From positions 2,191-66,190 of the forward strand of contig JBCCSO010000001.1 of the NCBI GenBank assembly GCA_039199965.1: a stretch of 64,000 nt of DNA. Direction: 5' to 3'. The position numbers and the translations under genes were made by a program. The notes beneath the pieces were generated by a model. The model was not told the origin of the DNA. It ran no database searches and saw nothing but the letters and a program-made list of their open reading frames with translations. This DNA comes from Chloroflexota bacterium. GTDB lineage: Bacteria; Chloroflexota; Anaerolineae; Promineifilales; Promineifilaceae. Position 1 is the first letter of the stretch. Each line of letters begins with the position of its first letter. Below are positions 1 through 64,000 of the stretch, piece after piece.

Positions 1-87
1 ACCTGCGTCGGGATGAGAGATGATGGCAAAAGTTCTTCTGCTACCAACTTGCTTTTTAATTTTTTCAGCTGAAATTTCTTCAGTCAT
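1..87 (-). CDS. prfC: Peptide chain release factor 3 (RF3), first 29 codons only; the gene runs off the left edge of the window
   Basis: The minus-strand ATG at 87..85 translates to MTEEISAEKIKKQVGSRRTFAIISHPDAG. This is the RRTFAIISHPDAG(KT) GTPase G1 opening typical of RF3. It is absent from the ORF track because it is truncated. Confidence 0.65.
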   Translation of the reverse strand, partial: MTEEISAEKIKKQVGSRRTFAIISHPDAG

Positions 88-169
88 GTATTTTATTTAT
101 AACACAGGAAAATTTTTAAGTCCCTGCGCTTTTTGATATGGAAGAGTCAATAATCTGGAATGATGACAC

Positions 170-200
170 AAAAAAGCGGCCACGGAAAATCCGTGACCGC
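170..200 (-). terminator. Intrinsic terminator downstream of the S41 peptidase gene
   Basis: Read on the minus strand: GCGGUCACGG-AUUUU-CCGUGGCCGC (10 bp, one G-U pair), followed by UUUUUU. It lies 33 nt after the stop at 233. Confidence 0.7.
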
Positions 201-232
201 CCGCAAATTATATTCAATTTTGACAGTTTTTG

Positions 233-2833
233 CTACCCGTCAGAGTCCTCTTCACCACTATCAGTTTCTTCAGAGTCAAAGATGCCGAAGGCGAAAGGAC
301 CGCTTGCTTCTGAATCGAATGCGGAAATCTCAACGATAATAACGATATCACCGGGGGCTTCAATACCCAAAAAACCGGGGTTGAAGTTTTTGGTATCGAT
401 ATCATCGTTAGAATCTAATAACTCGCCGCTTTCAGAGTAAATATTCATGATCAGATCAAGTGCCAGCATGTCTTCAGCCATCGCGACGATGTCAACAACT
501 TCACCTTCGTTCAATTTCACTTCGTAGAAAACTGAACTTCCTGCTTCTAACTCACCATCTACAATATCACCTAGCGCAAGGCTGCCAGCCAATTCTAGAT
601 CAGCCGATTCTTCACTTTCAGATTCATCAGAAGCCTCATCGTCTTCGGAGTCTTCTTCCTCTTCTTCAGGCTCTTCAGGCAGCTCGATTTCGCCTTGTAA
701 ATACAAGATTGCCGTTTCCAGAACAACGTCCTCTTCCGAAAAGAGCGTTTCCTCCGTTACGGGTACGACGATGTCAGGTTGGGCACCAATACCTTCTAGG
801 TGAATATTACCATCAGCGTCTACGGCGCGTCCGACTGTGTAGCGTACTGATTCACCTTCCGGCATGCGCAAGTCGTTGATACTACCACCCAGTCCAGCCG
901 ATGGATATTGACCGATGATCGCAGCACGATTTTGCAAAGTTAGATCGTAGCTGAAAAATTCACAAGCACTAGCGCAAGCTGGACCAACCAGTACCGCAAT
1001 GGTGCCATCATAATAAAGTGAACGGTCTGGAGGTAAGATTAGCTCTCTGGCATTTTCTGGTTTGATCAAGAACTCACCAGTTTCTTCGTCGAAGATCTCA
1101 GTATTTCCGGTGACAAGTGCCTCATCGAAGAAATAAGAGGCCATCATGTCCGCCAAGAATCCAAATCCGCCTCCATTTTGGCGCATATCAATAACCAGAG
1201 TGTCAATTTGATTGTCGTTCAAATTGCGAATCATCCGTTCCCATAATTGGATAGTTAGCAGCTGGTTATCTAAGAATCCGGTGATTTCGACGTAGCCGAT
1301 CCCTTCATCTAGTAACTCAAACTCAACGGGCAGTTCTAGACCTGTACGGCCGGTAAAAAATGATGATTGTGAGAAACTATCAAACTCTTGAACAGTGGAC
1401 AATGTTGCTGACAAGACGTCTGTAGAGTCTGGATTGATGTACTCAACTAAAATATCTGAGTTAGCAGGATAGCGTGTTGCATAACGGAGCTTTTGTAGCC
1501 GCTCAACATGCTCAGTACTAAATGGTGCAGACCAAGCGATCGTGTCATCTACATAGTTAGTGGTTGTAACGCCATCGATTGACACAATTTCTGCGCCCAG
1601 AGCGATCTCAGCATCTTCAGCCGGGCCACCCGGAAGCAAATAATTAACGATGATGCGGCCGTCGTCTACATCACGGATACCCATCCCGATACCGCCGCTA
1701 ATCGCGCTAATGAAGTCGCTCTGGACAAAACCACCGCTAATATGACCATCTGGAATCTCCCACAAAAAGTTCCGCAAAGCGCGGCGATAGTCATCTGGAT
1801 CCTCATCTTCTTCAGCTTCCTCGAAGAGAGGCATATACTTTTCCTTTAGGTCATCCCAGTCAACGCCTTTAATGTCGGTAAACGCATAGCTTTCACGCAG
1901 TTCTTCAACCAGCGCATCGAACGCTTCCGTGTAAGACAAATCTGAGAAATCGATCAGAGCGGCTCCTTCTGGCTCAAGGAGAGGAATATCCTGATTTCTT
2001 GAGCGATCAAAGGTAAAAGGAACAGTATCTAGATCCACAACGGTCCACCCTTGTGGTAGATCAATCATATCCTGATCATCATCAGTAAAGAGCAGACCAT
2101 CCTCCCCAAAGTTGATTGGGAAGCTTTGAGCATCATCTGGGGCATAAACAACCAACTTACCACCAACAATCTCTCGCTCTGTTTCTAGTTCAGTACTGGT
2201 GCGGGTAGATGCATAAGCAGTTGACCATCCACCACCAGACATATCGCGCTCTTCAAGAAACGGACCACCGTAGGTGTTGTCCCAGTAAGCAACAGCGTAA
2301 ATTTGGACACCCTGCTCATCCTCACCGTCATTGTCGACGTCACGCTCCCCACCTTTTGGCTCGATGGGAAGAACCATGCTGTATGAGAAAGGCGACTGCT
2401 TGAAGTCTGAGGTAATCTGGCCCAAAACTTGTGATTCAAGCGGGAATAGATAGACGCGATTGCGATCAACAAACCCTGTTTGATCTTCAAGGATGACGAG
2501 TGGCTGGACGGTTCCTTCACCGAAAAACGGATTTGTATAGGTCAACTCTCCCGTGATTGAGGCTAAACCACCTTCATCTGCATTGATAAAGGGACTGTCG
2601 TCTTCGTCGCCCTCGTCATCTTGCTCAGTTTCACCCTCTTCTTCTGACTCCTCATCTGTGTCGCTTTCGGTTTCAGAATCTTCATCCTCATCGTCATCTT
2701 GGCTGGGTAGTAAACCATCGTTTGAGGGGGGCGCAATTAGTGTGTTTTCTGTCAGTTGGGGAGATGCAAGGGCAGCGGCCGTAAACGAGGCCAATAAAAG
2801 TGATACAACGATAAAGATCAATGATTTTTTCAT
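233..2833 (-). CDS. Secreted S41-family serine peptidase with a C-terminal PPC-like beta-sandwich and long acidic linkers
   Basis: 866-aa ORF. The signal peptide is MKKSLIFIVVSLLLASFTAAALA. The S41-like blocks RQNGGGFGF and GPACASACEFF (A-S-A-x-E nucleophile block) are present. The C-terminal GDIVDGELEAGSSVFYEV looks like a pre-peptidase C-terminal domain. D/E/S-rich tracts occur at both ends. Confidence 0.7.
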   Translation of the reverse strand: MKKSLIFIVVSLLLASFTAAALASPQLTENTLIAPPSNDGLLPSQDDDEDEDSETESDTDEESEEEGETEQDDEGDEDDSPFINADEGGLASITGELTYTNPFFGEGTVQPLVILEDQTGFVDRNRVYLFPLESQVLGQITSDFKQSPFSYSMVLPIEPKGGERDVDNDGEDEQGVQIYAVAYWDNTYGGPFLEERDMSGGGWSTAYASTRTSTELETEREIVGGKLVVYAPDDAQSFPINFGEDGLLFTDDDQDMIDLPQGWTVVDLDTVPFTFDRSRNQDIPLLEPEGAALIDFSDLSYTEAFDALVEELRESYAFTDIKGVDWDDLKEKYMPLFEEAEEDEDPDDYRRALRNFLWEIPDGHISGGFVQSDFISAISGGIGMGIRDVDDGRIIVNYLLPGGPAEDAEIALGAEIVSIDGVTTTNYVDDTIAWSAPFSTEHVERLQKLRYATRYPANSDILVEYINPDSTDVLSATLSTVQEFDSFSQSSFFTGRTGLELPVEFELLDEGIGYVEITGFLDNQLLTIQLWERMIRNLNDNQIDTLVIDMRQNGGGFGFLADMMASYFFDEALVTGNTEIFDEETGEFLIKPENARELILPPDRSLYYDGTIAVLVGPACASACEFFSYDLTLQNRAAIIGQYPSAGLGGSINDLRMPEGESVRYTVGRAVDADGNIHLEGIGAQPDIVVPVTEETLFSEEDVVLETAILYLQGEIELPEEPEEEEEDSEDDEASDESESEESADLELAGSLALGDIVDGELEAGSSVFYEVKLNEGEVVDIVAMAEDMLALDLIMNIYSESGELLDSNDDIDTKNFNPGFLGIEAPGDIVIIVEISAFDSEASGPFAFGIFDSEETDSGEEDSDG

Positions 2834-2957
2834 GTCCGAATCCTACTAAAATTTTTTTGATGTATGCACAGAATCCCGGTTCACTCAGTATCAGGCCATA
2901 TTATGTGAGACCATAGTCCTGTGAGCAACTGATTGAAGTATGATTTTAATATAGATA

Positions 2958-2985
2958 GTAAAAAGGCCCGGAATTCCGGGCCTTT
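2958..2985 (-). terminator. Intrinsic terminator downstream of the zinc metallopeptidase gene
   Basis: GGCCCGGAATTCCGGGCC forms a perfect hairpin at 2965..2982. On the minus strand it is followed by TTTTT. Confidence 0.75.
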
Positions 2986-3022
2986 GAGCGAAAGCTACTA
3001 TGGGTAGTGGTTCAAATAGTTC

Positions 3023-3730
3023 TTAATCGCGTCGGCCGAATAAGATGAAAGCGTAGTACAAAACTTGCATAATCGCCTGAATAGCAGCTGCAACATATGT
3101 TAGGGCTGCCGCGTTCAGAACCGCATTTACCCCTTGCATTTCATCTTTAAAAAGAATGCCATGCTCAGTGAGCAGCGCCTTCGCCCGACGGCTAGCATCG
3201 AACTCGACCGGCAGGGTTACAACAGCAAACACTGCCACAGCCCCATATAAAATCATTCCCAATACAGCAATATAAAAGCCGATCGGCGAATTCAAGAATG
3301 AAACAAGCAGCAAGCCGCCCATAAACATCCAAGTACCCCATTGGCTGCCGAATTGAACGGTTGGAACCAACGCACTACGAACAGTTAAGGGACCATAGTT
3401 CTGCGCGTCTTGAAGCGCATGCCCCATCTCATGTGCCGCGATTCCGGCCGCTGCCACACTGCGGGAATCGTGTGTTGCTTCACTCAGGCGCAGTACTTTG
3501 CCGCGTGGGTCATAGTGATCTGTTAAATTACCAGCGGTCCGCTCAACCTGAACATTATATAATCCTTCCGCGTCCAGCATCCGACGTGCAACCTCTGCTC
3601 CGGTCATTCCGCTAGCAGTACCAACCTTTGAGTATTTGTTAAAGTTGCTCTTTACACGCCATTGCGCCCATAGGCCCAATAAGAGAGGTGGCACGACAAA
3701 TAGTAAGTAAGGTCCGAAACTTCCAAACAT
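3023..3730 (-). CDS. Membrane zinc metallopeptidase, YugP-like (putative neutral zinc metallopeptidase family)
   Basis: 235 aa with the HEMGHA zinc motif. Hydrophobic helices occur at the N-terminus and in the C-terminal half. The overall layout matches the YugP/Zn_peptidase_2 family. Confidence 0.75.
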   Translation of the reverse strand: MFGSFGPYLLFVVPPLLLGLWAQWRVKSNFNKYSKVGTASGMTGAEVARRMLDAEGLYNVQVERTAGNLTDHYDPRGKVLRLSEATHDSRSVAAAGIAAHEMGHALQDAQNYGPLTVRSALVPTVQFGSQWGTWMFMGGLLLVSFLNSPIGFYIAVLGMILYGAVAVFAVVTLPVEFDASRRAKALLTEHGILFKDEMQGVNAVLNAAALTYVAAAIQAIMQVLYYAFILFGRRD

Positions 3731-3955
3731 AGAGTTATAATCCTCCGGGATTTTTAGCTGCTAAAACTCAACTGTGTTGAGTGATATTTTTCAATGAATT
3801 ACCGTATATTACACGGTTTACCAAGCATTACGTGATTACGCTCAAAAAATGTTAAGACAGTTCATGATCTTAACAAAGTTTTTAGATTTTTTCATCCCAA
3901 TTACTAGACTAATGCGCGGTCGTATGCAGTGTATCGCACACTTTTGAACCCATTG

Positions 3956-5260
3956 ATGATCAAGAAATTAAGAGATGGTTTAACCCTCCGTACAGCCACA
4001 AAAAACGACGTAAATAATATCGCTAAATTTAATGGACGTTTGCATGAAGAGCCGGGTGAGGAAGGTAAGATCGTGGCTTGGTCACAGGATTTATTATCAG
4101 GCCTGCATCCAACAACATCTACAAAAGATTTTTTTGTTGTTGAAACAGAAAGTGGTGAAATCGTTTCATCAACGTGCAACATTCCTCAAACGTGGACGTA
4201 CGAGGATGTTTCTTTCCCAGTTGGGCGACCTGAGTTAGTGGCTACGGATGAAAATTGGCGTAAAAGAGGGCTAGTACGTGAACAGTTTGATGCTCTGCAC
4301 AAGATAAGTGAGTCAAATGGGGATTTGATGCAGGTGATCACTGGTATTCCTTGGTATTACAGACAGTTTGGCTACAGCCATGCACTTGATTTAGGCGGTG
4401 CGAGGCTGTTTGATTGGCATCGGCCGGGCAATAATCCAAAAATCAATGAGGAAGATGAAGCGTTTCAGCACCGTGAGGCCAAAGTGTCAGATATTGCTAT
4501 TCTGCAAGCATACTATCATATACACGGCTTCGATTATCTCATTAACTGCGAGCGTACAAAAATGATTTGGGCTCACGAATTAACCGGCCGATCAAAAGAT
4601 TCAATTTACAAAAAAAGTTATTGGATAGTCACCCGCAGGAACGGTGATCCTGTAGGCTATATTGGATTTGTTGTATGGCCAGTTGGGCTGTCAATCCAAG
4701 AAATTGCTTGTGATCCGAATCAATCAATGCGAGAGTTTTGCTTGTATGTTACAAGAGCCTTAAACCGATGGCGTAAGGGGCACAATCAATCTGAAGAGGA
4801 TCGGATAGAACGGCTTCTATTTTATTTAGGATATGATCATAAAGCCTATCAAGCACTCGGCCCTCAGCTTGGCCGTCAAGGCAAATCATATGCTTGGTAC
4901 ATACGCATTCCTGATATTCCTAAGTTTTTATTGCATATTCGGCCGGTACTTGAGCGACGTTTGGCAAATAGCGTGATGGTAAACCACACAGGACAGCATA
5001 AAGTAAATTTATATCAAGAACACTTTTACCTTGACTTCAAACAGGGCAAGATCACGTCAATCAAGCCATACATCCCAACACTTCCGCAAGATGGTCAAAC
5101 TCTTTTCACCCGGCCAGAATTTATTCAGCTCATTTGCGGCCATCGTTCATATGAAGAAATTAGCTTTATTCATGTTGACTGCGGCGGAAATGCAGAATCT
5201 AGTATCCTGATGAATATTTTATTTCCAAAAAAGCCCAGCCAGCCGATTGGGCTAACGTAA
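3956..5260 (+). CDS. GNAT-family N-acetyltransferase, Eis-like architecture with an extended C-terminal domain
   Basis: The acetyl-CoA binding block is WRKRGLVREQFDALH. The length of about 430 aa is typical of Eis-type GNATs with an extra C-terminal domain. The ORF track starts at GTG 3929; ATG 3956 (MIKKLRDG...) is the alternative start used here. Confidence 0.6.
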   Translation: MIKKLRDGLTLRTATKNDVNNIAKFNGRLHEEPGEEGKIVAWSQDLLSGLHPTTSTKDFFVVETESGEIVSSTCNIPQTWTYEDVSFPVGRPELVATDENWRKRGLVREQFDALHKISESNGDLMQVITGIPWYYRQFGYSHALDLGGARLFDWHRPGNNPKINEEDEAFQHREAKVSDIAILQAYYHIHGFDYLINCERTKMIWAHELTGRSKDSIYKKSYWIVTRRNGDPVGYIGFVVWPVGLSIQEIACDPNQSMREFCLYVTRALNRWRKGHNQSEEDRIERLLFYLGYDHKAYQALGPQLGRQGKSYAWYIRIPDIPKFLLHIRPVLERRLANSVMVNHTGQHKVNLYQEHFYLDFKQGKITSIKPYIPTLPQDGQTLFTRPEFIQLICGHRSYEEISFIHVDCGGNAESSILMNILFPKKPSQPIGLT

Positions 5261-5264
5261 CCGT

Positions 5265-6236
5265 ATGCAAATTGATCCAATACTAGCCCCTTTTTTACAA
5301 GGGGGTCAAACACTTATTCTGGATGGCGGCTTAGCCACTGAGCTTGAAAAACGTGGGTTTGATTTAGACCATGACTTGTGGTCTGCGAAGATACTTTTAG
5401 AGAATCCTGAGGCTATTAAGCAACTCCACATAGATTACTTGCTCGCTGGAGCAGACTGCATCATTACAGCCACTTACCAAGCTACAATCCAAGGTTTGCA
5501 AACATTTGGTCTGTCTCATAGGGAATCGGTCGATCTTATGAAGTTGGCGGTTGATTTAGCAATAGATGCTCGAGACGAGTTTTGGTCTGTGGAAGAAAAT
5601 CGAGTAGGTCGTCGGCAACCTTTAGTTGCAGCTAGTGTCGGGCCTTACGGAGCATATCTCGCTGATGGGTCTGAATACCGTGGCGACTATGGTTTATCAG
5701 CAGAAGAACTTGTTTCATTTCATGCGGAACGTTGGTGGATTCTGGCTCAGTCAGGGGCTGACTTTCTGGTTTGTGAAACCACCCCATCGATTGTAGAGGC
5801 GAAAGCATATGCGATGCTGCTTAGTCAGAATCAAACGGTGCGGGCTGCGATCTCTTTTTCTTGCTTTGATGAGGCTTCCATCTGTGATAAGACTCGCATT
5901 GACCAATTTAGCAAGCACCAGTTTGACTATGCGAATTTTATTTCCATAGGCATAAACTGCACGTCGCCGCAGTACATTCCGGAGCTTATTCAAGAGTTTC
6001 AAAAAATCACCGAAAAACCTATTATCATTTACCCAAACTCCGGTGAAGAGTGGGATGCTGAACATCACTGCTGGACAGGCACTACCCACCCAGAAGAGTT
6101 TGGCACGGCCGTACGTGAGTGGCGTAGAATGGGTGCTGGGATCATAGGGGGATGCTGTCGGACAGGCCCTAATCACATTGAAGCGATTAGTACACGCCTG
6201 CGCAAACCTAACGCCTCTGATCCAATCGACATATAA
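5265..6236 (+). CDS. mmuM: Homocysteine S-methyltransferase
   Basis: 323 aa. The N-terminal LILDGGLATELE and C-terminal zinc-ligand block IIGGCCRTGPNHI are diagnostic of the Pfam S-methyl_trans family (MmuM/YbgG-like). Confidence 0.8.
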   Translation: MQIDPILAPFLQGGQTLILDGGLATELEKRGFDLDHDLWSAKILLENPEAIKQLHIDYLLAGADCIITATYQATIQGLQTFGLSHRESVDLMKLAVDLAIDARDEFWSVEENRVGRRQPLVAASVGPYGAYLADGSEYRGDYGLSAEELVSFHAERWWILAQSGADFLVCETTPSIVEAKAYAMLLSQNQTVRAAISFSCFDEASICDKTRIDQFSKHQFDYANFISIGINCTSPQYIPELIQEFQKITEKPIIIYPNSGEEWDAEHHCWTGTTHPEEFGTAVREWRRMGAGIIGGCCRTGPNHIEAISTRLRKPNASDPIDI

Positions 6237-6244
6237 TCTGCACC

Positions 6245-7234
6245 ATGACATTATTGGAAGAAATCCTTCAGGCTGAAGACCGAACCCGCCAGCACATTCG
6301 TGAAACCTTCTTAGATTTTTCGCCCCGTTTCAGTGAAATAGTTGGCGGGCACGTTCTGTTTAAGCTTGAAAATCAGCAGCACACGGGCTCTTTTAAGCTT
6401 CGCGGAGCCATGAATCGAATTTATTCGCTGAGCCCTGCAGAGGCGAAACAGGGAATCGTAACAGCTTCGAGTGGCAATCATGGAGCGGCCGTCGCAAAAG
6501 CCTTGACCCTGTTTGATACACCGGGCATCGTTTACGTACCAGTGGGAACATCAAAAACTAAAGTAGAGAACATGGAGCAATATGGTATTGAAGTTCGATA
6601 TGAAGGAGATGATGGCGTCGTTGCGGAGCTAGCTGCTAGAAATTTTGCAAATGCTTCAGGCAAGACTTTTATTTCACCCTACAATGATCTACAAGTGGCG
6701 GCTGGACAAGGAACCTGTGCGGTTGAAATTGAGCGGCAATTATCTCGCGAATCGGCCGATTATGTTTTTGTAGCCGTTGGCGGTGGTGGGTTAATTTCTG
6801 GGATCGGTTGCTATCTCAAGTCAGTCTGGCCCAATGTCAAAATCATCGGCTGTCAACCTGCTCATTCAGACGTGATGGCGCAGTCAATTAAGGCTGGGGA
6901 AATCTTAGATCTGCCATCCCTTCCAACTCTAAGCGATGGCACGGCTGGAGGAATTGAGCCAAACGCAATCACATTTAATTTTGTGCAGAAGTACGTAGAT
7001 GAGTTTGCAATCGTCACAGAAAAAGAAATTGCTAATGCGATGACCCAATATATGTCAATTCATCACCAGATGATTGAAGGAGCAGCTGGGGTTGCCGTTG
7101 CCGGATTGCTTCAGAAAAAAGCAGAAATTCAAGGAAAGACATCGGTTGTGATTATCTGCGGTGGCAATATCGGCATGGATACTCTTGCAAATGTGATCAA
7201 CCAAACCTTAGATATAGATAAAGGTGGCAAATGA
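6245..7234 (+). CDS. PLP-dependent threonine/serine dehydratase-family enzyme (fold type II)
   Basis: The PLP-lysine motif is HTGSFKLRGA. The glycine loop VAVGGGGLISG is present. At 329 aa it has no ACT regulatory domain. Confidence 0.75.
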   Translation: MTLLEEILQAEDRTRQHIRETFLDFSPRFSEIVGGHVLFKLENQQHTGSFKLRGAMNRIYSLSPAEAKQGIVTASSGNHGAAVAKALTLFDTPGIVYVPVGTSKTKVENMEQYGIEVRYEGDDGVVAELAARNFANASGKTFISPYNDLQVAAGQGTCAVEIERQLSRESADYVFVAVGGGGLISGIGCYLKSVWPNVKIIGCQPAHSDVMAQSIKAGEILDLPSLPTLSDGTAGGIEPNAITFNFVQKYVDEFAIVTEKEIANAMTQYMSIHHQMIEGAAGVAVAGLLQKKAEIQGKTSVVIICGGNIGMDTLANVINQTLDIDKGGK

Positions 7235-8421
7235 GTCCAAAAGCGCTTGATGACGTCCGGGTCATCGATCTTTCGCGCATCCTCGCCGGCCCGTACATTG
7301 GCATGCTGCTGGGGGACTACGGAGCAGATGTAATCAAAATTGAACAACCCGAAATCGGTGATGGAACACGGCAATGGGGCCCACCGTGGGTGGGGAGTGA
7401 AGCCGCATATTTTTTTGCAGCCAATCGGAACAAACGCAGTCTCACCCTAAACCTAAAAAGCAGTGAAGGATTAGGCATTCTGCATCAGCTTTTAGAATCG
7501 GCCGATGTCTTAATTGAAAATTTCAAAGTAGGCGGGCTTGCAAAACTAGGACTTGATTATGAGACCTTGGCAAAAAAGTACCCTCGCTTGATTTACGTTT
7601 CTGTGACCGGCTATGGTCAAACTGGACCAGAAAAAGACAAACCGGGGTACGACGCAATGATTCAAGCTCAGGGTGGGATCATGTCAATTACCGGCCCAGA
7701 CAATGGCATGCCACACAAGGTTGGGGTAGCAGTCGTAGACGTTACAACAGGGCTGTACGCTACAACGGCCGTTTTAGCCGCCTTGCTTCATAGAGAAAGG
7801 ACCGGTCAGGGGCAGCAAATTGATATCGCCCTTCTCGACGCACAGGTTGGCTGGCTTGTCAATATTGCCCAGAACTACTTGGCAACGGGTGAAACACCTC
7901 AACGGTATGGGAATGCTCATCCAAGCTTGGTTCCCTACGAAACATTTGAAACTGCTGACGGTCACATCGTGCTGGCGATTGGGAGTGATGATCAGTTCAG
8001 AAAACTTTGCACATCTGCTAACCGTCATGATTTATGGGAAGATAATCGATTCAAAACCAACGCATCAAGGGTTGAGCACAGAGAAATACTGGTACCAATC
8101 CTTCGCAAAATGATGGCTACACGCAGCTCCAATAGCTGGCTAAAGCTTTGCCAATCGATTAACGTCCCGGCCGGGCCAATCAATACCATCGACACAGTTC
8201 TAGAAAGCGACCAAGTACAAGCAAGACAAATGGTTCAAAGTGTCAAACACTCAATTGAAGGTGGCATAAAAATCCTTGGCCCAGTTCCCAAACTGTCTAA
8301 GTCTCCGGCCGAAATTTTTCTACCCCCTCCAGCTTTAAGCGAGCATACAGATGAAATTCTTAAAGGGTTGGGTTACACTTTGGGAGAAATAGCGCGGCTA
8401 AAGGAAAAGCGAGTCATCTAG
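7231..8421 (+). CDS. Family III CoA-transferase (CaiB/BaiF family)
   Basis: The N-terminal VRVIDLSRILAGPYIGMLLGDYGADVIKIE and the ENFKVGGLAKLGLDYE blocks are typical of CoA_transf_3. The start overlaps the upstream stop by 4 nt. Confidence 0.8.
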   Translation: MSPKALDDVRVIDLSRILAGPYIGMLLGDYGADVIKIEQPEIGDGTRQWGPPWVGSEAAYFFAANRNKRSLTLNLKSSEGLGILHQLLESADVLIENFKVGGLAKLGLDYETLAKKYPRLIYVSVTGYGQTGPEKDKPGYDAMIQAQGGIMSITGPDNGMPHKVGVAVVDVTTGLYATTAVLAALLHRERTGQGQQIDIALLDAQVGWLVNIAQNYLATGETPQRYGNAHPSLVPYETFETADGHIVLAIGSDDQFRKLCTSANRHDLWEDNRFKTNASRVEHREILVPILRKMMATRSSNSWLKLCQSINVPAGPINTIDTVLESDQVQARQMVQSVKHSIEGGIKILGPVPKLSKSPAEIFLPPPALSEHTDEILKGLGYTLGEIARLKEKRVI

Positions 8422-8455
8422 CTCTGCTGCGCTCTGAAGAGGAAAAGGAGGAAAT

Positions 8456-9286
8456 ATGGCCTTCCCTATTTATCAGGTAGACGCCTTCACGCATATACCA
8501 TATCGAGGCAACCCGGCAGCCGTCTTAATCTTAGACAAAATGAAGCCATCTGACTGGATGCAAAAAGTAGCTGCAGAGATGAATCTGTCTGAAACCGCCT
8601 TCGTTGCGCCTAACGTAGATCCGTTCAAGCGGGTCTGGCAGCTAAAATGGTTTACCCCAGCAACCGAGGTTGAACTTTGCGGACACGCAACAATTGCTAC
8701 AGCCCACGTTCTTTTCTCAGAGGGCTACGTGAAGCCAAACGAACCAGCCCGGTTTGATACGCTCTCTGGCGAATTATCAGCCATCAAGAATACGGGCAGT
8801 TGGATCGAGCTGAACTTCCCAACCTCTTCACTGCAAGATATAACCGTTCCTGCAGAACAGGTGGAAGCCGCTATTGGGACCAAACCGGTCGCTATCAAAA
8901 AAGCCAGCTTTGATCAAGAGTTCGACTGGTTGATTGAGCTCCCATCTTCTCAGGCAGTAAGAGATTTCAAGGTAGATGTAACTGCAATCGCAAAGCTGGG
9001 CGGGAGAGGTGTGTGTATAACGAGCCAGGGTGGAGCCGAAGATAATGGCAAACCAGATTTTGTCTCACGCTTCTTTGCCCCAAATGTTGGCGTTGATGAG
9101 GATCCTGTCACGGGTTCAGCCCACTGCTATCTTTCAGCCTACTGGGCCAAAAAGCTTAACAAAACTGAATTGACAGCCCATCAGGTTTCAAGCAGAGGAG
9201 GCACATTGAAAATCACACTAGATGGAAAAAGGACGAAAATCTCCGGCCGAGCTGTCACAATTTTTAAAGGGAATCTGCTCAAGTAA
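8456..9286 (+). CDS. PhzF-family isomerase-like protein
   Basis: The opening is MAFPIYQVDAFT...GNPAAV. The segments ETAF and EVELCGHATIA and the late GSAHC block fit the PhzF/YddE fold family. Confidence 0.75.
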   Translation: MAFPIYQVDAFTHIPYRGNPAAVLILDKMKPSDWMQKVAAEMNLSETAFVAPNVDPFKRVWQLKWFTPATEVELCGHATIATAHVLFSEGYVKPNEPARFDTLSGELSAIKNTGSWIELNFPTSSLQDITVPAEQVEAAIGTKPVAIKKASFDQEFDWLIELPSSQAVRDFKVDVTAIAKLGGRGVCITSQGGAEDNGKPDFVSRFFAPNVGVDEDPVTGSAHCYLSAYWAKKLNKTELTAHQVSSRGGTLKITLDGKRTKISGRAVTIFKGNLLK

Positions 9287-9446
9287 TCAACAAGGCCCAA
9301 GCTCACCTAGTTTGCCACATTACGCGCTTTTATTACGGTTTCTGAAACCATCTTCTCAAAATTCTCCAATTCTTGTCATATTAATTGGGTTTACCATTAC
9401 TACAACCATTACTGGTGGTACACTCTGGATGCATAGGCTCCCCCCC

Positions 9447-9492
9447 GAGGTGATGGAGATAACGCCCGTTGTTTCCACACCTCATTTTTTTT
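9447..9492 (+). terminator. Probable intrinsic terminator after the mmuM to phzF gene string
   Basis: GAGGTG(A)TGGA...TTCCACACCTC forms an imperfect stem, followed by a run of 8 T. It lies 160 nt downstream of the phzF-like stop. Confidence 0.5.
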
Positions 9493-9517
9493 GCTTACAA
9501 CCAAATCGATAGCCGAT

Positions 9518-12121
9518 TTAACGAATTACCAGCGGAATAAACACTGAAAATAACCCAGCCTCTTGCACTGTAACTGTATGAACAACGTCACTTGCCGCAT
9601 TGTATTGATCATTACCAGTTTGACGCGCAGTGATCTGACAAGTACCTATGGCAACAGCGGAGGCAGTATTTCCTGAAACGGAACAAATGGATGGGGTTTT
9701 ACTAACAAATTTCACGGTTAGTCCCGAGGAGGCTGTTGCTACCAAGTTGAATGAAGTGTCAACAAATACACTTGAGTTATTTGCTGGGGAAGAAAATGTA
9801 ATTGACTGAGCCTGCAAACTTGAGCTACCCACAACAATTGATCTAAATACGTCTACGGCCGCCTGAAAGTTTTCATTTCCAGCCTGTGAAGCCTTGATCT
9901 GACAGCTTCCATTTGTCAGCATAGTAACCAGATTATTGGAGATTGAGCAAACACTAGGCGTTGTAACGGCAAACGAAACGGATAAACCTGAGTCTGTGGT
10001 AGCGAACAGGGTGAAAGCATCACCAATAGAGCCAGTTGCCTCATCATTCGGACTAATAAAATCTATCGACTGACTCTTTTTATTAACCAAAAGCGAAACA
10101 GCTTGAGCTGGTGCCGCATTGTATGCATCGTTCCCGCTTTGGTTAACTTCGATAGTACAAGTCCCAGCTTGAAGCAGTGTTGCAGAATCATCAGAAATAG
10201 AGCAAATAGAGGGGGTTAGGCTGCTGAAAACAACTGTCAAGTTTGACGAAGCATTCGCTTCTAAATCAACAACATCATCAATGGTAAAGCTGTCTCCATC
10301 ATCGGGAGATGTAAACATAATATTTTGATCATTTTTTGAGACAGAAATACTTTGCTGAACATCGTCGGCCGGTTCGTACTCATTATTACCCGGCTGAGAT
10401 GCGGTGATTGTGCATGTGCCCCTTTGATTAACGATCAAAATCATAGTGACTATCTCGCATACTGAGGTTGTCTCAACTGTCAGCGTCACATCTAAACCAG
10501 ATGTTGAGCTAGCATCAAGTGTGACCTCTTCAGTCACAAGCATGCCATCCTGTGCTCCGGCCGGAAGCTCAAACGTAATAGTCTGAGGCAAAAGATCACC
10601 AGATATTTCATACGCACCCATATCAACGGTAGTGTTGTGAATGCGCACCTTACCATCTAGGTCGATCGGCAGCGTCTCAACGATATTGCCGTTTGAATTT
10701 ACATCAACTACATCAACGGGCACGGCCGTATTAAGTCCAGCATCAACCGGGGACGCTAATTCCTTGAGCCTCAAATTCCCACAGTTATCATCGCTAACCC
10801 TACTAGCGTCTCCCCCCCAGACGTTATCTACTCCGTTATCTGGATCTTCCACAAACGGCGAGGTTGTGCTGGCTACGTTGCCTGTGCCGCTAAACGGGCT
10901 AGCATTGTCTGAAATCAAGCTGTGGGTTGCATTCAAAGTAGCCAACCCACTATTGTCTATTTCTGAACTATTTCCCCAAATGATGCTGTTACTAATTGTC
11001 ACATCGTTGCCTGCTTCCCTAACGTAGATACCACCCCCATTTGCAGCCTGATTTCCAGACATCGTCACATTGTCCAAGTCTACCGAGTTATTGCTACGCA
11101 TGCGTAGCGCCCCCCCATTTTCTCCGCTGACGTTTGCAGAAAATGCAGCATTCATCACTTGAATATTGTTATCATTCGCAATAGATAAACCTGAGCCAGC
11201 ATTGGAATTAGAATTAGCTCCGTCATAACTAGTGTTTCTACATACGTAAAAGTTCCCAAAATCAGCCGTATTTCTATCATTTAGATAAACGCCAGCTGCA
11301 TGTCGGCCCAAGGTTCCAATCACAGATACATTTGAAAAAGTAGGATTATTATCATCCAAAAAGAAAACACCGGCCCCAAAATCATTCGCTCGTGTATTTT
11401 CAATCATTACGTTTTCAAGAACAGGATTACTGTTAGAAAAGAAGTGAATGCCACCACCATCATTCTCGCTATAAGTCCCAATGATGTATAAATTGCGCAG
11501 AACAGGGCTTGCATTGTCCTTAAAATTAATGCCGGCACCAGTTGATTTACCACCTCCATCACCGCTACCTCCCTCCGTTTTGCCAGCTGTAATCACAAAG
11601 CCATCTACGACTGTGGTGTTGGTATATGTTACTGTTGTGCTCCCTTGAATAACATGGTGGGCATTCGAACCCTGAATATCATCATACGACTCTGTAATTC
11701 CATCCGTTTTTGTATCATTGTTGTCAATATCTCCGGACAAAATTGTTTTATTTATTTCCCAGTTGCGATCTGAAAAATCAGACCCACCACTAGGAAATCC
11801 GCCATACATTTCAACACCTTCTGTTAGTAAGAACGTTACCGAACGAGCATCAGACACATCAGTACGTTCAGAAGGCAGGTAAACACCCTCAGCAATCCAA
11901 ATTTCATCTCCATCAACTGCGACATTTAGCGCCTGCTGAACGGTCAAAAACGCATTGTCCCAGTCAGTCCCAGATTGACTCCCAAACGCGCTTTGATCCA
12001 CGTAGTAAACAGTCCCATTTGCGTAGGCGATTGAGAAAATTGAAGACAATAACAGCGCGAATACGCTAACTAGGCCCGAAAAATAGGCAAGCGACACTTT
12101 GTGATTAGCTCGTTGATTCAT
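9518..12121 (-). CDS. Large secreted right-handed beta-helix protein with four tandem Ig-like C-terminal repeats (adhesin-like)
   Basis: The signal/anchor is MNQRANHKVSLAYFSGLVSVFALLLSSIFSIAYA. The ORF track starts 30 codons earlier, at 12211. Gly/Asn-rich parallel beta-helix repeats (NxxGGGI...) are present. Four repeats of about 90 aa each contain S(I/V)CS...GTC(T/Q)I...Q.GN..Y. Confidence 0.6.
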   Translation of the reverse strand: MNQRANHKVSLAYFSGLVSVFALLLSSIFSIAYANGTVYYVDQSAFGSQSGTDWDNAFLTVQQALNVAVDGDEIWIAEGVYLPSERTDVSDARSVTFLLTEGVEMYGGFPSGGSDFSDRNWEINKTILSGDIDNNDTKTDGITESYDDIQGSNAHHVIQGSTTVTYTNTTVVDGFVITAGKTEGGSGDGGGKSTGAGINFKDNASPVLRNLYIIGTYSENDGGGIHFFSNSNPVLENVMIENTRANDFGAGVFFLDDNNPTFSNVSVIGTLGRHAAGVYLNDRNTADFGNFYVCRNTSYDGANSNSNAGSGLSIANDNNIQVMNAAFSANVSGENGGALRMRSNNSVDLDNVTMSGNQAANGGGIYVREAGNDVTISNSIIWGNSSEIDNSGLATLNATHSLISDNASPFSGTGNVASTTSPFVEDPDNGVDNVWGGDASRVSDDNCGNLRLKELASPVDAGLNTAVPVDVVDVNSNGNIVETLPIDLDGKVRIHNTTVDMGAYEISGDLLPQTITFELPAGAQDGMLVTEEVTLDASSTSGLDVTLTVETTSVCEIVTMILIVNQRGTCTITASQPGNNEYEPADDVQQSISVSKNDQNIMFTSPDDGDSFTIDDVVDLEANASSNLTVVFSSLTPSICSISDDSATLLQAGTCTIEVNQSGNDAYNAAPAQAVSLLVNKKSQSIDFISPNDEATGSIGDAFTLFATTDSGLSVSFAVTTPSVCSISNNLVTMLTNGSCQIKASQAGNENFQAAVDVFRSIVVGSSSLQAQSITFSSPANNSSVFVDTSFNLVATASSGLTVKFVSKTPSICSVSGNTASAVAIGTCQITARQTGNDQYNAASDVVHTVTVQEAGLFSVFIPLVIR

Positions 12122-12471
12122 TGAGAGATTACCTTTGTCTGATTTGGTTATTTTATTTGGGAGAAGTTTGGGTGATTTAGACGCGCTGTACCTTTGGTCG
12201 TCTTGGAACACATTTCGTTTGTAATGCTATGTAATCGTAGAACTCTTTTTGTAAACTGGAACACGATTGGCGCTGGCAGACAAACCAAACAGCCGATTTT
12301 TACACCTTTGTATAGCTCCTCAAGGTGTTTTTCTTTCTTACAGCTTTGCTAAGTACATAGTTTGTAAAGCAATGTGTACCAATCGGTCAATTTGAAGGTT
12401 GTGGTCTATCTTGAAACTGCTGTTCGTTCTGATATTGAAGGCTTCCATAAAACCTAAGAGCCTTGGACAAA

Positions 12472-13785
12472 TTATCCAATGGCGGCCTGTAAACCTTCTT
12501 CAAATCTAACAAGCGTTTCCTCCGCATCCGCGTCTGAGTGCTCTGCACAAATAAAGAATGGTTCGATGCCACCAGCCTCCGGCATAACGCCATTTACGAT
12601 CATGTGCCTATACACTTTTTCAGACAGCTCCCAGTTTGGCAACGTCTTCAGTTCACGCCAATCTTTCGGCCGCTCTTCTGAAAAACATACACCAAACATA
12701 CCGGGGGTCCCATTAATTGTGACAGGCACTCCGTGACGCTGACAGATCTCCAAAATACCATCTTGCAACATCCGGCCGTGTTTTTCAATTTTTGGGAAAA
12801 CTTCCCCGTTCTGAATCAGCTCCAGCGTCGCATCAGCCGCGGCCGTTGAAACAACGTTGCCAGTATACGTACCACCTTGAAACACACCGCCATATGTAAG
12901 CTTCATCATCAACTCTTTTTTACCGCCAAATGCAGCCACAGGAAAGCCATTTCCCATCGCTTTGGCATAGGTCGATAGATCGGGCTCAACGCCAAAATAC
13001 TCCCTTGCACCCCCGGGAGCGATCCTAAATCCAGTTTTGACTTCATCAAAAATCAGGACAATGCCATACTCATCACAAATCCGACGCAAAAAATGATGAT
13101 ATCCTTCGGCCGGAGTTAAAGCATTTGAGTTCCCCAGCATTGGCTCAACGATGATTGCGGCCACCTCATGCCCACGCTCCGCCAAAATCTCACTCAAAAC
13201 CTGTTCGTCATTCCACGGGCAAGTGATAATTAAATCATCAAAAGCCTTAGGGACCCCCAAACTATTTTTATAGGGGGTGGGTCGGCTACGACTTCCGACT
13301 TCTTCTAGTGGCGCCCCCTGTGTAGACCACATAACGCTGTCGTGCGCACCGTGGTAGGATCCCTCAAATTTCAGCACAACATCCCGGCCGGTGTACCCTC
13401 TAGCCAGCCTGATCGCATGCATAGTGCACTCGGTTCCCGTGTTTGCAAGTCTAACCATCTCTACACCCGGGCACAGATCAATAATCCGCTCACAGACGCT
13501 CACTTCATAGTGCTGGGTTGCAGCAAAGCTCACACCGTGATCGATTGCTTCTTTGACCCGATTGTTGACAAATTCATTACCATGGCCGATCAGAACCGGC
13601 CCCCAGCCCAGTCGGTAATCAATATAACGATTGCCATCGTAGTCGAAAATATGCCCTCCCTTTGCATCCTCAACTACAACAGTTTGCTCGCTCCCATAAA
13701 ATCGATAGTTAGAGCTGACCCCATACGGAGTCACTGCTTGTGCTCGCTTGAAAAACGCCTTGCTTTTGGTACCTTGCTGAATCAT
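12472..13785 (-). CDS. Class-III PLP aminotransferase (glutamate-1-semialdehyde aminomutase-like)
   Basis: 437 aa containing GSYHG, FDEVKTGFR and a PLP-lysine region YAKAMGNGFP. These match the aminotransferase class III / HemL-like family. Substrate is not assignable. Confidence 0.75.
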   Translation of the reverse strand: MIQQGTKSKAFFKRAQAVTPYGVSSNYRFYGSEQTVVVEDAKGGHIFDYDGNRYIDYRLGWGPVLIGHGNEFVNNRVKEAIDHGVSFAATQHYEVSVCERIIDLCPGVEMVRLANTGTECTMHAIRLARGYTGRDVVLKFEGSYHGAHDSVMWSTQGAPLEEVGSRSRPTPYKNSLGVPKAFDDLIITCPWNDEQVLSEILAERGHEVAAIIVEPMLGNSNALTPAEGYHHFLRRICDEYGIVLIFDEVKTGFRIAPGGAREYFGVEPDLSTYAKAMGNGFPVAAFGGKKELMMKLTYGGVFQGGTYTGNVVSTAAADATLELIQNGEVFPKIEKHGRMLQDGILEICQRHGVPVTINGTPGMFGVCFSEERPKDWRELKTLPNWELSEKVYRHMIVNGVMPEAGGIEPFFICAEHSDADAEETLVRFEEGLQAAIG

Positions 13786-13856
13786 AAAATCACCCGAATT
13801 TTTGACTCAGTGTATCAATAGGTTTGGCACACCGCAATTGACTTTCGAAATTCAAT

Positions 13857-16667
13857 TTACGGAGCAAACTGGCTCAGTCCGCTTTTGCTCAAAACCCAAA
13901 TTGTACCGTCAGGCTCAATCAACATGTCGATGATCTCGTTAGAAAGTAGACCATCAGCCGTTGAGAGGGTTAGCCAGTTTTCTCCACGCAAGGTTGAAAT
14001 ACCGCGATCTGTAGCGATCCACGGCCGCAGGTCAAGACCACTGGCTACGGCGGTCACAGAACCAAAATTTTCAAGCTCAACTACGCGCCGATTATCCCCA
14101 TCCACCCGCACTAACTCATAATCTGAAACGAACCACAGAGCATCATCAGCTGCACGGGTTAGGTCATTAAAGGTCCGGCCGCGCAAGTGCAGAATCGTCC
14201 AATCTAATTTTTCAGTTGCCAAATCTAATTCTAAGCCACCATTATTGCGCGTTGCCCACCAAATTGACCCTCCATCGGGGCTTATGTTCCCCGCTACAAC
14301 GTCTAAAGTCTCTCGATGTGGAATCATGCGACAAATGCCATTATCAATCACTGCAACTCCTTGGTCTGTCCCCAGCCAAGCCTTGCCATCTTTCATTACG
14401 ACCTCTTGCACCTTGGCGGTCGAGAGCTCTCGCTGATAAAACAGCCACGGTTCTGCACCGGGCGCTACGTTTTCTTCCGGCAGCAGTCTGGCTAGGCGGC
14501 CTTCCCATCCAGCTACCCATACGGACCCATCAGACGAGGTATGTAGTTGAGTGATCCCTTCGAAATAAAGTCGATAGTCATTCGGCCGGTAGAGTAGTTC
14601 ATCTTCAGCCAAGCGGCCGATTTCAGCAAAATACGTGCCATACCAGACCTGCTGATCTGATGTAACCGTCATATCAACTACCTCATTTCGGCGAGGTGCA
14701 TTTAGCGAAATATGTCCACCGTTTACAGCATCTGGGTCAATAATATTGTGAATAAATGTCCACTCACCGTCACGGAAAGTACTGAAACCAAAGCGAGGAT
14801 CGCCGTATCCTACCCAAAGCTGATCATTGGGGTCAACGGTCAGCACAGTCACATCATTGGTTGACAGTCCATTATTGATAGTATGTATAACCCAATCCCC
14901 AGCAGTATCTGGCAATAGCTGCGCGATTCCATTTGAGCTGGAAATCCAAAGACCATCAGAATTTGCGGCAAAGCCCCCAGTAATATCATCCAGAGGTGGA
15001 TTATTAATGGGTATAAACTGATCTCCAACTAGATGAATCAGCTGATTTTCCATAACCAGCCACAGGTTTCCGTTGACGCTGGTTGCCATGCGCTGAACTG
15101 TTCGGCCGTCGATTAGGTCCCAACCCCTCGTCTCGCTATTTAATCGGAACAGCCCCACATCCAAACCTAGCCAGATGTTCCCCTCATAGTCAGTTTCTAT
15201 CTTTCTAGCTGAGTACTCTGGCGGCAGACCGTCAACAAAATATTCCCACGCCCCGTTCTGTAATCGACCCACCGACTCATTACCCAAGAACCAAAGTGCA
15301 CCGTCAGTTGATTCTGTCATGGCGTAAAGTCTGCCGACATTCATTCCAGCCGTACGGCACTCTAAATGCTCTACGTTACCCGCTGTATCAACAAGCATGA
15401 CCCCATCAGCCGGAAACTTGCCCGAAAGCGCAATCCGGCCATCCTCAGCAAAGGTCAGTGCCGAGGCCGACTGAAGTGCAAACGTTTGCCAATCACCATT
15501 TAACTCAGACAGCAAAGACACCCCAGCATCGCCTGCCAACGCGACACCTTGATCCAAACGGGCAAAGCTAGTAAGAGAAGCGTGTGGGAAATCATCTGCT
15601 AGCACAATTTGATCTTGAATCACGCCAGCTCGTGGCTGGAAGTAGCCCACATTCGAGGCCACCCAAACGTTTCCGGACTGCTGCGTAAGTCGATTAACCC
15701 CGCCTTCAAACACCACTACCGGTGCAGCTCCATCAAAGCGAAACGTTTGGCTTTTAACCAGATTCTCTTGATTTTCAAACGTTATCCAAACGGTATTGTC
15801 AGGGGCTGCCAAGATATCCGTTGCAGGCAAATCAGGCAATCCATCTTTGACGGTGAACCGATTCCAGCGGGTCCCGTCAAACTGGCCAATGCCAGATGGA
15901 GTTGCAATCCAGACAGTGCCGTTTGGTGCAATTGTGATATCCAGAATTTGCTCATTAATGACGCCTTCATTTAAACCGTAAAAAAACCAATCAGAACCAT
16001 TGAAATGATAAACCCCTCTTTCTGTAGCCGCCCATACAGCATCTCCCGTACCAGTAATCGCATTCACAGGAGGCGAAACAATATCAAACAGAGAAAAGCG
16101 CACGGTAGACCATGTATCGCCATCATAACGAGCCACGCCTGAGGCTGTTGCTGCCCATACAACACCTTTAGAGTCAGCATAAAGGTCGCGAATGCGATCA
16201 GAGAGAATTTCATCCCGGCCGCGATAACTGATCCAGCGAGAGCCATCATAGCGTGCCACACCAGAATCGCGGGTACCGATCCAAATTTTACCAGTAGCAT
16301 CGGCTGTCACAGTCGAAACACTGCCCGATGGCAAGCCATGCTCAGGCAAAAACTTTACCCATTCACCACTGTTCACATCTTGTGTAACCAGTCCTCCATC
16401 GGTTGCCAGCCATAATAGATCATTCGCCCACAGTGCATCATTTACATGCTTCGTTGTGGTCCAAGACCGCCAATTTCCGTTTGTGACTGACGGGGTAGGC
16501 AAACTACTGAGCGTAACTCGGCTAGCTGGGGAAGGTGATGAATAAAAGACGGGCAGGGTTTGAACAATAAAGTAGCCAGTGAGTCCAAATAAACCTACAA
16601 TCACAAAAGTGCTGATTGAGATAAGGGACGTTCTTAACGTTTTTGAAGCCTTTGGTTTTTGGTCCAT
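13857..16667 (-). CDS. Membrane-anchored protein made almost entirely of two-component-regulator-propeller (Reg_prop-like) repeats; no output domain
   Basis: 936 aa with one N-terminal TM helix (ISTFVIVGLFGLTGYFIV). More than 14 repeats of the W(I/V)(A/G)T..G(L/V)..(F/Y)DG..W type follow. No HisKA, HATPase or GGDEF motif is visible. Confidence 0.6.
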   Translation of the reverse strand: MDQKPKASKTLRTSLISISTFVIVGLFGLTGYFIVQTLPVFYSSPSPASRVTLSSLPTPSVTNGNWRSWTTTKHVNDALWANDLLWLATDGGLVTQDVNSGEWVKFLPEHGLPSGSVSTVTADATGKIWIGTRDSGVARYDGSRWISYRGRDEILSDRIRDLYADSKGVVWAATASGVARYDGDTWSTVRFSLFDIVSPPVNAITGTGDAVWAATERGVYHFNGSDWFFYGLNEGVINEQILDITIAPNGTVWIATPSGIGQFDGTRWNRFTVKDGLPDLPATDILAAPDNTVWITFENQENLVKSQTFRFDGAAPVVVFEGGVNRLTQQSGNVWVASNVGYFQPRAGVIQDQIVLADDFPHASLTSFARLDQGVALAGDAGVSLLSELNGDWQTFALQSASALTFAEDGRIALSGKFPADGVMLVDTAGNVEHLECRTAGMNVGRLYAMTESTDGALWFLGNESVGRLQNGAWEYFVDGLPPEYSARKIETDYEGNIWLGLDVGLFRLNSETRGWDLIDGRTVQRMATSVNGNLWLVMENQLIHLVGDQFIPINNPPLDDITGGFAANSDGLWISSSNGIAQLLPDTAGDWVIHTINNGLSTNDVTVLTVDPNDQLWVGYGDPRFGFSTFRDGEWTFIHNIIDPDAVNGGHISLNAPRRNEVVDMTVTSDQQVWYGTYFAEIGRLAEDELLYRPNDYRLYFEGITQLHTSSDGSVWVAGWEGRLARLLPEENVAPGAEPWLFYQRELSTAKVQEVVMKDGKAWLGTDQGVAVIDNGICRMIPHRETLDVVAGNISPDGGSIWWATRNNGGLELDLATEKLDWTILHLRGRTFNDLTRAADDALWFVSDYELVRVDGDNRRVVELENFGSVTAVASGLDLRPWIATDRGISTLRGENWLTLSTADGLLSNEIIDMLIEPDGTIWVLSKSGLSQFAP

Positions 16668-16762
16668 CCAAGCATTATGACAGTTAAGCTACGTCGTAAG
16701 CTTGATTCTTACTGACCATTTATCACAATCACACGAATACTCTAAATTTTTAGGACGAAAAC

Positions 16763-17386
16763 ATGCCTTGGATATATGTAAAAACACACGAGGAAGCGGA
16801 AGGGCTGCTAAAAAAAGAATATGACAGTGCGATGAAGCGTGCAGGCCGTATTTGGAACATCGTCTCAATCATGAGCCAAAACCCACGGGCTATGAAAACG
16901 TCAATGGACTTTTACGGCGCATTGATGTTTGGCCCATCCCCCTTAAGCCGCAGCCAGAGAGAAATGTTGGCAACCATTGTTTCAGTTGCCAACCACTGCG
17001 TTTACTGAATCCGTGCTCATGCACACGACCTCCGGGCTGAGGTCGAGAAAGATTGGGGGCTGACAGATGTGCGCCATGCAGACCTAACTGTTCATTATAT
17101 TGCGACAGATTGGCAGAAAGCGGACTTAAGCGCAGGGGATCAAGCCTTGTGTACATACGCAGATAAACTGACAAATCATCCACAAATGATGACGGAAGCA
17201 GACATTCTCTTTTTAAAAGAATCAGGATTTGATGACCGTGCCATTCACGATGCAACACAGGTCATTTCCTACTTTAATTACATCAACCGCATTGCTGATG
17301 CACTGGATGTGGCTACTGAAGATTTTGTTCACGCTTGGGAACAATCAGCGCCAACACGAGCACCAGTTGACGCCAAGAGGACCTAA
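16763..17386 (+). CDS. AhpD/carboxymuconolactone-decarboxylase-family peroxidase-related protein; predicted selenoprotein with in-frame UGA (Sec) at 17006..17008
   Basis: Track ORFs 16763..17008 and 17069..17386 are in the same frame (both coordinates are 2 mod 3). A single TGA separates them. Read-through gives ...LSRSQREMLATIVSVANHCVY-U-IRAHAHDLRAEV...AILFLKESGFDDRAIHDATQVISYFNYINRIADALDV. The UGA sits where the family motif C-x-x-C-x-x-x-H has its second Cys. Confidence 0.75.
17026..17045 (+). promoter_or_regulatory. Candidate bacterial SECIS hairpin
   Basis: CGACCUC-CGGGCU-GAGGUCG is a 7-bp stem with a G-rich apical loop. It begins 18 nt after the UGA at 17006..17008. This is within the spacing range used by bacterial SelB-dependent recoding. 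Confidence 0.55.
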
Positions 17387-18609
17387 CGAATTAGTGGGTT
17401 CCGCTCGAGCTTGGCATGGGCAACGACTGACTCAACTGCGGCAGATTGTTGCCTGCGCGTGTAGTTCTCAAAGTCAATAAAAAGTGAATCATCAATTTTC
17501 CCGATCCCCTTAGTCACGCCAAAGTAGGTTGACACAGAGAAGTCACCCAGTGGGGCAATAAGGGCGTTGGCTTGCTGATCAATGCTTCCGTATCCGCCGC
17601 CCAAATACCAGATACCCGCGCCTAGCACTTCAGGGTAGGCTGCATACAGTTGGCTGGCCCATAAAATGTCTTCCATGGCGTTGTTTAAATCCGGCACGCT
17701 GCGGTATTCCCAGCCCCACTCAGTAATCAGAATGGTCGGCCGGCCGATACCCTGATTGTCTACAACATCAAACAATTTCTGAAAACGGCCTAACAGCCAT
17801 GGATAAAGACGGCCAATTGTCCCTGTTTCGTAGCTATATTCATGAAGGGAGACAGCCACCAGCTTCGGATGCTCAGCCGCGTATGCCAAAAATTCAAGCA
17901 TCTTCTCCCCCTCCCAGTGCTCAATCTCAGGTTCTCCAGAAGACCAAGCAAACATAGCTACTTTTCGGCCGTCAGCCACTGCTAACTTTGCCAGTGCCAA
18001 CGAGAACTCTGCCAACCACTCGCTTCTATTCTTATCCGGTTCATTGATGGTTTCCATCCAAACCCTAGTGGGGTCTAACTCAGGTGGCCACGCGGCTACC
18101 AAGCGCTCATACACAATATCAGCTTCTTCGATCGGATCATTGTCATAATTTGGCAATTCAAACGAACCGCCGGTCCGGCGGAATACCATAATATGTTCAA
18201 CACCGCTTACATTTCCAAGCTCTTGAACTTCGTAGATGGGGCCAGCATCGTCAACAGCCTTGATAAAAATTGGGACCCCTGCAGCATCCAGCTTCTCAAA
18301 ATACTGAGTAATGCCGCTTAAATTCCCGCTTGGTCCCGTATGGAAGCCAATTTTGTTATATGCTAACTCTTTGGTTTCAGTTAAGGCTGCCGCCGCTTGC
18401 ATAAAATCAACCGGATTAGTGCTGGTATAAACATCAGGAATAGGCAGGGGATCAGGCAATTCAGCCACCGGCTCTTCACCATTGGCAACAATTGGAAGGT
18501 AGACCCTAGCAAGCTCATCTTCTTGCGATTGAGCGATATGAGCAAATTGGAGTGACAACAGGCACAATAAAATGAGTGTGGGGGCGATCCCAAGTAACTT
18601 TTCTCTCAT
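17383..18609 (-). CDS. Secreted TIM-barrel glycoside-hydrolase-like protein (clan GH-A signatures)
   Basis: The signal peptide is MREKLLGIAPTLILLCLLSLQFAHIAQS. ETINEPD (acid/base NEP) and ITEWGWE (nucleophile Glu) lie about 110 aa apart, as in clan GH-A enzymes. The GH family is not assignable. Confidence 0.45.
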   Translation of the reverse strand: MREKLLGIAPTLILLCLLSLQFAHIAQSQEDELARVYLPIVANGEEPVAELPDPLPIPDVYTSTNPVDFMQAAAALTETKELAYNKIGFHTGPSGNLSGITQYFEKLDAAGVPIFIKAVDDAGPIYEVQELGNVSGVEHIMVFRRTGGSFELPNYDNDPIEEADIVYERLVAAWPPELDPTRVWMETINEPDKNRSEWLAEFSLALAKLAVADGRKVAMFAWSSGEPEIEHWEGEKMLEFLAYAAEHPKLVAVSLHEYSYETGTIGRLYPWLLGRFQKLFDVVDNQGIGRPTILITEWGWEYRSVPDLNNAMEDILWASQLYAAYPEVLGAGIWYLGGGYGSIDQQANALIAPLGDFSVSTYFGVTKGIGKIDDSLFIDFENYTRRQQSAAVESVVAHAKLERNPLIR

Positions 18610-18750
18610 ACCAAAAGTTTCTCAGAAAGATTTTGAGAACGCATTAGGAAGATTGGTAACTTAACCTGTTATTCACCAGTTTTCAGACTTTTTTCATCAA
18701 AACATGCTGCTTTCTCTCTGGAACAAAGGCAACTCTAAAAACCTCTGCGG

Positions 18751-19230
18751 CTAATCATCAATTTTGAGCCAGTCAGACTTCCCAAACCTGTTGTCAAGAA
18801 AACGGCCGTGAACCAGCATTTTTTGCACATTATTTTGGCTTAAATCCCCCACAATCTCTTTCATTTCGTTATCTAAAATTTGGAGCTGTTCAACAAGTAA
18901 ATCTGTCGCTGTTTTACCATTCTTGATAACTTCATAACGTGCTTTTGAGGCAGGTAATTTCAAATAATTTTCAACAGCCTCTGGCAAGTAGCTTTCGACA
19001 GTCCGCCGGATCGAAAAAACATACGGTTCACTGCTGTTAATATCATTAATTTGAGGAATAATTTGATGAATAGAGTCCCGAATACTACTTACCAAGCTGA
19101 ACACTTCTGTTGGCACCCGCTTGTGGATTGATTGAACAAAAAGATTGAGCGACTGAATCAGGTCGTTAGACGAGATTTCTGGATCAGCTTGGATTGATCT
19201 TTTAAAAAATGACTTGAGTTTTCGGCGCAA
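18751..19230 (-). CDS. Hypothetical helical protein, possibly XpaC-like partner of TelA
   Basis: 159-aa ORF with a TTG start, located immediately downstream of the TelA-family gene. xpaC and the telA-family gene yaaN are neighbours in Bacillus. I have no motif-level support, so the assignment is tentative. Confidence 0.35.
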   Translation of the reverse strand: MRRKLKSFFKRSIQADPEISSNDLIQSLNLFVQSIHKRVPTEVFSLVSSIRDSIHQIIPQINDINSSEPYVFSIRRTVESYLPEAVENYLKLPASKARYEVIKNGKTATDLLVEQLQILDNEMKEIVGDLSQNNVQKMLVHGRFLDNRFGKSDWLKIDD

Positions 19231-19232
19231 AT

Positions 19233-19269
19233 TAAAAAAGCCTCTTCAACTGATCTAGCTGAAGAGGCT
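19233..19269 (-). terminator. Terminator-like hairpin between the telA-like gene and the downstream ORF
   Basis: On the minus strand GCCUCUUCA-N11-UGAAGAGGC is followed by UUUUUU. It ends 1-2 nt before the TTG start at 19230. Confidence 0.6.
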
Positions 19270-19286
19270 GCTATCTAACAATCAAT

Positions 19287-20519
19287 TTAAAGCTCAAGGC
19301 TATTGTCTACGTCAGAAGGTGGTGGGCCAAATTCTAGATCGGCCGTAGCTTCATCTAACTGCTGGTTACGCACACGATCCAAATATGTCTGCGACTTGGT
19401 CACCTCTGCCGCCAGTCCATCAATGGTTTCTTGCATCGTGTCTAGAGCCGTAACTTTATACTCGCTAATCATGTCCATTGTTTGATAAATATTGTCAAAG
19501 GCAGCCGACAATTTGTCCATATCAATGGTGGCACTCACAGCCTGCTCGTGTACCTCGGCCGTTTGTTGACGCAGCATTTTGGCGGTCGCTTCAATCAAAT
19601 TACTCGTTGTTGTATTTAGAGCATTGATTTGATCTAGGACTAATTTTTGGTTGGTCAGCGCCTGAGCAGTAATGACGGCCGTCCGCAAAGCGGAAATTGT
19701 GGTGGTAGTCGCTCGGTCTACACCTTTAATTAGCTCAAGGTTATTTTTGCGCACCATGTCCAATGCCAAATAGCCTTGAATGCTAACAGCTAACTGCGTC
19801 AAGAGGTCCTGAACCTTTTGACGCACATAGAACAGCATTTCTTCCTGGACAATACGGGCCTTTTCAGGGTCGCTTACCTTCAACTCATCAACGCGCGCCT
19901 CTAGTGCACCATCAATCTGACGAGCCATATAAATGTACTGATGCAGTTTCTCCATCATCTTCCAGAGATTGACTTTTTCTTCTTCAATCGCTGCATTATC
20001 CCGCTGAAGTTCTTCTTGGCCACTCTGAAGGGAGTTCAAGATAGAGTTGATATGTTTTTGAGAGGATTGGTACTTGTAGAAATAATTTCTAAGCTTGTCC
20101 CCCATTGGAATAATGCCAAACAGACGCTTTCTGGAAAATAAATCACCCTGTTTAGATGGGTCCAAGTCTTCCACTGTTGTACGTAGGCTGACCAAGCCTT
20201 TTGAAATTTGAGATGACTCATCAAAAACACCATTATTCATGGCATTGGTCGGCCGGTTGAGTAAGCGGTTAGAAACATTCGCCGATTCTCGAATCTCGCT
20301 TGAACCCAATCCGTGGATAGCATTAACTTTATCCAAAAACGGATCGGAGTTTACTTTTGTTGCCATCACCTCTGCCACAAATTGGTCAGCACGCGCATCA
20401 AGGTTGCGCATGGTATCACCATCTAATTTCATTAACCCTTCGGCTTGTTCTGTTTTGACTGCTTTAACTGGTTTAGGAGCTTCTAGGCTTTCTGGTGGAG
20501 CAAGTTCAAGACCTTCCAT
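19287..20519 (-). CDS. Toxic anion resistance protein, TelA family
   Basis: 410 aa, all-helical and coiled-coil-rich. The layout and segments such as IHGLGSSEIRESANVSNRLL and RDNAAIEEEK..LW are consistent with Pfam TelA. Confidence 0.65.
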   Translation of the reverse strand: MEGLELAPPESLEAPKPVKAVKTEQAEGLMKLDGDTMRNLDARADQFVAEVMATKVNSDPFLDKVNAIHGLGSSEIRESANVSNRLLNRPTNAMNNGVFDESSQISKGLVSLRTTVEDLDPSKQGDLFSRKRLFGIIPMGDKLRNYFYKYQSSQKHINSILNSLQSGQEELQRDNAAIEEEKVNLWKMMEKLHQYIYMARQIDGALEARVDELKVSDPEKARIVQEEMLFYVRQKVQDLLTQLAVSIQGYLALDMVRKNNLELIKGVDRATTTTISALRTAVITAQALTNQKLVLDQINALNTTTSNLIEATAKMLRQQTAEVHEQAVSATIDMDKLSAAFDNIYQTMDMISEYKVTALDTMQETIDGLAAEVTKSQTYLDRVRNQQLDEATADLEFGPPPSDVDNSLEL

Positions 20520-20747
20520 ATGTGTACCTCTGATCTGGTTTTCTAATTAGGGCTGAACTTTAAGAAATTGTCCCGAGTTTAAAATTCAGCTGAGAAAGAT
20601 CGGTATTTAAGTTGAGACAGATATTAAAATCCCGACCATTAGTATAATTGCTTAGATGAAAATTTGTATAAGGCTGCTTTCTTATTTTGCCAAAAACAAT
20701 CAAATCGTTCAATGTAAATATACGCTATTTCATTAATTGGGTTTTAA

Positions 20748-20780
20748 ATCAAAAGGCCCTGAAAAAATTCAGGGCCAAAA
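20748..20780 (-). terminator. Intrinsic terminator ending the ABC importer operon
   Basis: The hairpin is GGCCCTGAA-N4-TTCAGGGCC (20755..20776). On the minus strand it is followed by UUUUGAUUU. It lies 60 nt after the ATPase stop. Confidence 0.7.
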
Positions 20781-20836
20781 ATCGGTTCAGATCAATGATA
20801 CGTTTTAAGCGACCAAGCCTTCTACTTTAGGATTCC

Positions 20837-22960
20837 TTAGTCAGCAGCTACTGGCGCAGAGCTCTCGGCCGACATAATAACAGGATCAAAAGCCTCCAGA
20901 GTTTCTTTGGGCAAATGGCAAAAGACTCTATGGCCATCTTCAAATTCTCGCCATGGCGGAATATTTGTTTCGCACTTTTTACCTCCATCAGGCATAAGCT
21001 CTCTGCGAGGGCAGCGCGTATGGAAACGGCAACCGCTAGGTGGATTTAAAGCACTGGGTACAGTACCCTCCAGACGAATTCGCTTTTGCTCAATCGTAGG
21101 GTCTGGAATTGGAACCGCTGAAAGAAGGGCTTCTGAATACGGGTGATACGGTGGTCGGTAAATTGCATCGGCCGGGCCAATTTCCATCACTTGTCCAAGA
21201 TACATCACCGCAATGCTGTCTGAAAAGAAGCGAACAACGCTCAAATCGTGTGCAATAAAAATCAGTGTGGTTCCCAACTCTCGCTGAATATCAATCAACA
21301 AGTTCAGAATAGCTGCTTGCACAGACACATCTAGTGCGGAAACCGGCTCATCGCAAAGAATTAGCTCGGGTCGACTTGCCAAGGCTCTAGCAATACCCAC
21401 TCGCTGCTTTTCACCACCAGAAAGCTGACGTGGAAGTCGATCAAGGTAATTTGCGCCCAAACGCATTGATTCAAGCAATCTTACAACTTCACCACGAACC
21501 TCATCCTTTGGTACTGTGCCAAAACGAATCATCGGCCGACCAATTTGTTGACCTACTGTGTAGGATGGATTCATCGTTGAGTCTGGATTCTGGAATACCA
21601 TCTGCAGCTCTTGAATCAGTTTATTGTCCCGCTCGCTGAGAGCAGTTGTAATGTCATATCCAATAAACTCAGCTTCACCATCAGTTGTTTCTTCCAAACC
21701 GATGAGTGTTTTAATAAGAGTGCTTTTACCACAGCCAGATTCTCCAACAATACCAAGTGTACTGCCGCGAGGTACGCTAAACGTTGCGTCTTCAACCGCT
21801 TTTACTTGACGAGCTGATTCAAGACCAAATACAGCTCGAAGCGAATTGCCCTGAACATCATAGTATTTCTTCAGAGATTCAACCGTGATAATGGGCTCGT
21901 TTTTTGTGACATCTTCCGTTGAAGGTTTGACACGAATATCATCACTTGGAATCCACGCAGATGGGTCAATATCTTCAGAAAAATGGCAGCGGACAGCGTT
22001 TCCATTTGGCAAAATGCGAACCTGCGGGCGCTCTTGTACACATTTATCTTGTACATAATCACAACGCGGGCCATAAACGCAGCCAGAAGGTCTATCGTTT
22101 GGAGGTGGTACGCGGCCGCGAATCGGATATAGCTGTGCACTGGCCTTATCTGCGCCCAACTTAGGAACACAGCGAATCAGACCTTGAGTATATGGATGCT
22201 GCGGCCGGGCAAAAATATCTTCTACAGGTGCACGCTCAACCAGCTCACCTGCATACATCACATTAACAAAATTACAAACACGGGCCACAACTCCTAGGTT
22301 GTGGCTAATGTACATAATTGCCGTGTCAAACTCCCTACGCAGTTCAGCAATCAAGTCTAGTACGGCAGCTTCAACAGTTACATCCAAAGCTGTTGTAGGC
22401 TCATCCATCACCAACAATGCAGGATTGGTCAAAAGCGCCATTGCAATAACAACACGCTGCTGCTGGCCACCAGAGATCTGATGCGGATAACGAGTTAAAA
22501 CGTTCGCCGGGTCAGGCATATAAACACGTTCAAGCATTTTTATACACCGCTCGGCCGCTTCATCGTCTGACATTCCACGGTGAACGGTCAGAACTTCTTT
22601 CATCTGAGCACCAAGTGTCAGAGACGGGTTTAGAGCCTGCATAGGATCTTGATAGACCATCGCAATCGAATTACCGCGTAATTTCCGCAGCTCTTCACCC
22701 TCTACACCAACCAGCTCCTTTCCTTGAAAGAGGACGGAACCCTTCTTAACGTAGCCATTATCTCCCAAGAAGTTTAAGATAGCCCACGCTACTGTACTTT
22801 TACCACAACCTGACTCACCAACAATACCAACAGATTCGCCACGATGAAGGTCAAAAGACACATTTTGCACAGCTTCAACTTCACCACCACGGATTTTATA
22901 CGCAACCGCTAAGTCTTTTACTTGTAAGACAGGTTCTTTTCCTTTATTTTCCACTACCAT
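20837..22960 (-). CDS. Fused double ATPase of a peptide/nickel-type (PepT family) ABC importer (DppD-DppF fusion)
   Basis: 707 aa with two Walker A motifs (GESGCGKS twice) and two LSGG(Q/E) signatures. Each half is followed by the Cys-rich oligopeptide C-terminal extension (GCVYGPRCDY...; GCRFHTRCPRRE). Confidence 0.9.
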   Translation of the reverse strand: MVVENKGKEPVLQVKDLAVAYKIRGGEVEAVQNVSFDLHRGESVGIVGESGCGKSTVAWAILNFLGDNGYVKKGSVLFQGKELVGVEGEELRKLRGNSIAMVYQDPMQALNPSLTLGAQMKEVLTVHRGMSDDEAAERCIKMLERVYMPDPANVLTRYPHQISGGQQQRVVIAMALLTNPALLVMDEPTTALDVTVEAAVLDLIAELRREFDTAIMYISHNLGVVARVCNFVNVMYAGELVERAPVEDIFARPQHPYTQGLIRCVPKLGADKASAQLYPIRGRVPPPNDRPSGCVYGPRCDYVQDKCVQERPQVRILPNGNAVRCHFSEDIDPSAWIPSDDIRVKPSTEDVTKNEPIITVESLKKYYDVQGNSLRAVFGLESARQVKAVEDATFSVPRGSTLGIVGESGCGKSTLIKTLIGLEETTDGEAEFIGYDITTALSERDNKLIQELQMVFQNPDSTMNPSYTVGQQIGRPMIRFGTVPKDEVRGEVVRLLESMRLGANYLDRLPRQLSGGEKQRVGIARALASRPELILCDEPVSALDVSVQAAILNLLIDIQRELGTTLIFIAHDLSVVRFFSDSIAVMYLGQVMEIGPADAIYRPPYHPYSEALLSAVPIPDPTIEQKRIRLEGTVPSALNPPSGCRFHTRCPRRELMPDGGKKCETNIPPWREFEDGHRVFCHLPKETLEAFDPVIMSAESSAPVAAD

Positions 22961-22979
22961 AATTTACACAACCCCCCAT

Positions 22980-24044
22980 TTATTTTTGATATCGACTTAA
23001 TTCTTCACGGACACCATCAGCAAATAGATTTAAACCAATCACCAATGTCGAAATTGCCAGCGCAGGCCAAATCACAATATTTGGTGTTGAGAAAATCAAC
23101 TCGCGGCCGCCATTAACCATACTTCCCCAATCCGGTTCAGGTGGTTGTAAACCTAATCCCAAGAAGCCTAATGTACCGATGGTGAAGATCGCGTATCCAA
23201 CACGTAGCATCGCATCCACCAATAGTGGTCCACGGGCGTTAGGCAAGATTTCCCTGAACATGATGTAAAACAAGCCTTCACCACGCGTTTCAGCTGCGCG
23301 AATATAATCACGTGTTTTAATGTCCAAGGCCAAAGATCTTGCTAATCGAGCAATTCCAGGAGCACCAGTCACTGTGATGGCAATGATAATAACCAAGTCA
23401 CCTTGTCCCAAAGCAGCAATTACAACGATGTAGAGAACAATACGAGGAAACGCAACCAAGGCATCCATAAGCTGCATCACGATTTGCTCAATCCAGCCAC
23501 CTTTATAGCCTGCAAGAAGACCGAACGTCGTTCCCACTAATAATGAACCAAATACTCCCCAGATTGCCACACCACCGGGCACCACAAACTCATCCCATTC
23601 TTCAGGTGCAAAGTTGTCCAAAAATCGGCCCAAAGCAGAAGAGGTCTGCTGCATAGTCACATCTTCTGCTGGCAAGGGGATACGAGTTTTGAGCAAAATC
23701 ACCTGTCCGCCAGCCATAACGCGAGACAAAATGTCGCGCCCAGTTTTATCTGTGCCCAGCAAAAAGCGAGGATCTGGGCGCGTGCGGTCATCGTAATCTT
23801 CTAGGTCAACCCATGGTAGATAGGTCCACAAATAGGCTGATCTCTGTGCGTCTCTAAAGTATTGTTCATTCGGATCATGCGGCGTCCAAACTAAGGATAG
23901 AAGTGCCATCCCAAACCAAAAAAGAACAATTGCCAATCCAACCATCCCAATTGGTGAATCAAAGATGATTGATACATTTTTCCAAATTTTAGCCAATCGC
24001 GAAGGAGTGCGGGTGACAGTTACATCTGGTTGTGCTGTTGCCAT
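22980..24044 (-). CDS. ABC importer permease (DppC/OppC-like) with an enlarged extracytoplasmic insert
   Basis: 354 aa containing the N-terminal OppC-type helix, LGTDKTGRD, and the EAA-like loop YIRAAETRGEG. Confidence 0.85.
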   Translation of the reverse strand: MATAQPDVTVTRTPSRLAKIWKNVSIIFDSPIGMVGLAIVLFWFGMALLSLVWTPHDPNEQYFRDAQRSAYLWTYLPWVDLEDYDDRTRPDPRFLLGTDKTGRDILSRVMAGGQVILLKTRIPLPAEDVTMQQTSSALGRFLDNFAPEEWDEFVVPGGVAIWGVFGSLLVGTTFGLLAGYKGGWIEQIVMQLMDALVAFPRIVLYIVVIAALGQGDLVIIIAITVTGAPGIARLARSLALDIKTRDYIRAAETRGEGLFYIMFREILPNARGPLLVDAMLRVGYAIFTIGTLGFLGLGLQPPEPDWGSMVNGGRELIFSTPNIVIWPALAISTLVIGLNLFADGVREELSRYQK

Positions 24045-24067
24045 ATTATTTTCCCTTCTTCCCTAAA

Positions 24068-25468
24068 TTAAGCGTAACGGATACGCGGATTTAGGAATGT
24101 GTATGCCAAGTCACCCAGCAATCGAGTGGCTACAGCGATTAAAACGGTCACCATAGCGGCTGCTTCCACCGCATTAGGGTCTCCAAAAATAGAGTGATCG
24201 AAAATAAATTTTCCTAATCCTTGAAAACCGAAGATAACTTCTACAACCACAATTCCACCAATTAAGTAATTGATGTGAAGCATAATAATGGTAATTGGTG
24301 CCAAAAGCGCATTACGTACCGCATGGCGAACGACAACGCGACGGAAAGGCATCCCTTTTATAATCGCCGTCCGAATATATGGAGCGGCCATGACTTCAAC
24401 CATACTGGCCCGGGTCATACGAATAATGTATCCAAGCTCAACTGCTGTAAGTGTGAGTACTGGCAAAATCAGCTCTTTCGGCTTTTCAAAAATCGCATTG
24501 GGACTATCTGCCAATGTTGTCGTGGGCACCTTTAAGGCTTCGAGCCATGCTTCAGGCAGCCACCCCGCTTCTACCAATCCCGGTAGCCAATTATTGGACC
24601 AATAAATACCCACTATTAATATCAACAAGACCCCTGTCACAAATTCAGGTGTTGCTGTCAGCGCCAAACTTGTAACAGACACGAAGCGGTCGAAGAATTT
24701 GCCCTCGTTAATACCAGTCATAATTCCTAGGAACAAAGCGAGAGGCATAACAACGATGAAGGCCAATCCAGCTAAAACAGCCGTATTTCGAATACGCACA
24801 GGTAAGGTCTTAGATACAGGTCGTGTTGTTTTTAAGGAAACACCAGCATCCCCACGAAGTAAGCCTTTGCGCAACGGAACCCATTGCACAGCAGCACCCG
24901 TCAACTCTTGTACACCTGTTTGTGTTGATACAAAAGCGGTTGCTCCATCACCTTCAACCCACTTCGCAGCACGATTCCCCCCATCAACTCCCCAGAAGAA
25001 GCTTTCACCTGTCTCAGGATCTATTTGCCAAAGATCACCTGCAAGTTCTCTTTGGGTGGTTCCATCAGGCTGTCGTACCAAATAAAGAAGGTCTCCTGAC
25101 TCACACAAGCCAGAATCTATATCTTCGGCCCGGCTACAAACTTGATGACGGACATATCTACCATCATCAAGAAGTACGTACCATTCTTGCTCTTGGCTCT
25201 CTTCATTGAAAACAGTTTGCAGATTCCCGGCTTCATCAGACAAACGCCAATCATTTCCAATTAGCCAGTCTGTATAGCGGATATAGGCTGGTTGATCAAG
25301 ACCAAGCTGCTTTCTAAGGGATTCCCTCTGTTCCGGTGTGGCGAAAACGCCAAGAATCTGGATCGTTACGTCTCGACCACTTACTTCCAACAAAGTAAAC
25401 AGTACGATAGAAACAATCAACATTGTGATAAGCGTGGAAATAACGCTTCGCATCAAAAATCTAGCCAT
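24068..25468 (-). CDS. ABC importer permease (DppB/OppB-like) with an insertion of about 150 aa after TM1
   Basis: 466 aa. It opens with MARFLMRSVISTLITMLIVSIVLF and has the EAA-like YIRTAIIKGMPFRRVVVRHAVRNA. A long hydrophilic segment spans about residues 60-215. Confidence 0.85.
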   Translation of the reverse strand: MARFLMRSVISTLITMLIVSIVLFTLLEVSGRDVTIQILGVFATPEQRESLRKQLGLDQPAYIRYTDWLIGNDWRLSDEAGNLQTVFNEESQEQEWYVLLDDGRYVRHQVCSRAEDIDSGLCESGDLLYLVRQPDGTTQRELAGDLWQIDPETGESFFWGVDGGNRAAKWVEGDGATAFVSTQTGVQELTGAAVQWVPLRKGLLRGDAGVSLKTTRPVSKTLPVRIRNTAVLAGLAFIVVMPLALFLGIMTGINEGKFFDRFVSVTSLALTATPEFVTGVLLILIVGIYWSNNWLPGLVEAGWLPEAWLEALKVPTTTLADSPNAIFEKPKELILPVLTLTAVELGYIIRMTRASMVEVMAAPYIRTAIIKGMPFRRVVVRHAVRNALLAPITIIMLHINYLIGGIVVVEVIFGFQGLGKFIFDHSIFGDPNAVEAAAMVTVLIAVATRLLGDLAYTFLNPRIRYA

Positions 25469-25708
25469 GATCTGCTCCAGTCTATATTTATATTTTTAAC
25501 TGAGCTATTCGTGTTGGTTTGAGCAAAACAAAACGAAATCGCTTTTCTGAACCAATAATTTAGCTTTTTATTAAACCGTAAAAGCGAATAATTCGCCAAG
25601 GCAAATTTAAAACAAGCATTAACGCACGATGGGAGCATGGCAAATGCCATGCTCCCATCATTTTCAAAGCAGCCAAAGGAGTGACCAATTGCTGCACTTA
25701 GTCAATAA

Positions 25709-27451
25709 TTATGCTGAGTCAACCCATGTCTCATTCAACAGGTCATATCCGGTTGGATGCGCTGGTAAATTGTGGACACGTGTTGTGTGAATCATCCAAG
25801 AGCTCTTGAAAAATGCAACACCAATTGGTCCACGCGTTTGGAAGATATCCATAAGCTGGCCAATTTTTTCACGGCGGGCTGAAACATCCAAAGTAGCTTC
25901 TGCTTCTCTTAAGACTGCCGAGAACTCATCATCTACCCAACGAGTTTCATTCCAAGGAACTGGAGCACCCTCAGCATCAGCGATGTAAGCCAATGGCAAA
26001 ACTTGTGTGTCCAAAGGACGATGTGTCCAAGAGGTAATACCGAGGGGCACTTGGTCCCAACGTTCCCAGTAACCACTTGCTTCAGTGATGTCTAGATCAA
26101 ATTCAAAGCCAGTGTCCGCAGAATCTTCCTTTAATGCTTCCGCGTATTCTTGCTCACCAGCGTCATTCTTGGTCACGATGGTCGCGCGAATTGGTAATTC
26201 ATTGCCTGTATCAGCGGCCCACTCTTGGAGTAGGGCGGCTGCACCTTCAGGATCATACTCAGGCACAGGGCGTGGATCATAAGCTGGATGGACAGGAGCT
26301 ATGTGAGCGTCAACGCCCAAGTCACCTTCACCAAACCAAGCTAAAGATATGATCTTTTCACGGTTTTGAATCTTGCGAAGTGCATTACGTACCCGCTCAT
26401 CGTCCCAAGGCGCACCTTGGTCAACACGTACACGAAGGACAAGCGTCTGAGCAGTCGAGGCCGATTTCACAACCATGTTTGGATTGTCTTTCAATGCAAG
26501 GAAGTCAGCTGGACGCGGCAAATAGAATGTATCTACCTGACCAGACTGCAAACCGGCAACTGATGCGTCTCTGTCAATCGAAACATAGACCACTTCATCC
26601 AGGTAAGGTAGTGCTTCACCATCTTCGCCATTTTGCCAATAGCCTTCGCGACGGGTCAGAACAGCACGTTCGCCGTCAGAGAACTCAGACAAGGTGAATG
26701 GGCCGGTACCAATTGGCTGGGTAATAAAGTCCCCTTCAAACGAGCGATGCATGATCGCAGCCGGATAGTGGAAGAGATGCTCCGGGACGCCGATGTTTGG
26801 AGAAGCAAGCGTCAATTTGATGGTGTAATCATCAACTTTTTCAACACTGTTCATGCCATCCAGGTAAGAAAGCTGACCCAACATTGAAGAGCCAACTTCT
26901 GGATCTAACCATTGCCCAAAATTAAACATGATGTCATCGGCGGTCATTTCATCACCGTTGTTGAACATAATGCCCTGGCGCAGGTTTAGCGTCCACTCTG
27001 AAACGTCAGCATTCGCTTCCCAGCTTTCCAGAAGCCATGGCGTAGTGACATTGTCAGGGTCTGTGAAGGTCAAGTATTCAGCAACTTGGCGAACAACATT
27101 AGCACCTTCAATCCATGATAAGCGAGCTGGATGGTCGATTAATTGAAGCTCAGCACCAATGGTTAAAGTACCACCGCGAGAGATGCCCATTTCCGCCATC
27201 TCTTCCATTTCTTCTTCGACTACTTCTTCAACCTCTTCGGCCGCTTCCTCAACCACCTCTGGAGCTTCTTCAACCACAGGGGCTGGGGTCGAGCATGCAG
27301 TTGCGAGAGCAGCAGACATGCCAAGAAGGGTGGCAAAGCGAATAAACTCACGACGAGAAATGCGGCCTTCCTTCAATGCATTGAATGCATCAGGAATACG
27401 CGGATGTATTTCATACATCTGTTCTTTCATCTGTTTTTCTTCTTTTTTCAT
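25709..27451 (-). CDS. Family-5 extracellular solute-binding lipoprotein (peptide/nickel type) with a Tat-like signal and acidic linker
   Basis: I place the start at ATG 27451 (MKKEEKQ...), which is preceded by GGAGGAG; the ORF track starts 25 codons earlier. SRREFIRFATLLGMSAALATAC combines a twin-arginine-like signal with a lipobox. An EEAPEVVEEAAEEVEEVVEEE linker follows. The body is SBP_bac_5-like. Confidence 0.8.
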   Translation of the reverse strand: MKKEEKQMKEQMYEIHPRIPDAFNALKEGRISRREFIRFATLLGMSAALATACSTPAPVVEEAPEVVEEAAEEVEEVVEEEMEEMAEMGISRGGTLTIGAELQLIDHPARLSWIEGANVVRQVAEYLTFTDPDNVTTPWLLESWEANADVSEWTLNLRQGIMFNNGDEMTADDIMFNFGQWLDPEVGSSMLGQLSYLDGMNSVEKVDDYTIKLTLASPNIGVPEHLFHYPAAIMHRSFEGDFITQPIGTGPFTLSEFSDGERAVLTRREGYWQNGEDGEALPYLDEVVYVSIDRDASVAGLQSGQVDTFYLPRPADFLALKDNPNMVVKSASTAQTLVLRVRVDQGAPWDDERVRNALRKIQNREKIISLAWFGEGDLGVDAHIAPVHPAYDPRPVPEYDPEGAAALLQEWAADTGNELPIRATIVTKNDAGEQEYAEALKEDSADTGFEFDLDITEASGYWERWDQVPLGITSWTHRPLDTQVLPLAYIADAEGAPVPWNETRWVDDEFSAVLREAEATLDVSARREKIGQLMDIFQTRGPIGVAFFKSSWMIHTTRVHNLPAHPTGYDLLNETWVDSA

Positions 27452-28230
27452 TGAATAATCTCCTCCGATTATTGATGTAACAGTTACAATTAAACGCAGC
27501 GAAACTAGTCGCCACGGAAGAAGCAAATTTAGCTATATGTTGGCTCTTAATTTATTTATGGAGATGAGGAAACGCATCGTCTGAAATAGCTCCGACAGAT
27601 AGGCCTGATTTTTTCGGTTAAAGTTGAAGCTCAAAATTCTTCCCCAATCTGAGTTCTAATCTTTTTCTTAAGTCGCCTACTTGGAATCAACGGGCGATGT
27701 CAAATACAATTCTGATAATAGCATGGCTTTGGTCCGACGCCAAAAATTGCACTTAACAGGCACTGCAAGTTTCAAAATATGCAACGCACCATACTGTGAG
27801 AACTAAATTCATTAATGATTTAATCATTTATACAGATCAAAGTACGCAACTTATTCTATTGATAATCTGACATTTTTCGTTGTTACTTTTAAACAACGAA
27901 GAAACACAATGCTATGCAAGATAACCAATATACAACTGATATATCACAAGTATATTCAGAAAGTCCATAATCTCAAAATCAATTTTTGCAGGCAAAAAGT
28001 AATGATCTGGATCCGCAAAAGTTTTCCAGAGTTCAGATTCTTCTCTCCGCAATATAAACAGAAATCATTTGTTGCTAGCCTAAATGTAAGTCAAGGCAGA
28101 CTTCCCTCGCTATTGTTCCCTATTGTTGAATGCAATTCGGCGTTCAAAACGTAGGACTTTCGTTTGTCAGGTTAATTCCACTTGCAAAAACGTAATTCGA
28201 CAGGCTCAGTGCTCCTTTTGAGCGTAGGTC

Positions 28231-28608
28231 CTAAAATGGCAAAGAATCATCGTCCTCGTACCCGTCTTCATCAAAGTTCTCATCTTCTGGAGCATCGTAT
28301 TCAATCTCCTTTCGGACCCAGAGCTGCAGAACAGTCCCCTCATCCACTTCCTTTAACCTAAGCCCAACGACATCCAGCTCTTTTCGAAGGCGCATTTCAT
28401 CTGGATAGTCGAGTCGCACTGGCCGTCCTTCTCTCCATGCGCGCAGACATCGCTCACGAATGGCCTCACCATTCATTGTGCGCATTTCTGTGAAGGTATT
28501 AACCGCATCGTTTGGTCCTTCTAAAACAGAATGAATCGAAAAATCCGCAGTTTGATGGAATTCAGGTGTAGGCCCTTCAACTATCGTAATGTACTCAGGT
28601 TCTGACAT
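28231..28608 (-). CDS. Hypothetical small acidic protein
   Basis: The ORF has a probable start at MSEPEYITIVEG (28608). The track's 36-codon N-terminal extension looks non-coding. The C-terminus is rich in D/E. No recognisable motif. Confidence 0.4.
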   Translation of the reverse strand: MSEPEYITIVEGPTPEFHQTADFSIHSVLEGPNDAVNTFTEMRTMNGEAIRERCLRAWREGRPVRLDYPDEMRLRKELDVVGLRLKEVDEGTVLQLWVRKEIEYDAPEDENFDEDGYEDDDSLPF

Positions 28609-28777
28609 AAAATTTTTTGGCTCAGTAATTAATACGCTAATTATAACCGATGGAATCGTCCAAATAAACTTTTTCCAGTAATTTGCCTGAATGAAATTAA
28701 GCAAAAATACAATCAATTTGTGACAGTCAGGCTGAATTCAATCACAAATTCTGTCTTTCCGATATAATCATTTCCCT

Positions 28778-30112
28778 ATGGAAACCAGAGATATTTTATG
28801 GCTATTTGCAATTGTAGCCCTTGTCATCGGGGCTATATGGTTGGTAACGAATCCTGATTACCCGATCAGACGTGGCCTTGATCTTCAAGGAGGCCTGCAG
28901 GTTCTGCTGGAGGCTGATCTGCCAGACGGTCAGGATGTAACCGAAGATCAAATGAGTCAAGCACGGCAAATTATTAGCCAGCGCGTCAATGGGCTTGGGG
29001 TTTCAGAACCTCTTGTTCAAGCAGGCGGTGATGGCCGGATTGTGGTTGAACTGCCCGGCCTTGACAATCCAGAAGAGGCGATCAGTCTAGTTCAAGGAAC
29101 CGCCTTGCTAGAATTCGTTAACGCTGGTCCGGTTCCACTTGTAGAGGGTACGTGTATTCGCACATCAGAAAATCGCGGTCAACCTTCTCCGTGTGAAACA
29201 GCAGAGCTATCGTTGGAAGGGTCAGATGTTTATGAAACAATTCTAACGGGTGCCAGCTTGGTTGATGCACAACTCCAAGTAGACATTAATCAGCAGGTTG
29301 GCAGCCGGAATTTTGTTGCCTTTACCTTTGATGAAGAAGGGGGGCAGGTTTTTGGTGATTATACGGCATCGAATATAGGTCTGCCTCTCAATATCGTGCT
29401 AGACAAACAGGTAATCTCTAGCCCCATCATTCAAGCGGTGATCAGTCGTCAAGGGACAATCACTGGAAATTTTACACCCGAAGAAGCAAACAATTTGGCC
29501 CTTCAATTACGCTACGGAAGCCTGCCTGTGCCTCTAACAATTGAGGGTGTGCGCCAAGTAGGTGCAACTTTAGGCGAGCAATCGATTGAATCAAGCGTGC
29601 GTGCTGGTGCCATTGGTCTTGTAGTCGTACTGCTCTTTATGGTTATCTACTATCGCCTACCGGGTGGGTTAGCAGATATCGCGCTGGTCATTTATGCACT
29701 CTTCAACATCGCTATATATCAATTTATGGGGGTGACCATGACGCTGCCTGCGATTGCAGGATTCCTACTTTCTACGGGCATGGCAGTAGACGCAAATATT
29801 CTGGTTTTTGAACGGATGAAGGAGGAACTCCGCAGCGGAAAACCGCTGGATGAGTCAATCAGTGCCGGTTTTGAAAGGGCATGGTCCTCCATTAGAGACT
29901 CAAACATCGCTACGATTGTGGTGTGCGTTATCTTACTTTTATTCGGCCGCAGTTTTGGCGCAGGCATGGTACAGGGATTCGCCATTACATTGATGATTGG
30001 TGTATTAACATCTATGTTCACGGCCGTCATCGTAACCCGGACATTTGTTAAATTGATCATGTCTCCGTTAGCTGATCAGATCGAAAGCAAAAACTGGCTG
30101 CTGGGGTTATAA
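28778..30112 (+). CDS. secD: Protein translocase subunit SecD
   Basis: 444 aa with an N-terminal TM and the periplasmic domain segment GLDLQGG. The C-terminal six-TM bundle contains VDANILVFERMKEE. Confidence 0.9.
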   Translation: METRDILWLFAIVALVIGAIWLVTNPDYPIRRGLDLQGGLQVLLEADLPDGQDVTEDQMSQARQIISQRVNGLGVSEPLVQAGGDGRIVVELPGLDNPEEAISLVQGTALLEFVNAGPVPLVEGTCIRTSENRGQPSPCETAELSLEGSDVYETILTGASLVDAQLQVDINQQVGSRNFVAFTFDEEGGQVFGDYTASNIGLPLNIVLDKQVISSPIIQAVISRQGTITGNFTPEEANNLALQLRYGSLPVPLTIEGVRQVGATLGEQSIESSVRAGAIGLVVVLLFMVIYYRLPGGLADIALVIYALFNIAIYQFMGVTMTLPAIAGFLLSTGMAVDANILVFERMKEELRSGKPLDESISAGFERAWSSIRDSNIATIVVCVILLLFGRSFGAGMVQGFAITLMIGVLTSMFTAVIVTRTFVKLIMSPLADQIESKNWLLGL

Positions 30113-30121
30113 AAATCATCT

Positions 30122-31045
30122 ATGTTTCAAATTATCCAGAGACGCTATTTGTATTTTGCACTCTCCGGCATGCTGATTTTGTCGGGGGTAATCGCCATGC
30201 TTATATCTTGGTCGATCGCAGGTCAGCCGTTTGGAGTTAGCGTAGACTTTGTGGGTGGCGCGCGGTTTGAAGTTCAATTTTCTGAGCCTGTTCAAGAAAG
30301 CGGCATCCGTGATGTGCTGCGTCAATTTGGACTGAGCAACCCGGCCGTTATCGAGCTGGCAGGTGAAGGGTTAACAAACGCATGGCAAATCCGCTCGGAA
30401 GCCGTGACGCCTGAGCAAGGTCAAGAAATTACCCGCGCACTTGGAGATCAGCTTGTCTCCCTTCTCCCTGACACAACACAGTTTGAGAATGTCAGCCCCT
30501 CGATAGGGGCCGAAGTAACCCGCGCAGCATGGATCGCTATCGTTGTGGCGGCCGCTATCATCTTAATCTATATCGCCATTGCATTTAGGCAAGTCCCGAG
30601 CCCCTTCCGTTACGGAGCCTGCGCAGTATCTGCGATGGTGCACGACCTTTTTATTATCTTCGGTTTTATGGCAATCATGGGTCTAATTGCAGGTTGGGAA
30701 GTAGATGCTCTTTTCGTAACGGCCGTTCTAACGATTGCCGGCTTCTCGCTTCAAGACACGATTGTCGTTTTTGACCGAATTCGGGAAAACATCGGTGTTC
30801 GCCCAAATGAGCCCTACGAAGTCATCGTCAATCGCTCAATTTTAGAAACCATTCACCGCTCGTTGGCAACCCAGCTTGCAGCGATGTTTGTGATGGTTGC
30901 TTTAATTTTGTTTGGCGGCCCTTCGATTAGACAATTTATCTCTGTCTTGTTTGTTGGCTTACTGTCTGGAACATACAGCTCAATCTTTCATGCTGTCCCG
31001 CTTCTGGCAGAATGGGAAATTCGGAGTCCATCTGAAATCATCTGA
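30122..31045 (+). CDS. secF: Protein translocase subunit SecF
   Basis: 307 aa containing GVDFVGG, DTIVVFDRIREN and six predicted TM helices. It lies immediately after secD. Confidence 0.9.
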   Translation: MFQIIQRRYLYFALSGMLILSGVIAMLISWSIAGQPFGVSVDFVGGARFEVQFSEPVQESGIRDVLRQFGLSNPAVIELAGEGLTNAWQIRSEAVTPEQGQEITRALGDQLVSLLPDTTQFENVSPSIGAEVTRAAWIAIVVAAAIILIYIAIAFRQVPSPFRYGACAVSAMVHDLFIIFGFMAIMGLIAGWEVDALFVTAVLTIAGFSLQDTIVVFDRIRENIGVRPNEPYEVIVNRSILETIHRSLATQLAAMFVMVALILFGGPSIRQFISVLFVGLLSGTYSSIFHAVPLLAEWEIRSPSEII

Positions 31046-32409
31046 TGGATCAAAAGCCGATCAGACATCTGCTGCTAACCATCGCCCTTTCTGTGGGGGC
31101 GATGGCATGTGCAGGGGCACCTTCATCTCTCGATACTGCATCTGCCACTATCACACCAACCGAGCTGCCTAAACTTCCGAAACAAACGGTTGCCCCCCTT
31201 CTTCCAACCAACACCCCACTCACGTCTGAAGCAGCCGCTCCACAGCCAACCCTTGCCAATGATGCAACATCTCCATCGGTTATCACACCTTCGCCGACGG
31301 CCGATTTAAATCAGCCCGTTCTAAAGCTTTTTTATGAGATTCCGGCCGTGCAGCTCAAGCGCACATTGGAAGCCAATCTAGCAGGTAAATTAACTTTAAT
31401 TGACGAGACCACCGGGGAAGAAGCCACAGTCCCTAATGGTCAAAGGTTGTTGACAGAGATCAATGGAGCCATTCAAACGTTTAAGGGGCAGTTTGAACCC
31501 GTTCCGCCCGGTTGTAAAACGTGTGTAGTAGTTGGTTATGATCTACCCTTAGCTGGTGAATCTGCACGAGGCATTCTTACAAATACACAGCTGCAAGTTT
31601 CAATTCAACACTTGTTTTCTACACGTATGGGGCCTCATTTTCCACCAGATACCGTGCTTGGGCACCATTTAAGTGCCTCTGGATACACGCTGGCCCAAAC
31701 GGCCGCCATCACCTCTGACGGCACCCTTTATCAGTGGATCGCGGCCGACCCTCAGATTACTCAACAAACTGATCAGGTCTTGCCAACAAGCACGAACCTT
31801 GAAAACTTTAAAGAACTTGCCCAGAGATTTTCTGGCGTCGATTTAGTTACGGAATGCACAAACTTCCCCATTGAGTATTCCCGTATCGACTCAGAAACAC
31901 TACAAATACGCTGCCCCGAGCTATCACTTCCACTAGAATTGATTTCTCCCTACGAGGTAACAAAGGCTTTAATCGACCCGCTGTTGGAAGATGAGCGTAA
32001 TTTTGATATTCCTTCTACCTTTCTACCATTTGGTGCTCGCTTATTTTATGAGCAGGACAGTGGTAATCGCGTAACGATTTTTGAGGATGGATCGGTTGAG
32101 GCCAAATTTATCATCACAAATACCATAGCCAGTACTGAAACAGAAACGGTCCAGTTTGAAACAATATTAAGCAGTATTCCGGCCGGGGAAATAGATCCGC
32201 TCATTATTCCAATGTTGGCTAGTGATGTCATTCCTCGTGGCGTCCGTGTGAGCGTAGCCAACGATCAGACAGATTTTGATGAACTTCTCCTCATCCGGTC
32301 AATTGATGGGGTATATGAGTTCGCATGGTCAAACAAAGTGGGACAAGGGCTAATCCCCGGCATTCAGATTTTAGACTTGCTTATTGAAGAGCTAAGGCCG
32401 CCTGATTGA
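31045..32409 (+). CDS. Hypothetical lipoprotein, translationally coupled to secF
   Basis: Its ATG overlaps the secF TGA (TGATG at 31043..31047). The lipobox-like signal is LLLTIALSVGAMAC, followed by a Pro/Thr-rich linker. No known domain recognised. Confidence 0.55.
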   Translation: MDQKPIRHLLLTIALSVGAMACAGAPSSLDTASATITPTELPKLPKQTVAPLLPTNTPLTSEAAAPQPTLANDATSPSVITPSPTADLNQPVLKLFYEIPAVQLKRTLEANLAGKLTLIDETTGEEATVPNGQRLLTEINGAIQTFKGQFEPVPPGCKTCVVVGYDLPLAGESARGILTNTQLQVSIQHLFSTRMGPHFPPDTVLGHHLSASGYTLAQTAAITSDGTLYQWIAADPQITQQTDQVLPTSTNLENFKELAQRFSGVDLVTECTNFPIEYSRIDSETLQIRCPELSLPLELISPYEVTKALIDPLLEDERNFDIPSTFLPFGARLFYEQDSGNRVTIFEDGSVEAKFIITNTIASTETETVQFETILSSIPAGEIDPLIIPMLASDVIPRGVRVSVANDQTDFDELLLIRSIDGVYEFAWSNKVGQGLIPGIQILDLLIEELRPPD

Positions 32410-32416
32410 TCAAAAA

Positions 32417-33388
32417 ATGAAAGCAATTTATTTAAAAGACAATCAAATTCGTCTTACTGAGCAAAGAATACCGCAAATTAAAGATAACGAGGTTTTGATC
32501 AGAGTGGCACAGGCTGGCATTTGCTCTACAGACCTAGAAATCGTCAAAGGGTACATTCCAAATTTTGACGGGATTTTGGGGCATGAATTCGTTGGGACGG
32601 TAGAGCAGATCGGCCGGAATGTAAATGCAGCCTGGCAGGGAAAACGAGCGACATCGACGATAAATATCGGGTGTAACAGTTGTGCAGAGTGCGCAGGAAG
32701 CGGCTTCACGCATTGCCCAGATCGAACCGTGGTCGGCATTATCAATCGGGATGGAGCATTCGCAGAGTTTATCGTCGTTCCCGAATCCAACTTAGTCTCC
32801 ATTCCAAATAATGTATCTGATAAGCTAGCAGTTTTCACGGAGCCATTGGCAGCCGCTTTAAAAATTCGAGAGCAGCTTGTTGTACCACCAACTGAAGAGA
32901 TTGGTGTAATTGGCCCCGGCCGCTTGGGAATGCTAATAGGGTGGGCCCTCAGCTTATCGGGCAATCAAGTTACCATGCTAGGGCGTCGGCCGGAATCACT
33001 AGAATTAGCAAGGCGATGGGGGCTTGGTGCTGAGATTACCGAGCAAATACCGGATAACCGATTTGGCTTTGTCGTTGACTCTACTGGAAATGAAGCAGGC
33101 TTAGGCCATGCTTTACGCATCACCCGGCCGAAAGGAACCATTGTGCTCAAAAGCACCTATGCGGGGCCAGCGAACGTTGATTTGACCAAACTGGTGGTGG
33201 CTGAGTTAAACGTTGTCGGCTCCCGCTGTGGCCCATTCGAACCCGCCATCAGGCTTCTTCAAACTCAGCAAGCATTAAAGCTTTTAGATCTGATTGACGA
33301 GGAATTTAACCTTGATCAGGGGTTAGAAGCATTTAAAGTCGCCGAGCAATCAGGTATCAGAAAAGTCTTGCTGAATATGCCAAGTTGA
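32417..33388 (+). CDS. Zinc-dependent medium-chain dehydrogenase/reductase (alcohol dehydrogenase superfamily)
   Basis: The catalytic zinc block is GICSTDLEI...GHEFVG. The structural-zinc Cys cluster is CNSCAECAGSGFTHC. The Rossmann segment is IGPGRLG. Confidence 0.8.
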   Translation: MKAIYLKDNQIRLTEQRIPQIKDNEVLIRVAQAGICSTDLEIVKGYIPNFDGILGHEFVGTVEQIGRNVNAAWQGKRATSTINIGCNSCAECAGSGFTHCPDRTVVGIINRDGAFAEFIVVPESNLVSIPNNVSDKLAVFTEPLAAALKIREQLVVPPTEEIGVIGPGRLGMLIGWALSLSGNQVTMLGRRPESLELARRWGLGAEITEQIPDNRFGFVVDSTGNEAGLGHALRITRPKGTIVLKSTYAGPANVDLTKLVVAELNVVGSRCGPFEPAIRLLQTQQALKLLDLIDEEFNLDQGLEAFKVAEQSGIRKVLLNMPS

Positions 33389-33391
33389 TTG

Positions 33392-35824
33392 CTAACGAAT
33401 CCATAGCAAAATTAATTCCCAAACCGTTAGTTGCTCTTTCTCTCCGGTCGACACTGCTTTAAAAGCAATAGAACCAATATCATTCTCGGTCTCTATAAAA
33501 ATAGCCAAGTCACCTAGCTGGTTTGTGTCTACAGATTGGATTTGACGGCTATACCCACCCGCGTTTGAAAAGGTGATTAGCTCGACTTGGTACTGCTTGC
33601 TCTTTTGCAGGTTCGATAGAGCAAACTCTCCACTCAGGCCAAATTCAGTTTGCCCGCTATCGACCATGGCCCATGTAAAGTCTGGGTGTCTTAGCCAACC
33701 GTGTGCTGTCCCATTCATTTGGTCTGTCTGCCCCACAACAACAACGCTTTCGTCCTCAAAGACACCGTTAAGCGATTGGTAGCCACCTGAGTTGAGCCCC
33801 AAATCTTCACTAAACCGTGCAAATTCGTTGTAGTGCCCCAATAAATCAAATTTTGAATTAAAGATATGCTGCTGATAATACCAATAACCAGCTTCAATAG
33901 CGGTTTCTCTACCTAGGGAAGACCAAAGCATGTTGTGGAGCCACACTTGGTTTTCTCCCGTTTGTAGATTGGGCACGGGACCCGTGGTGCCTCGCGCAAC
34001 AATTCCTGTTTCACCCCGCACAATCGGTTTGTCTCGTAGGTTTTCATGACCAATCTGGGCTACATCAAACAATTCTAAAACCGATCGTGTCATATCGGTG
34101 TGGTAGATATCATCAGCCGGAATGTAGCGGTGCACGTCACCAAAATCAATGTTGGGGTACTCAGAGTTGTGCCAAAACTGCCTATCCGGGTAACTGTGCC
34201 ACATAGATGTTGAAACTAGGTGATGGTTTGGGTGATCATAGCTACATTTGCCGTTCATCTCCGGTTCTACGCCAAAAACGGTGCACTTCATGAAGATGCC
34301 AAACTCATCAGCCAGAGTATAGTGCAATGGTTCAAATGGGTCTCCCTCATTTAATAGCTCCCATGAATGCACAGCCGGAGAGTATCCCCAGCGTGCTTGC
34401 ACATAACGCCAGTATGCCATTTGTAGATATCGGCCGTGGGTTAATGCTCGACCTTGGCCATAAAAATTTTCTCGCGCAAACTCTGTAGGTTGACCATATC
34501 CATCTGCTTGAGTCCACAGAGGATCTTCTTTCTCGTTGATAACGAGGCGCAGGTGCACACCATTCTCAGCAGCTTCTTCAATAATTTGATCAAGCAGTGC
34601 AGATTCACGCTGAGAGTAGTAAAAACGCTTGTCAGGTACGTGCTCATCAAACAATTCTGGTCCCAGATCTCCATCTGGTTTGACTTCTCGAATAGAGAAA
34701 GATCTGATGTAAACATTGCCTTTTTGCACGTTATCCAAGTAAAAGTAATTAAATGGTATCGAAAAATTTTCTTCAGAAAACCAAGTTCCAGCCACCGTCA
34801 CATTAGCTTCATTTGTGGTAGCCTCATATAAAATCACTTGATCATCCCTTTGTAAATCTTTGCAGCGGTCTACCCAGTCAGAGAAATAGACAGCTAGTCC
34901 AGATTGCTTGCCAGAGTCGTTTACGACCAAGTCATAAGCCTCATAAATTAGCTCAACCCGATACTCTGTATCGGGTTTAACCTGAATCGGTCTGAATTCC
35001 TGATTCGTGTAAAAACAGTCTGAGTACCAATCATGATCGGCCGCCAAGCGCCACCAGAATACCTCCCGGTCATGGCCAATGGGTTGGTAACGGGTCAACG
35101 GTCCGCGCGGCAAGTAACCGTCATAAACAAGTGGGCTCATGGTTAAATGCGGCCATGCCCCTCCTGAAATGTTCATTGGGGTAATCCATGTGCGCACATA
35201 GTTAATTCCGTTATCACTTAATTGCGCTAATGTTTGTCCATCATCCAAATCCTTAATGAAAATGTTTAATCCAACATTTGAGTAGTACCGGCCTGAATCG
35301 TACTCAAAATATCTGCTGTCATCCTCAGATACACGGATAAAACCATCTTTGTCAGTAGCGTCAACTTGGAACGAAAATACACCAGATTTTGCTGCACCGC
35401 CCTCCCAAACCGCCTCGATTTGAAATGCCCATTCGCCTACCAAATGAGGGGAAAATCTAGCTTTCCAGCCCGACTCATCGTTCGCCCTTAAATTTCTGCT
35501 GTACCCTTCATACCAAAAAGCGGGCTGGCGGTGCTGTTCACCCGTTGGAGACAGAAAAACCCCATCAACGCTAATCCCCTTTCCGACGAGATCGACCGTA
35601 AACTCACTACTATTGTCAGAAGTCAAATAGGGAAGTTGGCGATTTGTTTCACCCGACAGTTCAATTTGAAAATCAATCTCAAACTTATCAAATTTACCAA
35701 CAGCTAGAGGGTAACTAACAGAATGTACTGCAGGTTCAGACTTACTTGAAACCGATTTTTGAGCGCCCATCAAACTCAAACAAATTATCGACATGATGGC
35801 GATAACAGCCGCTTTTGATTTCAT
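33392..35824 (-). CDS. Secreted glycoside-hydrolase-like protein (GH5/clan GH-A-like catalytic domain with N-terminal beta-sandwich)
   Basis: The probable start is MKSKAAVIAIMSIICLSLMGAQ (35824). The track's upstream extension overlaps the tRNA terminator. WELLNEGDP resembles the GH5 acid/base block. The N-terminal domain resembles the DUF5060-type beta-sandwich. Confidence 0.5.
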   Translation of the reverse strand: MKSKAAVIAIMSIICLSLMGAQKSVSSKSEPAVHSVSYPLAVGKFDKFEIDFQIELSGETNRQLPYLTSDNSSEFTVDLVGKGISVDGVFLSPTGEQHRQPAFWYEGYSRNLRANDESGWKARFSPHLVGEWAFQIEAVWEGGAAKSGVFSFQVDATDKDGFIRVSEDDSRYFEYDSGRYYSNVGLNIFIKDLDDGQTLAQLSDNGINYVRTWITPMNISGGAWPHLTMSPLVYDGYLPRGPLTRYQPIGHDREVFWWRLAADHDWYSDCFYTNQEFRPIQVKPDTEYRVELIYEAYDLVVNDSGKQSGLAVYFSDWVDRCKDLQRDDQVILYEATTNEANVTVAGTWFSEENFSIPFNYFYLDNVQKGNVYIRSFSIREVKPDGDLGPELFDEHVPDKRFYYSQRESALLDQIIEEAAENGVHLRLVINEKEDPLWTQADGYGQPTEFARENFYGQGRALTHGRYLQMAYWRYVQARWGYSPAVHSWELLNEGDPFEPLHYTLADEFGIFMKCTVFGVEPEMNGKCSYDHPNHHLVSTSMWHSYPDRQFWHNSEYPNIDFGDVHRYIPADDIYHTDMTRSVLELFDVAQIGHENLRDKPIVRGETGIVARGTTGPVPNLQTGENQVWLHNMLWSSLGRETAIEAGYWYYQQHIFNSKFDLLGHYNEFARFSEDLGLNSGGYQSLNGVFEDESVVVVGQTDQMNGTAHGWLRHPDFTWAMVDSGQTEFGLSGEFALSNLQKSKQYQVELITFSNAGGYSRQIQSVDTNQLGDLAIFIETENDIGSIAFKAVSTGEKEQLTVWELILLWIR

Positions 35825-35942
35825 AGAGTGTTTGAATATCTGCCTCTCAGACGATCCAACAGTCGGCCATTCAGTAGCCCCAGATCGCCCAACATTCGTT
35901 CTAAAACGTGATTGCCGAATAATTTTTCCAAAACACCTTAAA

Positions 35943-35975
35943 CCAAAAAGGTCCACTGAAAATTCAATGGACCTT
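35943..35975 (-). terminator. Intrinsic terminator downstream of tRNA-Arg
   Basis: On the minus strand GGUCCA-N12-UGGACC is followed by UUUUUGG. It starts 7 nt after the tRNA 3' end. Confidence 0.6.
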
Positions 35976-35981
35976 TCTAGG

Positions 35982-36053
35982 TGTTCCCACCAGGACTCGA
36001 ACCTGGGCCTTCGGCTTCGGAGACCAACGCTCTATCCTCTGAGCTATGGGAAC
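35982..36053 (-). tRNA. tRNA-Arg (anticodon CCG)
   Basis: The reverse complement folds by hand as a cloverleaf. Acceptor stem: GTTCCCA/TGGGAAC. D arm: GCTC-AGAGGATA-GAGC. Anticodon arm: TTGGT-CTCCGAA-GCCGA, with U33 and A37. The variable loop is 4 nt. T arm: CCAGG-TTCGAGT-CCTGG. The discriminator is A. CCA is not encoded. Confidence 0.85.
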
Positions 36054-36238
36054 GACCGAAACAATATTTTGCCACATTCAAGTGTGTCCATCAAGATATT
36101 TAATAGCTTGAACTAAGATTTTTACATCTCATCTTTCAACCATCATGGCTACACGACATTTTTTGCCGATCTAATACAACGTTAAAAGCACATTCAAAAT
36201 AAATTGTTATAGAATAAGAGCAGTCTAACTTAGGCCAA

Positions 36239-36322
36239 CCCCGAAAAACAAATGTCTAGAGTCGTTCACGTGGGGTTAGCTGTAAGGTGATTTTAATGCT
36301 AGGCATGAGGAATATATTCTCG
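36239..36322 (+). promoter_or_regulatory. Conserved leader element, copy A (upstream of the SPFH gene); contains a GAAA-N16-CGTT ECF-promoter-like motif
   Basis: About 70% identical over about 85 nt to 40261..40345 (60 of 85 positions by hand alignment). Shared blocks are GAAAAA, AGAGTCGTT, GCTGT, ATTTTAA, GCTAGG and ATTCTC. CCGAAA (36241..36246), 16 nt, then CGTT (36263..36266). Confidence 0.45.
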
Positions 36323-36379
36323 TAAATTGCCCAAGACTAATTTTTTCCTGAAGTCAAAAATCTAACCTGGAGGTCTAGA

Positions 36380-37171
36380 ATGAGTCAGTTATTCGGTAGT
36401 GGACCACTCATTTTTACAATTTTAATTTTCATTGTAGTGATTGTAGCGGCCGGTGTGCGTATCGTTCAAGAGTATGAACGCGGCGTAATTTTCCGCTTGG
36501 GTCGCGTAATTGGGGCCAAGGGTCCCGGCCTGTTTTTTGTCATCCCGGTCATTGATAAGATGATTAAAGTAGATCTGCGCACCATCACGCTTGACGTTCC
36601 CACTCAAGAAGCAATTACGTCTGACAACGTCACGGTACGGGTCAACGCAGTGGTTTATTTTCAGGTCACGGACCCAGAAGCAGCCGTTATCAATGTCGAA
36701 AATTTCCGCCGGGCGACCTCACAAATTTCACAAACAAGTTTGCGAAACGTCATCGGCCAATCAACCTTAGATGAGCTACTTTCAGATCGTGAGCACGTCA
36801 ACGGTGAGTTACAAAAGATTATTGATGAAGCAACAGAACCGTGGGGCATCAAAGTTTCCATTGTGGAAGTAAAAGACGTTGAGCTAAATCCTCAAATGAT
36901 CCGGGCGATGGCTCGCCAAGCAGAAGCGGAACGTGAGCGTCGTGCAAAAGTCATTCATGCAGAGGGTGAATTACAAGCGTCAGAAAAGCTTTCACAGGCG
37001 GCAAGGGCTCTGGCTGAAGAACCCGGAGCGATGACCCTGCGCTACCTACAAACCCTTGTAGAGATAGGAGTAGAGCAAAATACCACCACGGTTTTCCCGA
37101 TCCCTATCGATTTGATTCAAGCTGTTCTGCCCCAGGTATCCTCTAATCAGGCATCACCACCAAAAGAATAA
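36380..37171 (+). CDS. SPFH/band-7 (stomatin-like) membrane protein
   Basis: 263 aa with an N-terminal hydrophobic hairpin. The segments IVQEYERGVIFRLGR, TLDVPTQEAITSDNV and a coiled-coil ARQAEAERERRAK tail are present. Confidence 0.85.
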   Translation: MSQLFGSGPLIFTILIFIVVIVAAGVRIVQEYERGVIFRLGRVIGAKGPGLFFVIPVIDKMIKVDLRTITLDVPTQEAITSDNVTVRVNAVVYFQVTDPEAAVINVENFRRATSQISQTSLRNVIGQSTLDELLSDREHVNGELQKIIDEATEPWGIKVSIVEVKDVELNPQMIRAMARQAEAERERRAKVIHAEGELQASEKLSQAARALAEEPGAMTLRYLQTLVEIGVEQNTTTVFPIPIDLIQAVLPQVSSNQASPPKE

Positions 37172-37225
37172 ACCGGCGCGCCAATCTGCATTGCGCATAA
37201 ACCACTAATCGATATGAAAAAGATG

Positions 37226-37258
37226 AAAAAGCTGGACCGAATTGGTCCAGCTTTTTTG
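37226..37258 (+). terminator. Intrinsic terminator after the SPFH gene
   Basis: AAGCTGGACC-GAATT-GGTCCAGCTT followed by TTTTT. Confidence 0.8.
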
Positions 37259-37752
37259 TACTAATTCGCTACTTAGAATTATTTGTTTTTCCAGCCTTCA
37301 CAAGCCATAATCTCAGTATAAGAATTCCGTTAAGGGCTAAACTTTTAATAATTGTCCCAATTTTAAAGCTTAGCGCTTAGCTAGGAAAGATCGGAATCAA
37401 GAAAATTCCAATCCTTAGGACTGAAAAGAGAATGGATGTTTCACTAGCAATTTGATTTTAGGCCGGTTGCCTGACGCAAAATGTTTACATCCACAGATTT
37501 CATAAGTTTAACTAGGAATAGTTGTTAAAATCTGGGTAATCAGTAAACGAAAGTTGATCATAGGAAATTAAAGTCGGTCAGCTAGATTTTCAAGAGTGTT
37601 CTCTATCAGTCTTATCAGTCTGAATGAAACAGCTATTTATTTAGGATTCTCGTTCCCAAAGGCTGAAAGCAAAATACTGTTTTCCTCTGATTTATAGATG
37701 TTCAGGAACGAACACTAGCTTATGAAATCACCTTCGTTCGTATTCCTAAACC

Positions 37753-39225
37753 ATGAGTGCACAAACAAATAATTTAAAGCCATCTCGACCCCAAAATCAA
37801 AACCGACTGCTCAGCCAGAATCAGCTAAAGTGGCTCAAGCTGATTCCCGTGGTTCTCTTGCTTTTTTCTTGTGCGCTGCTTGCTCCCCCTACTTTGGTTA
37901 TTCCTACCCCAATCCCAGATGCTCCGCCCCTACCTGGAACACCACAGGGAGATATTTCAGTTGTTGAAATAGAAGTTTTCCAACAGCCTGACCCTGCCAA
38001 TGCCGTCACAGATCCGGTCAGCGATGTATATCCCAACCTAGACCCAGATATTGAAACGCTGGTCAATGCTGTATCTGAGCAACAGCTCATGGTTTACGTG
38101 CAAAAACTCGAGAGTTTTGGTACTCGGAATGCGTTTAGCCCGGTTGATCAGACAAACTTTGGTGTAGGGGCGGCAAGACGCTGGCTCCAACAAGAGATGG
38201 TTAGGGTTGGAGCAGCTAGCAACGGCCGTCTTCAAGTGCAGAATGATCCATTTTCTCTTGAGTACAACGGCTTTTTTGCAGAACAAGAAAATATCATCGC
38301 CACATTACCCGGCACAGAGCCCGGTGCGGGCGTGATCGTGCTGATGGCACACTACGACTCACGCCCGCCGGATGAAACAGATGGTCTAACCCGTGCCCCC
38401 GGTGCAAATGACAACGGATCTGGCGTTGCTTTACTGCTTGAGTCAATTCGTTTGCTAAGCTCACGCACGTGGAACCAAACCATCATTTTTGCAGCCACCG
38501 CAGCCGAAGAGCAGGGGACATACGGTTCTCGTGATCTTGTACAGCAGCTCATCATTGACGGGCAGAATGTTATTGCCGCAGTTAATTATGACACCGTCGG
38601 CGGTCGGACAGATATACCCCGCTCTATCCGTATGTTCTCGCCTGATTTAGCCCGTTCACAATCAGGTGCTCTGGCTCGCTACTACAACTTTGTCAGCAAG
38701 ATGTATGTTCCAGCCTTTCCCATCGACATGATCGATGCGATGGATCGTGACGGCCGCTGGGGAGACCAGCGAGAATTCATTTACGCAGGAATGCCGGCAG
38801 TACGTTTAACCGAGTCGGTTGAAGACAGCGATCTTATTAATTCGAAGCTGGATACGTGGAATGTCATTGATTACAGCTATTTGCGACAGGTTACCCAACT
38901 CAACGTGGCTGTTGTGGCAAATATGGCAGGTAGCCCAGTTCCTCCGCCACAGCCAACTATTGTGCGGATGGCAACACCGGGTGCATTCTTGTTAACATGG
39001 CCGCGCAATCCAAACGCGGCCGGTTATGCCATCGCTTTCCGTGAAACCACAGCCAGCATTCGCGACTATCCAACCCTGCGATTTGTCAATAATGCGGAAG
39101 CGGGTAACGTTGTTTTAACTGGCTATGATCCAAGCCAAGCATACTTCATGAGTATGGCATCTATCGATGAACAGGGAAGAATGAGTTTGTTTTCACAAGA
39201 GGTTTTGATAGAACCAGCTCCATAA
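37753..39225 (+). CDS. M28-family aminopeptidase with a C-terminal fibronectin-III-like domain
   Basis: The metal-ligand blocks are AHYDS and GANDNGSGVALLLE...AAEEQG. The N-terminal TM/signal is LIPVVLLLFSCALLA. The C-terminal segment of about 90 aa, PPQPTIVRMATPGAFLLTWP...GYAIAF, is FN3-like. Confidence 0.8.
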   Translation: MSAQTNNLKPSRPQNQNRLLSQNQLKWLKLIPVVLLLFSCALLAPPTLVIPTPIPDAPPLPGTPQGDISVVEIEVFQQPDPANAVTDPVSDVYPNLDPDIETLVNAVSEQQLMVYVQKLESFGTRNAFSPVDQTNFGVGAARRWLQQEMVRVGAASNGRLQVQNDPFSLEYNGFFAEQENIIATLPGTEPGAGVIVLMAHYDSRPPDETDGLTRAPGANDNGSGVALLLESIRLLSSRTWNQTIIFAATAAEEQGTYGSRDLVQQLIIDGQNVIAAVNYDTVGGRTDIPRSIRMFSPDLARSQSGALARYYNFVSKMYVPAFPIDMIDAMDRDGRWGDQREFIYAGMPAVRLTESVEDSDLINSKLDTWNVIDYSYLRQVTQLNVAVVANMAGSPVPPPQPTIVRMATPGAFLLTWPRNPNAAGYAIAFRETTASIRDYPTLRFVNNAEAGNVVLTGYDPSQAYFMSMASIDEQGRMSLFSQEVLIEPAP

Positions 39226-39238
39226 TTCAAAATTTTTA

Positions 39239-39736
39239 ATGACAAATGAAACAAAAGCAGAAATCAGGTCTATTTTGGATGTATTAAACAAAAATCAGCT
39301 AGACATTGCGCTTTCAACGCTCAAAGCGATCCAGAATGCTCCTAAAGCCCAAAAGCATCCTTTCAACAGCATATGCAACATCAAACGACAGTCAGCAGCT
39401 GATGGACAATCAATTGCAACGCTGCAAGCGGCACCTCATCTCAACAATACTTTAAAGATTTTGCACGGCGGTGCAGCCTTTACGCTCGCTGATGCAGCAA
39501 CCGGGATGGCCGCATATTCAATTCTCGACCACGCGGCCGGTGAAGACTGTGTGACCCAAGATTTGCACTATCGCTTTTTACGTCCGGCCGTAAACGGCAC
39601 TATTATCGCAAAAGGCAGTGTTATTCGTAAAGGCAAGCGGACCGTGGTCGTTGAGGCTAAAATTTACGCAGATGATAAGCTTGTAGGTGTAGCAGATGGC
39701 ACATATATCATAATTCGGCCGGAATCTTCCGGTTAA
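39239..39736 (+). CDS. PaaI/hotdog-fold thioesterase family protein
   Basis: 165 aa with LHGGAAFTLADAATGMA, the typical PaaI/4HBT-type motif region. Confidence 0.7.
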   Translation: MTNETKAEIRSILDVLNKNQLDIALSTLKAIQNAPKAQKHPFNSICNIKRQSAADGQSIATLQAAPHLNNTLKILHGGAAFTLADAATGMAAYSILDHAAGEDCVTQDLHYRFLRPAVNGTIIAKGSVIRKGKRTVVVEAKIYADDKLVGVADGTYIIIRPESSG

Positions 39737-39793
39737 TTGTAAGGTTTCTTAGTAAGATTATAGAGATACCAACTTTTTAGGAATCAGAGGTTT

Positions 39794-40255
39794 ATGGCCC
39801 AAGTTATCCAAATTAATGTGTCACAAGGTGGCGTCCCTAAACAACCTATCCATAAGGCCTACGTTTATGCCAACGGTGTTGAAGGCGACAAACAGAAACA
39901 CACAAAATTTCACGGTGGTCCTGATAAAGCGGTGTGTATGTACAGCCTTGAACGCATCATGACACTTCAACGAGAAGGGCACAGTATCTGGCCCGGTGCC
40001 GCTGGGGAAAATTTCACTATCTCAGGTTTAGACTGGGATAAAATTACCCCATATTCACAGATTTCAATTGGTGAAGAGGTTCTTCTAGAAGTAACCGAAT
40101 ACGCAGTCCCATGTGGACAAATAAAACACTGGTTTAACGATCAAAAGTCGACCCGCATCTCACAAGAGCATTATCCTGGCTGGGCGAGAGTCTATTGCAG
40201 AGTGCTAGAAGAGGGAACTGTCCGGCCGGGAGATCGTGTACAAATCCGCGTGTAA
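39794..40255 (+). CDS. MOSC domain-containing protein
   Basis: 153 aa containing GVEGD..........HGG..KAV and ENFTISGLD, with a late conserved Cys (YAVPCGQI) as in MOSC beta-barrel proteins. Confidence 0.7.
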   Translation: MAQVIQINVSQGGVPKQPIHKAYVYANGVEGDKQKHTKFHGGPDKAVCMYSLERIMTLQREGHSIWPGAAGENFTISGLDWDKITPYSQISIGEEVLLEVTEYAVPCGQIKHWFNDQKSTRISQEHYPGWARVYCRVLEEGTVRPGDRVQIRV

Positions 40256-40260
40256 GGCCA

Positions 40261-40345
40261 CTCCTGAAAAATGAATACCCAGAGTCGTTTACCTCGGGAT
40301 GGCTGTGAAGCAATTTTAACGCTAGGTGTAGGTAAATTATTCTCT
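40261..40345 (+). promoter_or_regulatory. Conserved leader element, copy B (upstream of the GAF histidine kinase operon); contains a GAAA-N16-CGTT motif
   Basis: Partner of 36239..36322 (see that entry). CTGAAA (40264..40269), 16 nt, then CGTT (40286..40289). Confidence 0.45.
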
Positions 40346-40406
40346 TGAATCTCCTAAACCGACCCTATTATTTGCCATAACTTTAGTGAGCACTACAATT
40401 TGAGGC

Positions 40407-41714
40407 ATGGATGTGCCAATCCCCACACAAAATCAGCAAACCGAAAGACTGGAAGCTCTCTATGATTTGGCTGTTGAGCTTTCGTCTCAAATAAGTTTAG
40501 ATTCAGTACTCCATACCGCTTTAAAACAGTGTCTAAAATTAACTGATTCACAATTTGGATTTGTTGGCTTTTCAGATGAAGATGGAAAGATTCTTGAAGT
40601 AGTCGCAACAGTTGGCTTTGAGCTTGCCCCTGATTTTTATCAGAACAATCGGTTCATCCCACTCCGGCCAAACATCTTTTCATACGTTATTCTGAACAAT
40701 AGACCAATCCGCACGGCTGATGCCCGAATCGATCCAAGACGCGTTGGGCAACCGACAGATCATCCACCTGTACAAACATTCTTAGGCGTTCCACTGCGTA
40801 TACACAATCGCGCCACCGGCATGATTGGTGTCGCTAATCGCCCCGATCCCTACGCTGAGGAGCATGAGCAGTTGCTGATGACCTATGCCGCTCAGGTTGC
40901 CATCGTGGCACGCAATCGACAGCTGTTTGAAGAGCTCGAGCAAACCAATTCATCACTTGAGGAGATGGTTGCGCAGCGTACAGTCGAGCTCCAAATCGCC
41001 CAGCATCGTTTAGCAGAAAAAGCGGAGCAATTACGTCGCTTGCTCCAAGAGACTGTTAGCGTCGAAGAGAGGGAACGTCAGCGGATAGCTCTTGGCATTC
41101 ATGATGGAGTCAATCAGCTCATTTATGGAGCGATGTTTGAACTAAAATCAACAAAAAAACGGTTGCAGAGCGGCGGAATTGATCAAGCGGTGCAGTCAGT
41201 CGACTCAGTTGAAGAAATATTGCTGCAGGTAGAGCAAGAGACAAAACGTATCATATACGATTTACGCCCTCCGATGCTCGATACGCTTGGGCTGGTTCCT
41301 ACACTGCGCCACTATGGCAAGCAGTATCAGCAATACACTGGTGTCCCCTGCTCAGTAAAAATTTTAGGTGAGGAAATACGCATTAGCCCAGCCGCAGAGG
41401 TCAACATTTATCGGGTAGTTCAAGAAGCACTACAGAATTCGGCCACCCACGCAGCCGCTTCTCATGCGCATGTTCTGCTTACCTTCTCACCAGCCACCTT
41501 AAAAATTACTATCACCGATGATGGGCAAGGGTTTGATATCAGGGCAATTGAATCAAGATACCAAGATCGATTGGGGTTGATGGGTATGCAAGAGAGAGCT
41601 GAAAGTTTGGGTGGCTCTCTGCACATTGATTCTAATCCGGGTTTGGGCACGCGAGTTGAAATGGCTATTCCGATACAATCCATTGCACTAGAAGCAAACA
41701 GAGGTGGCTCATGA
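40407..41714 (+). CDS. Cytoplasmic GAF-domain sensor histidine kinase (HisKA_3/NarX-type)
   Basis: There is an N-terminal GAF-like region. The coiled-coil ERERQRIALGIHDGVNQ is a HisKA_3 H-box. The HATPase N and G boxes are QEALQNSATHA and DDGQGF...GLMGMQERAESLGG. No TM helices. Confidence 0.85.
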   Translation: MDVPIPTQNQQTERLEALYDLAVELSSQISLDSVLHTALKQCLKLTDSQFGFVGFSDEDGKILEVVATVGFELAPDFYQNNRFIPLRPNIFSYVILNNRPIRTADARIDPRRVGQPTDHPPVQTFLGVPLRIHNRATGMIGVANRPDPYAEEHEQLLMTYAAQVAIVARNRQLFEELEQTNSSLEEMVAQRTVELQIAQHRLAEKAEQLRRLLQETVSVEERERQRIALGIHDGVNQLIYGAMFELKSTKKRLQSGGIDQAVQSVDSVEEILLQVEQETKRIIYDLRPPMLDTLGLVPTLRHYGKQYQQYTGVPCSVKILGEEIRISPAAEVNIYRVVQEALQNSATHAAASHAHVLLTFSPATLKITITDDGQGFDIRAIESRYQDRLGLMGMQERAESLGGSLHIDSNPGLGTRVEMAIPIQSIALEANRGGS

Positions 41715-42355
41715 ACAACCGGCCGATTCGTGTATTGATGATCGATGATCATCCGGTAGTCAGAAAAGGAATTCGTAGCCTTATTTCCAATTATGATCAG
41801 GTAAAGGTTATTGGGGAAGCCAACGATGCGGCTGAGGGGTTACATTTGCTCAATGATCTAAAACCAGATGTGATCCTGCTGGATATCCGCCTACCGGATC
41901 AGCTAGGGCTAGACCTGCTGCCAACCATCAAGGAAACAGATCCAAATGTCAAAGTCTTGGTACTCACTTCGTTTGATGATGAAGAATATGTCACGCAAGC
42001 ATTAAAAGCCGGCGCAGAAGGATACATTCTAAAAAATGCCACAGACGATTCGCTCATTCACTCAATACAAGCCGCTTATAAAGGTGATCGCGTTTTAAGT
42101 TCAGCCGCTCTGGATATTGTACTCAACAATCTTGGAGGTGAATCTCCCCCCTCAAGGCACCAGATCAACTTAGATGCAGATGAAATAAAAATACTAACAC
42201 TCTTGGCGGCCGGGGCCGCCAATCACGAGGTATCAGACTCCCTCTATGTCAGCTCAACTACGCTCAAGCGCAAAATACGCAAAATTCAAGAAAAAATGGG
42301 CGTTCAATCAAGGGTCCAGGCAGTAGCTGAGGCGGTCAGGCATGGGATTGTTTAA
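41711..42355 (+). CDS. NarL/FixJ-family response regulator (REC plus LuxR-type HTH)
   Basis: IRVLMIDDHP...DVILLDIRLPD forms the receiver acidic pocket. The C-terminal LuxR-type HTH is EIKILTLLAAGAANHEVSDSLYVSSTTLKRKIRKI. The start overlaps the kinase stop by 4 nt. Confidence 0.9.
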   Translation: MNNRPIRVLMIDDHPVVRKGIRSLISNYDQVKVIGEANDAAEGLHLLNDLKPDVILLDIRLPDQLGLDLLPTIKETDPNVKVLVLTSFDDEEYVTQALKAGAEGYILKNATDDSLIHSIQAAYKGDRVLSSAALDIVLNNLGGESPPSRHQINLDADEIKILTLLAAGAANHEVSDSLYVSSTTLKRKIRKIQEKMGVQSRVQAVAEAVRHGIV

Positions 42356-42360
42356 AACAA

Positions 42361-43203
42361 TTAACCTTCTTTATCCAGAGCTTCTAAAAACTTCTCTTTT
42401 TCGTTAGGGTGCATTGAAATGTTGTTTGCAGGATAGGGAAACTTTTGCGCGCGCACTTCCTCATGGAACATTTTCATAGCAGCAACCCGCTCTTCATAAA
42501 GCTGTTTATTCAAGCGTGCAAGATTTCCAAACGCATGCGCGTGACGCGGTGGCTTTTCTTCTTCACTGTCTTCTCCGCAAACGTCAGCCACAAAGGAGAA
42601 AATAGCGTCGCCTGCATTTCCAGACCCAAGAGAAAAGGTGACGATAGACGTTTTACTGTTTACCGCTTCCAAAACGTCTTCTGCAATGCACTCAGCCTCA
42701 ACGGCAAACACCCCTACATCTTCCATACGCTTGAGCGTACGCCAAATCTTCATCGCTTCATCAGCCGTCCGGCCATAGGCACGTAGCCCCCCGGCCCAGT
42801 GTGCATAAGTTGGAATAAGCCCGATATGACTCTGTACCGGAATGCCCTCTTTCGCCAGCATTTCCATGACATCAAACGAGCGGAGGGTGTAGTACATATC
42901 CCCACCACGTCCCATCAGGTCAACCGCGTGGCTTAAAATTTCATCGGCGGTGCCGTGCTGCATCCACGTGCTACCAATGCCCATAAAGTGATGGGGAGCG
43001 ATCTGACGACACTCATCTAGCTGACTGTCCCATACTACAAGCAAATCGATTCCAGCGTCAATGCAGGCGCGCAACTCAGTAGCATTGGCAGGATTGCTCA
43101 TGCTCAATGTTTGGCCACTCCCTTTAAGTGCCTTCAAATCTGCTACGGTGTAGTTACGTTTGGCCGGTTTTCGGCCGAAGTCATAAATTCTTTTTGATTT
43201 CAT
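42361..43203 (-). CDS. Divergent 3-methyl-2-oxobutanoate hydroxymethyltransferase (PanB)-like / ICL-PEPM superfamily protein
   Basis: The start at ATG 43203 (MKSKRIY...) is preceded by GGAGAAA. TVADLKALKGSGQTLSM...AGIDLLVVWDSQ aligns to the PanB N-terminal region, but with WDS where PanB has GDS. The TIM-barrel length is about 280 aa. Confidence 0.5.
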   Translation of the reverse strand: MKSKRIYDFGRKPAKRNYTVADLKALKGSGQTLSMSNPANATELRACIDAGIDLLVVWDSQLDECRQIAPHHFMGIGSTWMQHGTADEILSHAVDLMGRGGDMYYTLRSFDVMEMLAKEGIPVQSHIGLIPTYAHWAGGLRAYGRTADEAMKIWRTLKRMEDVGVFAVEAECIAEDVLEAVNSKTSIVTFSLGSGNAGDAIFSFVADVCGEDSEEEKPPRHAHAFGNLARLNKQLYEERVAAMKMFHEEVRAQKFPYPANNISMHPNEKEKFLEALDKEG

Positions 43204-43298
43204 GGGGTTTCTCCAATTTTTGTTGCGGGATGGTAGTTTGCACAATTTCAATCGTCAAGGTTAAATCTAAAAACTCAACAACTAACGAGGATTATATT

Positions 43299-43922
43299 AT
43301 GGGAAAAACCATTGATTTCTTTTTTGACCTTTCATCACCTTGGACCTGTCTAGCTTTCTACAACATCAAACCGATCTTGGAAAAAACTGGAGCAAAAGTG
43401 ATTTGGCGGCCGTTTTTGGTTGGTGGGGTTCACAACGCAGTCAACCAAGCTTATCCAGAATCACGATCAAACAACATCAACAGCCCCAAATGGCGGCAAA
43501 CATTCCAGGCTTTGATTGACTGGTCAGCTGCCACAAACGTCACAATGAATTTTCCCGGCCGATATTTTCCTCTTCGCTCCGTTCAACCTATGCGCTTCTG
43601 CTGTACGCTAGAAGCCAATCAACCCGCACTCGTCAAATTCGCAGATGCTTGCTTCAAAGCTTATTTCACACATCAGCTCAACTTGGATGACCCGGCCGTT
43701 CTGGTCAAAATTGCCAACGATCTTGAGATGGATGGGGAAGGCATGCGAGCGAAATCTCAAGAGCAGGCTATTAAAGATCATTTGCGGGCCAACACAGATG
43801 AGGCGATTACAAGAGGTGCATTCGGCGCACCGGCAATCTTTGTTCCGTTTGGCGATGGAGAAAGACTCTACTTTGGAAATGATCAGCTTCCACTGGTTAA
43901 ATGGGCCATCAATCAACCATAA
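43299..43922 (+). CDS. 2-hydroxychromene-2-carboxylate isomerase / DsbA-like thioredoxin-fold protein
   Basis: The start is at ATG 43299 (MGKTIDFFFDLSSPWTCLAF). This is the DFxFDxxSPxxY/C opening of the HCCA isomerase family. The C-terminal segment is GAFGAPAIFV...ERLYFGNDQL. The track's upstream extension overlaps the divergent gene. Confidence 0.7.
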   Translation: MGKTIDFFFDLSSPWTCLAFYNIKPILEKTGAKVIWRPFLVGGVHNAVNQAYPESRSNNINSPKWRQTFQALIDWSAATNVTMNFPGRYFPLRSVQPMRFCCTLEANQPALVKFADACFKAYFTHQLNLDDPAVLVKIANDLEMDGEGMRAKSQEQAIKDHLRANTDEAITRGAFGAPAIFVPFGDGERLYFGNDQLPLVKWAINQP

Positions 43923-43936
43923 GCGGCACCCAAAAA

Positions 43937-45328
43937 TTAGCCTGCTGGCAGTTTTATGCGAAATACCGCTCCGCCTTGCGGATGATTTTCGGCCGATATT
44001 TTTCCCCCCATTATCTCACAGAACTTTTTGCATATAGCTAAACCTAGGCCGCTACCCTCATAAACGCGATTATAGGCATCGTCACTCTGCACAAATGGTT
44101 CAAAAAGGCGATTTATGTCAGATTCTGGTAATCCGATACCGGTATCTCGCACGGCAATCTGAACCCAGTTCCCCTCTTCCTTAACACTGATAACAATCTT
44201 GCCATTTGAAGTAAATTTATTTGCGTTGCCAATTATGTTTAAGAGCACTTGGAGTAATTTTTGACGATCCCCCAGAGCCATACTGTTACCATTTTCATCT
44301 GGTTTCACAATTATCTGGTTATTTGATTTCTCAGTCTGCAGATGTGTTTGATGAATCGCATCAACAATCAATTCGTTGATCTCTATGGGCTCGATCCTGA
44401 CATCTTCGCGGCCGGCTTCCACCTTTGACAGGTCCAGTATCGAATTGATCTGATTGAGTAAACTGTTGCCAGACATTCGAATATTTTCAACATCCGTCAA
44501 AATTGAGTCAGACAAGCCCACATCGCTTACTTCTTCTGCAATCATCTCTGTATGGCCGATAATGGCGGTAAGCGGTGTTCGAAGCTCATGACTCATCGTG
44601 GCCAGAAAAACACTTTTTGCGTGGTTTGCAGCCTCAGCTTTTTGCTTGGCCTCGTGCAAATCTTTGAGCAGTTCCGTAATCTGTTTAATCGATTGTTTTT
44701 GGTAATCTTCGTACGCCCAACCTATCAAAATATTAAACAGAAACGCCGCTAAAACTGACATAAATACAACTGGCCGATTAAGGTGCCCGCCTAGAATCTC
44801 AATTGAATGCACCCAGTCATCAAAAACAAAAAATAGAATGGAAACAACAACCAGAATACCCATCATCCAGCGCCAGATTTTTGGGCTCAAAAAATAGAGA
44901 TTGGCAAATGGCCAGCACAATAAAAAAATAATGGTTGTCGGATGGATCCCGCCTAGAAAGAATGAGAAGCTAACAACGATAATGGCACATTCGAGAAAGA
45001 AAACCGTTCCAGTAATGCGAATGCTCTTTGTCTTACGCAGTAGGTAGATGTTTGAAAGAAAGATACACCCAAAGACCAAGTTGCCGAAATCTTCAATCTC
45101 TATTTCATTCGCAGACAGCAAAATGACAGTTGGGGTTAAGAAGCACAAGAATGCAGCTGCAATCGAGATGATCAATATCAGGCGGCCTTTTCGCAGCAGA
45201 TTTTGTATCTCAACAGGGTCATATCCCTCGGTTGGAATCATCCCATCAATCCATTTCATGAACGAAGGAACGCCTCCTTTCCAACCTAATCGATTTGATT
45301 GTGACTGGGAGCGAAACAAGTTATTCAT
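43937..45328 (-). CDS. Membrane-bound sensor histidine kinase (multi-TM input, HisKA plus HATPase_c)
   Basis: About six N-terminal TM helices. The H-box is FLATMSHELRTPLTAI. The N box is NIIGNANKFT and the G boxes are DTGIGL...GSGLGLAICK. Confidence 0.85.
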   Translation of the reverse strand: MNNLFRSQSQSNRLGWKGGVPSFMKWIDGMIPTEGYDPVEIQNLLRKGRLILIISIAAAFLCFLTPTVILLSANEIEIEDFGNLVFGCIFLSNIYLLRKTKSIRITGTVFFLECAIIVVSFSFFLGGIHPTTIIFLLCWPFANLYFLSPKIWRWMMGILVVVSILFFVFDDWVHSIEILGGHLNRPVVFMSVLAAFLFNILIGWAYEDYQKQSIKQITELLKDLHEAKQKAEAANHAKSVFLATMSHELRTPLTAIIGHTEMIAEEVSDVGLSDSILTDVENIRMSGNSLLNQINSILDLSKVEAGREDVRIEPIEINELIVDAIHQTHLQTEKSNNQIIVKPDENGNSMALGDRQKLLQVLLNIIGNANKFTSNGKIVISVKEEGNWVQIAVRDTGIGLPESDINRLFEPFVQSDDAYNRVYEGSGLGLAICKKFCEIMGGKISAENHPQGGAVFRIKLPAG

Positions 45329-45778
45329 TGCACACTTAAATTAAACACTAGTTTGAGTAGAATGGAATGGCCCATTTGGTCACTGAGAATTCTAAAAATT
45401 AGCTGATTTTCAAATCTCCACAAATTATCTGGTATTTGATCGTTTATAACTGAGAAGGCAAGACCCTAAAACTTGTATTGCTTCCATATGGCTTCAAAAA
45501 CTACTGCCAGCAAAAATCATTTTTCTGTAATTCTCGGTCGAATTTTGAATAGCAATTTTAAAGTCGTGGCAAATACTTTGTTCTCATCTCTCAGTCTCTT
45601 CCCTTTCGGTGGCCCTTTTGGTCCACCAGCGGTCGAATTGGTCCAACTTATGTCCAACCCTGCGCCTTTTTGTTTAAATCATACTAATTTAGGGCCTTAT
45701 TTCTTGTCATATTTGTCAATTAGGCTATAAATCAGGTCGTAATCTGTACAATACCTTTGCAACTTAAAGAAGGGCAGA

Positions 45779-46645
45779 ATGTTTGAATCGGTGGATGAAA
45801 CAGCCGAAAAGCTAGCGGGCTATGACTACATTGCCGACGAGGGATTGTCCACTGCTCTTTTTTTGTCTCTTAAAATGGGAAAGCCTTTGTTTCTTGAGGG
45901 CGAGCCGGGTGTTGGCAAAACGGAGATTGCAAAAGTGTTATGTCAGCTATTCGAAACCGAGCTTATCCGTCTACAGTGTTATGAAGGACTTGATACCAAT
46001 CAAGCCCTGTACGAGTGGAACTATCCCAAACAGCTTCTAGAAATGCAGGCCATGAATGGAACTGCAACCACAAAAAGCATCTTTACAGATGCTTTTTTAC
46101 TCAAACGGCCGCTGCTCCACGCCATCGATCCAACCCGAAGCAAAGCACCAGTTTTACTGATCGATGAATTAGATCGCTCAGATGAAGAGTTTGAGAGCTT
46201 TCTACTAGAGCTTCTCTCAGAATTTCAAATAACTATTCCCGAAATTGGTACCATTAAAGCCGAACATCGGCCGATGGTAATTATCACCTCCAATCGAACG
46301 CGTGAAATACACGATGCTCTAAAACGGCGCTGCATCTATCATTGGATAGATTACCCGTCCCGCCAAAAAGAAATAGACATTATCGTCACCAAGCGGCCGG
46401 AAGTGACGACCCAACTGGCAACACAGGTTGTCGATTTCATTCAAGAAGTTCGAAAAGAAGAATTTTACAAGCTGCCCGGTGTGGCAGAAACCTTAGATTG
46501 GGCAGAAGCTCTGGGCTACCTAAGTGCAACTGAAATCACACCTAAAATGATTGAATCAACCTTGGGCATCATTCTGAAGTATCAAGATGATGTCGACAAA
46601 CTAAGCGGTCAAGGGATTGAAGTAATCATGGAGAGAATTACGTAG
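45779..46645 (+). CDS. coxD: MoxR-type AAA+ ATPase, CoxD-like CO dehydrogenase maturation factor
   Basis: 288 aa. Walker A is GEPGVGKT and Walker B is LLIDELDR. It sits at the head of the cox cluster and is followed by a VWA protein. Confidence 0.75.
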   Translation: MFESVDETAEKLAGYDYIADEGLSTALFLSLKMGKPLFLEGEPGVGKTEIAKVLCQLFETELIRLQCYEGLDTNQALYEWNYPKQLLEMQAMNGTATTKSIFTDAFLLKRPLLHAIDPTRSKAPVLLIDELDRSDEEFESFLLELLSEFQITIPEIGTIKAEHRPMVIITSNRTREIHDALKRRCIYHWIDYPSRQKEIDIIVTKRPEVTTQLATQVVDFIQEVRKEEFYKLPGVAETLDWAEALGYLSATEITPKMIESTLGIILKYQDDVDKLSGQGIEVIMERIT

Positions 46646-46648
46646 GGC

Positions 46649-47824
46649 GTGGAGCGTGAAAACGTTCTACCTCAAGCACAACACGTTTTGAGTAATTTCT
46701 TTTTCAGAAACGTTCTCCTCTTCACCCGAACCCTTCACGCGGCTGGTCTTAACATTACACCAACCCAAACAACTGACTTTCTAGACGCACTTCTGCTGGT
46801 TGATATTGGCAGTAGAAACCAAGTCTATCATTCAGCACGGTCACTTCTGGTCAGTAAGCGAGAACAGCTAAAATTGTTCGACACGATCTTTAACTTTTTT
46901 TGGCGTAAGGTGGCTCCTCCTAATGGATTAGTAAGGCAAAAAGCTCCTCTTGCACCGCGCCATAAACGGCCGCAGCAGCATCAATACGCAGCCATGCTAA
47001 TGGCTCGCGCAATAGGAAAAACAGACCAAGAGATCGAGATGATTGATAAGTCTGAAACCTATTCTGATGCGGACATGCTCCAGCGTAAAGAGTTTGCGCA
47101 GATGACAGAAGAAGAGTTGGCCGCCGTCAAACGGCTTATTCAGCAGATGAAATGGGACATTGCTACCCGCATCACAAGAAGAAAGGTCAGCGCAAAAAAT
47201 GGCCAGCAACTCGATCTGCGGAACGGCATGAGATCTGCCACCAAGTATGGTGGAATCCCAATCGAACTGTCGTACCAAACACGCAAAATCAAAGAGCGGC
47301 CAATCGTGTTATTGGCAGATATTTCTGGATCAATGGAAAAGTATTCTAGATTGGTCCTTCAATTTTTTTACAGCGTGGCGCAATCCAAAAAACAGGTTGA
47401 AAGCTTTGTTTTTGGAACACGCCTGACCCGAATTACCGGCGATTTAAAACTGAAAAACATTGATCGGGCGGTGGATCAAGCCTCGCGCGAGGTACGCGAC
47501 TGGAACGGTGGCACGCGAATTGGCGAAAGTTTTGCCTCTTTCAATCGAGAATGGGCCCGCCGTGTAATCAGGCGAGGTGCGATTGTTATTATTGTCAGTG
47601 ATGGCTGGGAACGGGGTGACAGCTCTGTTCTGGTCCGAGAAATGCGCTACTTACAGCACAGATGTCATCGATTGATATGGCTTAACCCACTTAGCGGCCG
47701 TCAATCGTATGAGGCAAGGGTAGAAGGAATGGCCGCCGCACTGCCGTTTATCGATGACTTTCTGCCCATCCATAATTTGCAAAGTCTCAAAGAGCTATCA
47801 GCTCATCTTGAAAAACTAAAGTGA
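46649..47824 (+). CDS. coxE: VWA-domain protein, CoxE-like
   Basis: 391 aa with a GTG start. The MIDAS block is LLADISGSM and the C-terminal VWA segment is IVSDGWERGD. It is paired with the MoxR ATPase as coxD-coxE. Confidence 0.7.
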   Translation: MERENVLPQAQHVLSNFFFRNVLLFTRTLHAAGLNITPTQTTDFLDALLLVDIGSRNQVYHSARSLLVSKREQLKLFDTIFNFFWRKVAPPNGLVRQKAPLAPRHKRPQQHQYAAMLMARAIGKTDQEIEMIDKSETYSDADMLQRKEFAQMTEEELAAVKRLIQQMKWDIATRITRRKVSAKNGQQLDLRNGMRSATKYGGIPIELSYQTRKIKERPIVLLADISGSMEKYSRLVLQFFYSVAQSKKQVESFVFGTRLTRITGDLKLKNIDRAVDQASREVRDWNGGTRIGESFASFNREWARRVIRRGAIVIIVSDGWERGDSSVLVREMRYLQHRCHRLIWLNPLSGRQSYEARVEGMAAALPFIDDFLPIHNLQSLKELSAHLEKLK

Positions 47825-47906
47825 GGCAACAAGTTACATGCTGCAGGTTTACTAACTGCATTGATGAACAAGCAACCGGTTACCTCTACTAAAGAAGGAG
47901 AAATAA

Positions 47907-48572
47907 ATGAAAATTGATGGCGAATACACTTTTGATGCGCCACGCGCACTGGTCTGGGATGCGCTGCAAGATCCGGCCGTGCTTGCCACGGTTTTGCCCG
48001 GTGCCGACGGTCTTGACACCGTTGGCGAAGACGAGTACGAGGGTGCTCTAAAGATCAAAGTGGGTCCAGTTCAAGGTAAGTTTAAAGGGCATATCCAAAT
48101 TACTGACAAGATAGATCTTGAAAGCTACAACATGAAAGTTGATGGCAAAGGGGCTCCGGGCTTCGTCAAAGCAACTGGCGGAATCAATCTCACTGAGGCT
48201 GACGGAAACAAAACCCATATGGCGTATACGGGTGATGCTAAGGTTGGTGGAAAAATCGCTTCTGTGGGTCAGCGTCTGATTGACACTTCTGCTAAAGCGA
48301 TCATTGGGCAAAGTCTAGAAGCTTTAAACGAATACCTAAAAGTTGAAGCTGCCAAGCAAGAGGTTGTTGAAGTAGCAGCCGCTGCCGGTGCTTCTGCCGA
48401 AGAAATTGAGGCCAAAGTCAAAGAAGAAGTGGATGAATATGTTGCCCCCACTCAAGCGGAATTAGCCACAAAAGTTGCCTCACAAGTTGCCAGCGATCTC
48501 AACCTGACACCATACATCATTGGTGGTGTTGTTCTTGTCGCGCTCATCATTCTCTACTTTGTCTTCGGGTAG
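47907..48572 (+). CDS. coxG: SRPBCC-fold CoxG-family protein with a C-terminal transmembrane tail
   Basis: AAGGAG lies 8 nt upstream. The opening is MKIDGEYTFDAPRALVWDALQDP...GKFKG, as in the COXG family. An Ala/Glu-rich linker follows, then the terminal hydrophobic helix PYIIGGVVLVALIILYFVFG. Confidence 0.75.
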   Translation: MKIDGEYTFDAPRALVWDALQDPAVLATVLPGADGLDTVGEDEYEGALKIKVGPVQGKFKGHIQITDKIDLESYNMKVDGKGAPGFVKATGGINLTEADGNKTHMAYTGDAKVGGKIASVGQRLIDTSAKAIIGQSLEALNEYLKVEAAKQEVVEVAAAAGASAEEIEAKVKEEVDEYVAPTQAELATKVASQVASDLNLTPYIIGGVVLVALIILYFVFG

Positions 48573-48781
48573 CCCACCATAGAAATAAGCACAGTACGCT
48601 GGGCTAATGTAAGCATCAGGACCAACTTAAATTAACAAGGGAGTAAGTGACAGCATCTTTTGTCATCTTTATTTAGGCAACCTAAATTTAAGCAAAAAGC
48701 GGGTAATTGCTCGCAGAACAACCAATTTTGATCGGCGAGCATTCGTAAATCGCCAATCAAAAGTTGAAATGGAGGTTTCCC

Positions 48782-49645
48782 ATGATTCCAGGCGAGTTTG
48801 ACTACTACGCCCCCACTTCATTGGATGAAGCGGTCTCACTCCTGTCAAAACACGGCGATGACGCCAAGATTTTGGCAGGTGGACAAAGCTTGATCCCAGC
48901 CATGCGGTATCGTTTGGCACTCCCAGAAATTCTGATTGATATCACCGGAATTGACGGGATGAGCTACATTCGCGAGGACAACGGCCATCTTGCAATTGGC
49001 GCGATGACAACTGAAAGCGAATTGGAAGATTCTGAACTTGTTCAAGACGGATATGACATGCTTTCAGACGCTGCGTTCGTCATCGCAGACCCGGTAGTCC
49101 GCAACAAAGCAACGGTTGGTGGCAATATCGCCCACTCAGATCCCGCCAATGATCATCCGGCCGTCATGCTAGCATATGGCGCAGAAGTCATCTGCTTGGG
49201 TCCGGGTGGTACGCGCTCGATACCCATCGATGAGTTCTTCACTGGCCTGTTTGAAAATTCGTTGGGCGATGACGAGATTTTAACTGAAATCCGTGTGCCC
49301 CGTCCTGCAGCAAATTCTGGCACGGCCTATATAAAAATTGAGCGAAAAGTAGGTGACTACGCTATTTCAGCGGCCGCAGTAAATCTCGTTATGGATGGGG
49401 ATACAGTAGCTGGTGCACGTATTGGTCTAACCAACGTTAGTGCTACGCCCATGCGGGCTAGAAACGCAGAAGCGGCCATCATTGGAAAAATATTGACTGA
49501 TGACGTACTGGAAGCGGCCGGTGCTGCAGCCGGTGCCGAGTGTGACCCAGCGGCCGATCTACGCGGAACGGTGGAATACAAACGCGACCTCACCCGCGTC
49601 TTGGTAAAACGAGCAATTAAGAAAGCCGCCAGCAGAGCTGGATAG
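48782..49645 (+). CDS. coxM: CO dehydrogenase medium (FAD-binding) subunit
   Basis: The start at ATG 48782 (MIPGEFDYYAP) is preceded by GGAGG. LAGGQSLIP and ATVGGNIAHSDPANDHP are FAD_binding_5/CO_deh_flav_C blocks. Confidence 0.85.
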   Translation: MIPGEFDYYAPTSLDEAVSLLSKHGDDAKILAGGQSLIPAMRYRLALPEILIDITGIDGMSYIREDNGHLAIGAMTTESELEDSELVQDGYDMLSDAAFVIADPVVRNKATVGGNIAHSDPANDHPAVMLAYGAEVICLGPGGTRSIPIDEFFTGLFENSLGDDEILTEIRVPRPAANSGTAYIKIERKVGDYAISAAAVNLVMDGDTVAGARIGLTNVSATPMRARNAEAAIIGKILTDDVLEAAGAAAGAECDPAADLRGTVEYKRDLTRVLVKRAIKKAASRAG

Positions 49646-49692
49646 TGGTTAGTCGTTGGTAGATAGTCGTTAGTTTCGCTTTTGCTTACATA

Positions 49693-49726
49693 CTAACCAC
49701 TAACATCTAACCACTAACATCTAAAC
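49693..49726 (+). repeat. Tandem 14-mer (CTAACCACTAACAT x2 plus partial CTAAAC) abutting the coxS start codon
   Basis: Read directly: 49693..49706 and 49707..49720 are identical, and 49721..49726 is a partial third copy. The complementary TAGTGGTT/TAGTCGTT motifs lie at 49643..49672. Confidence 0.9.
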
Positions 49727-49728
49727 AA

Positions 49729-50226
49729 ATGTCAAAACACGAAATAACTGTAACTGTAAACGGAACTGAACATACGGAAGAAGTCGAAAGTAGGCTGCTA
49801 TTGGTCCACTTTATCCGTGAAAATCTTGATCTGACCGGCACCCACATTGGCTGTGACTCCACAAGCTGTGGTGCTTGCACGATCCAAGTAGATGGACAGA
49901 CGGTCAAAAGTTGCACCATGTTTGCGGTGCAAGCCAATGGCAAAAGCATCAAAACCATTGAAGGGATGGCAAATGGTGCTGAACTACATCCTTTACAAGA
50001 AGGATTCTGGGAAAAACATGGGCTACAGTGCGGCTACTGCACGCCCGGGATGATCATGCAGGCGGACCATCTTTTGAGCAAAAATCCAAACCCGACAGAA
50101 GAGGAAATCCGCTGGGGTATTTCTGGTAACCTGTGCCGCTGCACCGGCTACAACAAGATTGTTGAAGCGATCGAGTATGCGGCCGACAAAATGGCAAACA
50201 GTGAAACGGAGGCAGAGACAGCATAA
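49729..50226 (+). CDS. coxS: CO dehydrogenase small ([2Fe-2S]) subunit
   Basis: 165 aa. [10 protein letters not shown] is the plant-type [2Fe-2S] site. [10 protein letters not shown]...CRCTGY is the second cluster. Confidence 0.9.
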
Positions 50227-52685
50227 TGACTTATCATAATCCAAATGCCCCTCGTCACTTGGAAGACCGAGTAGAAAAACAGATTACCCCTATGGGGCCG
50301 AATGAGTCTGCAAATGTGGAAACCACGGAGGAGGTGCGTATTACCACACCGCCTGAAATTTGTGGTATGGGGCACCGAATGAAGCGGAAAGAAGATCCGC
50401 GCTTTATTCAGGGCAAAGGGAACTACGTCGATGATATTAAGTTACCCGGCATGCTGTACATGGACATTGTCCGCAGCCCCTATGCACACGCCAAAATTTT
50501 AGAAATTGATGCAAGCGAAGCTTTGGCAACAGAAGGTGTTTTGGCTGTTATCACAGGTAAAGATCTTGAAGCGCATAACTTAGCATGGATGCCTACGTTA
50601 ATGTCAGACACTCAAATGGTGTTGCCAACCGACAAAGTGGTTTACTATGCGCAGGAAGTCTGTGCCGTTGTCGCCACAAGCCGCTACATCGCGGCCGACG
50701 CCATTGAAAAAATTTACGTCGATTATGAACCACTAGACCCAGTTGTTGATCCATTTGACGCACTGAATGACAACACCCTCGTTCGTGAAGACAAAGAGGA
50801 AAAAACCAATCGGATTTGGCACTGGGAAGTAGGCGACAAAGATGCCACAGATGAGGTGTTCGCAAATGCAGCCCACGTCATCAAGCAGCATCACTACATC
50901 CCGCGTATTCATGTTTCTTCGATTGAAACCTGCGGTATGGTGGCAAACTACAACAGCGCCACTGGCAAAATGCAGCTTTTCATGACAACGCAGGCACCCC
51001 ACGCTATTCGCACCGTTTTCGCTTTGGTAGCAGGGCTGCCTGAGCACAAAATTCAGGTGGTATCACCCGATATTGGCGGTGGATTTGGCGGTAAGGTTCC
51101 CGTTTATCCGGGGTATGTGATTTGTGCGGCCGCTTCTCTCTTGATTGGCAAACCGGTCAAATGGATCGAAGATCGCTCAGAGAATTTACAGGCAGATAGT
51201 TTTGCTCGTGATTATCATCTAGACGCGGAACTCGCGGCCGATGAGAACGGAAAAATCATTGGATTGCGCGTTAATGGTCTGGCTGACCATGGCTGTGCTG
51301 ACGCGGCCGCCAATCCTTCAAAATTCCCGGCCGGATTGTTCTCAATTTGTACCGGTTCATACGACATGCAGGCGGCTCACGTTAACTTCGACGCCGTGTA
51401 CACCAACAAGCCCCCCGGTGGTGTAGCTTATCGCTGCTCATTCCGTGTGACAGAAGCGGTGCAAATGATTGAGCGCATGACTGACATGATGGCGCACGAG
51501 CTGGGTGTAGATCCAGCCGACTATCGGATGCGTAACTTCATCCAGCCAGAAGATTTTCCATACGAGTCCCCTACTGGCTGGCACTACGACAGTGGTAACT
51601 ACCCGGCCGCATTGCAGAAAGCGATGGATATGATCGGGTATGACGAGCTGCGTAAAGAGCAGGCGGAAATGCGCAAAGAAGGAAAGCTGATGGGGATTGG
51701 TATTTCCAGCTTTACAGAAGTCGTTGGCGCAGGGCCAAGCCGCGACTACGACATTTTGGGGATCAAGATGTTTGACTCGGCCGAAATTCGCATCCATCCA
51801 ACCGGCAAAGCGATAGCCCGCTTTGGCACCAAGTCACAGGGGCAGGGTCATGAAACAACCTACGCTCAGATCTTAGCAGAAGAGTTGGGGTTGCCAGCGG
51901 CCGACATCGAGATTGAAGAAGGGGACACCGATACGGCGCCATACGGTTTGGGTACATACGCCAGTCGTTCAACCCCCACGGCCGGGGCTGCGGCCGCCAT
52001 GGCAGCACGGAAGATCAAAGCCAAAGCCAAGAAAATCGCCGCTTACTTGCTCGAAGTAAACGAAGATGACCTTGAGTGGAACATCAATCAGTGGCAGGTG
52101 AAAGGGTCTCCTGAGCAGGCAAAAACAATCCAAGACATTGCATTTGCTGCCTACACCAACCATCCACCGGGCATGGAAGCTGGCCTCGAAGCAACTGACT
52201 ACTATGATCCACCCAACTTGACCTTCCCATTCGGCTCGTACATCGCTGTGGTAGATATTGACACCGGCACCGGGATGGTTGAAATTCGCCGCTTTGTGGC
52301 GATTGACGACTGTGGCAACATCATCAACCCACTTGTGGTTGAAGGTCAGGTCCACGGTGGTTTGACGATGGGATTGGCGCCTGCCATGTACGAAGAAATC
52401 GTTTACGATGAAAATGGGCAGTGTCTAACCGGCACTTTCGCAGACTACTTGGTTCCAACGGCCGTAGAGTCACCCAAATGGGAAACCGGCCACACAATCA
52501 CACCCTCACCTCACCATCCAATTGGTGCAAAAGGTGTGGGTGAATCACCAACAGTTGGTGCGCCACCCGCCATCGCCAATGCTGTAGTCGATGCGATGTG
52601 GCACCTTGGTGTGCGTCACATTGACATCCCCATCACACCGCAAAAGGTGTGGAAAGCTCTGCGCGATGCAGGTGTTAACGACTAG
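50226..52685 (+). CDS. coxL: Form-I aerobic CO dehydrogenase large (molybdopterin) subunit
   Basis: 819 aa. The active-site loop reads GGVAYRCSFRVTEA. AYxCSFR is the established form-I CoxL signature; form II has AYRGAGR. The start overlaps the coxS stop (ATAATG). Confidence 0.9.
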   Translation: MTYHNPNAPRHLEDRVEKQITPMGPNESANVETTEEVRITTPPEICGMGHRMKRKEDPRFIQGKGNYVDDIKLPGMLYMDIVRSPYAHAKILEIDASEALATEGVLAVITGKDLEAHNLAWMPTLMSDTQMVLPTDKVVYYAQEVCAVVATSRYIAADAIEKIYVDYEPLDPVVDPFDALNDNTLVREDKEEKTNRIWHWEVGDKDATDEVFANAAHVIKQHHYIPRIHVSSIETCGMVANYNSATGKMQLFMTTQAPHAIRTVFALVAGLPEHKIQVVSPDIGGGFGGKVPVYPGYVICAAASLLIGKPVKWIEDRSENLQADSFARDYHLDAELAADENGKIIGLRVNGLADHGCADAAANPSKFPAGLFSICTGSYDMQAAHVNFDAVYTNKPPGGVAYRCSFRVTEAVQMIERMTDMMAHELGVDPADYRMRNFIQPEDFPYESPTGWHYDSGNYPAALQKAMDMIGYDELRKEQAEMRKEGKLMGIGISSFTEVVGAGPSRDYDILGIKMFDSAEIRIHPTGKAIARFGTKSQGQGHETTYAQILAEELGLPAADIEIEEGDTDTAPYGLGTYASRSTPTAGAAAAMAARKIKAKAKKIAAYLLEVNEDDLEWNINQWQVKGSPEQAKTIQDIAFAAYTNHPPGMEAGLEATDYYDPPNLTFPFGSYIAVVDIDTGTGMVEIRRFVAIDDCGNIINPLVVEGQVHGGLTMGLAPAMYEEIVYDENGQCLTGTFADYLVPTAVESPKWETGHTITPSPHHPIGAKGVGESPTVGAPPAIANAVVDAMWHLGVRHIDIPITPQKVWKALRDAGVND

Positions 52686-52694
52686 GTATTGTAG

Positions 52695-52740
52695 AAAAAG
52701 AGCTTCGCTGTTTTTAAGCAGCGAAGCTCTTTTTGTATTT
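52695..52740 (+). terminator. Strong intrinsic terminator after coxL
   Basis: GAGCTTCGCTG-N8-CAGCGAAGCTC is an 11-bp perfect stem followed by TTTTTGTATTTTTT. Confidence 0.85.
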
Positions 52741-52781
52741 TTTAAAATTAGGAAAAGTCACAATTGTAGGAGACAAGCAAA

Positions 52782-53603
52782 ATGAATCCCAAAATGGTTT
52801 CAGCAGGTGGTCAAAACATTGCAACCTATGACAGCGGTGGAAGCGGACCGGCCGTTTTCTTTTTACACGGAAATTCAGCGTCGAGCTTGACGTTTAGAGA
52901 CCAATTAGAGGGTGACTTCGGCAAAAAGTATCGGGTATTAGCTATGGATTTACCAGGCCATGGTGAGTCAGAGAAAGCCGCTGATCCTGCAAGCACTTAC
53001 CATATGCCGGGATATGCGGCCGTACTAGCAGAAGTTGCTGAAAAGCTTGATGCTTCAGATGCAGTCTTTGTAGGCTGGAGTTTAGGCGGTCACATCGTTC
53101 TTGAGGCAACTGAGCAACTATCTAGGGCTCCGGGTTTCGTCATCTTCGGCACGCCGCCTCTGGCCTATCCACCAGATATGGAGAACGCCTTTTTACCGAA
53201 TCCTAGCATGGCAGCAGCATTCGAAAATGAACTTACTCAAGAACAGATGGAGGGGTTTGCTGCGGCATGTTTAGCCCCAAATACAACTTTAGATTTAGCC
53301 CCATATGTTGCAGACATCGCCCGAACGGATGGCAGCGCGCGGCTCACAATGGGTGGCAGCATTGCTCCCGGAAATTACAGAGATGAGGTTGATGTAGTGA
53401 AAAATCTGAAACGGCCGCTAGCCATTCTTCATGGCGAACACGAGCAGCTCGTCAATGAAAAATACATTAGCCAGCTAGAAATGCCTACGCTTTGGCGTGA
53501 GGCGGTTCAAATCATTGCAGGTTCTGGCCATACACCTCAAGCAGAAACACCAAATGCGTTCAATGATCTAGTCTCTGCATTTGTAGATGAAGTAACTGGG
53601 TAG
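52782..53603 (+). CDS. Alpha/beta-fold hydrolase
   Basis: 273 aa. The oxyanion region is FFLHGN. The nucleophile elbow is GWSLGG. The C-terminal SGHTPQ supplies the catalytic His. Confidence 0.8.
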   Translation: MNPKMVSAGGQNIATYDSGGSGPAVFFLHGNSASSLTFRDQLEGDFGKKYRVLAMDLPGHGESEKAADPASTYHMPGYAAVLAEVAEKLDASDAVFVGWSLGGHIVLEATEQLSRAPGFVIFGTPPLAYPPDMENAFLPNPSMAAAFENELTQEQMEGFAAACLAPNTTLDLAPYVADIARTDGSARLTMGGSIAPGNYRDEVDVVKNLKRPLAILHGEHEQLVNEKYISQLEMPTLWREAVQIIAGSGHTPQAETPNAFNDLVSAFVDEVTG

Positions 53604-53670
53604 ATCAGTTTTTCATAGGCCAAAGTAGGAAACAAGCGACACCGGCAAGCCGTTTATTTATACTGATCGC

Positions 53671-54033
53671 ATGTTTGACTTCCAAAATAACACGCCATCC
53701 GGAAATTTAATGCGGATGCTTCGGTTCACGGCAGCCATTATGGTCTTTTTAGCCGTTGTGCGTGCGGCTCAAAATGGCCTCCCAGAGCCAGCCATCTATG
53801 TAAACACCGTCAATTTCATGCTCTTGCTCTTTGGTCTGATGTCTTATTTGGCAGCTTATCTGATTGAGCAGAAGCAATCTGTTGGCTACATTCCAATTGC
53901 CGTTGCCACTTTATATCCATTGTCAGTTAGTTTGACAACGGGGCAGCCACTAAACATCGTCATCGTCATTTATGGCGCGTTTGTTCTCTTTCAATATTGG
54001 CGTTTAAGGCAATCCGGATACTTTGAAACCTAA
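53671..54033 (+). CDS. Small hypothetical integral membrane protein
   Basis: 120 aa with three or four hydrophobic helices and no recognisable motif. Confidence 0.45.
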   Translation: MFDFQNNTPSGNLMRMLRFTAAIMVFLAVVRAAQNGLPEPAIYVNTVNFMLLLFGLMSYLAAYLIEQKQSVGYIPIAVATLYPLSVSLTTGQPLNIVIVIYGAFVLFQYWRLRQSGYFET

Positions 54034-54078
54034 ACGAATTGACCCTCAGTTTTAATTTGCAGGGTCTTAACTCATCTT

Positions 54079-55068
54079 ATGTTTGACGACTACTTCTCAA
54101 AAGCCCATGAACTAAATAAAAAGGGAGAGCCTTTTGTCACTGCAACGGTCGTCCGCGCAGAAAAACCAACCTCTGGCAAACCGGGTGACAAAGCGATTGT
54201 CACCATAGACGGGGTCATGCATGGCTGGATCGGTGGCTCATGTGCGCAGCCAACGGTAGTTAAAGAGGCATTGAAGGCGTTAAGTGATGACGAAAGCCGA
54301 TTGATTAGACTCTCCACAAATCCTGAAAACCAAATGTCAAGAGAAGGATTGCTTGATCTACCGATGACTTGCTTTAGCGGCGGCACACTTGAAATTTACA
54401 TTGAGCCGGTCCGGCCGAAACCGCGCTTGCTCATTATTGGGAATTTGCCGGTAGCACAAGCATTGTGCCACTTGGGTCACGCGATGAATTACCACGTGAT
54501 TGCGGCCGATCCTGACACAAAAGGGGCTGGTATGCCACACGCCAATGAAGTGATCACCGATCTTGAGCAAATCGGAGATGCGATTTCTCCCATGACATAC
54601 GTAGTAGTCGCTACACACGGCAATTTTGATGAAGTTGCACTTGAAAAAGCGATCAAAGCCCATGTGCCTTATGTGGGATTGGTAGCTAGCAAACGGAGGG
54701 CATCGGCCGTGCGCGAGTATTTGCATATGGCTGGCTATGATGACAATGACCTACTGGCTCTAAAAGCCCCGGCCGGGCTCGACATTCAGGCCCGCCGTGG
54801 TGATGAGATTGCGCTAAGCATTATGGCTGAAATTGTAGAGCGCAGACGGACGGCCGAGAATCTAGACCTAACCCTCATGCGGGAGCAGTTCGAGGTTGAA
54901 GTTGAAGCCCCTGATATAGCCATCGATCCGATTTGCCAAATGGAAGTAGTCATTGAAACAGCTAAACACAAGCATGAGCACAATGGAGAAATGTTTTACT
55001 TTTGCTGCCCAGCCTGCAAAAGAACCTTTGCCAAAGACCCTGAACCGTTTTTAGCAGCGGTGCCTTAA
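54079..55068 (+). CDS. XdhC/CoxI(F)-family molybdoenzyme maturation protein fused to a C-terminal YHS/TRASH metal-binding domain
   Basis: The N-terminal FVTATVVRAEKPTSGKPGDKAIV is XdhC_CoxI-like. The central Rossmann-like segment is RLLIIGNLPVAQAL. The C-terminal DPICQMEV...GEMFYFCCPACKRTFAKDP matches the YHS pattern (DPVCGM...YYFCS..C...F). Confidence 0.75.
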   Translation: MFDDYFSKAHELNKKGEPFVTATVVRAEKPTSGKPGDKAIVTIDGVMHGWIGGSCAQPTVVKEALKALSDDESRLIRLSTNPENQMSREGLLDLPMTCFSGGTLEIYIEPVRPKPRLLIIGNLPVAQALCHLGHAMNYHVIAADPDTKGAGMPHANEVITDLEQIGDAISPMTYVVVATHGNFDEVALEKAIKAHVPYVGLVASKRRASAVREYLHMAGYDDNDLLALKAPAGLDIQARRGDEIALSIMAEIVERRRTAENLDLTLMREQFEVEVEAPDIAIDPICQMEVVIETAKHKHEHNGEMFYFCCPACKRTFAKDPEPFLAAVP

Positions 55069-55234
55069 ATTGATGGAAGGGAAGTGTGGTCGCGCTCGAT
55101 AGAACGGCCGAAAGGTACAAATACAGCAAAATCAAGCGGAAAAAAACAGCTAATAATCCTGCTAATAAATGGCAATAGCCCACATACACTAAACGATTAT
55201 TCCTAAAACCGGTAGAACCGATTAGAACATGCGA

Positions 55235-56506
55235 TTAGAGTTTATATGTTGGGAATTTTACAACAAGCTCATGCACCACTTGTTTTGCTTCCGCAATCGC
55301 AGCTGGGTCCGGCTCATACCCATCGGCCGAAAACCAAATATCTGCTAGCAAATTGCCTATTTGCGCCATCTCAGCCTCTCCCATACCACGAGTAGTGGCG
55401 GCCGACACGCCCAATCGTACCCCGCGCCATTTTTTAATGCTCACCGGATCACCCGGCAAAGCGTTTTTGTTACACGTCAGCCCTGCATGTTCAATCACTT
55501 TTTCCGCCTGATCTCCAGTTAGTCCGGCCGGGGCCACATCGGCCAGCATCAAGTGATTATCGGTGCCGCCGCTCATAATCCCGATCCCTCGATCGATGAG
55601 CACTTCTGCCAGCGTGCGGGCATTATCCACTACCTTGTGTGCCCAAGTTTTAAACTCCGGCCGCATCGCTTCACCCAAGCAAACCGCTTTGGCCGCGATC
55701 ACGTTCAGGTGAATGCTCCCTTGAGAGCCGGGAAAAACGGCTGAATTGAGTTTCTTCTTCCATGATCGGTCTCTAGTCAAAATAACGCCACCCCGAGGTC
55801 CACGCAGCGTTTTGGTCGTTGTACAAGTCACAATATCTGCATGGTCTATAGGGGATGGATGCGCACCCCCTGCCACTAACCCGGCGATATGCGCCATGTC
55901 TACCAAGAACGTGGCATTTACGCTCTTGGCGATCTCACTCATTTGCTCAAAATCAATCACACGCGGATAGGCCGAGCCACCAGCAATAATCAGCTTCGGC
56001 CGATGCTCGTGTGCCAGCTGCGCCATCTCATCGTAATTGATCTGGCCTGTCTCTGCATGAACCCCATACGAGACGACATTGAACCATTTTCCAGACAAAT
56101 TGGGGGGTGCCCCGTGGCTCAAATGCCCTCCGGCCGCCAATGACATACTTAACACCGTATCACCCGGTTGGAGAAGCGCAGTGAAAACAGAAAGGTTTGC
56201 TTGTGAACCCGAATGCGGCTGGACGTTGGCGTATGCAGCCCCAAATAATTCACAAGCACGATCAATGGCTAACTGCTCCACCTCATCAATTATTTTCGCT
56301 CCACCGTGAAAACGGTTACCAGGGTAACCTTCAACCGTTTTGTTGGTGATTTTTGCCCCAAGTGCATTCATCACCGCTTGGCTCACAATATTTTCCGAAG
56401 CGATTAGTTCAATTTGATCAATTTGCCGCTGTGCTTCGCGGTGCAAAATATCAGCCACGGTCGGGTCTGATTGGGCAATTGGTTGGTTAAAGAACAATGA
56501 ATCCAT
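55235..56506 (-). CDS. glyA: Serine hydroxymethyltransferase
   Basis: Conserved blocks ELIASEN, YPG.R.HGG and the PLP-lysine TTTKTLRGPRGG are present. The probable start is MDSLFFNQPIAQSDP (56506); the track starts 22 codons earlier. Confidence 0.9.
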   Translation of the reverse strand: MDSLFFNQPIAQSDPTVADILHREAQRQIDQIELIASENIVSQAVMNALGAKITNKTVEGYPGNRFHGGAKIIDEVEQLAIDRACELFGAAYANVQPHSGSQANLSVFTALLQPGDTVLSMSLAAGGHLSHGAPPNLSGKWFNVVSYGVHAETGQINYDEMAQLAHEHRPKLIIAGGSAYPRVIDFEQMSEIAKSVNATFLVDMAHIAGLVAGGAHPSPIDHADIVTCTTTKTLRGPRGGVILTRDRSWKKKLNSAVFPGSQGSIHLNVIAAKAVCLGEAMRPEFKTWAHKVVDNARTLAEVLIDRGIGIMSGGTDNHLMLADVAPAGLTGDQAEKVIEHAGLTCNKNALPGDPVSIKKWRGVRLGVSAATTRGMGEAEMAQIGNLLADIWFSADGYEPDPAAIAEAKQVVHELVVKFPTYKL

Positions 56507-56601
56507 AGGTCTATTTTGACTCAAATAATAATTGTATGGTGATGATGGTACGGCAACTAAAAAATGATGCAAGCGTAAGGCGAACGAAGTACACTCATCA
56601 C

Positions 56602-57771
56602 ATGCGCCGATTTATCGAACCTTTATCGCTAACGCTGGGTGGCCTGCTTGTGGGATGGCTTCTGCTTGAAATAATTCTGCGCTGGACGGCCACCGCACTG
56701 CCGTACACCATTACGGCCCCCATGCGGGACGTCAATCGGCATCCGTTTACGGCTGCTACTATCCTGCCGGAGCAAATTTGGATTGACGATGATAGCTATC
56801 AGTTGATCACGCCACCCGGCATCGATAATGAATTTCAGTATCCTGATCCGCGCATCGGCTTAAATGTTTCAACTCAAAATTGGCTAGATCCCAATTCACA
56901 GGTCGGTTTTCGCGTTCCCAGCATTGATTGGGAGCCGATTTGGCCAGTTGATGTTGTGGTGGTTGGAGATTCATTTAGCTTTTGCTATGTTGAATACGCT
57001 GACTGCTGGGTTGATTTATTGGCCTCAAAACACAATTACAGCATGGTTAATTTGGGGTTGGTAGCCACAGGCTCAATCAGCCATCAGAATGTATTAAATA
57101 CCTTTGGGTTGCCTCATGATCCTCAACTAGTTATATGGCAGTGGTACGGCAATGACTTTAATGACGATTATGGGTTTACAACTTTGTATGGGGAGAACGC
57201 TGAAGAAAGAAAAGGAGAAGACAGCGTTCCACCGGGATGGCTCAGAAGAAATTCGGCCGTTGCTAGTATTGTGCACGCCATCTCACAGTCAAGACAGGGG
57301 TCGCAGCAGTTTACTCGTTTCATCGACCCCTATATGGTGAATATCGGGAATGAAAACATCTGGTTCGGCCGACCCTACATCCAAGAGGCGTTTAGTTTGC
57401 AAGAGGCCAAAAACCAGCAGGGGTTCGCGCTGAGCCAAAAGGCGATTCTGGATACGCAAACGAGGCTGGCAAGCAAAGGTGTTGAGCTAGTTGTCCTATT
57501 AATCCCTTCAAAAGAAGAGGTCTATGAAACATGGACGGCCGATGAAATGGGTCCAGATCTTCTAGATGAGATTGCACAAGGGCGACAAGAAATGCTTTTG
57601 TTTTGTGAGTCTAACAGCCTAACCTGCCTCGACACAACATCTACATTAAAAGATCAGGCCAATGTGGGGAACCTTGTTTACCACGCCCAAGATACCCATC
57701 TTAATAAGTTGGGCAATCAAGTACTTGCTGAGTTCGTGAAAAAGAATCTAGACAGCATGCTGACCAAATAA
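56602..57771 (+). CDS. Membrane-anchored SGNH/GDSL-like hydrolase
   Basis: The N-terminal TM is LSLTLGGLLVGWLLLEIIL. Block I is VVVGDSFSF, block III is GNDFND and block V is DTHLN. The start could instead be 56536, as in the track. Confidence 0.55.
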   Translation: MRRFIEPLSLTLGGLLVGWLLLEIILRWTATALPYTITAPMRDVNRHPFTAATILPEQIWIDDDSYQLITPPGIDNEFQYPDPRIGLNVSTQNWLDPNSQVGFRVPSIDWEPIWPVDVVVVGDSFSFCYVEYADCWVDLLASKHNYSMVNLGLVATGSISHQNVLNTFGLPHDPQLVIWQWYGNDFNDDYGFTTLYGENAEERKGEDSVPPGWLRRNSAVASIVHAISQSRQGSQQFTRFIDPYMVNIGNENIWFGRPYIQEAFSLQEAKNQQGFALSQKAILDTQTRLASKGVELVVLLIPSKEEVYETWTADEMGPDLLDEIAQGRQEMLLFCESNSLTCLDTTSTLKDQANVGNLVYHAQDTHLNKLGNQVLAEFVKKNLDSMLTK

Positions 57772-57800
57772 AAAAGCTTGGTAGGGTACCAAGCTTTTTA
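57772..57800 (+). terminator. Intrinsic terminator after the SGNH hydrolase gene
   Basis: AAGCTTGGTA-GGG-TACCAAGCTT followed by TTTTT. It begins right after the stop codon. Confidence 0.8.
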
Positions 57801-57923
57801 AAACAATAAAACTTACGCAAAACGATTCATAGGGGCCCCTCGTGGGTGCCAAAGTGCCCATAAAGGGCACCTACAAAAATCGATTTGACTGCGTAATTCC
57901 TAAACAATTTGATCGATTAAGTC

Positions 57924-58658
57924 TTATGAGTCAGGATTGCGGCCATCTTCTCGACCGTCACCCGGCCGTGGTGTAACCATTTCACCTTCAGATCCACCAA
58001 TTGGTGGCTGGAGTCTAGCACCCGGCAAAGGAATCTGAGGCTCAGGTATAACAATCTGCCCCCCATCGCCGTCAGGCACAGTTATCTGGGAACCACTATT
58101 TATCGATTCGCCAGCCAGATCCTCATCACTTTCACTTACTCCCTCCTCCACTTGGCCAGAAATTGGCTCAGAAGCTGTACCTTCATTGGTGATGCGAGTT
58201 GGTGTAATCGATGCGGCTGGCTCAATTTCTTCCATCACTTCTGTAGAAATATTTTCTTCATTTTGCTCTGGCCCATCTTGTACCGGTTCTAAAACACCAT
58301 CAGTACCCTTTTCTTCACCGCTAGCCCCTTGTGGAATAGCTGGAGCCTCAATGCCATTACTCTGCCCCCGAGATGTCAGAACTGTTGAAAGGACCGCAAA
58401 AATTAGCAGAGCCGGAACCGCAAGGCCAAGCAGCCGCCCCAAATTGACAAGCCGCTTCTCACGCTTTTTTTGACTAAGCTGGCCCGCTTCTTCAAGCATC
58501 AATCTTTGCGATTTGGATCGTGCCGATATGCTTGGATGAGGTTGATTGTTTTTTAAAGAGCGCACGATCCGAAGGTAGTTATCAAGATCACCATCGTCTG
58601 ACGATTCTCCTCGTTCAAAATCGTTAACAAGTTTGTCAAATTTTTCAAAGTCTTCCAT
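57924..58658 (-). CDS. Putative anti-sigma factor (single-pass membrane protein)
   Basis: It lies directly downstream of the sigma factor gene with a 12-nt gap. The N-terminus is short and cytoplasmic. There is one TM helix (LLGLAVPALLIFAVLSTVL). The extracytoplasmic tail is low-complexity and rich in E/G/P. Confidence 0.5.
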   Translation of the reverse strand: MEDFEKFDKLVNDFERGESSDDGDLDNYLRIVRSLKNNQPHPSISARSKSQRLMLEEAGQLSQKKREKRLVNLGRLLGLAVPALLIFAVLSTVLTSRGQSNGIEAPAIPQGASGEEKGTDGVLEPVQDGPEQNEENISTEVMEEIEPAASITPTRITNEGTASEPISGQVEEGVSESDEDLAGESINSGSQITVPDGDGGQIVIPEPQIPLPGARLQPPIGGSEGEMVTPRPGDGREDGRNPDS

Positions 58659-58670
58659 GGTCGAAACCTT

Positions 58671-59288
58671 CTAACCTCGTTCAATTCCCATCAATTCTGC
58701 TAATTTCCGAATTCCCCTAAACTGGATTTGCCTAACCGCTGTTTCACTTTTGCCTATGGTGGATGCTACTTCAGCGACGCTCATCTCAAAAGCAAATCTC
58801 AAAGAAATGACGTTTTGTTGATCCTCGGCAAGCTGGCTCATGGCTTGCTTTAATTCTTTATTGCTGATCATCCCATCAATAATTTCTTCAGGTGATTTAT
58901 CATTAGAAGGTTCGGACTCTGTTAAGCCAGAGTAAGACCGTCTATATTTTTTGCGGTAGTAATCATTGACAATGTTTGAGGCAACACGATACAGCCATCC
59001 CTTCAAACTATTTGATGGTGCTGATCTTTGTCGGATGGCATGGATAAAGCGTACAAACACATCGGAAGCAAAGTCTTCTGCCAACTCTAAAGAGTCTACT
59101 TTCGAAGCTATATAGCGAAAAACAGGTGTATAAAATCGATTGTGAATTTCTACAAGAGCTCCCTCATCTAGCTTCTCGGCCGCTCGTAACAGCATTAGCT
59201 CTGACATTAACTCGTAATTGTGTGGTTTTTCCACCAAGCTTTCGTTCTTTTGCTTATCGACCATAAAGGGCAAATTCAGAGTACTCAT
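58671..59288 (-). CDS. Sigma-70-family (ECF-like) RNA polymerase sigma factor
   Basis: 205 aa. Region 2 is FYTPVFRYIASKV...DVFVRF. The region 4 HTH is ISLRFAFEMSVAEVASTIGKSETAVRQIQFRGIRKL. Confidence 0.8.
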   Translation of the reverse strand: MSTLNLPFMVDKQKNESLVEKPHNYELMSELMLLRAAEKLDEGALVEIHNRFYTPVFRYIASKVDSLELAEDFASDVFVRFIHAIRQRSAPSNSLKGWLYRVASNIVNDYYRKKYRRSYSGLTESEPSNDKSPEEIIDGMISNKELKQAMSQLAEDQQNVISLRFAFEMSVAEVASTIGKSETAVRQIQFRGIRKLAELMGIERG

Positions 59289-59407
59289 AATTTGTATTCC
59301 ATCTAGTGTTTGACCAGACGAAAGATTTCTGATCCTAAATCAAGACAAACACGATAAGCTTCGCCAGTTGCAAAAAGCGCCAATAAATTGACCGGAGAAG
59401 CACTAGT

Positions 59408-59501
59408 GCTACGTCAAGGATGGATGGATGGAAACTCTTGACGTAGCCTACAGTGGTTTGTCTTGCCGATATTTCCATCACGTCATGATTGACAAACCAC
59501 T
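59408..59501. repeat. Two adjacent perfect 11-bp inverted repeats
   Basis: The first is GCTACGTCAAG (59408..59418) with CTTGACGTAGC (59437..59447). Its 18-nt spacer begins with three tandem GATG copies (59419..59430). The second is AGTGGTTTGTC (59452..59462) with GACAAACCACT (59491..59501), followed by AGTTTTTGG. Confidence 0.85.
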
Positions 59502-59622
59502 AGTTTTTGGCCATACAAACAAAAAGTCGCTGAAAAAACGGTTTTGTTACACTCAACATTCTATTTTACAAAAGCAAAAAGGCCGAACAAATCCAAAAAG
59601 ATTAAGAGGGCACAATCATGTG

Positions 59623-59768
59623 TAACCCGAGTTGCACCTAACTCTTGATTTCGAAAAGTTTTGTGCAAAGTGCGGGGCACTCCCGAGAAAGAACGACTAT
59701 TTCGAAGGTATTTACTGAGGAGTGCCCCGCACTTCTGAGGATCAACTTGTAGGTGGCAACTTGAGTTA
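59623..59768. other. 146-nt two-tier extended hairpin (candidate structured RNA or miniature inverted-repeat element)
   Basis: The outer stem pairs TAACCCGAGTTGCACCTA (59623..59640) with TAGGTGGCAACTTGAGTTA (59750..59768); it has 1 mismatch, 1 G-U pair and 1 bulge. The inner perfect 16-bp stem pairs AAGTGCGGGGCACTCC (59668..59683) with GGAGTGCCCCGCACTT (59719..59734). The terminal loop is 35 nt. The internal loop is asymmetric, 27 nt on one side and 15 nt on the other. Confidence 0.8.
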
Positions 59769-60495
59769 TGTCATCAATTGTTTATTTACACTCACAGATA
59801 AATAATCGAATCATGTCGATGAGCTAAAAACTATTCCACAAGTGAAGATGAATGCCATGACGAGATGTGACATTACTGGTTTATCCTGTTTCTTATGGTT
59901 ACCAATTGCGTTCGTACATTTGTCAAACATCGTTTCCAAGTGCTTAGTCAAACTTTTGTCAAACAAACAGTGCCGCCTTAGTGGTTGAAGGATTGTTGAA
60001 AGTGCAAAAACAAATTTCAAGAGGTTAAGTCAATTGTTAACCTTGCACAAAAACTGAGTGTTTCAGTTGTAAGATTTAAATTAACAGTGATCATTGCGGA
60101 CTTAAATCACTGTACTAGAATACACAATGTAAGTGTGAAACCGTATCTAGTTTGAGTAATAGAAGAGGCGAATTTAACCCCGCAATTCATCCAGAAGTAA
60201 TCAAAGCGGACTCTCAGTTCTTAAGGAATGCAGAACAAGCACGCTGTAACCAGCTTCCTTTTAAAAATTGAGTTTATCCCTCTCTCAATTGCCTAACTCA
60301 AGACGGAGAAACCTACCATCCAAGTAAAAATTTTGAATTAGACGCCTATCTACAACTTCTGTTCAATGGTTATGCATAGACCAATCAATAGAAGCACTTG
60401 TTTACGCTGTAAATTTGCCGATTTCACAATCAGCAATGTTTAAAACTTTAATATTTCGTTCATATGTTACTTACCATTAGGAGGTCAAATAAAAC

Positions 60496-62025
60496 ATGAA
60501 CACAAACGGCACTGCTACTGCTACCATGCCACAGGTAGAACTCCCGGCTTTCAAAGACCAGTATGAAAATTTTATTGGTGGAGAGTGGGTCGCACCATCT
60601 CAAGGAAAATACTTTGATAATGTTTCCCCTGTAGACGGACAGGTATTTACTAAAATCCCACGCTCTACAGCCGAAGATATCGACATGGCAATTGATGCAG
60701 CATGGGCTGCTGCACCCAGTTGGAACAACAGCTCAGCAGCAGAAAGAAGCAACATGCTCCTAAAGATCGCTGATGTCATGGAAGCTAACTTGGAGACGCT
60801 GGCTAAAGTTGAAACATGGGATAACGGCAAGTCAATTCGTGAAACCAAAGCGGCCGACCTGCCTTTAGCTATCGACCATTTTCGTTACTTTGCTGGCGTT
60901 ATCCGCGCGGAAGAAGGGACTGTAAGTGAACTAGACGCTTCTACTGTATCAATGAATATCTTGGAACCACTTGGTGTTGTAGGGCAAATCATTCCATGGA
61001 ACTTCCCTATTTTAATGGCCGCATGGAAGGTTGCTCCTGCTCTAGCGGCAGGGAACTGTGTCGTCCTCAAACCGGCTGAACAAACCCCACTGGGTATCTT
61101 GGTCCTAATGGAAATGATTCAAGACATCGTTCCAAAAGGTGTGTTAAACGTCGTAAACGGGTTTGGCCTTGAGGCCGGTAAACCACTGGCATCTAGCCCG
61201 CGCATTAAAAAAGTAGCATTCACCGGTGAAACCACAACCGGTCAGCTTATTATGCAGTATGCATCAAAGAACATTATTCCTGTTACGCTTGAGCTGGGTG
61301 GAAAATCTCCAAACGTATTTTTCGAATCCATCATGGATGCGGATGACGAATTTTTTGACAAATGCCTAGAAGGTGCAGTGATGTTTGCCCTCAACCAAGG
61401 TGAGGTTTGCACCTGCCCATCTCGCATTCTGGTTCAGGAAAGCATCGCAGACGCATTTATTGAGCGCGTAGTTGAAAGAACCAAGGCCATCAAACTGGGT
61501 CACCCAATGGATGACTCAACGATGATGGGGGCTCAAGCCTCTAATGACCAGTATGAGAAAATCCTAAGCTACATCAATATCGGCAAAGAAGAAGGTGCAG
61601 AAGTCTTAACCGGTGGTGGCGCAACAGAGATGGCTGGCCTTGATGGCGGTTTCTATGTTCAACCTACCATTTTGAAAGGACACAACAAGATGCGTGTCTT
61701 CCAAGAAGAAATTTTTGGACCGGTCGTTTGCATCACAACCTTTAAAGATGAAGCTGAGGCGATTGAAATTGCAAATGACACGCTCTACGGTTTGGGTGCA
61801 GGTGTATGGACTCGTGACACTCATCAGGCTTACAAAGTCTCAAGAGCTATTCAAGCCGGCCGTGTGTGGGTGAACTGCTATCACCTATACCCAGCCCATG
61901 CACCATTCGGTGGCTATAAAAAATCAGGTATCGGCCGTGAGACGCACAAGATGATGCTTAATCACTACCGCCAGACCAAGAACATGCTGATTTCTTACGA
62001 CAAGAACGCAATGGGCTTCTTCTAG
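60496..62025 (+). CDS. NAD(P)-dependent aldehyde dehydrogenase, AcoD/AldB-like
   Basis: 509 aa with AGGAGG 8 nt upstream. The catalytic Glu block is ELGGKSP. The catalytic Cys block [11 protein letters not shown] is typical of acetaldehyde dehydrogenase II-type enzymes. Confidence 0.9.
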
Positions 62026-62106
62026 ACAGGTCGCGTTTAGAATTTGACTCACAGCCGTTTTGCAATTGTTCAGTTTGCAGAACGGATCATATTAAGTCAA
62101 AACATA

Positions 62107-62148
62107 AAAGGATGCTTATGGTTGCTTGACAAGGAGCATCCTTTTTTC
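62107..62148 (+). terminator. Intrinsic terminator after the aldehyde dehydrogenase gene
   Basis: The stem is AGGATGCT...AGCATCCT (62109..62116 with 62135..62142), followed by TTTTTT. Confidence 0.65.
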
Positions 62149-62194
62149 TAAGTTTAAATCCTGAGCTTGGAGATTACTCCTTTCCAAAAAAATT

Positions 62195-62242
62195 TAGTAA
62201 AACTTGAGAGAAATACCCTAGTAAAACTTGAGAGAAATACCC
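62195..62242 (+). repeat. Perfect 24-bp tandem duplication ending 1 nt before the DUF779 start codon
   Basis: TAGTAAAACTTGAGAGAAATACCC occurs at 62195..62218 and again at 62219..62242. Then comes C and the ATG (62244). Confidence 0.95.
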
Positions 62243-62243
62243 C

Positions 62244-62642
62244 ATGAATACAGCAACAGATTCTACCCAACTAACAGAGCGTGTCCTCGTAACCGATGAA
62301 GCGATTAAAATTATCGATCAGCTTAAAGCTGAGCACGGAGAGCTTATGTTTCATCAAAGCGGTGGCTGCTGCGATGGGTCCTCACCGATGTGCTTTCCCG
62401 ATGGGGAGTTGATGATCAACGAGACGGATGTTTGGCTAGGCAGCATCCACGGATGCAATTTTTACATGTCTCACGATCAGTTTGATTATTGGAAGCACAC
62501 TCAACTAACAGTTGATGTGGTTAAGGGGCGTGGCGCGAGTTTCTCGCTTGAGATCCCTCTAGGTATTCGCTTCCTTATAAAATCAAAAATGTTTACTGAG
62601 GATGAGGCGAAAAATCTTGTACCTATCAGATATGGAGAATAG
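62244..62642 (+). CDS. DUF779-family protein (commonly encoded next to AcoD-type aldehyde dehydrogenases)
   Basis: 132 aa. The FHQSGGCCDGSSPMCF block is characteristic of DUF779. It is positioned directly downstream of the aldehyde dehydrogenase. Confidence 0.7.
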   Translation: MNTATDSTQLTERVLVTDEAIKIIDQLKAEHGELMFHQSGGCCDGSSPMCFPDGELMINETDVWLGSIHGCNFYMSHDQFDYWKHTQLTVDVVKGRGASFSLEIPLGIRFLIKSKMFTEDEAKNLVPIRYGE

Positions 62643-62733
62643 CGACACCATAGCTTCAAAAATTTATGCCATAAAAAAGGGAGATGGCCAAACGATGACC
62701 ATCTCCCTTTTTGGTTTCTAACTAGATAGATCT

Positions 62734-63585
62734 TTAGGCGCGATCTACCGCTTTCTTGATTGCGCGCTTAACAAAAACAGACGCCATTTCTCTGCGATAG
62801 TCGGCACTCGCATGAATATCGCTCATGATATCATCGCCTAAATCTGAGACAACAGCAGCAGCGGCCGCTTCAATATTCTCATCTGTCATCTCTTTACCAG
62901 CAAGGGCGGCTTCAACAGAGTCACAGCGCTGAGCTGCTGGCACTAATCCACCTATTGCAACAGATGCTGACTCGCAAGTGCTGCCATTCATCTTCACAGA
63001 TACAGCCGCACCCACAATTGCATAGCGCGATGCCGGATTAAACAACTTTGAATAAGCTGTTCCGGTTCCGCTGGATTTAGCCGGAACACTAACACCTGTT
63101 AGCAGTTCGTCTTCATCCATTGCAGTTTCAAATAGACCGGTGAAGAAGTCATCGGCCGATACATTTCGGCTACCACCTTCTCCAGTCACTTCCATCGTTG
63201 CGCCCAGAGCGGTCAAGACCGTTGGCAAGTCAGAAGCAGGATCAGCATGGGCGATATTCCCACCAACTGTTCCGCGATTGCGTACCATCGGGTCACCGAT
63301 CCAGCTTGCTGCTTCCGGCAGAGCGTCGGGCAGAGTGTCTGAGCCTTCAACCATTGCGTGGGTGGTCAATGATCCAATTTTGATCGAACCATTATTTTGG
63401 TTAATGCCTCTCAGGTCGTCAATCCGGCCGATGTCAACAATGCACCCGGGGTCAGCCAAGCGCAGCTTCATGACAGGAATCAGGCTGTGACCGCCTGCCA
63501 TAAACTTTCCGTCGTGTTCTTTTCTAAGCGCAATCGCCTCTTGAACGGACGAAGCGCGGTGATAATCAAATTTTGGTGGATACAT
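62734..63585 (-). CDS. FAD-binding medium subunit of a second xanthine-dehydrogenase/CODH-family enzyme (CoxM paralogue)
   Basis: 283 aa containing MAGGHSLIP and GTVGGNIAHADPASDLP. The architecture matches that of coxM at 48782. Confidence 0.8.
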   Translation of the reverse strand: MYPPKFDYHRASSVQEAIALRKEHDGKFMAGGHSLIPVMKLRLADPGCIVDIGRIDDLRGINQNNGSIKIGSLTTHAMVEGSDTLPDALPEAASWIGDPMVRNRGTVGGNIAHADPASDLPTVLTALGATMEVTGEGGSRNVSADDFFTGLFETAMDEDELLTGVSVPAKSSGTGTAYSKLFNPASRYAIVGAAVSVKMNGSTCESASVAIGGLVPAAQRCDSVEAALAGKEMTDENIEAAAAAVVSDLGDDIMSDIHASADYRREMASVFVKRAIKKAVDRA

Positions 63586-63603
63586 TAAATTTCCTCCTGA
63601 ACC

Positions 63604-64000
63604 CTAGTCAGCCGCAACCGCAGCACCTTTGATAGCGTTGTGAATGGCCAGTGGGGTATGTGGAATTTCCACATGGCGCACACCCATTGGGGCCAAAGCA
63701 TCCATGACCGCATTCGCCACGGTTGGGGTACCCGCAATCGTACCCATCTCACCAGCACCTTTGACACCCAGCGGGTTTGACGGCGATGGAATCTCAATTC
63801 GACCGAGATCAGACATAGGTAGATTGTCTGCACGGGGCATGGCGTAGTCTAAGAACGAACCGGTTAGCAACTGGCCGTTTTCATCATACTGACCGTGCTC
63901 AAGTAGCGCTTGACCAACACCTTGGGCAATACCACCCTGCAGCTGACCTTCTACAATCATCGGGTTAATCACATTGCCGACATCGTCTACGGCCGCGTAC
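63604..64000 (-). CDS. C-terminal part of a molybdopterin-binding large subunit (xanthine dehydrogenase/CODH family); continues beyond the right edge
   Basis: The translation ...INPMIVEGQLQGGIAQGVGQALLE...PLGVKGAGEMGTIAGTPTVANAV parallels the coxL C-terminus in this window (NPLVVEGQVHGG...GAKGVGESPTVGAPPAIANAV). The active-site loop lies outside the window, so the form cannot be assigned. Confidence 0.75.
   Translation of the reverse strand, partial: YAAVDDVGNVINPMIVEGQLQGGIAQGVGQALLEHGQYDENGQLLTGSFLDYAMPRADNLPMSDLGRIEIPSPSNPLGVKGAGEMGTIAGTPTVANAVMDALAPMGVRHVEIPHTPLAIHNAIKGAAVAAD

Follow-up and report, generated by a model that had tools for sequence, protein, structure and literature searches.

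The hexamer CGGCCG is hyper-abundant in a 64,000-nt stretch of DNA from an uncultured, Anaerolineae-type member of the Chloroflexota, referred to here as the window, and in a clade of related uncultured genomes. With a probability of about 0.5, we consider it to be a lineage-specific HIP-type palindrome that a weak bias maintains genome-wide and that is driven by a protein recognising CGGCCG, most likely a methyltransferase.

Abundance of CGGCCG in the window

A sequence-only reading of the window had counted about 128 copies by manual scan and proposed a HIP1-like, genome-wide palindrome with a different core. The exact count is 128 (Table 1). The coordinates that it gave as examples were correct to within 1-2 nt, and the overlapping pair that it reported at about 17737 was found there. 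At the window's 46.2% G+C, order-0 composition predicts 9.7 copies, corresponding to a 13.2-fold excess; the estimate had been 8-10 copies and more than 10-fold. When hexamers were ranked on one strand, CGGCCG came first and the runner-up reached 75 copies. It is also the commonest hexamer in the DNA of close relatives.

Markov models of orders 1, 2, 3 and 4 predict 9.8, 16.1, 27.9 and 85.9 copies, respectively, and CGGCCG is the top outlier at each order. The order-4 expectation lies near the observed count because this model already holds the inflated pentamers. In a shuffle preserving the protein and the codon usage gene by gene, 17.2±3.6 copies were expected (300 shuffles, maximum 28), compared to 124 seen in coding sequence (z=29). 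The hexamers ranking next as outliers are words overlapping CGGCCG, and no other hexamer is close. Among palindromes, the next order-0 ratio is 2.4-fold. GCCGGC, described beforehand as only sporadic, is indeed ordinary (8 copies versus 9.7 expected), GGCC not embedded in CGGCCG occurs about as often as expected (177 versus about 172), and CGATCG is present in 8 copies versus 13.1 expected. The sequence-only reading had suggested three checks on its proposal: the order-3 Markov and codon-shuffle comparisons both leave the enrichment standing, and no other GC-rich hexamer is comparably enriched. The HIP1-like proposal is thus supported, as all three nulls failed to refute it.

Symmetrised flanks at positions -6 to -1 of the sites have background composition, indicating that the motif is the bare hexamer and not part of a longer repeat unit or mobile element. 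At least eight NotI sites (GCGGCCGC) had been noted. Exactly eight exist, but the frequencies of the flanking bases alone predict about 7; the octamer thus has no enrichment of its own and was rejected as the true unit. The window purges CCWGG (18 copies versus 98 expected), CCGCGG and other words. Ordinary restriction pressure is therefore felt by this genome, yet CGGCCG is handled in the opposite way.

Table 1. CGGCCG sites and related features in the 64,000-nt window.
Feature	Position	Strand	Remarks
CGGCCG starts (1/8)	1347, 1656, 2776, 3033, 3445, 4421, 4585, 4940, 6106, 6486, 6753, 7499, 7766, 8168, 8306, 9244		
CGGCCG starts (2/8)	9856, 10366, 10558, 10723, 12667, 12773, 12840, 13107, 13385, 14022, 14176, 14583, 14614, 15103, 16216, 17737		
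CGGCCG starts (3/8)	17741, 17966, 18803, 19340, 19556, 19676, 20250, 20866, 21169, 21533, 22113, 22202, 22552, 23104, 27238, 29944		
CGGCCG starts (4/8)	30021, 30342, 30549, 30720, 31298, 31343, 31700, 31742, 32180, 32611, 32917, 32987, 33125, 34431, 35038, 36447		
CGGCCG starts (5/8)	38223, 38751, 39017, 39534, 39585, 39716, 40223, 41720, 42207, 43172, 43407, 43556, 43693, 43990, 44409, 46106		
CGGCCG starts (6/8)	46268, 46394, 46967, 47695, 47974, 49158, 49371, 49515, 49551, 50180, 50692, 51127, 51235, 51304, 51328, 51604		
CGGCCG starts (7/8)	51778, 51898, 51979, 51991, 52459, 52849, 53017, 53412, 54412, 54503, 54704, 54770, 54851, 55105, 55324, 55399		
CGGCCG starts (8/8)	55525, 55658, 55997, 56131, 57254, 57366, 57536, 57963, 59177, 60851, 61857, 61932, 62862, 63153, 63425, 63990		
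Overlapping CGGCCG pair	17737..17746		CGGCCGGCCG; sequence read GGTCGGCCGGCCGATA
NotI octamers (n=8), starts	22112 (22112..22119), 23103, 30548, 49370, 51126, 51303, 51990, 62861		
Longest site-free stretch	23110..27237		4.1 kb; Opp/Dpp-type permease and solute-binding genes
tRNA-Arg(CCG)	35980..36053	-	reads the CGG codon of the CGG-CCG phase; no site
GAF/HisKA_3 sensor kinase gene	40407..41714	+	low outlier; domains from orthologue calls
DsbA ORF	43128-43922		holds sites 43407 and 43556; outside the 50 ORF calls
coxL, form-I CO dehydrogenase large subunit	50226..52685	+	richest in sites
Sole clearly intergenic CGGCCG	55105..55110		166-nt spacer of convergent XdhC-like (ends 55068) and SHMT (ends 55235) genes

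Codon phases, synonymous slots and intergenic DNA

At least one site is carried by 43 of the 50 called genes. Coding calls contain 124 of the 128 copies, and three of the remaining four are also in ORFs; site 63990 would lie in a gene truncated at the edge of the window. As the sequence-only reading had stated, the sites occupy every one of the three codon phases: xCG-GCC-G accounts for 71 coding sites, xxC-GGC-CG for 30 and CGG-CCG for 23, the last including the correctly identified HRPG example in the GNAT gene. The synonymous slots filled in the window amount to 36-50% depending on context (Arg-Pro 23/52, [SPTA]-Ala-[VADEG] 71/198, x-Gly-Arg 30/60), and pooled occupancy over 13 genomes is 783/1794.

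We used coxL as the marker gene for comparing genomes. Its number of slots is equal (12-15) in enriched and non-enriched relatives, ruling out that the protein sequence was altered to accommodate the word. The comparison with orthologues that had been suggested for the sites thus showed an effect that is purely synonymous and common to a clade.

The intergenic DNA of the window contains a single site, compared to about 0.4 expected in 7.6 kb of spacer at 38% G+C. The absence from long intergenic regions that had been claimed is nearly true literally but reflects small numbers and composition: in the four relatives whose genes were properly called, spacers hold 11 sites versus 0.86 expected (approximately 13-fold). 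The absence from the tRNA was correct. Since the relatives' spacers are enriched, the force acts on DNA and not on proteins. Genome-wide, it favours the exact hexamer wherever this is cost-free, in all three frames, in both orientations and in spacers too. The force is weak per site; in terms of a two-state equilibrium, the log odds are shifted by S≈2.5 in this genome.

Heterogeneity of occupancy among genes is mild (chi-square P=0.03). In coxL, 11 of 14 synonymous slots are filled (binomial P=0.004 versus the window mean of 0.40), and in the GAF/HisKA_3 gene none of 8 (P=0.016). Over positions 24068-27526, 1 of 19 slots is filled, and the longest site-free stretch is at about the 98th percentile of the maximum gap under random placement. 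Within the 64 kb, site spacing is no more even than random (CV 1.15), which rules out regular short-range spacing.

Distribution among related genomes

At least 15 related genomes, with 46-64% G+C, are enriched in CGGCCG. Their densities range from 1.1 to 4.8 sites/kb, and 14 of 15 are at about 2/kb or more. These genomes are uncultured Chloroflexota labelled Anaerolineae, Ardenticatenaceae or Promineifilaceae, their assemblies come from independent sources (ENA, JGI, Logan and NCBI), and enrichment was seen only among the nearest coxL relatives. Slot occupancy is between 0.23 and 0.76 over this G+C range, with 11 of 15 loci at 0.3-0.5. When compared to G+C in loci of 9-64 kb, phylogeny being ignored, fold enrichment (rho -0.79) and S (rho -0.63) decrease and occupancy does not (rho -0.03). 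Occupancy is thus flat across G+C, as if buffered.

In other Chloroflexota loci, pooled, CGGCCG is found 0 times versus 43.9 expected, although GGCC, CGGCC and GGCCG are plentiful there. The lineages with zero copies include the near relatives L089 and L018, and L089 has the same proteins and the same G+C. Near relatives are of three kinds: hyper-enriched, neutral and wholly purged of the word. Zero copies in some near relatives and in other Chloroflexota is the pattern given by restriction avoidance, and this purging suggests that proteins reading CGGCCG operate in the phylum.

Mild CGGCCG excess was also seen in Rhodothermus loci, by a mere 1.3-1.5-fold over Markov expectation. An apparent hyper-abundance of CGATCG in the Kofleriaceae locus L024 was rejected, as order-2 (trinucleotide) composition accounts for all of it. 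Scanning the Reg_prop protein (13857-16667) against the genome collection returned no relative, so the species seems to be absent from reference genomes. A metagenome scan for closer relatives of this low-G+C lineage gave none nearer than 86% CoxL identity, and literature searches retrieved no report of CGGCCG hyper-abundance or HIP-like words in Chloroflexota.

Site turnover

Filled slots are independent between diverged genomes. Indeed, shared occupancy in genome pairs was close to the product of their occupancies (observed/expected 21/19.5, 10/10.1, 15/13.3 and 5/5.3). The sites are therefore interchangeable, ruling out position-specific regulatory or structural sites. At 91% nucleotide identity, 83% of sites were retained versus 63.5% of control hexamers (P=2e-5), and polarised loss per branch was 0.071 for sites and 0.144 for controls. 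Between close genomes, existing sites thus decay at about half the background rate. At saturating divergence, retention was 45-76% for sites and 19-24% for controls, an excess accounted for by independent equilibrium occupancy. Gains amounted to only 3 among 314 one-off words per branch. A raised gain rate was thus not demonstrated, and this counts against the mechanism proposed below.

Possible origin of the enrichment

The force would come from a protein recognising CGGCCG, most likely a cytosine DNA methyltransferase of EagI specificity without active cognate nuclease. Its methyl mark might lead mismatch correction, or the choice of strand during repair, to favour the strand with the intact methylated site. 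CGG-m5C-CG would supply the G-m5C dinucleotide required by Elhai's ratchet model. Words one base away from CGGCCG would then turn into sites, existing sites would be shielded, and density would rise to saturation at a few per kb. The purging of CGGCCG in other Chloroflexota and of CCWGG in the window argues for a link to restriction-modification, and the decrease of fold enrichment and S with G+C at constant occupancy argues for saturation. Precedent comes from cyanobacteria, where alternate HIPs, GGCGCC among them, are accompanied by cognate methyltransferases (PMC4390886).

Several observations count against this mechanism. Neither the window nor the approximately 2.8 Mb of fetched loci yielded a DNA methyltransferase, Vsr, or restriction/nuclease gene, leaving the central actor hypothetical. 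Pfam was searched with 40 of the 50 genes called and with the DsbA ORF (cox-cluster genes were named from orthologue calls; 43608-43916 and the two right-end cox-like fragments were left out), and the window and loci L001-L088 were scanned for methyltransferase motifs. Among the one-off neighbours, no position is specifically depleted in a way that would indicate one methylated cytosine. Elhai's model reportedly predicts saturation at roughly 1 site per kb, and the densities found in the clade exceed this value. Moreover, for HIP1 Xu et al. made the case for selection over repair bias (PMC5861425), and this view, together with recent DNA-uptake proposals for HIP1, weighs against a repair-bias mechanism.

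Uptake is a possible but clearly less probable source of the bias. In a USS/DUS-like drive, the word would be a signal for self-recognition: competence or recombination machinery would prefer DNA with (methylated) CGGCCG, and word-bearing alleles would spread by homologous recombination to core-genome saturation. Sites that are interchangeable, synonymous, present in all frames, clade-specific and a few per kb match the signatures of such a drive, and two site-poor genes or gene blocks could be recent imports. HIP1 itself is now proposed as an uptake sequence (bioRxiv 10.64898/2026.06.24.733823) and reportedly increases transformation, with a dependence on methylation (10.1101/2024.09.10.611283). 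However, known uptake sequences are asymmetric and 9-12 nt long, a 6-mer discriminates only about 10-fold, the sites are no more evenly spaced than random, and complete purging in sister lineages suggests restriction-modification enzymes and not uptake receptors. No competence genes were seen in the 64-kb window. We regard as rather unlikely that site density is selected directly for a chromosomal function. The sites might, for instance, be bound by a protein of the nucleoid or of condensin type, or be nicked so that mismatch repair can tell the strands apart; methylation need not create them. Buffered occupancy across 46-64% G+C and the slower loss of sites compared to controls are consistent with such selection. 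So is the lack of conservation of individual sites, as expected if density alone matters, and Xu et al. took the same view of HIP1 (PMC5861425). An essential chromosomal function is nevertheless hard to square with the patchiness among near relatives, L089 and L018 having zero copies; moreover, spacing is not regular within 64 kb and no candidate protein is known.

Very-short-patch repair acting alone, with T:G at one methylated cytosine always corrected to C:G, appears improbable. It is the mechanism by which CCWGG is over-represented in Escherichia coli, through Dcm and Vsr. In the window, all contexts included, the inner-cytosine transition products CGGTCG/CGACCG are indeed not elevated (0.8-fold, 18 copies), and the products of transitions elsewhere in the word are more frequent, at 2.3-fold (52 copies) and 1.5-fold (34 copies). 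In synonymous slots of the window, where counts are small, the inner products are the rarest, the ratio of hexamer to transition product being 53:3 for them and 142:43 and 53:11 elsewhere. This hint of a single-position signature was not supported by phase-specific counts pooled over the clade, where all three alternative bases are depleted similarly at every synonymous position and no transition-specific signature appears. Besides, driving one position would at most approximately double the frequency of the word and not raise it 7-13-fold. A modification other than methylation, such as Dnd phosphorothioation, seems more improbable still. No hyper-abundant phosphorothioate consensus word is known, and the fetched DNA showed no dnd genes. 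This reading would be drawn by analogy alone, from Streptomyces lividans, where Dnd phosphorothioation is reported to favour the CGGCCG palindrome as its preferred context (PMC6435447). Finally, an artefact, whether from base composition, the use of codons or dipeptides, dispersed repeats, mobile elements or assembly, is already refuted by the Markov, codon-shuffle and other-hexamer tests, and we give it next to no credence. The nearness of the order-4 expectation to the count might seem to favour an artefact, although it arises only via the inflated pentamers, and a similar-looking CGATCG excess in high-G+C control loci does derive fully from trinucleotide composition. Against this stand orders 0-3 and the codon shuffle, which fall short by 4.6-13-fold, the use of all three frames, the enriched spacers of relatives, the random flanks with no repeat unit, the same enrichment in assemblies from all four sources, and L089, which has none.

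Comparison with known systems

Like HIP1 of cyanobacteria (GCGATCGC), CGGCCG is a short, G+C-rich, perfect palindrome and an extreme outlier. Both are dispersed in hundreds to thousands of copies over genes, in all frames, and spacers, form no longer repeat, are shared by a clade and are retained above control words between relatives. In both cases, repair bias, selection and DNA uptake compete as the cause (PMC4390886, PMC5861425). HIP1 proper is ruled out: it is an octamer with a CGATCG core, a word in deficit in the window, and its hosts are cyanobacteria whereas the host here belongs to the Chloroflexota. HIP1 density is about 1/kb, lower than in the CGGCCG clade. HIP1 has known cognate methyltransferases, whereas the CGGCCG counterpart is putative. 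For CGGCCG, equilibrium occupancy fully explains conservation at large divergence. HIP1 sites show a 10-90 kb periodicity (Xu et al. 2018; PMC5861425).

The alternate HIPs, namely GGCGCC in Calothrix PCC 7103, GCsGC in Cyanothece PCC 7822 and rCCGGy in Oscillatoria PCC 10802, are likewise G+C-rich palindromes resembling restriction sites, and have been read as side products of a methyltransferase recognising the respective word (Elhai 2015; PMC4390886). The observed/expected ratio of GGCGCC in Calothrix is of the same order as that of CGGCCG (15.5 in strain D253). According to Elhai, alternate HIPs are sporadic in single strains and do not form clades, whereas CGGCCG is enriched in at least 15 species-level genomes spanning 18 G+C points. 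Their methyltransferase has been identified; that of CGGCCG is putative.

USS of Pasteurellaceae and DUS of Neisseriaceae resemble CGGCCG in reaching at least about 1 copy/kb at low protein cost, in being clade-specific, and in having accumulated through a weak drive and not by site-by-site selection. They are asymmetric, 9-12 nt long and often paired as terminators, whereas CGGCCG is a bare 6-nt palindrome with uninformative flanks and does not belong to this class. For USS and DUS, both natural competence and a specific receptor have been established, whereas for CGGCCG the two would be hypothetical. The Dcm/Vsr word CCWGG of E. coli is also a methyltransferase palindrome raised by repair bias towards it. 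That effect is small, concerns a single transition and depletes the T-containing neighbour, whereas CGGCCG is raised 7-13-fold with all neighbours depleted alike. Restriction-site avoidance involves the same type of word with the opposite sign, CGGCCG having accumulated in this clade and been purged in other Chloroflexota loci. REP/MITE-type elements, which are imperfect, at least 20 nt long and intergenic only, were ruled out by the 6-nt length and the coding location of most copies. Chi-type hotspots, which are asymmetric and orientation-skewed, were ruled out since CGGCCG is its own reverse complement and has no orientation.

Significance

HIP1 has puzzled researchers for three decades, in part since nearly all work on it concerned cyanobacteria, so that correlations with methyltransferases, chromosome structure and uptake are inseparable from shared ancestry. 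We tentatively suggest, while holding it rather doubtful, that CGGCCG represents an independent origin of the HIP phenomenon outside cyanobacteria, with one specificity under two opposite regimes in one phylum. If this were true, the word would be purged to zero where the enzyme is accompanied by a nuclease, and driven up where an orphan modification is tied to repair, uptake or recombination. It would then saturate 40-80% of free positions and be held at a set density whatever the G+C. Hyper-abundant palindromes would be a general, predictable result of orphan methyltransferases combined with repair or uptake bias, and these Chloroflexota would be the natural replicate needed to settle the purpose of HIP1.

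As a second, unrelated case of HIP type, CGGCCG comes with built-in contrasts, namely enriched, neutral and purged relatives and a range of 46-64% G+C. Comparison of gene content and methylomes between such contrasting sister lineages could reveal the protein behind the drive. Digestion with EagI or NotI is predicted to be unusual on DNA from these genomes, as is the calling of methylation at CGGCCG. The word also distorts codon and codon-pair statistics, and it provides a strong marker for the binning and host assignment of uncultured Anaerolineae-type MAGs.

CGGCCG abundance in the window

An exact count gave 128 copies of CGGCCG in the 64,000 nt, agreeing to the copy with the sequence-only reading. 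From base composition (46.2% G+C) 9.7 would be expected, a 13.2-fold excess. On the same basis, the next most enriched hexamer palindrome reached only 2.4-fold, and GCCGGC, which has the same composition, was present in 8 copies. CGGCCG was also the most frequent of all hexamers on a single strand (128 against 75 for the second). Markov models of orders 1 to 4 predicted 9.8, 16.1, 27.9 and 85.9 copies, the order-4 model already including the inflated pentamers CGGCC and GGCCG, and the word was the top outlier at each order. Coding copies were compared with 300 codon shuffles, which preserve each protein sequence and the codon usage of each gene: 124 were observed against 17.2±3.6 (maximum 28, z=29), and the other strong outliers were solely words overlapping CGGCCG. 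The excess therefore stood against a Markov null, a codon shuffle and the comparison with other hexamers, the tests by which the sequence-only reading had proposed to refute it.

GGCC outside CGGCCG occurred at its expected frequency. The six bases on each side of the word were at background frequencies, indicating that the unit is the bare hexamer, neither a longer repeat nor the NotI octamer. The eight NotI sites reported earlier are indeed present where they had been placed, but this is the number that the flanking frequencies predict, and the octamer was rejected as the true unit.

Placement of the sites

CGGCCG was present in 43 of the 50 called genes, and 124 of the 128 copies were inside ORF-based gene calls. 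Three of the remaining four were also coding, one of them in a presumed gene truncated by the edge of the window. All three codon phases were used, as the first inspection had suggested. Occupancy of slots (amino-acid contexts able to encode CGGCCG synonymously) was 36-50%, even though CGG accounts for just 15% of the codons used for Arg, and CCG for 24% of those used for Pro. Filled slots were drawn almost at random from those available. Sites were irregularly spaced (CV 1.15), with a slight shortage of gaps below 100 nt, and heterogeneity of occupancy between genes was mild (chi-square P=0.03). The intergenic absence also claimed from the sequence is near-literal, with one exception. However, this scarcity carries no weight, because the spacers total 7.6 kb at 38% G+C, where about 0.4 copies are all that would be expected.

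Occupancy of CGGCCG slots in the window and coordinates of window features
Feature	Position (strand)	Slots filled	Observation
Arg-Pro slots		23/52	codon phase CGG-CCG, 23 copies
[Ser/Pro/Thr/Ala]-Ala-[Val/Ala/Asp/Glu/Gly] slots		71/198	codon phase xCG-GCC-G, 71 copies
x-Gly-Arg slots		30/60	codon phase xxC-GGC-CG, 30 copies
Opp permease/binding-protein genes		1/19	low outlier
Sensor kinase gene		0/8	low outlier
coxL	50226-52685 (+)	11/14	high outlier
Two long overlapping ORFs	42361-43922		opposite strands
PanB-like ORF	42361-43251 (-)		match to C-terminal part only of ketopantoate hydroxymethyltransferase
DsbA-like gene (ORF)	43128-43922 (+)		two CGGCCG outside gene calls, coding
Form-I aerobic CO dehydrogenase cluster	45779-55068		complete: coxD/E/G-like accessory genes, coxM, coxS, coxL, XdhC-like gene
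Sole truly intergenic CGGCCG	55105
Longest spacer	59289-60495		1.2 kb
Second longest spacer	27527-28230		0.7 kb
Second coxM/coxL-like pair	62734-64000 (-)		right edge; divergent, 43-48% identical to first pair

Enriched, neutral and purged relatives

The comparison covered the neighbourhood of coxL, the gene for the CO dehydrogenase large subunit, in 168 loci from genome and metagenome collections. For the focal genome it spans 64 kb, and for each relative 2.6-22 kb, with gene calls that are mostly our own and ORF-based. Relatedness was taken from CoxL alone, and coxL may itself move between genomes. The CoxL of the window has a perfect match (100% identity) in an NCBI protein of 'MAG: Chloroflexota bacterium' and shares 82-94% identity with proteins that carry the labels Anaerolineae, Ardenticatenaceae or Promineifilaceae.

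Loci in which CGGCCG ranked first among palindromes were confined to the nearest CoxL relatives (at least 84% identity). This enriched set numbers at least 15 different genomes, with G+C contents of 46-64%, and its sources are independent (ENA, JGI, Logan, NCBI). Densities ranged from 1.1 to 4.8 copies per kb, 14 of 15 loci having about 2 per kb or more, and enrichment was 3.4-21-fold by composition and 1.8-7.7-fold against codon shuffle. In Acidobacteriota, Myxococcota, Gemmatimonadota and others the word was about neutral (~1-fold).

Several Chloroflexota loci were devoid of CGGCCG (L018, L048, L053, L054, L055, L061, L089 and L115). They include the near relatives L018 and L089, Chloroflexia/Roseiflexaceae loci, L048 and L115; a further near relative, L015, had a single copy. 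The G+C content of L089 (47.5%) is similar to that of the window. Codon shuffling predicted 4-17 copies per purged locus, and six purged Chloroflexota loci pooled had none against 43.9 expected, with GGCC, CGGCC and GGCCG all plentiful. Judged by their word content, the zero-copy loci bear the classical footprint of a putative CGGCCG-specific restriction enzyme. Several purged loci also lacked TGGCCA and GCCGGC.

The Kofleriaceae MAG locus L024 (positions 1-22427) contained 101 CGATCG in 22 kb, 13-fold by base composition; L045, L035 and L088 were similar. A HIP (highly iterated palindrome) was rejected there, as a second-order Markov model predicts 140 copies, pointing to trinucleotide and codon composition. 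This locus serves as a control, since the composition test that fails for CGGCCG succeeds in it. In two Rhodothermus sp. MAGs (L080, L084) CGGCCG was mildly over-represented (2.4-2.8-fold by composition, 1.3-1.5-fold under Markov models), with 6/13 and 8/15 coxL slots filled, probably a different phenomenon from the clade trait. The contig of L002 (CoxL entry P0005) has the gene order and CGGCCG enrichment of the window under the NCBI label 'Cellvibrionaceae bacterium', and other CoxL matches at 82-83% identity are labelled Myxococcales or Gemmatimonadales. These labels reflect either contaminated bins or coxL transfer between phyla; the CGGCCG signature could flag mis-binned contigs.

Action on DNA and turnover of sites

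Enriched and non-enriched relatives had the same number of synonymous coxL slots (12-15), indicating that proteins are not altered to fit the word, and coxL occupancy ranged from 0/18 to 11/14. In 13 clade genomes taken together, CGGCCG filled 783 of 1794 slots, and in one genome (L016) occupancy was as high as 76-80%. In four relatives with deposited gene calls, 11 intergenic copies were found against 0.86 expected (~13-fold). The effect acts on DNA.

Between the window and relatives diverged to synonymous saturation (third-position identity 0.46-0.50), CGGCCG was still CGGCCG in 45-76% of cases with conserved amino acids, against 19-24% for control hexamers. Slots filled in both genomes numbered 21, 10, 15 and 5, against 19.5, 10.1, 13.3 and 5.3 expected from the product of occupancies, with no significant association. 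Thus the sites are interchangeable, with no evidence for conserved positions. Between two loci 91.4% identical (L009 and L010), retention was 83% against 63.5% for controls (P=2e-5). Polarisation with outgroups, on small counts, gave a loss per branch of 6/84 (0.071) against 0.144 for controls, and gains at 3 of 314 one-off words.

At two-state equilibrium, moving from the shuffle occupancy of 0.052-0.055 to the 0.40 of the window requires the log odds to shift by about 2.5. The per-site force is weak, on a par with codon bias or biased gene conversion. Across 15 loci, without phylogenetic correction, occupancy was flat with G+C (rho -0.03), which looks like a buffered density; fold enrichment and inferred bias fell (rho -0.79 and -0.63).

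Possible mechanism

Altogether, an exact-hexamer, genome-wide and directional force operates at the DNA level, with loss slower than background and a clade-level but patchy distribution, and the same word is under the opposite regime, purging, within the same phylum. We infer that its cause is a protein reading CGGCCG, most likely a cytosine methyltransferase of EagI specificity. Such a putative enzyme, without an active nuclease, would be coupled to biased mismatch correction. CGG-m5C-CG would supply the G-m5C dinucleotide required by Elhai's ratchet for HIPs, a model in which site numbers are also predicted to saturate and single sites to have no function (PMC4390886). Pfam scans of 40 of the 50 called genes and the DsbA-like ORF, and a motif scan of the window and loci L001-L088, detected no gene for a DNA methyltransferase, Vsr or a restriction enzyme. 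In the literature found, modification linked to CGGCCG was limited to Streptomyces lividans, where it is the preferred phosphorothioation site (PMC6435447), and to a haloarchaeal Dcm family with this predicted specificity.

Pure Vsr-type repair is an unlikely driver. Indeed, one driven transition cannot give a 7-13-fold excess, and the signal at the inner cytosine that the window by itself hinted at was lost in the pooled clade data, where all alternatives at each synonymous position were similarly depleted. Uptake or recombination drive, now proposed for HIP1, and selection for a chromosomal function that depends on CGGCCG density, as Xu et al. argued for HIP1 (PMC5861425), both fit most of the same data. 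However, the spacing of CGGCCG shows no evenness, and mobile restriction-modification genes would be expected to cause such an abrupt alternation of saturation and complete purging as close relatives show. Therefore we rank methyltransferase-coupled repair above both.

Relation to known palindromes

CGGCCG shows all the defining HIP-class characteristics that could be tested. The initial description of a HIP1-like palindrome with a different core is supported. It differs from cyanobacterial HIP1 (core CGATCG) in word and phylum, CGATCG not being enriched in the window. Elhai's alternate HIPs are sporadic and occur in single strains, whereas CGGCCG is clade-wide over a broad G+C range. A full-text literature search turned up neither an account of hyper-abundant CGGCCG nor one of HIP-like words in Chloroflexota. 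The main value of the system is as an independent natural replicate for the HIP1 question, with enriched, neutral and purged contrasts built in.

Other features of the window

The window carries ordinary housekeeping genes, including the form-I CO dehydrogenase cluster, SecDF, an Opp/Dpp transporter, SHMT and tRNA-Arg(CCG). The PanB-like ORF probably has an over-extended TTG start or is a truncated gene. The two longest spacers contained no ORF of at least 90 codons and gave no Rfam match at gathering threshold.

Words containing CCWGG were the most under-represented against codon shuffle, and CCWGG itself was heavily purged (18 against 97.7 expected; CCAGG 11, CCTGG 7). Further purged palindromes were CCGCGG (1 against 9.7), GGCGCC (3 against 9.7), and CTATAG (1), ACATGT (2) and GTATAC (3), each of these three against 17.8 expected. 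This set resembles what several restriction systems would leave behind.

Follow-up and report, generated by a model that had tools for sequence, protein, structure and literature searches.

A conserved UGA codon predicted to encode selenocysteine in an AhpD-like TIGR01926 oxidoreductase gene of an Anaerolineae-like Chloroflexota bacterium

The UGA codon at positions 17006-17008 of the window, the term used here for the whole 64-kb stretch of DNA that was analysed, is very probably decoded as selenocysteine (Sec) within one 207-residue AhpD-like oxidoreductase of the TIGR01926 subfamily (probability roughly 0.9). The open reading frames on either side of this codon form a single gene, and the gene belongs to a recognized protein family. 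The UGA is conserved at the position of a homologous cysteine, the hairpin downstream of it is constrained at the RNA level, and the genetic code of the window is the standard one. That Sec is actually inserted, which part each redox residue plays and what the enzyme acts on are inferences. The features of the gene are listed below.

16752..16755, + strand: Shine-Dalgarno-like AGGA, 7 nt 5' of the ATG at 16763 (read from the sequence)
16763..17386, + strand: complete coding sequence of the predicted AhpD-like selenoprotein, 207 residues including Sec82, with the TAA at 17384-17386 (translation, TIGR01926, PF02627)
16961..16963, + strand: codon of Glu67 (GAA), equivalent to Glu118 of the AhpD proton relay and 12 residues before Cys79
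16997..16999, + strand: codon of Cys79 (TGC), the first Cys of C-x-x-U, invariant in alignment A2
17006..17008, + strand: in-frame UGA, predicted Sec codon (Sec82; locus counts, alignments with Cys homologues and with 6k40)
17018..17020, + strand: codon of His86 (CAT), equivalent to AhpD His137, invariant, 3' of the UGA and 5' of the earliest codon at which translation could restart
17069..17386, + strand: spurious "second ORF" with a GTG start, in fact the C-terminal portion of 16763..17386

From the ATG at 16763 up to the TAA at 17384-17386, the TGA at 17006-17008 is the sole stop codon. An earlier note on this DNA had stated that ORFs 16763..17008 and 17069..17386 share one frame broken only by this TGA, and that read-through yields one protein of 207 residues; the sequence and its translation agree with both statements. 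Around the codon, the read-through peptide is S-V-A-N-H-C-V-Y-[TGA]-I-R-A-H-A-H-D-L-R-A-E-V. The same note had described the second ORF as starting mid-domain from a GTG (17069) that lacks a Shine-Dalgarno sequence, and the TIGR01926 alignment indeed runs unbroken over residues 2-185. Ten orthologues (L001-L010) are collinear with the window protein over its residues 1-199.

A mechanical ORF list yields exactly the two ORFs, as would be expected if separate genes encoded an N-terminal protein of 81 residues and a second protein of 105 residues with its start at GTG 17069. This arrangement is exceedingly improbable. One domain model covers both halves, and the Cys homologues, whose motifs C-R-Y-C and S-T-R-Y-C place a Cys opposite the Sec, are single proteins of ~190 residues. 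GTG 17069 has no Shine-Dalgarno sequence and is not conserved as a start codon, while the 20 codons 5' of it, including that of the catalytic His86, are conserved as protein. When this interval of 20 codons between the UGA and the GTG is compared with locus L014, the differences at codon positions 1, 2 and 3 number 3, 1 and 12, and the substitutions relative to the orthologues also fall mostly at third codon positions. Because of this third-position bias and the invariant His86, the stretch must be translated in this frame. The region 16763..17386 is one gene and the two ORFs are not separate.

With Cys put in place of the stop, the read-through protein scores 137.2 bits against the NCBIfam model TIGR01926 ("peroxidase-related enzyme"; cutoff 81.8), and residues 2-185 are aligned without a break to positions 1-175 of the 178-position profile. 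The Pfam CMD model PF02627 also matches the read-through protein, and the AhpD core-domain model TIGR00778 gives 37 bits against a cutoff of 27.8. The TIGR01926 match above its cutoff upholds the earlier assignment to the "peroxidase-related" type of the AhpD/CMD proteins. A canonical AhpD of the Mycobacterium tuberculosis type was considered and rejected: the AhpD equivalog model (TIGR00777-type) does not match the window protein in the profile search, and no AhpC-type match at E <= 1e-30, hence no ahpC linkage, was found among the scanned window ORFs of at least 150 aa. By its profile matches, the window protein is predicted to be an AhpD-like thiol/selenol oxidoreductase of the TIGR01926 subfamily with the AhpD/CMD fold.

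The nearest solved structures are those of "peroxidase-related" members of the AhpD family: first 6k40 (AhpD; E = 2.5e-26), followed by 3c1l (Mlr4105), 2oyo, 2pfx and 2prr, with E values up to 7.9e-16, and the similarity to all of these is full-length. In the alignments examined, those of 6k40 and 3c1l, a Cys is found where the window protein has Sec; the sequence N-R-C-V-Y-C-A-V-S-H of 6k40 pairs with N-H-C-V-Y-U-I-R-A-H of the window. The UGA had been placed at the second Cys of the C-x-x-C-x-x-x-H motif, and both the Cys homologues and 6k40 align a Cys there. The Cys forms in alignment A1 differ from the window protein in that they do not have its ~8-residue insertion after the D-L-R-A-E-V helix. 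Within the protein collection searched, the best identity to the window protein is at most 81%.

The proton relay of M. tuberculosis AhpD is formed by Glu118, Cys130, Cys133 and His137, with the spacing E-x11-C-x2-C-x3-H (PMC3141380). Residues E67, C79, U82 and H86 of the window protein reproduce the spacing of the M. tuberculosis protein (Rv2429). Glu67 is invariant in alignment A2 and is conserved at 90% or more in alignment A1. The AhpD/CMD core fold is common to both proteins, and the predicted Sec replaces Cys133 in the window protein.

AhpD-like selenoproteins are already known from computational surveys. The 2005 Sargasso Sea study by Zhang, Fomenko and Gladyshev described an "AhpD-like protein" (COG2128, CxxU) as a new family with 27 sequences and a predicted SECIS element (PMC1088965). 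In the 2008 analysis of GOS data, "AhpD-like 1" (COG2128, CxxU), with 299 sequences, was the fourth most abundant prokaryotic selenoprotein family (PMC2398784). A 2026 review lists "AhpD-like protein, TIGR01926, CxxU" (PMC13188914), and the AhpD-like family is the worked example of BSepDB (PMC13326102). The published family is widespread in environmental bacteria and has Cys homologues. It shares with the window gene the TIGR01926 HMM, the Sec at the second Cys and a downstream SECIS with a loop G. There is no essential difference between them; the window copy is a stand-alone gene from an Anaerolineae-like member of the Chloroflexota.

The remark in the earlier note that the family is not new is therefore correct (PMC1088965, PMC2398784, PMC13188914), and nothing here is biologically new in kind, the AhpD-like CxxU selenoprotein having been catalogued since 2005. 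A limited literature search revealed no experiment that demonstrates Sec in an AhpD-like protein. The main value of the present case is a correction of annotation, as the usual gene-calling software shortens this gene, divides it or gives it a wrong translation. In addition, the SECIS alignment of 86 sequences and the covariance model described below could be reused for annotating the AhpD-like family.

The motif was located in 96 loci (95 homologous loci and the window), and the codon at the Sec position is TGA in 89 of these, TGC in four and TGG in three. A scan of one genome per species gave 10 orthologues with 61-71% identity, each of them with TGA at this codon. These come from metagenome-assembled genomes (MAGs) labelled Chloroflexota, Calditrichota, Latescibacterota, Gemmatimonadota and Acidobacteriota, plus one Cellvibrionaceae. 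A metagenome scan added 80 further loci. The closest AhpD-like orthologues come from Anaerolineae and Promineifilaceae MAGs, and the GlyA protein of the window shows 80-81% identity to proteins named Candidatus Promineifilaceae and Anaerolineae. At the Sec codon, a genuine TGG (Trp) is present in L011-L013 and AGA (Arg) in L099 and L100, with the hairpin intact.

Read by itself, the TGA is an ordinary stop codon, and the window contains no Sec machinery. Both facts would suit a pseudogene, in which a recent nonsense TGA in a Cys-type AhpD-like gene leaves at most an 81-residue N-terminal fragment to be made. Such a decayed gene is very improbable given that the TGA loci span several phyla at 42-81% protein identity with the codon unchanged, that the downstream half is under in-frame purifying selection, and that the hairpin shows constraint at the RNA level.

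Protein databases hold the family in a distorted form. Among the 120 best protein-database matches, 66 show a "W" in place of Sec and ~40 are C-terminal halves beginning with M/V-R-A-H-A-H-D-L-R, as anticipated by the earlier warning that standard callers would miss or split the gene. The stored "W" residues might also be taken to mean that TGA is a sense codon, Trp (table 4) or Gly (table 25), and that the gene is an ordinary full ORF. In P0001 (locus L014), the sole "W" entry checked in DNA, the codon is TGA, and its "W" is consistent with code 4 having been applied to a short contig during gene calling. In the window, TGA ends 6 of the 45 long ORFs, including those of a threonine/serine dehydratase (6245..7234) and SecF (30122..31045), both of which are full-length relative to their profiles. 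The genetic code of the window is standard, because TGA acts as a normal stop elsewhere in it. The Anaerolineae-like Chloroflexota are not known for recoding. A reassigned TGA thus has next to no probability here, and decoding as Sec is the reading we retain.

The RNA features downstream of the UGA are the following.

17026..17045, + strand: predicted SECIS hairpin (fold, pairing across 86 orthologues, codon restrictions, covariance model)
17026-17032, + strand: 5' arm of the hairpin, CGACCUC
17033-17038, + strand: apical loop, CGGGCU
17039-17045, + strand: 3' arm of the hairpin, GAGGUCG
17013..17024, + strand: 4-bp mini-hairpin GUGC-UCAU-GCAC, between the UGA and the main hairpin (43-nt fold)

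The bacterial SECIS (bSECIS) consensus has an apical loop of 3-9 nt on a stem of 4-16 bp, a G among the first two loop positions that is usually followed by G or U, a distance of 16-37 nt from the UGA to the loop, and a minimum free energy (MFE) of -7.5 kcal/mol or lower (PMC13188914, Fig. 2). The window hairpin, whose first base is the 18th nucleotide after the UGA, has a 6-nt loop and a 7-bp stem. Its loop is C-G-G-G-C-U, with G at position 2 and another G next to it. The UGA-to-loop distance is 24 nt (17009-17032) and is identical in all orthologues, which show no indels. The 20-nt hairpin alone has an MFE of -10.2 kcal/mol. The earlier description of CGACCUC-CGGGCU-GAGGUCG, 18 nt past the UGA, as compatible with a SECIS element is therefore sustained on all four points of the consensus. 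The MFE threshold is passed by 54 of the 86 orthologue hairpins and by 84 of the 86 segments of 48 nt.

Folding of the single sequence gives z values of -2.2 for the 20-nt hairpin, -2.5 for the 43-nt stretch, -0.96 for 60 nt and -1.22 for 101 nt. These values are weakly informative, and because the folding of one sequence does not establish a SECIS element, comparative evidence is needed. No SECIS family was returned by the Rfam scan of the whole window at the gathering threshold or by a permissive Rfam scan of 16950-17120; the scans gave only tRNA-Arg and a chance miRNA match.

The comparison of the hairpin was made on a gap-free alignment of 86 distinct UGA-containing orthologues, including the window. 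The codons of the stem are those of D-L and E-V, and the protein motif D-L-R-x-E-V pre-encodes part of the stem; therefore, the positions that are not fixed by the protein were tested. Across the 86 orthologues, 89.9% of the cells are paired, compared with 26-46% when the 3' partners are slid. Changes on both sides of a pair number 34, whereas shuffling gives 8.1 +/- 2.5, and none of 500 shuffles reaches 34. At pair 24/37, 67 sequences have C-G and 14 have U-A, and the Asp codon becomes GAU exactly where the partner codon starts with A. This switch has taken place in several motif clades (...AEI, ...SET and ...QET/EET), including genes with a GC3 of 0.6-0.83.

Codon choice in the loop and the stem is restricted in the same alignment. 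Loop positions 1-3 are C-G-[G/U] in 86/86 orthologues. The loop Arg codon is CGU in 52 of the 86 and CGG in 34, and CGC, CGA and AGR are never used, whereas the control, five further invariant Arg positions in these genes, has CGC as the commonest codon (21-47 uses per site). The stem Leu codon is CUC in 79/81, compared with 33-46% at control Leu sites. The AT-rich genes (GC3 0.17-0.24) retain GAU-CUC-CGG. Covariation and codon restriction thus go beyond what the protein sequence demands, and the hairpin is under selection at the RNA level.

A covariance model was built from 85 orthologues with the window excluded. In the 64-kb window it finds a sole site at 17006-17053 with 59.6 bits (E ~3e-21), the next best site having 5.6 bits. 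The model also captures coding conservation, so this match is supportive rather than independent; it does supply the covariance-model check around 17000..17070 that the earlier note had asked for, and the outcome is a single strong match.

The presence of the hairpin alone is not diagnostic of Sec, because the stem is partly pre-encoded by the protein and the Cys, Trp and Arg forms keep much of the hairpin. In 6 of the 7 Cys forms the hairpin is weakened (-2.3 to -5.4 kcal/mol). As a control for relaxed constraint this is only suggestive, since these forms represent one or two clades in which the loop Arg codon is still CGG or CGA.

The mini-hairpin at 17013-17024 forms here and in some close relatives, with seeming covariation among the closest orthologues. 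It was rejected as a conserved part of the element, its column pairs 8/19 and 9/18 being paired in only 33/86 and 27/86 orthologues, respectively.

Compared with the SECIS of the Escherichia coli fdhF type, the window hairpin is likewise intragenic, located right after the UGA, and has a small apical loop with G-[G/U]. The two differ in that their primary sequences are unrelated and the window hairpin has no evident bulged U. In an AT-rich clade of orthologues, the loop is the tetraloop GGUC, the same sequence as that of the E. coli fdhF loop.

In the proposed mechanism of decoding, SelB-GTP carrying Sec-tRNA(Sec) would bind the hairpin at 17026-17045 as the ribosome approaches. Loop positions 2-3 of this hairpin hold the G-G/U dinucleotide, 24 nt downstream of the UGA. 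SelB would then bring Sec into the A site, competing there with release factor 2.

The NCBIfam scan found no SelA, SelB or SelD among the 45 long window ORFs (at least 150 aa, minus four that overlap larger genes), and no tRNA-Sec was found in the 64-kb window, which has tRNA-Arg only. The lack of sel genes in 64 kb is uninformative about the whole genome. Three ORFs at 22.9-27.5 kb, encoding 354, 466 and 605 aa, have the right sizes for Sec machinery, and turned out to be components of Opp/Nik ABC transporters. Six other ORF pairs with an in-frame TGA were considered as further selenoprotein genes in the window and discarded, as each of them coincides with a long gene read in a different frame or from the opposite strand. 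Among the orthologous loci, L091, L092 and L096 carry a tRNA-Sec gene (anticodon UCA) at a distance of 0.8-2 kb from the AhpD-like gene. The ORFs between the two genes in L091 and L096 were examined as candidates for SelA and gave no match or a weak match to the ZirU family.

Read-through of the UGA need not involve Sec. A near-cognate tRNA could insert Trp or Cys, with the hairpin as a generic stimulator and the Sec trait perhaps absent from the host. The lineages with TGG (L011-L013) and AGA (L099/L100) indicate that a residue other than Sec or Cys can persist at this position, and host Sec machinery is unseen in the 64-kb window. Such decoding is nevertheless unlikely. The hairpin is an exact fit to a SelB-type bSECIS, with its G-[G/U] loop dinucleotide in every one of the orthologues compared (PMC13188914), and the codon stands at the position of the catalytic Cys of homologues. 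Moreover, tRNA-Sec adjoins the gene in the three loci named above, and catalogues of selenoproteins routinely include the family. Insertion of Sec remains the favoured reading, and the gene flags its host, an Anaerolineae-like member of the Chloroflexota, as a probable user of selenocysteine.

The roles of the two redox residues can be considered by comparison with studied AhpD proteins. According to work cited in PMC6626918 (Bryk 2002, Koshkin 2004), the exposed Cys133 of M. tuberculosis AhpD attacks AhpC Cys61 and cross-links to it, and Cys130 is partially buried. In Burkholderia thailandensis AhpD, the first Cys has been reported to be the more important one (PMC6626918). One clade of Cys forms keeps only the second Cys, as S-T-R-Y-C. 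Because of the analogy with the M. tuberculosis enzyme and the existence of this clade, Sec82 most likely replaces the attacking residue (the equivalent of Cys133), with Cys79 as the resolving one. The earlier note had assigned the Sec position to the resolving Cys, which is probably wrong on the same two grounds.

The active site would then be E67-x11-C79-x2-U82-x3-H86. The exposed selenolate of U82 would form a mixed selenenylsulfide with an oxidised partner, for example a peroxiredoxin, or with a peroxide substrate. C79 would resolve the mixed bond to give an intramolecular Se-S bond, which an upstream reductant would reduce again.

A candidate for this reductant comes from the genes next to relatives of the window gene. 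Electrons of the M. tuberculosis system follow the path NADH -> Lpd -> DlaT -> AhpD -> AhpC (PMC12028322). M. tuberculosis AhpD thus uses lipoyl-DlaT and Lpd, and relatives of the window gene adjoin a gene for a lipoyl-E2. In the A-H-L-H-D-[LF]-R clade, the AhpD-like gene is preceded by 2-oxoacid dehydrogenase genes of the same orientation. E2(lipoyl) is directly upstream of the Cys forms L015, L016, L017, L055, L101, L102 and L103 and of the Sec forms L044, L049 and L070, while in the Sec form L046 there is a gap of ~1 kb. E1-beta is present wherever the upstream flank is long enough (L015, L044, L046, L049, L070, L101 and L102). Since the gene of this sister clade, in its Sec and Cys forms alike, directly follows E1/E2(lipoyl) genes as the last gene of the operon, lipoyl-E2/Lpd is a plausible reductant; for the window gene the link stays a hypothesis because this copy is stand-alone.

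A broader proposal can be made tentatively, and we consider it more doubtful than probable: that the TIGR01926 selenoproteins are selenol reductases coupled to lipoyl-E2, and that the stem codons, which belong to the catalytic-helix motif D-L-R-x-E-V, tie the evolution of protein and RNA together, leaving a fossil SECIS. If the first part were true, selenol reductases would link 2-oxoacid dehydrogenase complexes to the reduction of peroxides or disulfides. If the second were true, SECIS hairpins would persist in lineages that swap Sec for Trp (TGG) or Arg (AGA), not Cys. Neither the lipoyl-E2-coupled nor the fossil-SECIS reading was found in a limited search of the literature.

The window itself has a G+C content of 46%, and its AhpD-like gene lies between oppositely oriented genes. 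The only syntenic neighbour is the downstream gene of 408 aa, which is also present in L001 and L002.

In one clade of the AhpD-like family that includes both Sec forms (TGA at the Sec82 position) and Cys forms, 2-oxoacid dehydrogenase genes lie a short way 5' of the AhpD-like gene and on the same strand, at the following homologous loci:

Sec forms: L044:1786-4537, L049:1692-4537, L070:3-2110, L046:701-4543
Cys forms: L015, L016, L017, L055, L101, L102, L103

The gene for the lipoyl-bearing E2 subunit is found in all of these loci (11/11), and the E1-beta gene in every one of the 11 whose flank extends far enough. At L044 the AhpD-like gene begins at 4001, after an E2 gene that ends at 3993. 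This arrangement suggests a redox role linked to lipoyl-E2.

Another set of neighbours is found in the clade with the motif ...DLRAEG, where three related metagenomic loci carry a tRNA-Sec gene with the anticodon UCA 0.8-2 kb from the selenoprotein gene:

L091:1991-2083 (-), tRNA-Sec
L092:11-103 (-), tRNA-Sec
L096:347-441 (-), tRNA-Sec

The ORFs between the tRNA and the AhpD-like gene are not SelA.

Two lineages carry, at the Sec position, a codon for neither Sec nor Cys. A true TGG (Trp) is present in a single lineage represented by three independent assemblies (protein P0011), and AGA (Arg), one nucleotide from TGA, is present in a second lineage represented by two assemblies (protein P0022):

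L011:3244-3246, L012:1660-1662, L013:790-792, TGG codon at the Sec position
L099:3001-3582, L100:638-1219, AGA form of the AhpD-like gene

The hairpin 3' of the TGG is intact (GACCUC-CGUGAA-GAGGUC, -9.4 kcal/mol), and that of the AGA lineage (-9.2 kcal/mol) differs from the window hairpin in the closing base pair alone. In the P0011 lineage, Sec appears to have given way recently to Trp and not to Cys.

Trp is also stored at the Sec position in 66 of the best 120 database homologues (listed within P0001-P0106), and about 40 further entries among these 120 are C-terminal halves. For P0001, the sole entry examined at the DNA level, the stored Trp is a TGA (L014:465-467), and it is therefore put down to a short contig whose genes were called with code 4. 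The stored Trp residues and the C-terminal halves look like a systematic annotation artefact across the family.

In P0107, P0109, P0110, P0115, and P0118 (~203-218 aa), the reading frame of the AhpD-like C-terminal half stays open into a YqeY (PF09424) domain, as though two genes had fused in a lineage near L005 (Candidatus Trichofilum).

The AhpD-like genes of L002 (JBLIMP010000037.1), a locus labelled Cellvibrionaceae, and of L001, from an Anaerolineae MAG, are almost the same. In L002 the downstream genes of 408 and 159 aa are syntenic with the window (59% and 52% identity), and L002 is probably a mis-binned Chloroflexota contig.

The window itself contains several other features:

17013-17024 (+), 4-bp hairpin (GUGC-UCAU-GCAC) within the codons for R-A-H-A, 3' of the UGA and 5' of the SECIS stem
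12472-13785 (-), PLP-dependent aminotransferase
48764-52685 (+), 54079-55068 (+), 62734-63585 (-), carbon-monoxide dehydrogenase cluster, XdhC-like maturation factor, second FAD-binding subunit

In some close relatives, changes at third codon positions preserve the pairing of the small hairpin (GGGC/GCCC, GCGC/GCGC), but the family as a whole does not conserve it. The aminotransferase matches NF041362, "guanitoxin biosynthesis transaminase GntE", with 580 bits against a curated cutoff of 525, and is also HemL-like; the GntE name, unexpected in a Chloroflexota-like genome, is probably over-specific. The dehydrogenase cluster is of the aerobic CoxM/CoxS/CoxL type, its large subunit scoring 1220 bits against TIGR02416 (cutoff 991), and the second FAD-binding subunit gene lies near the window end.
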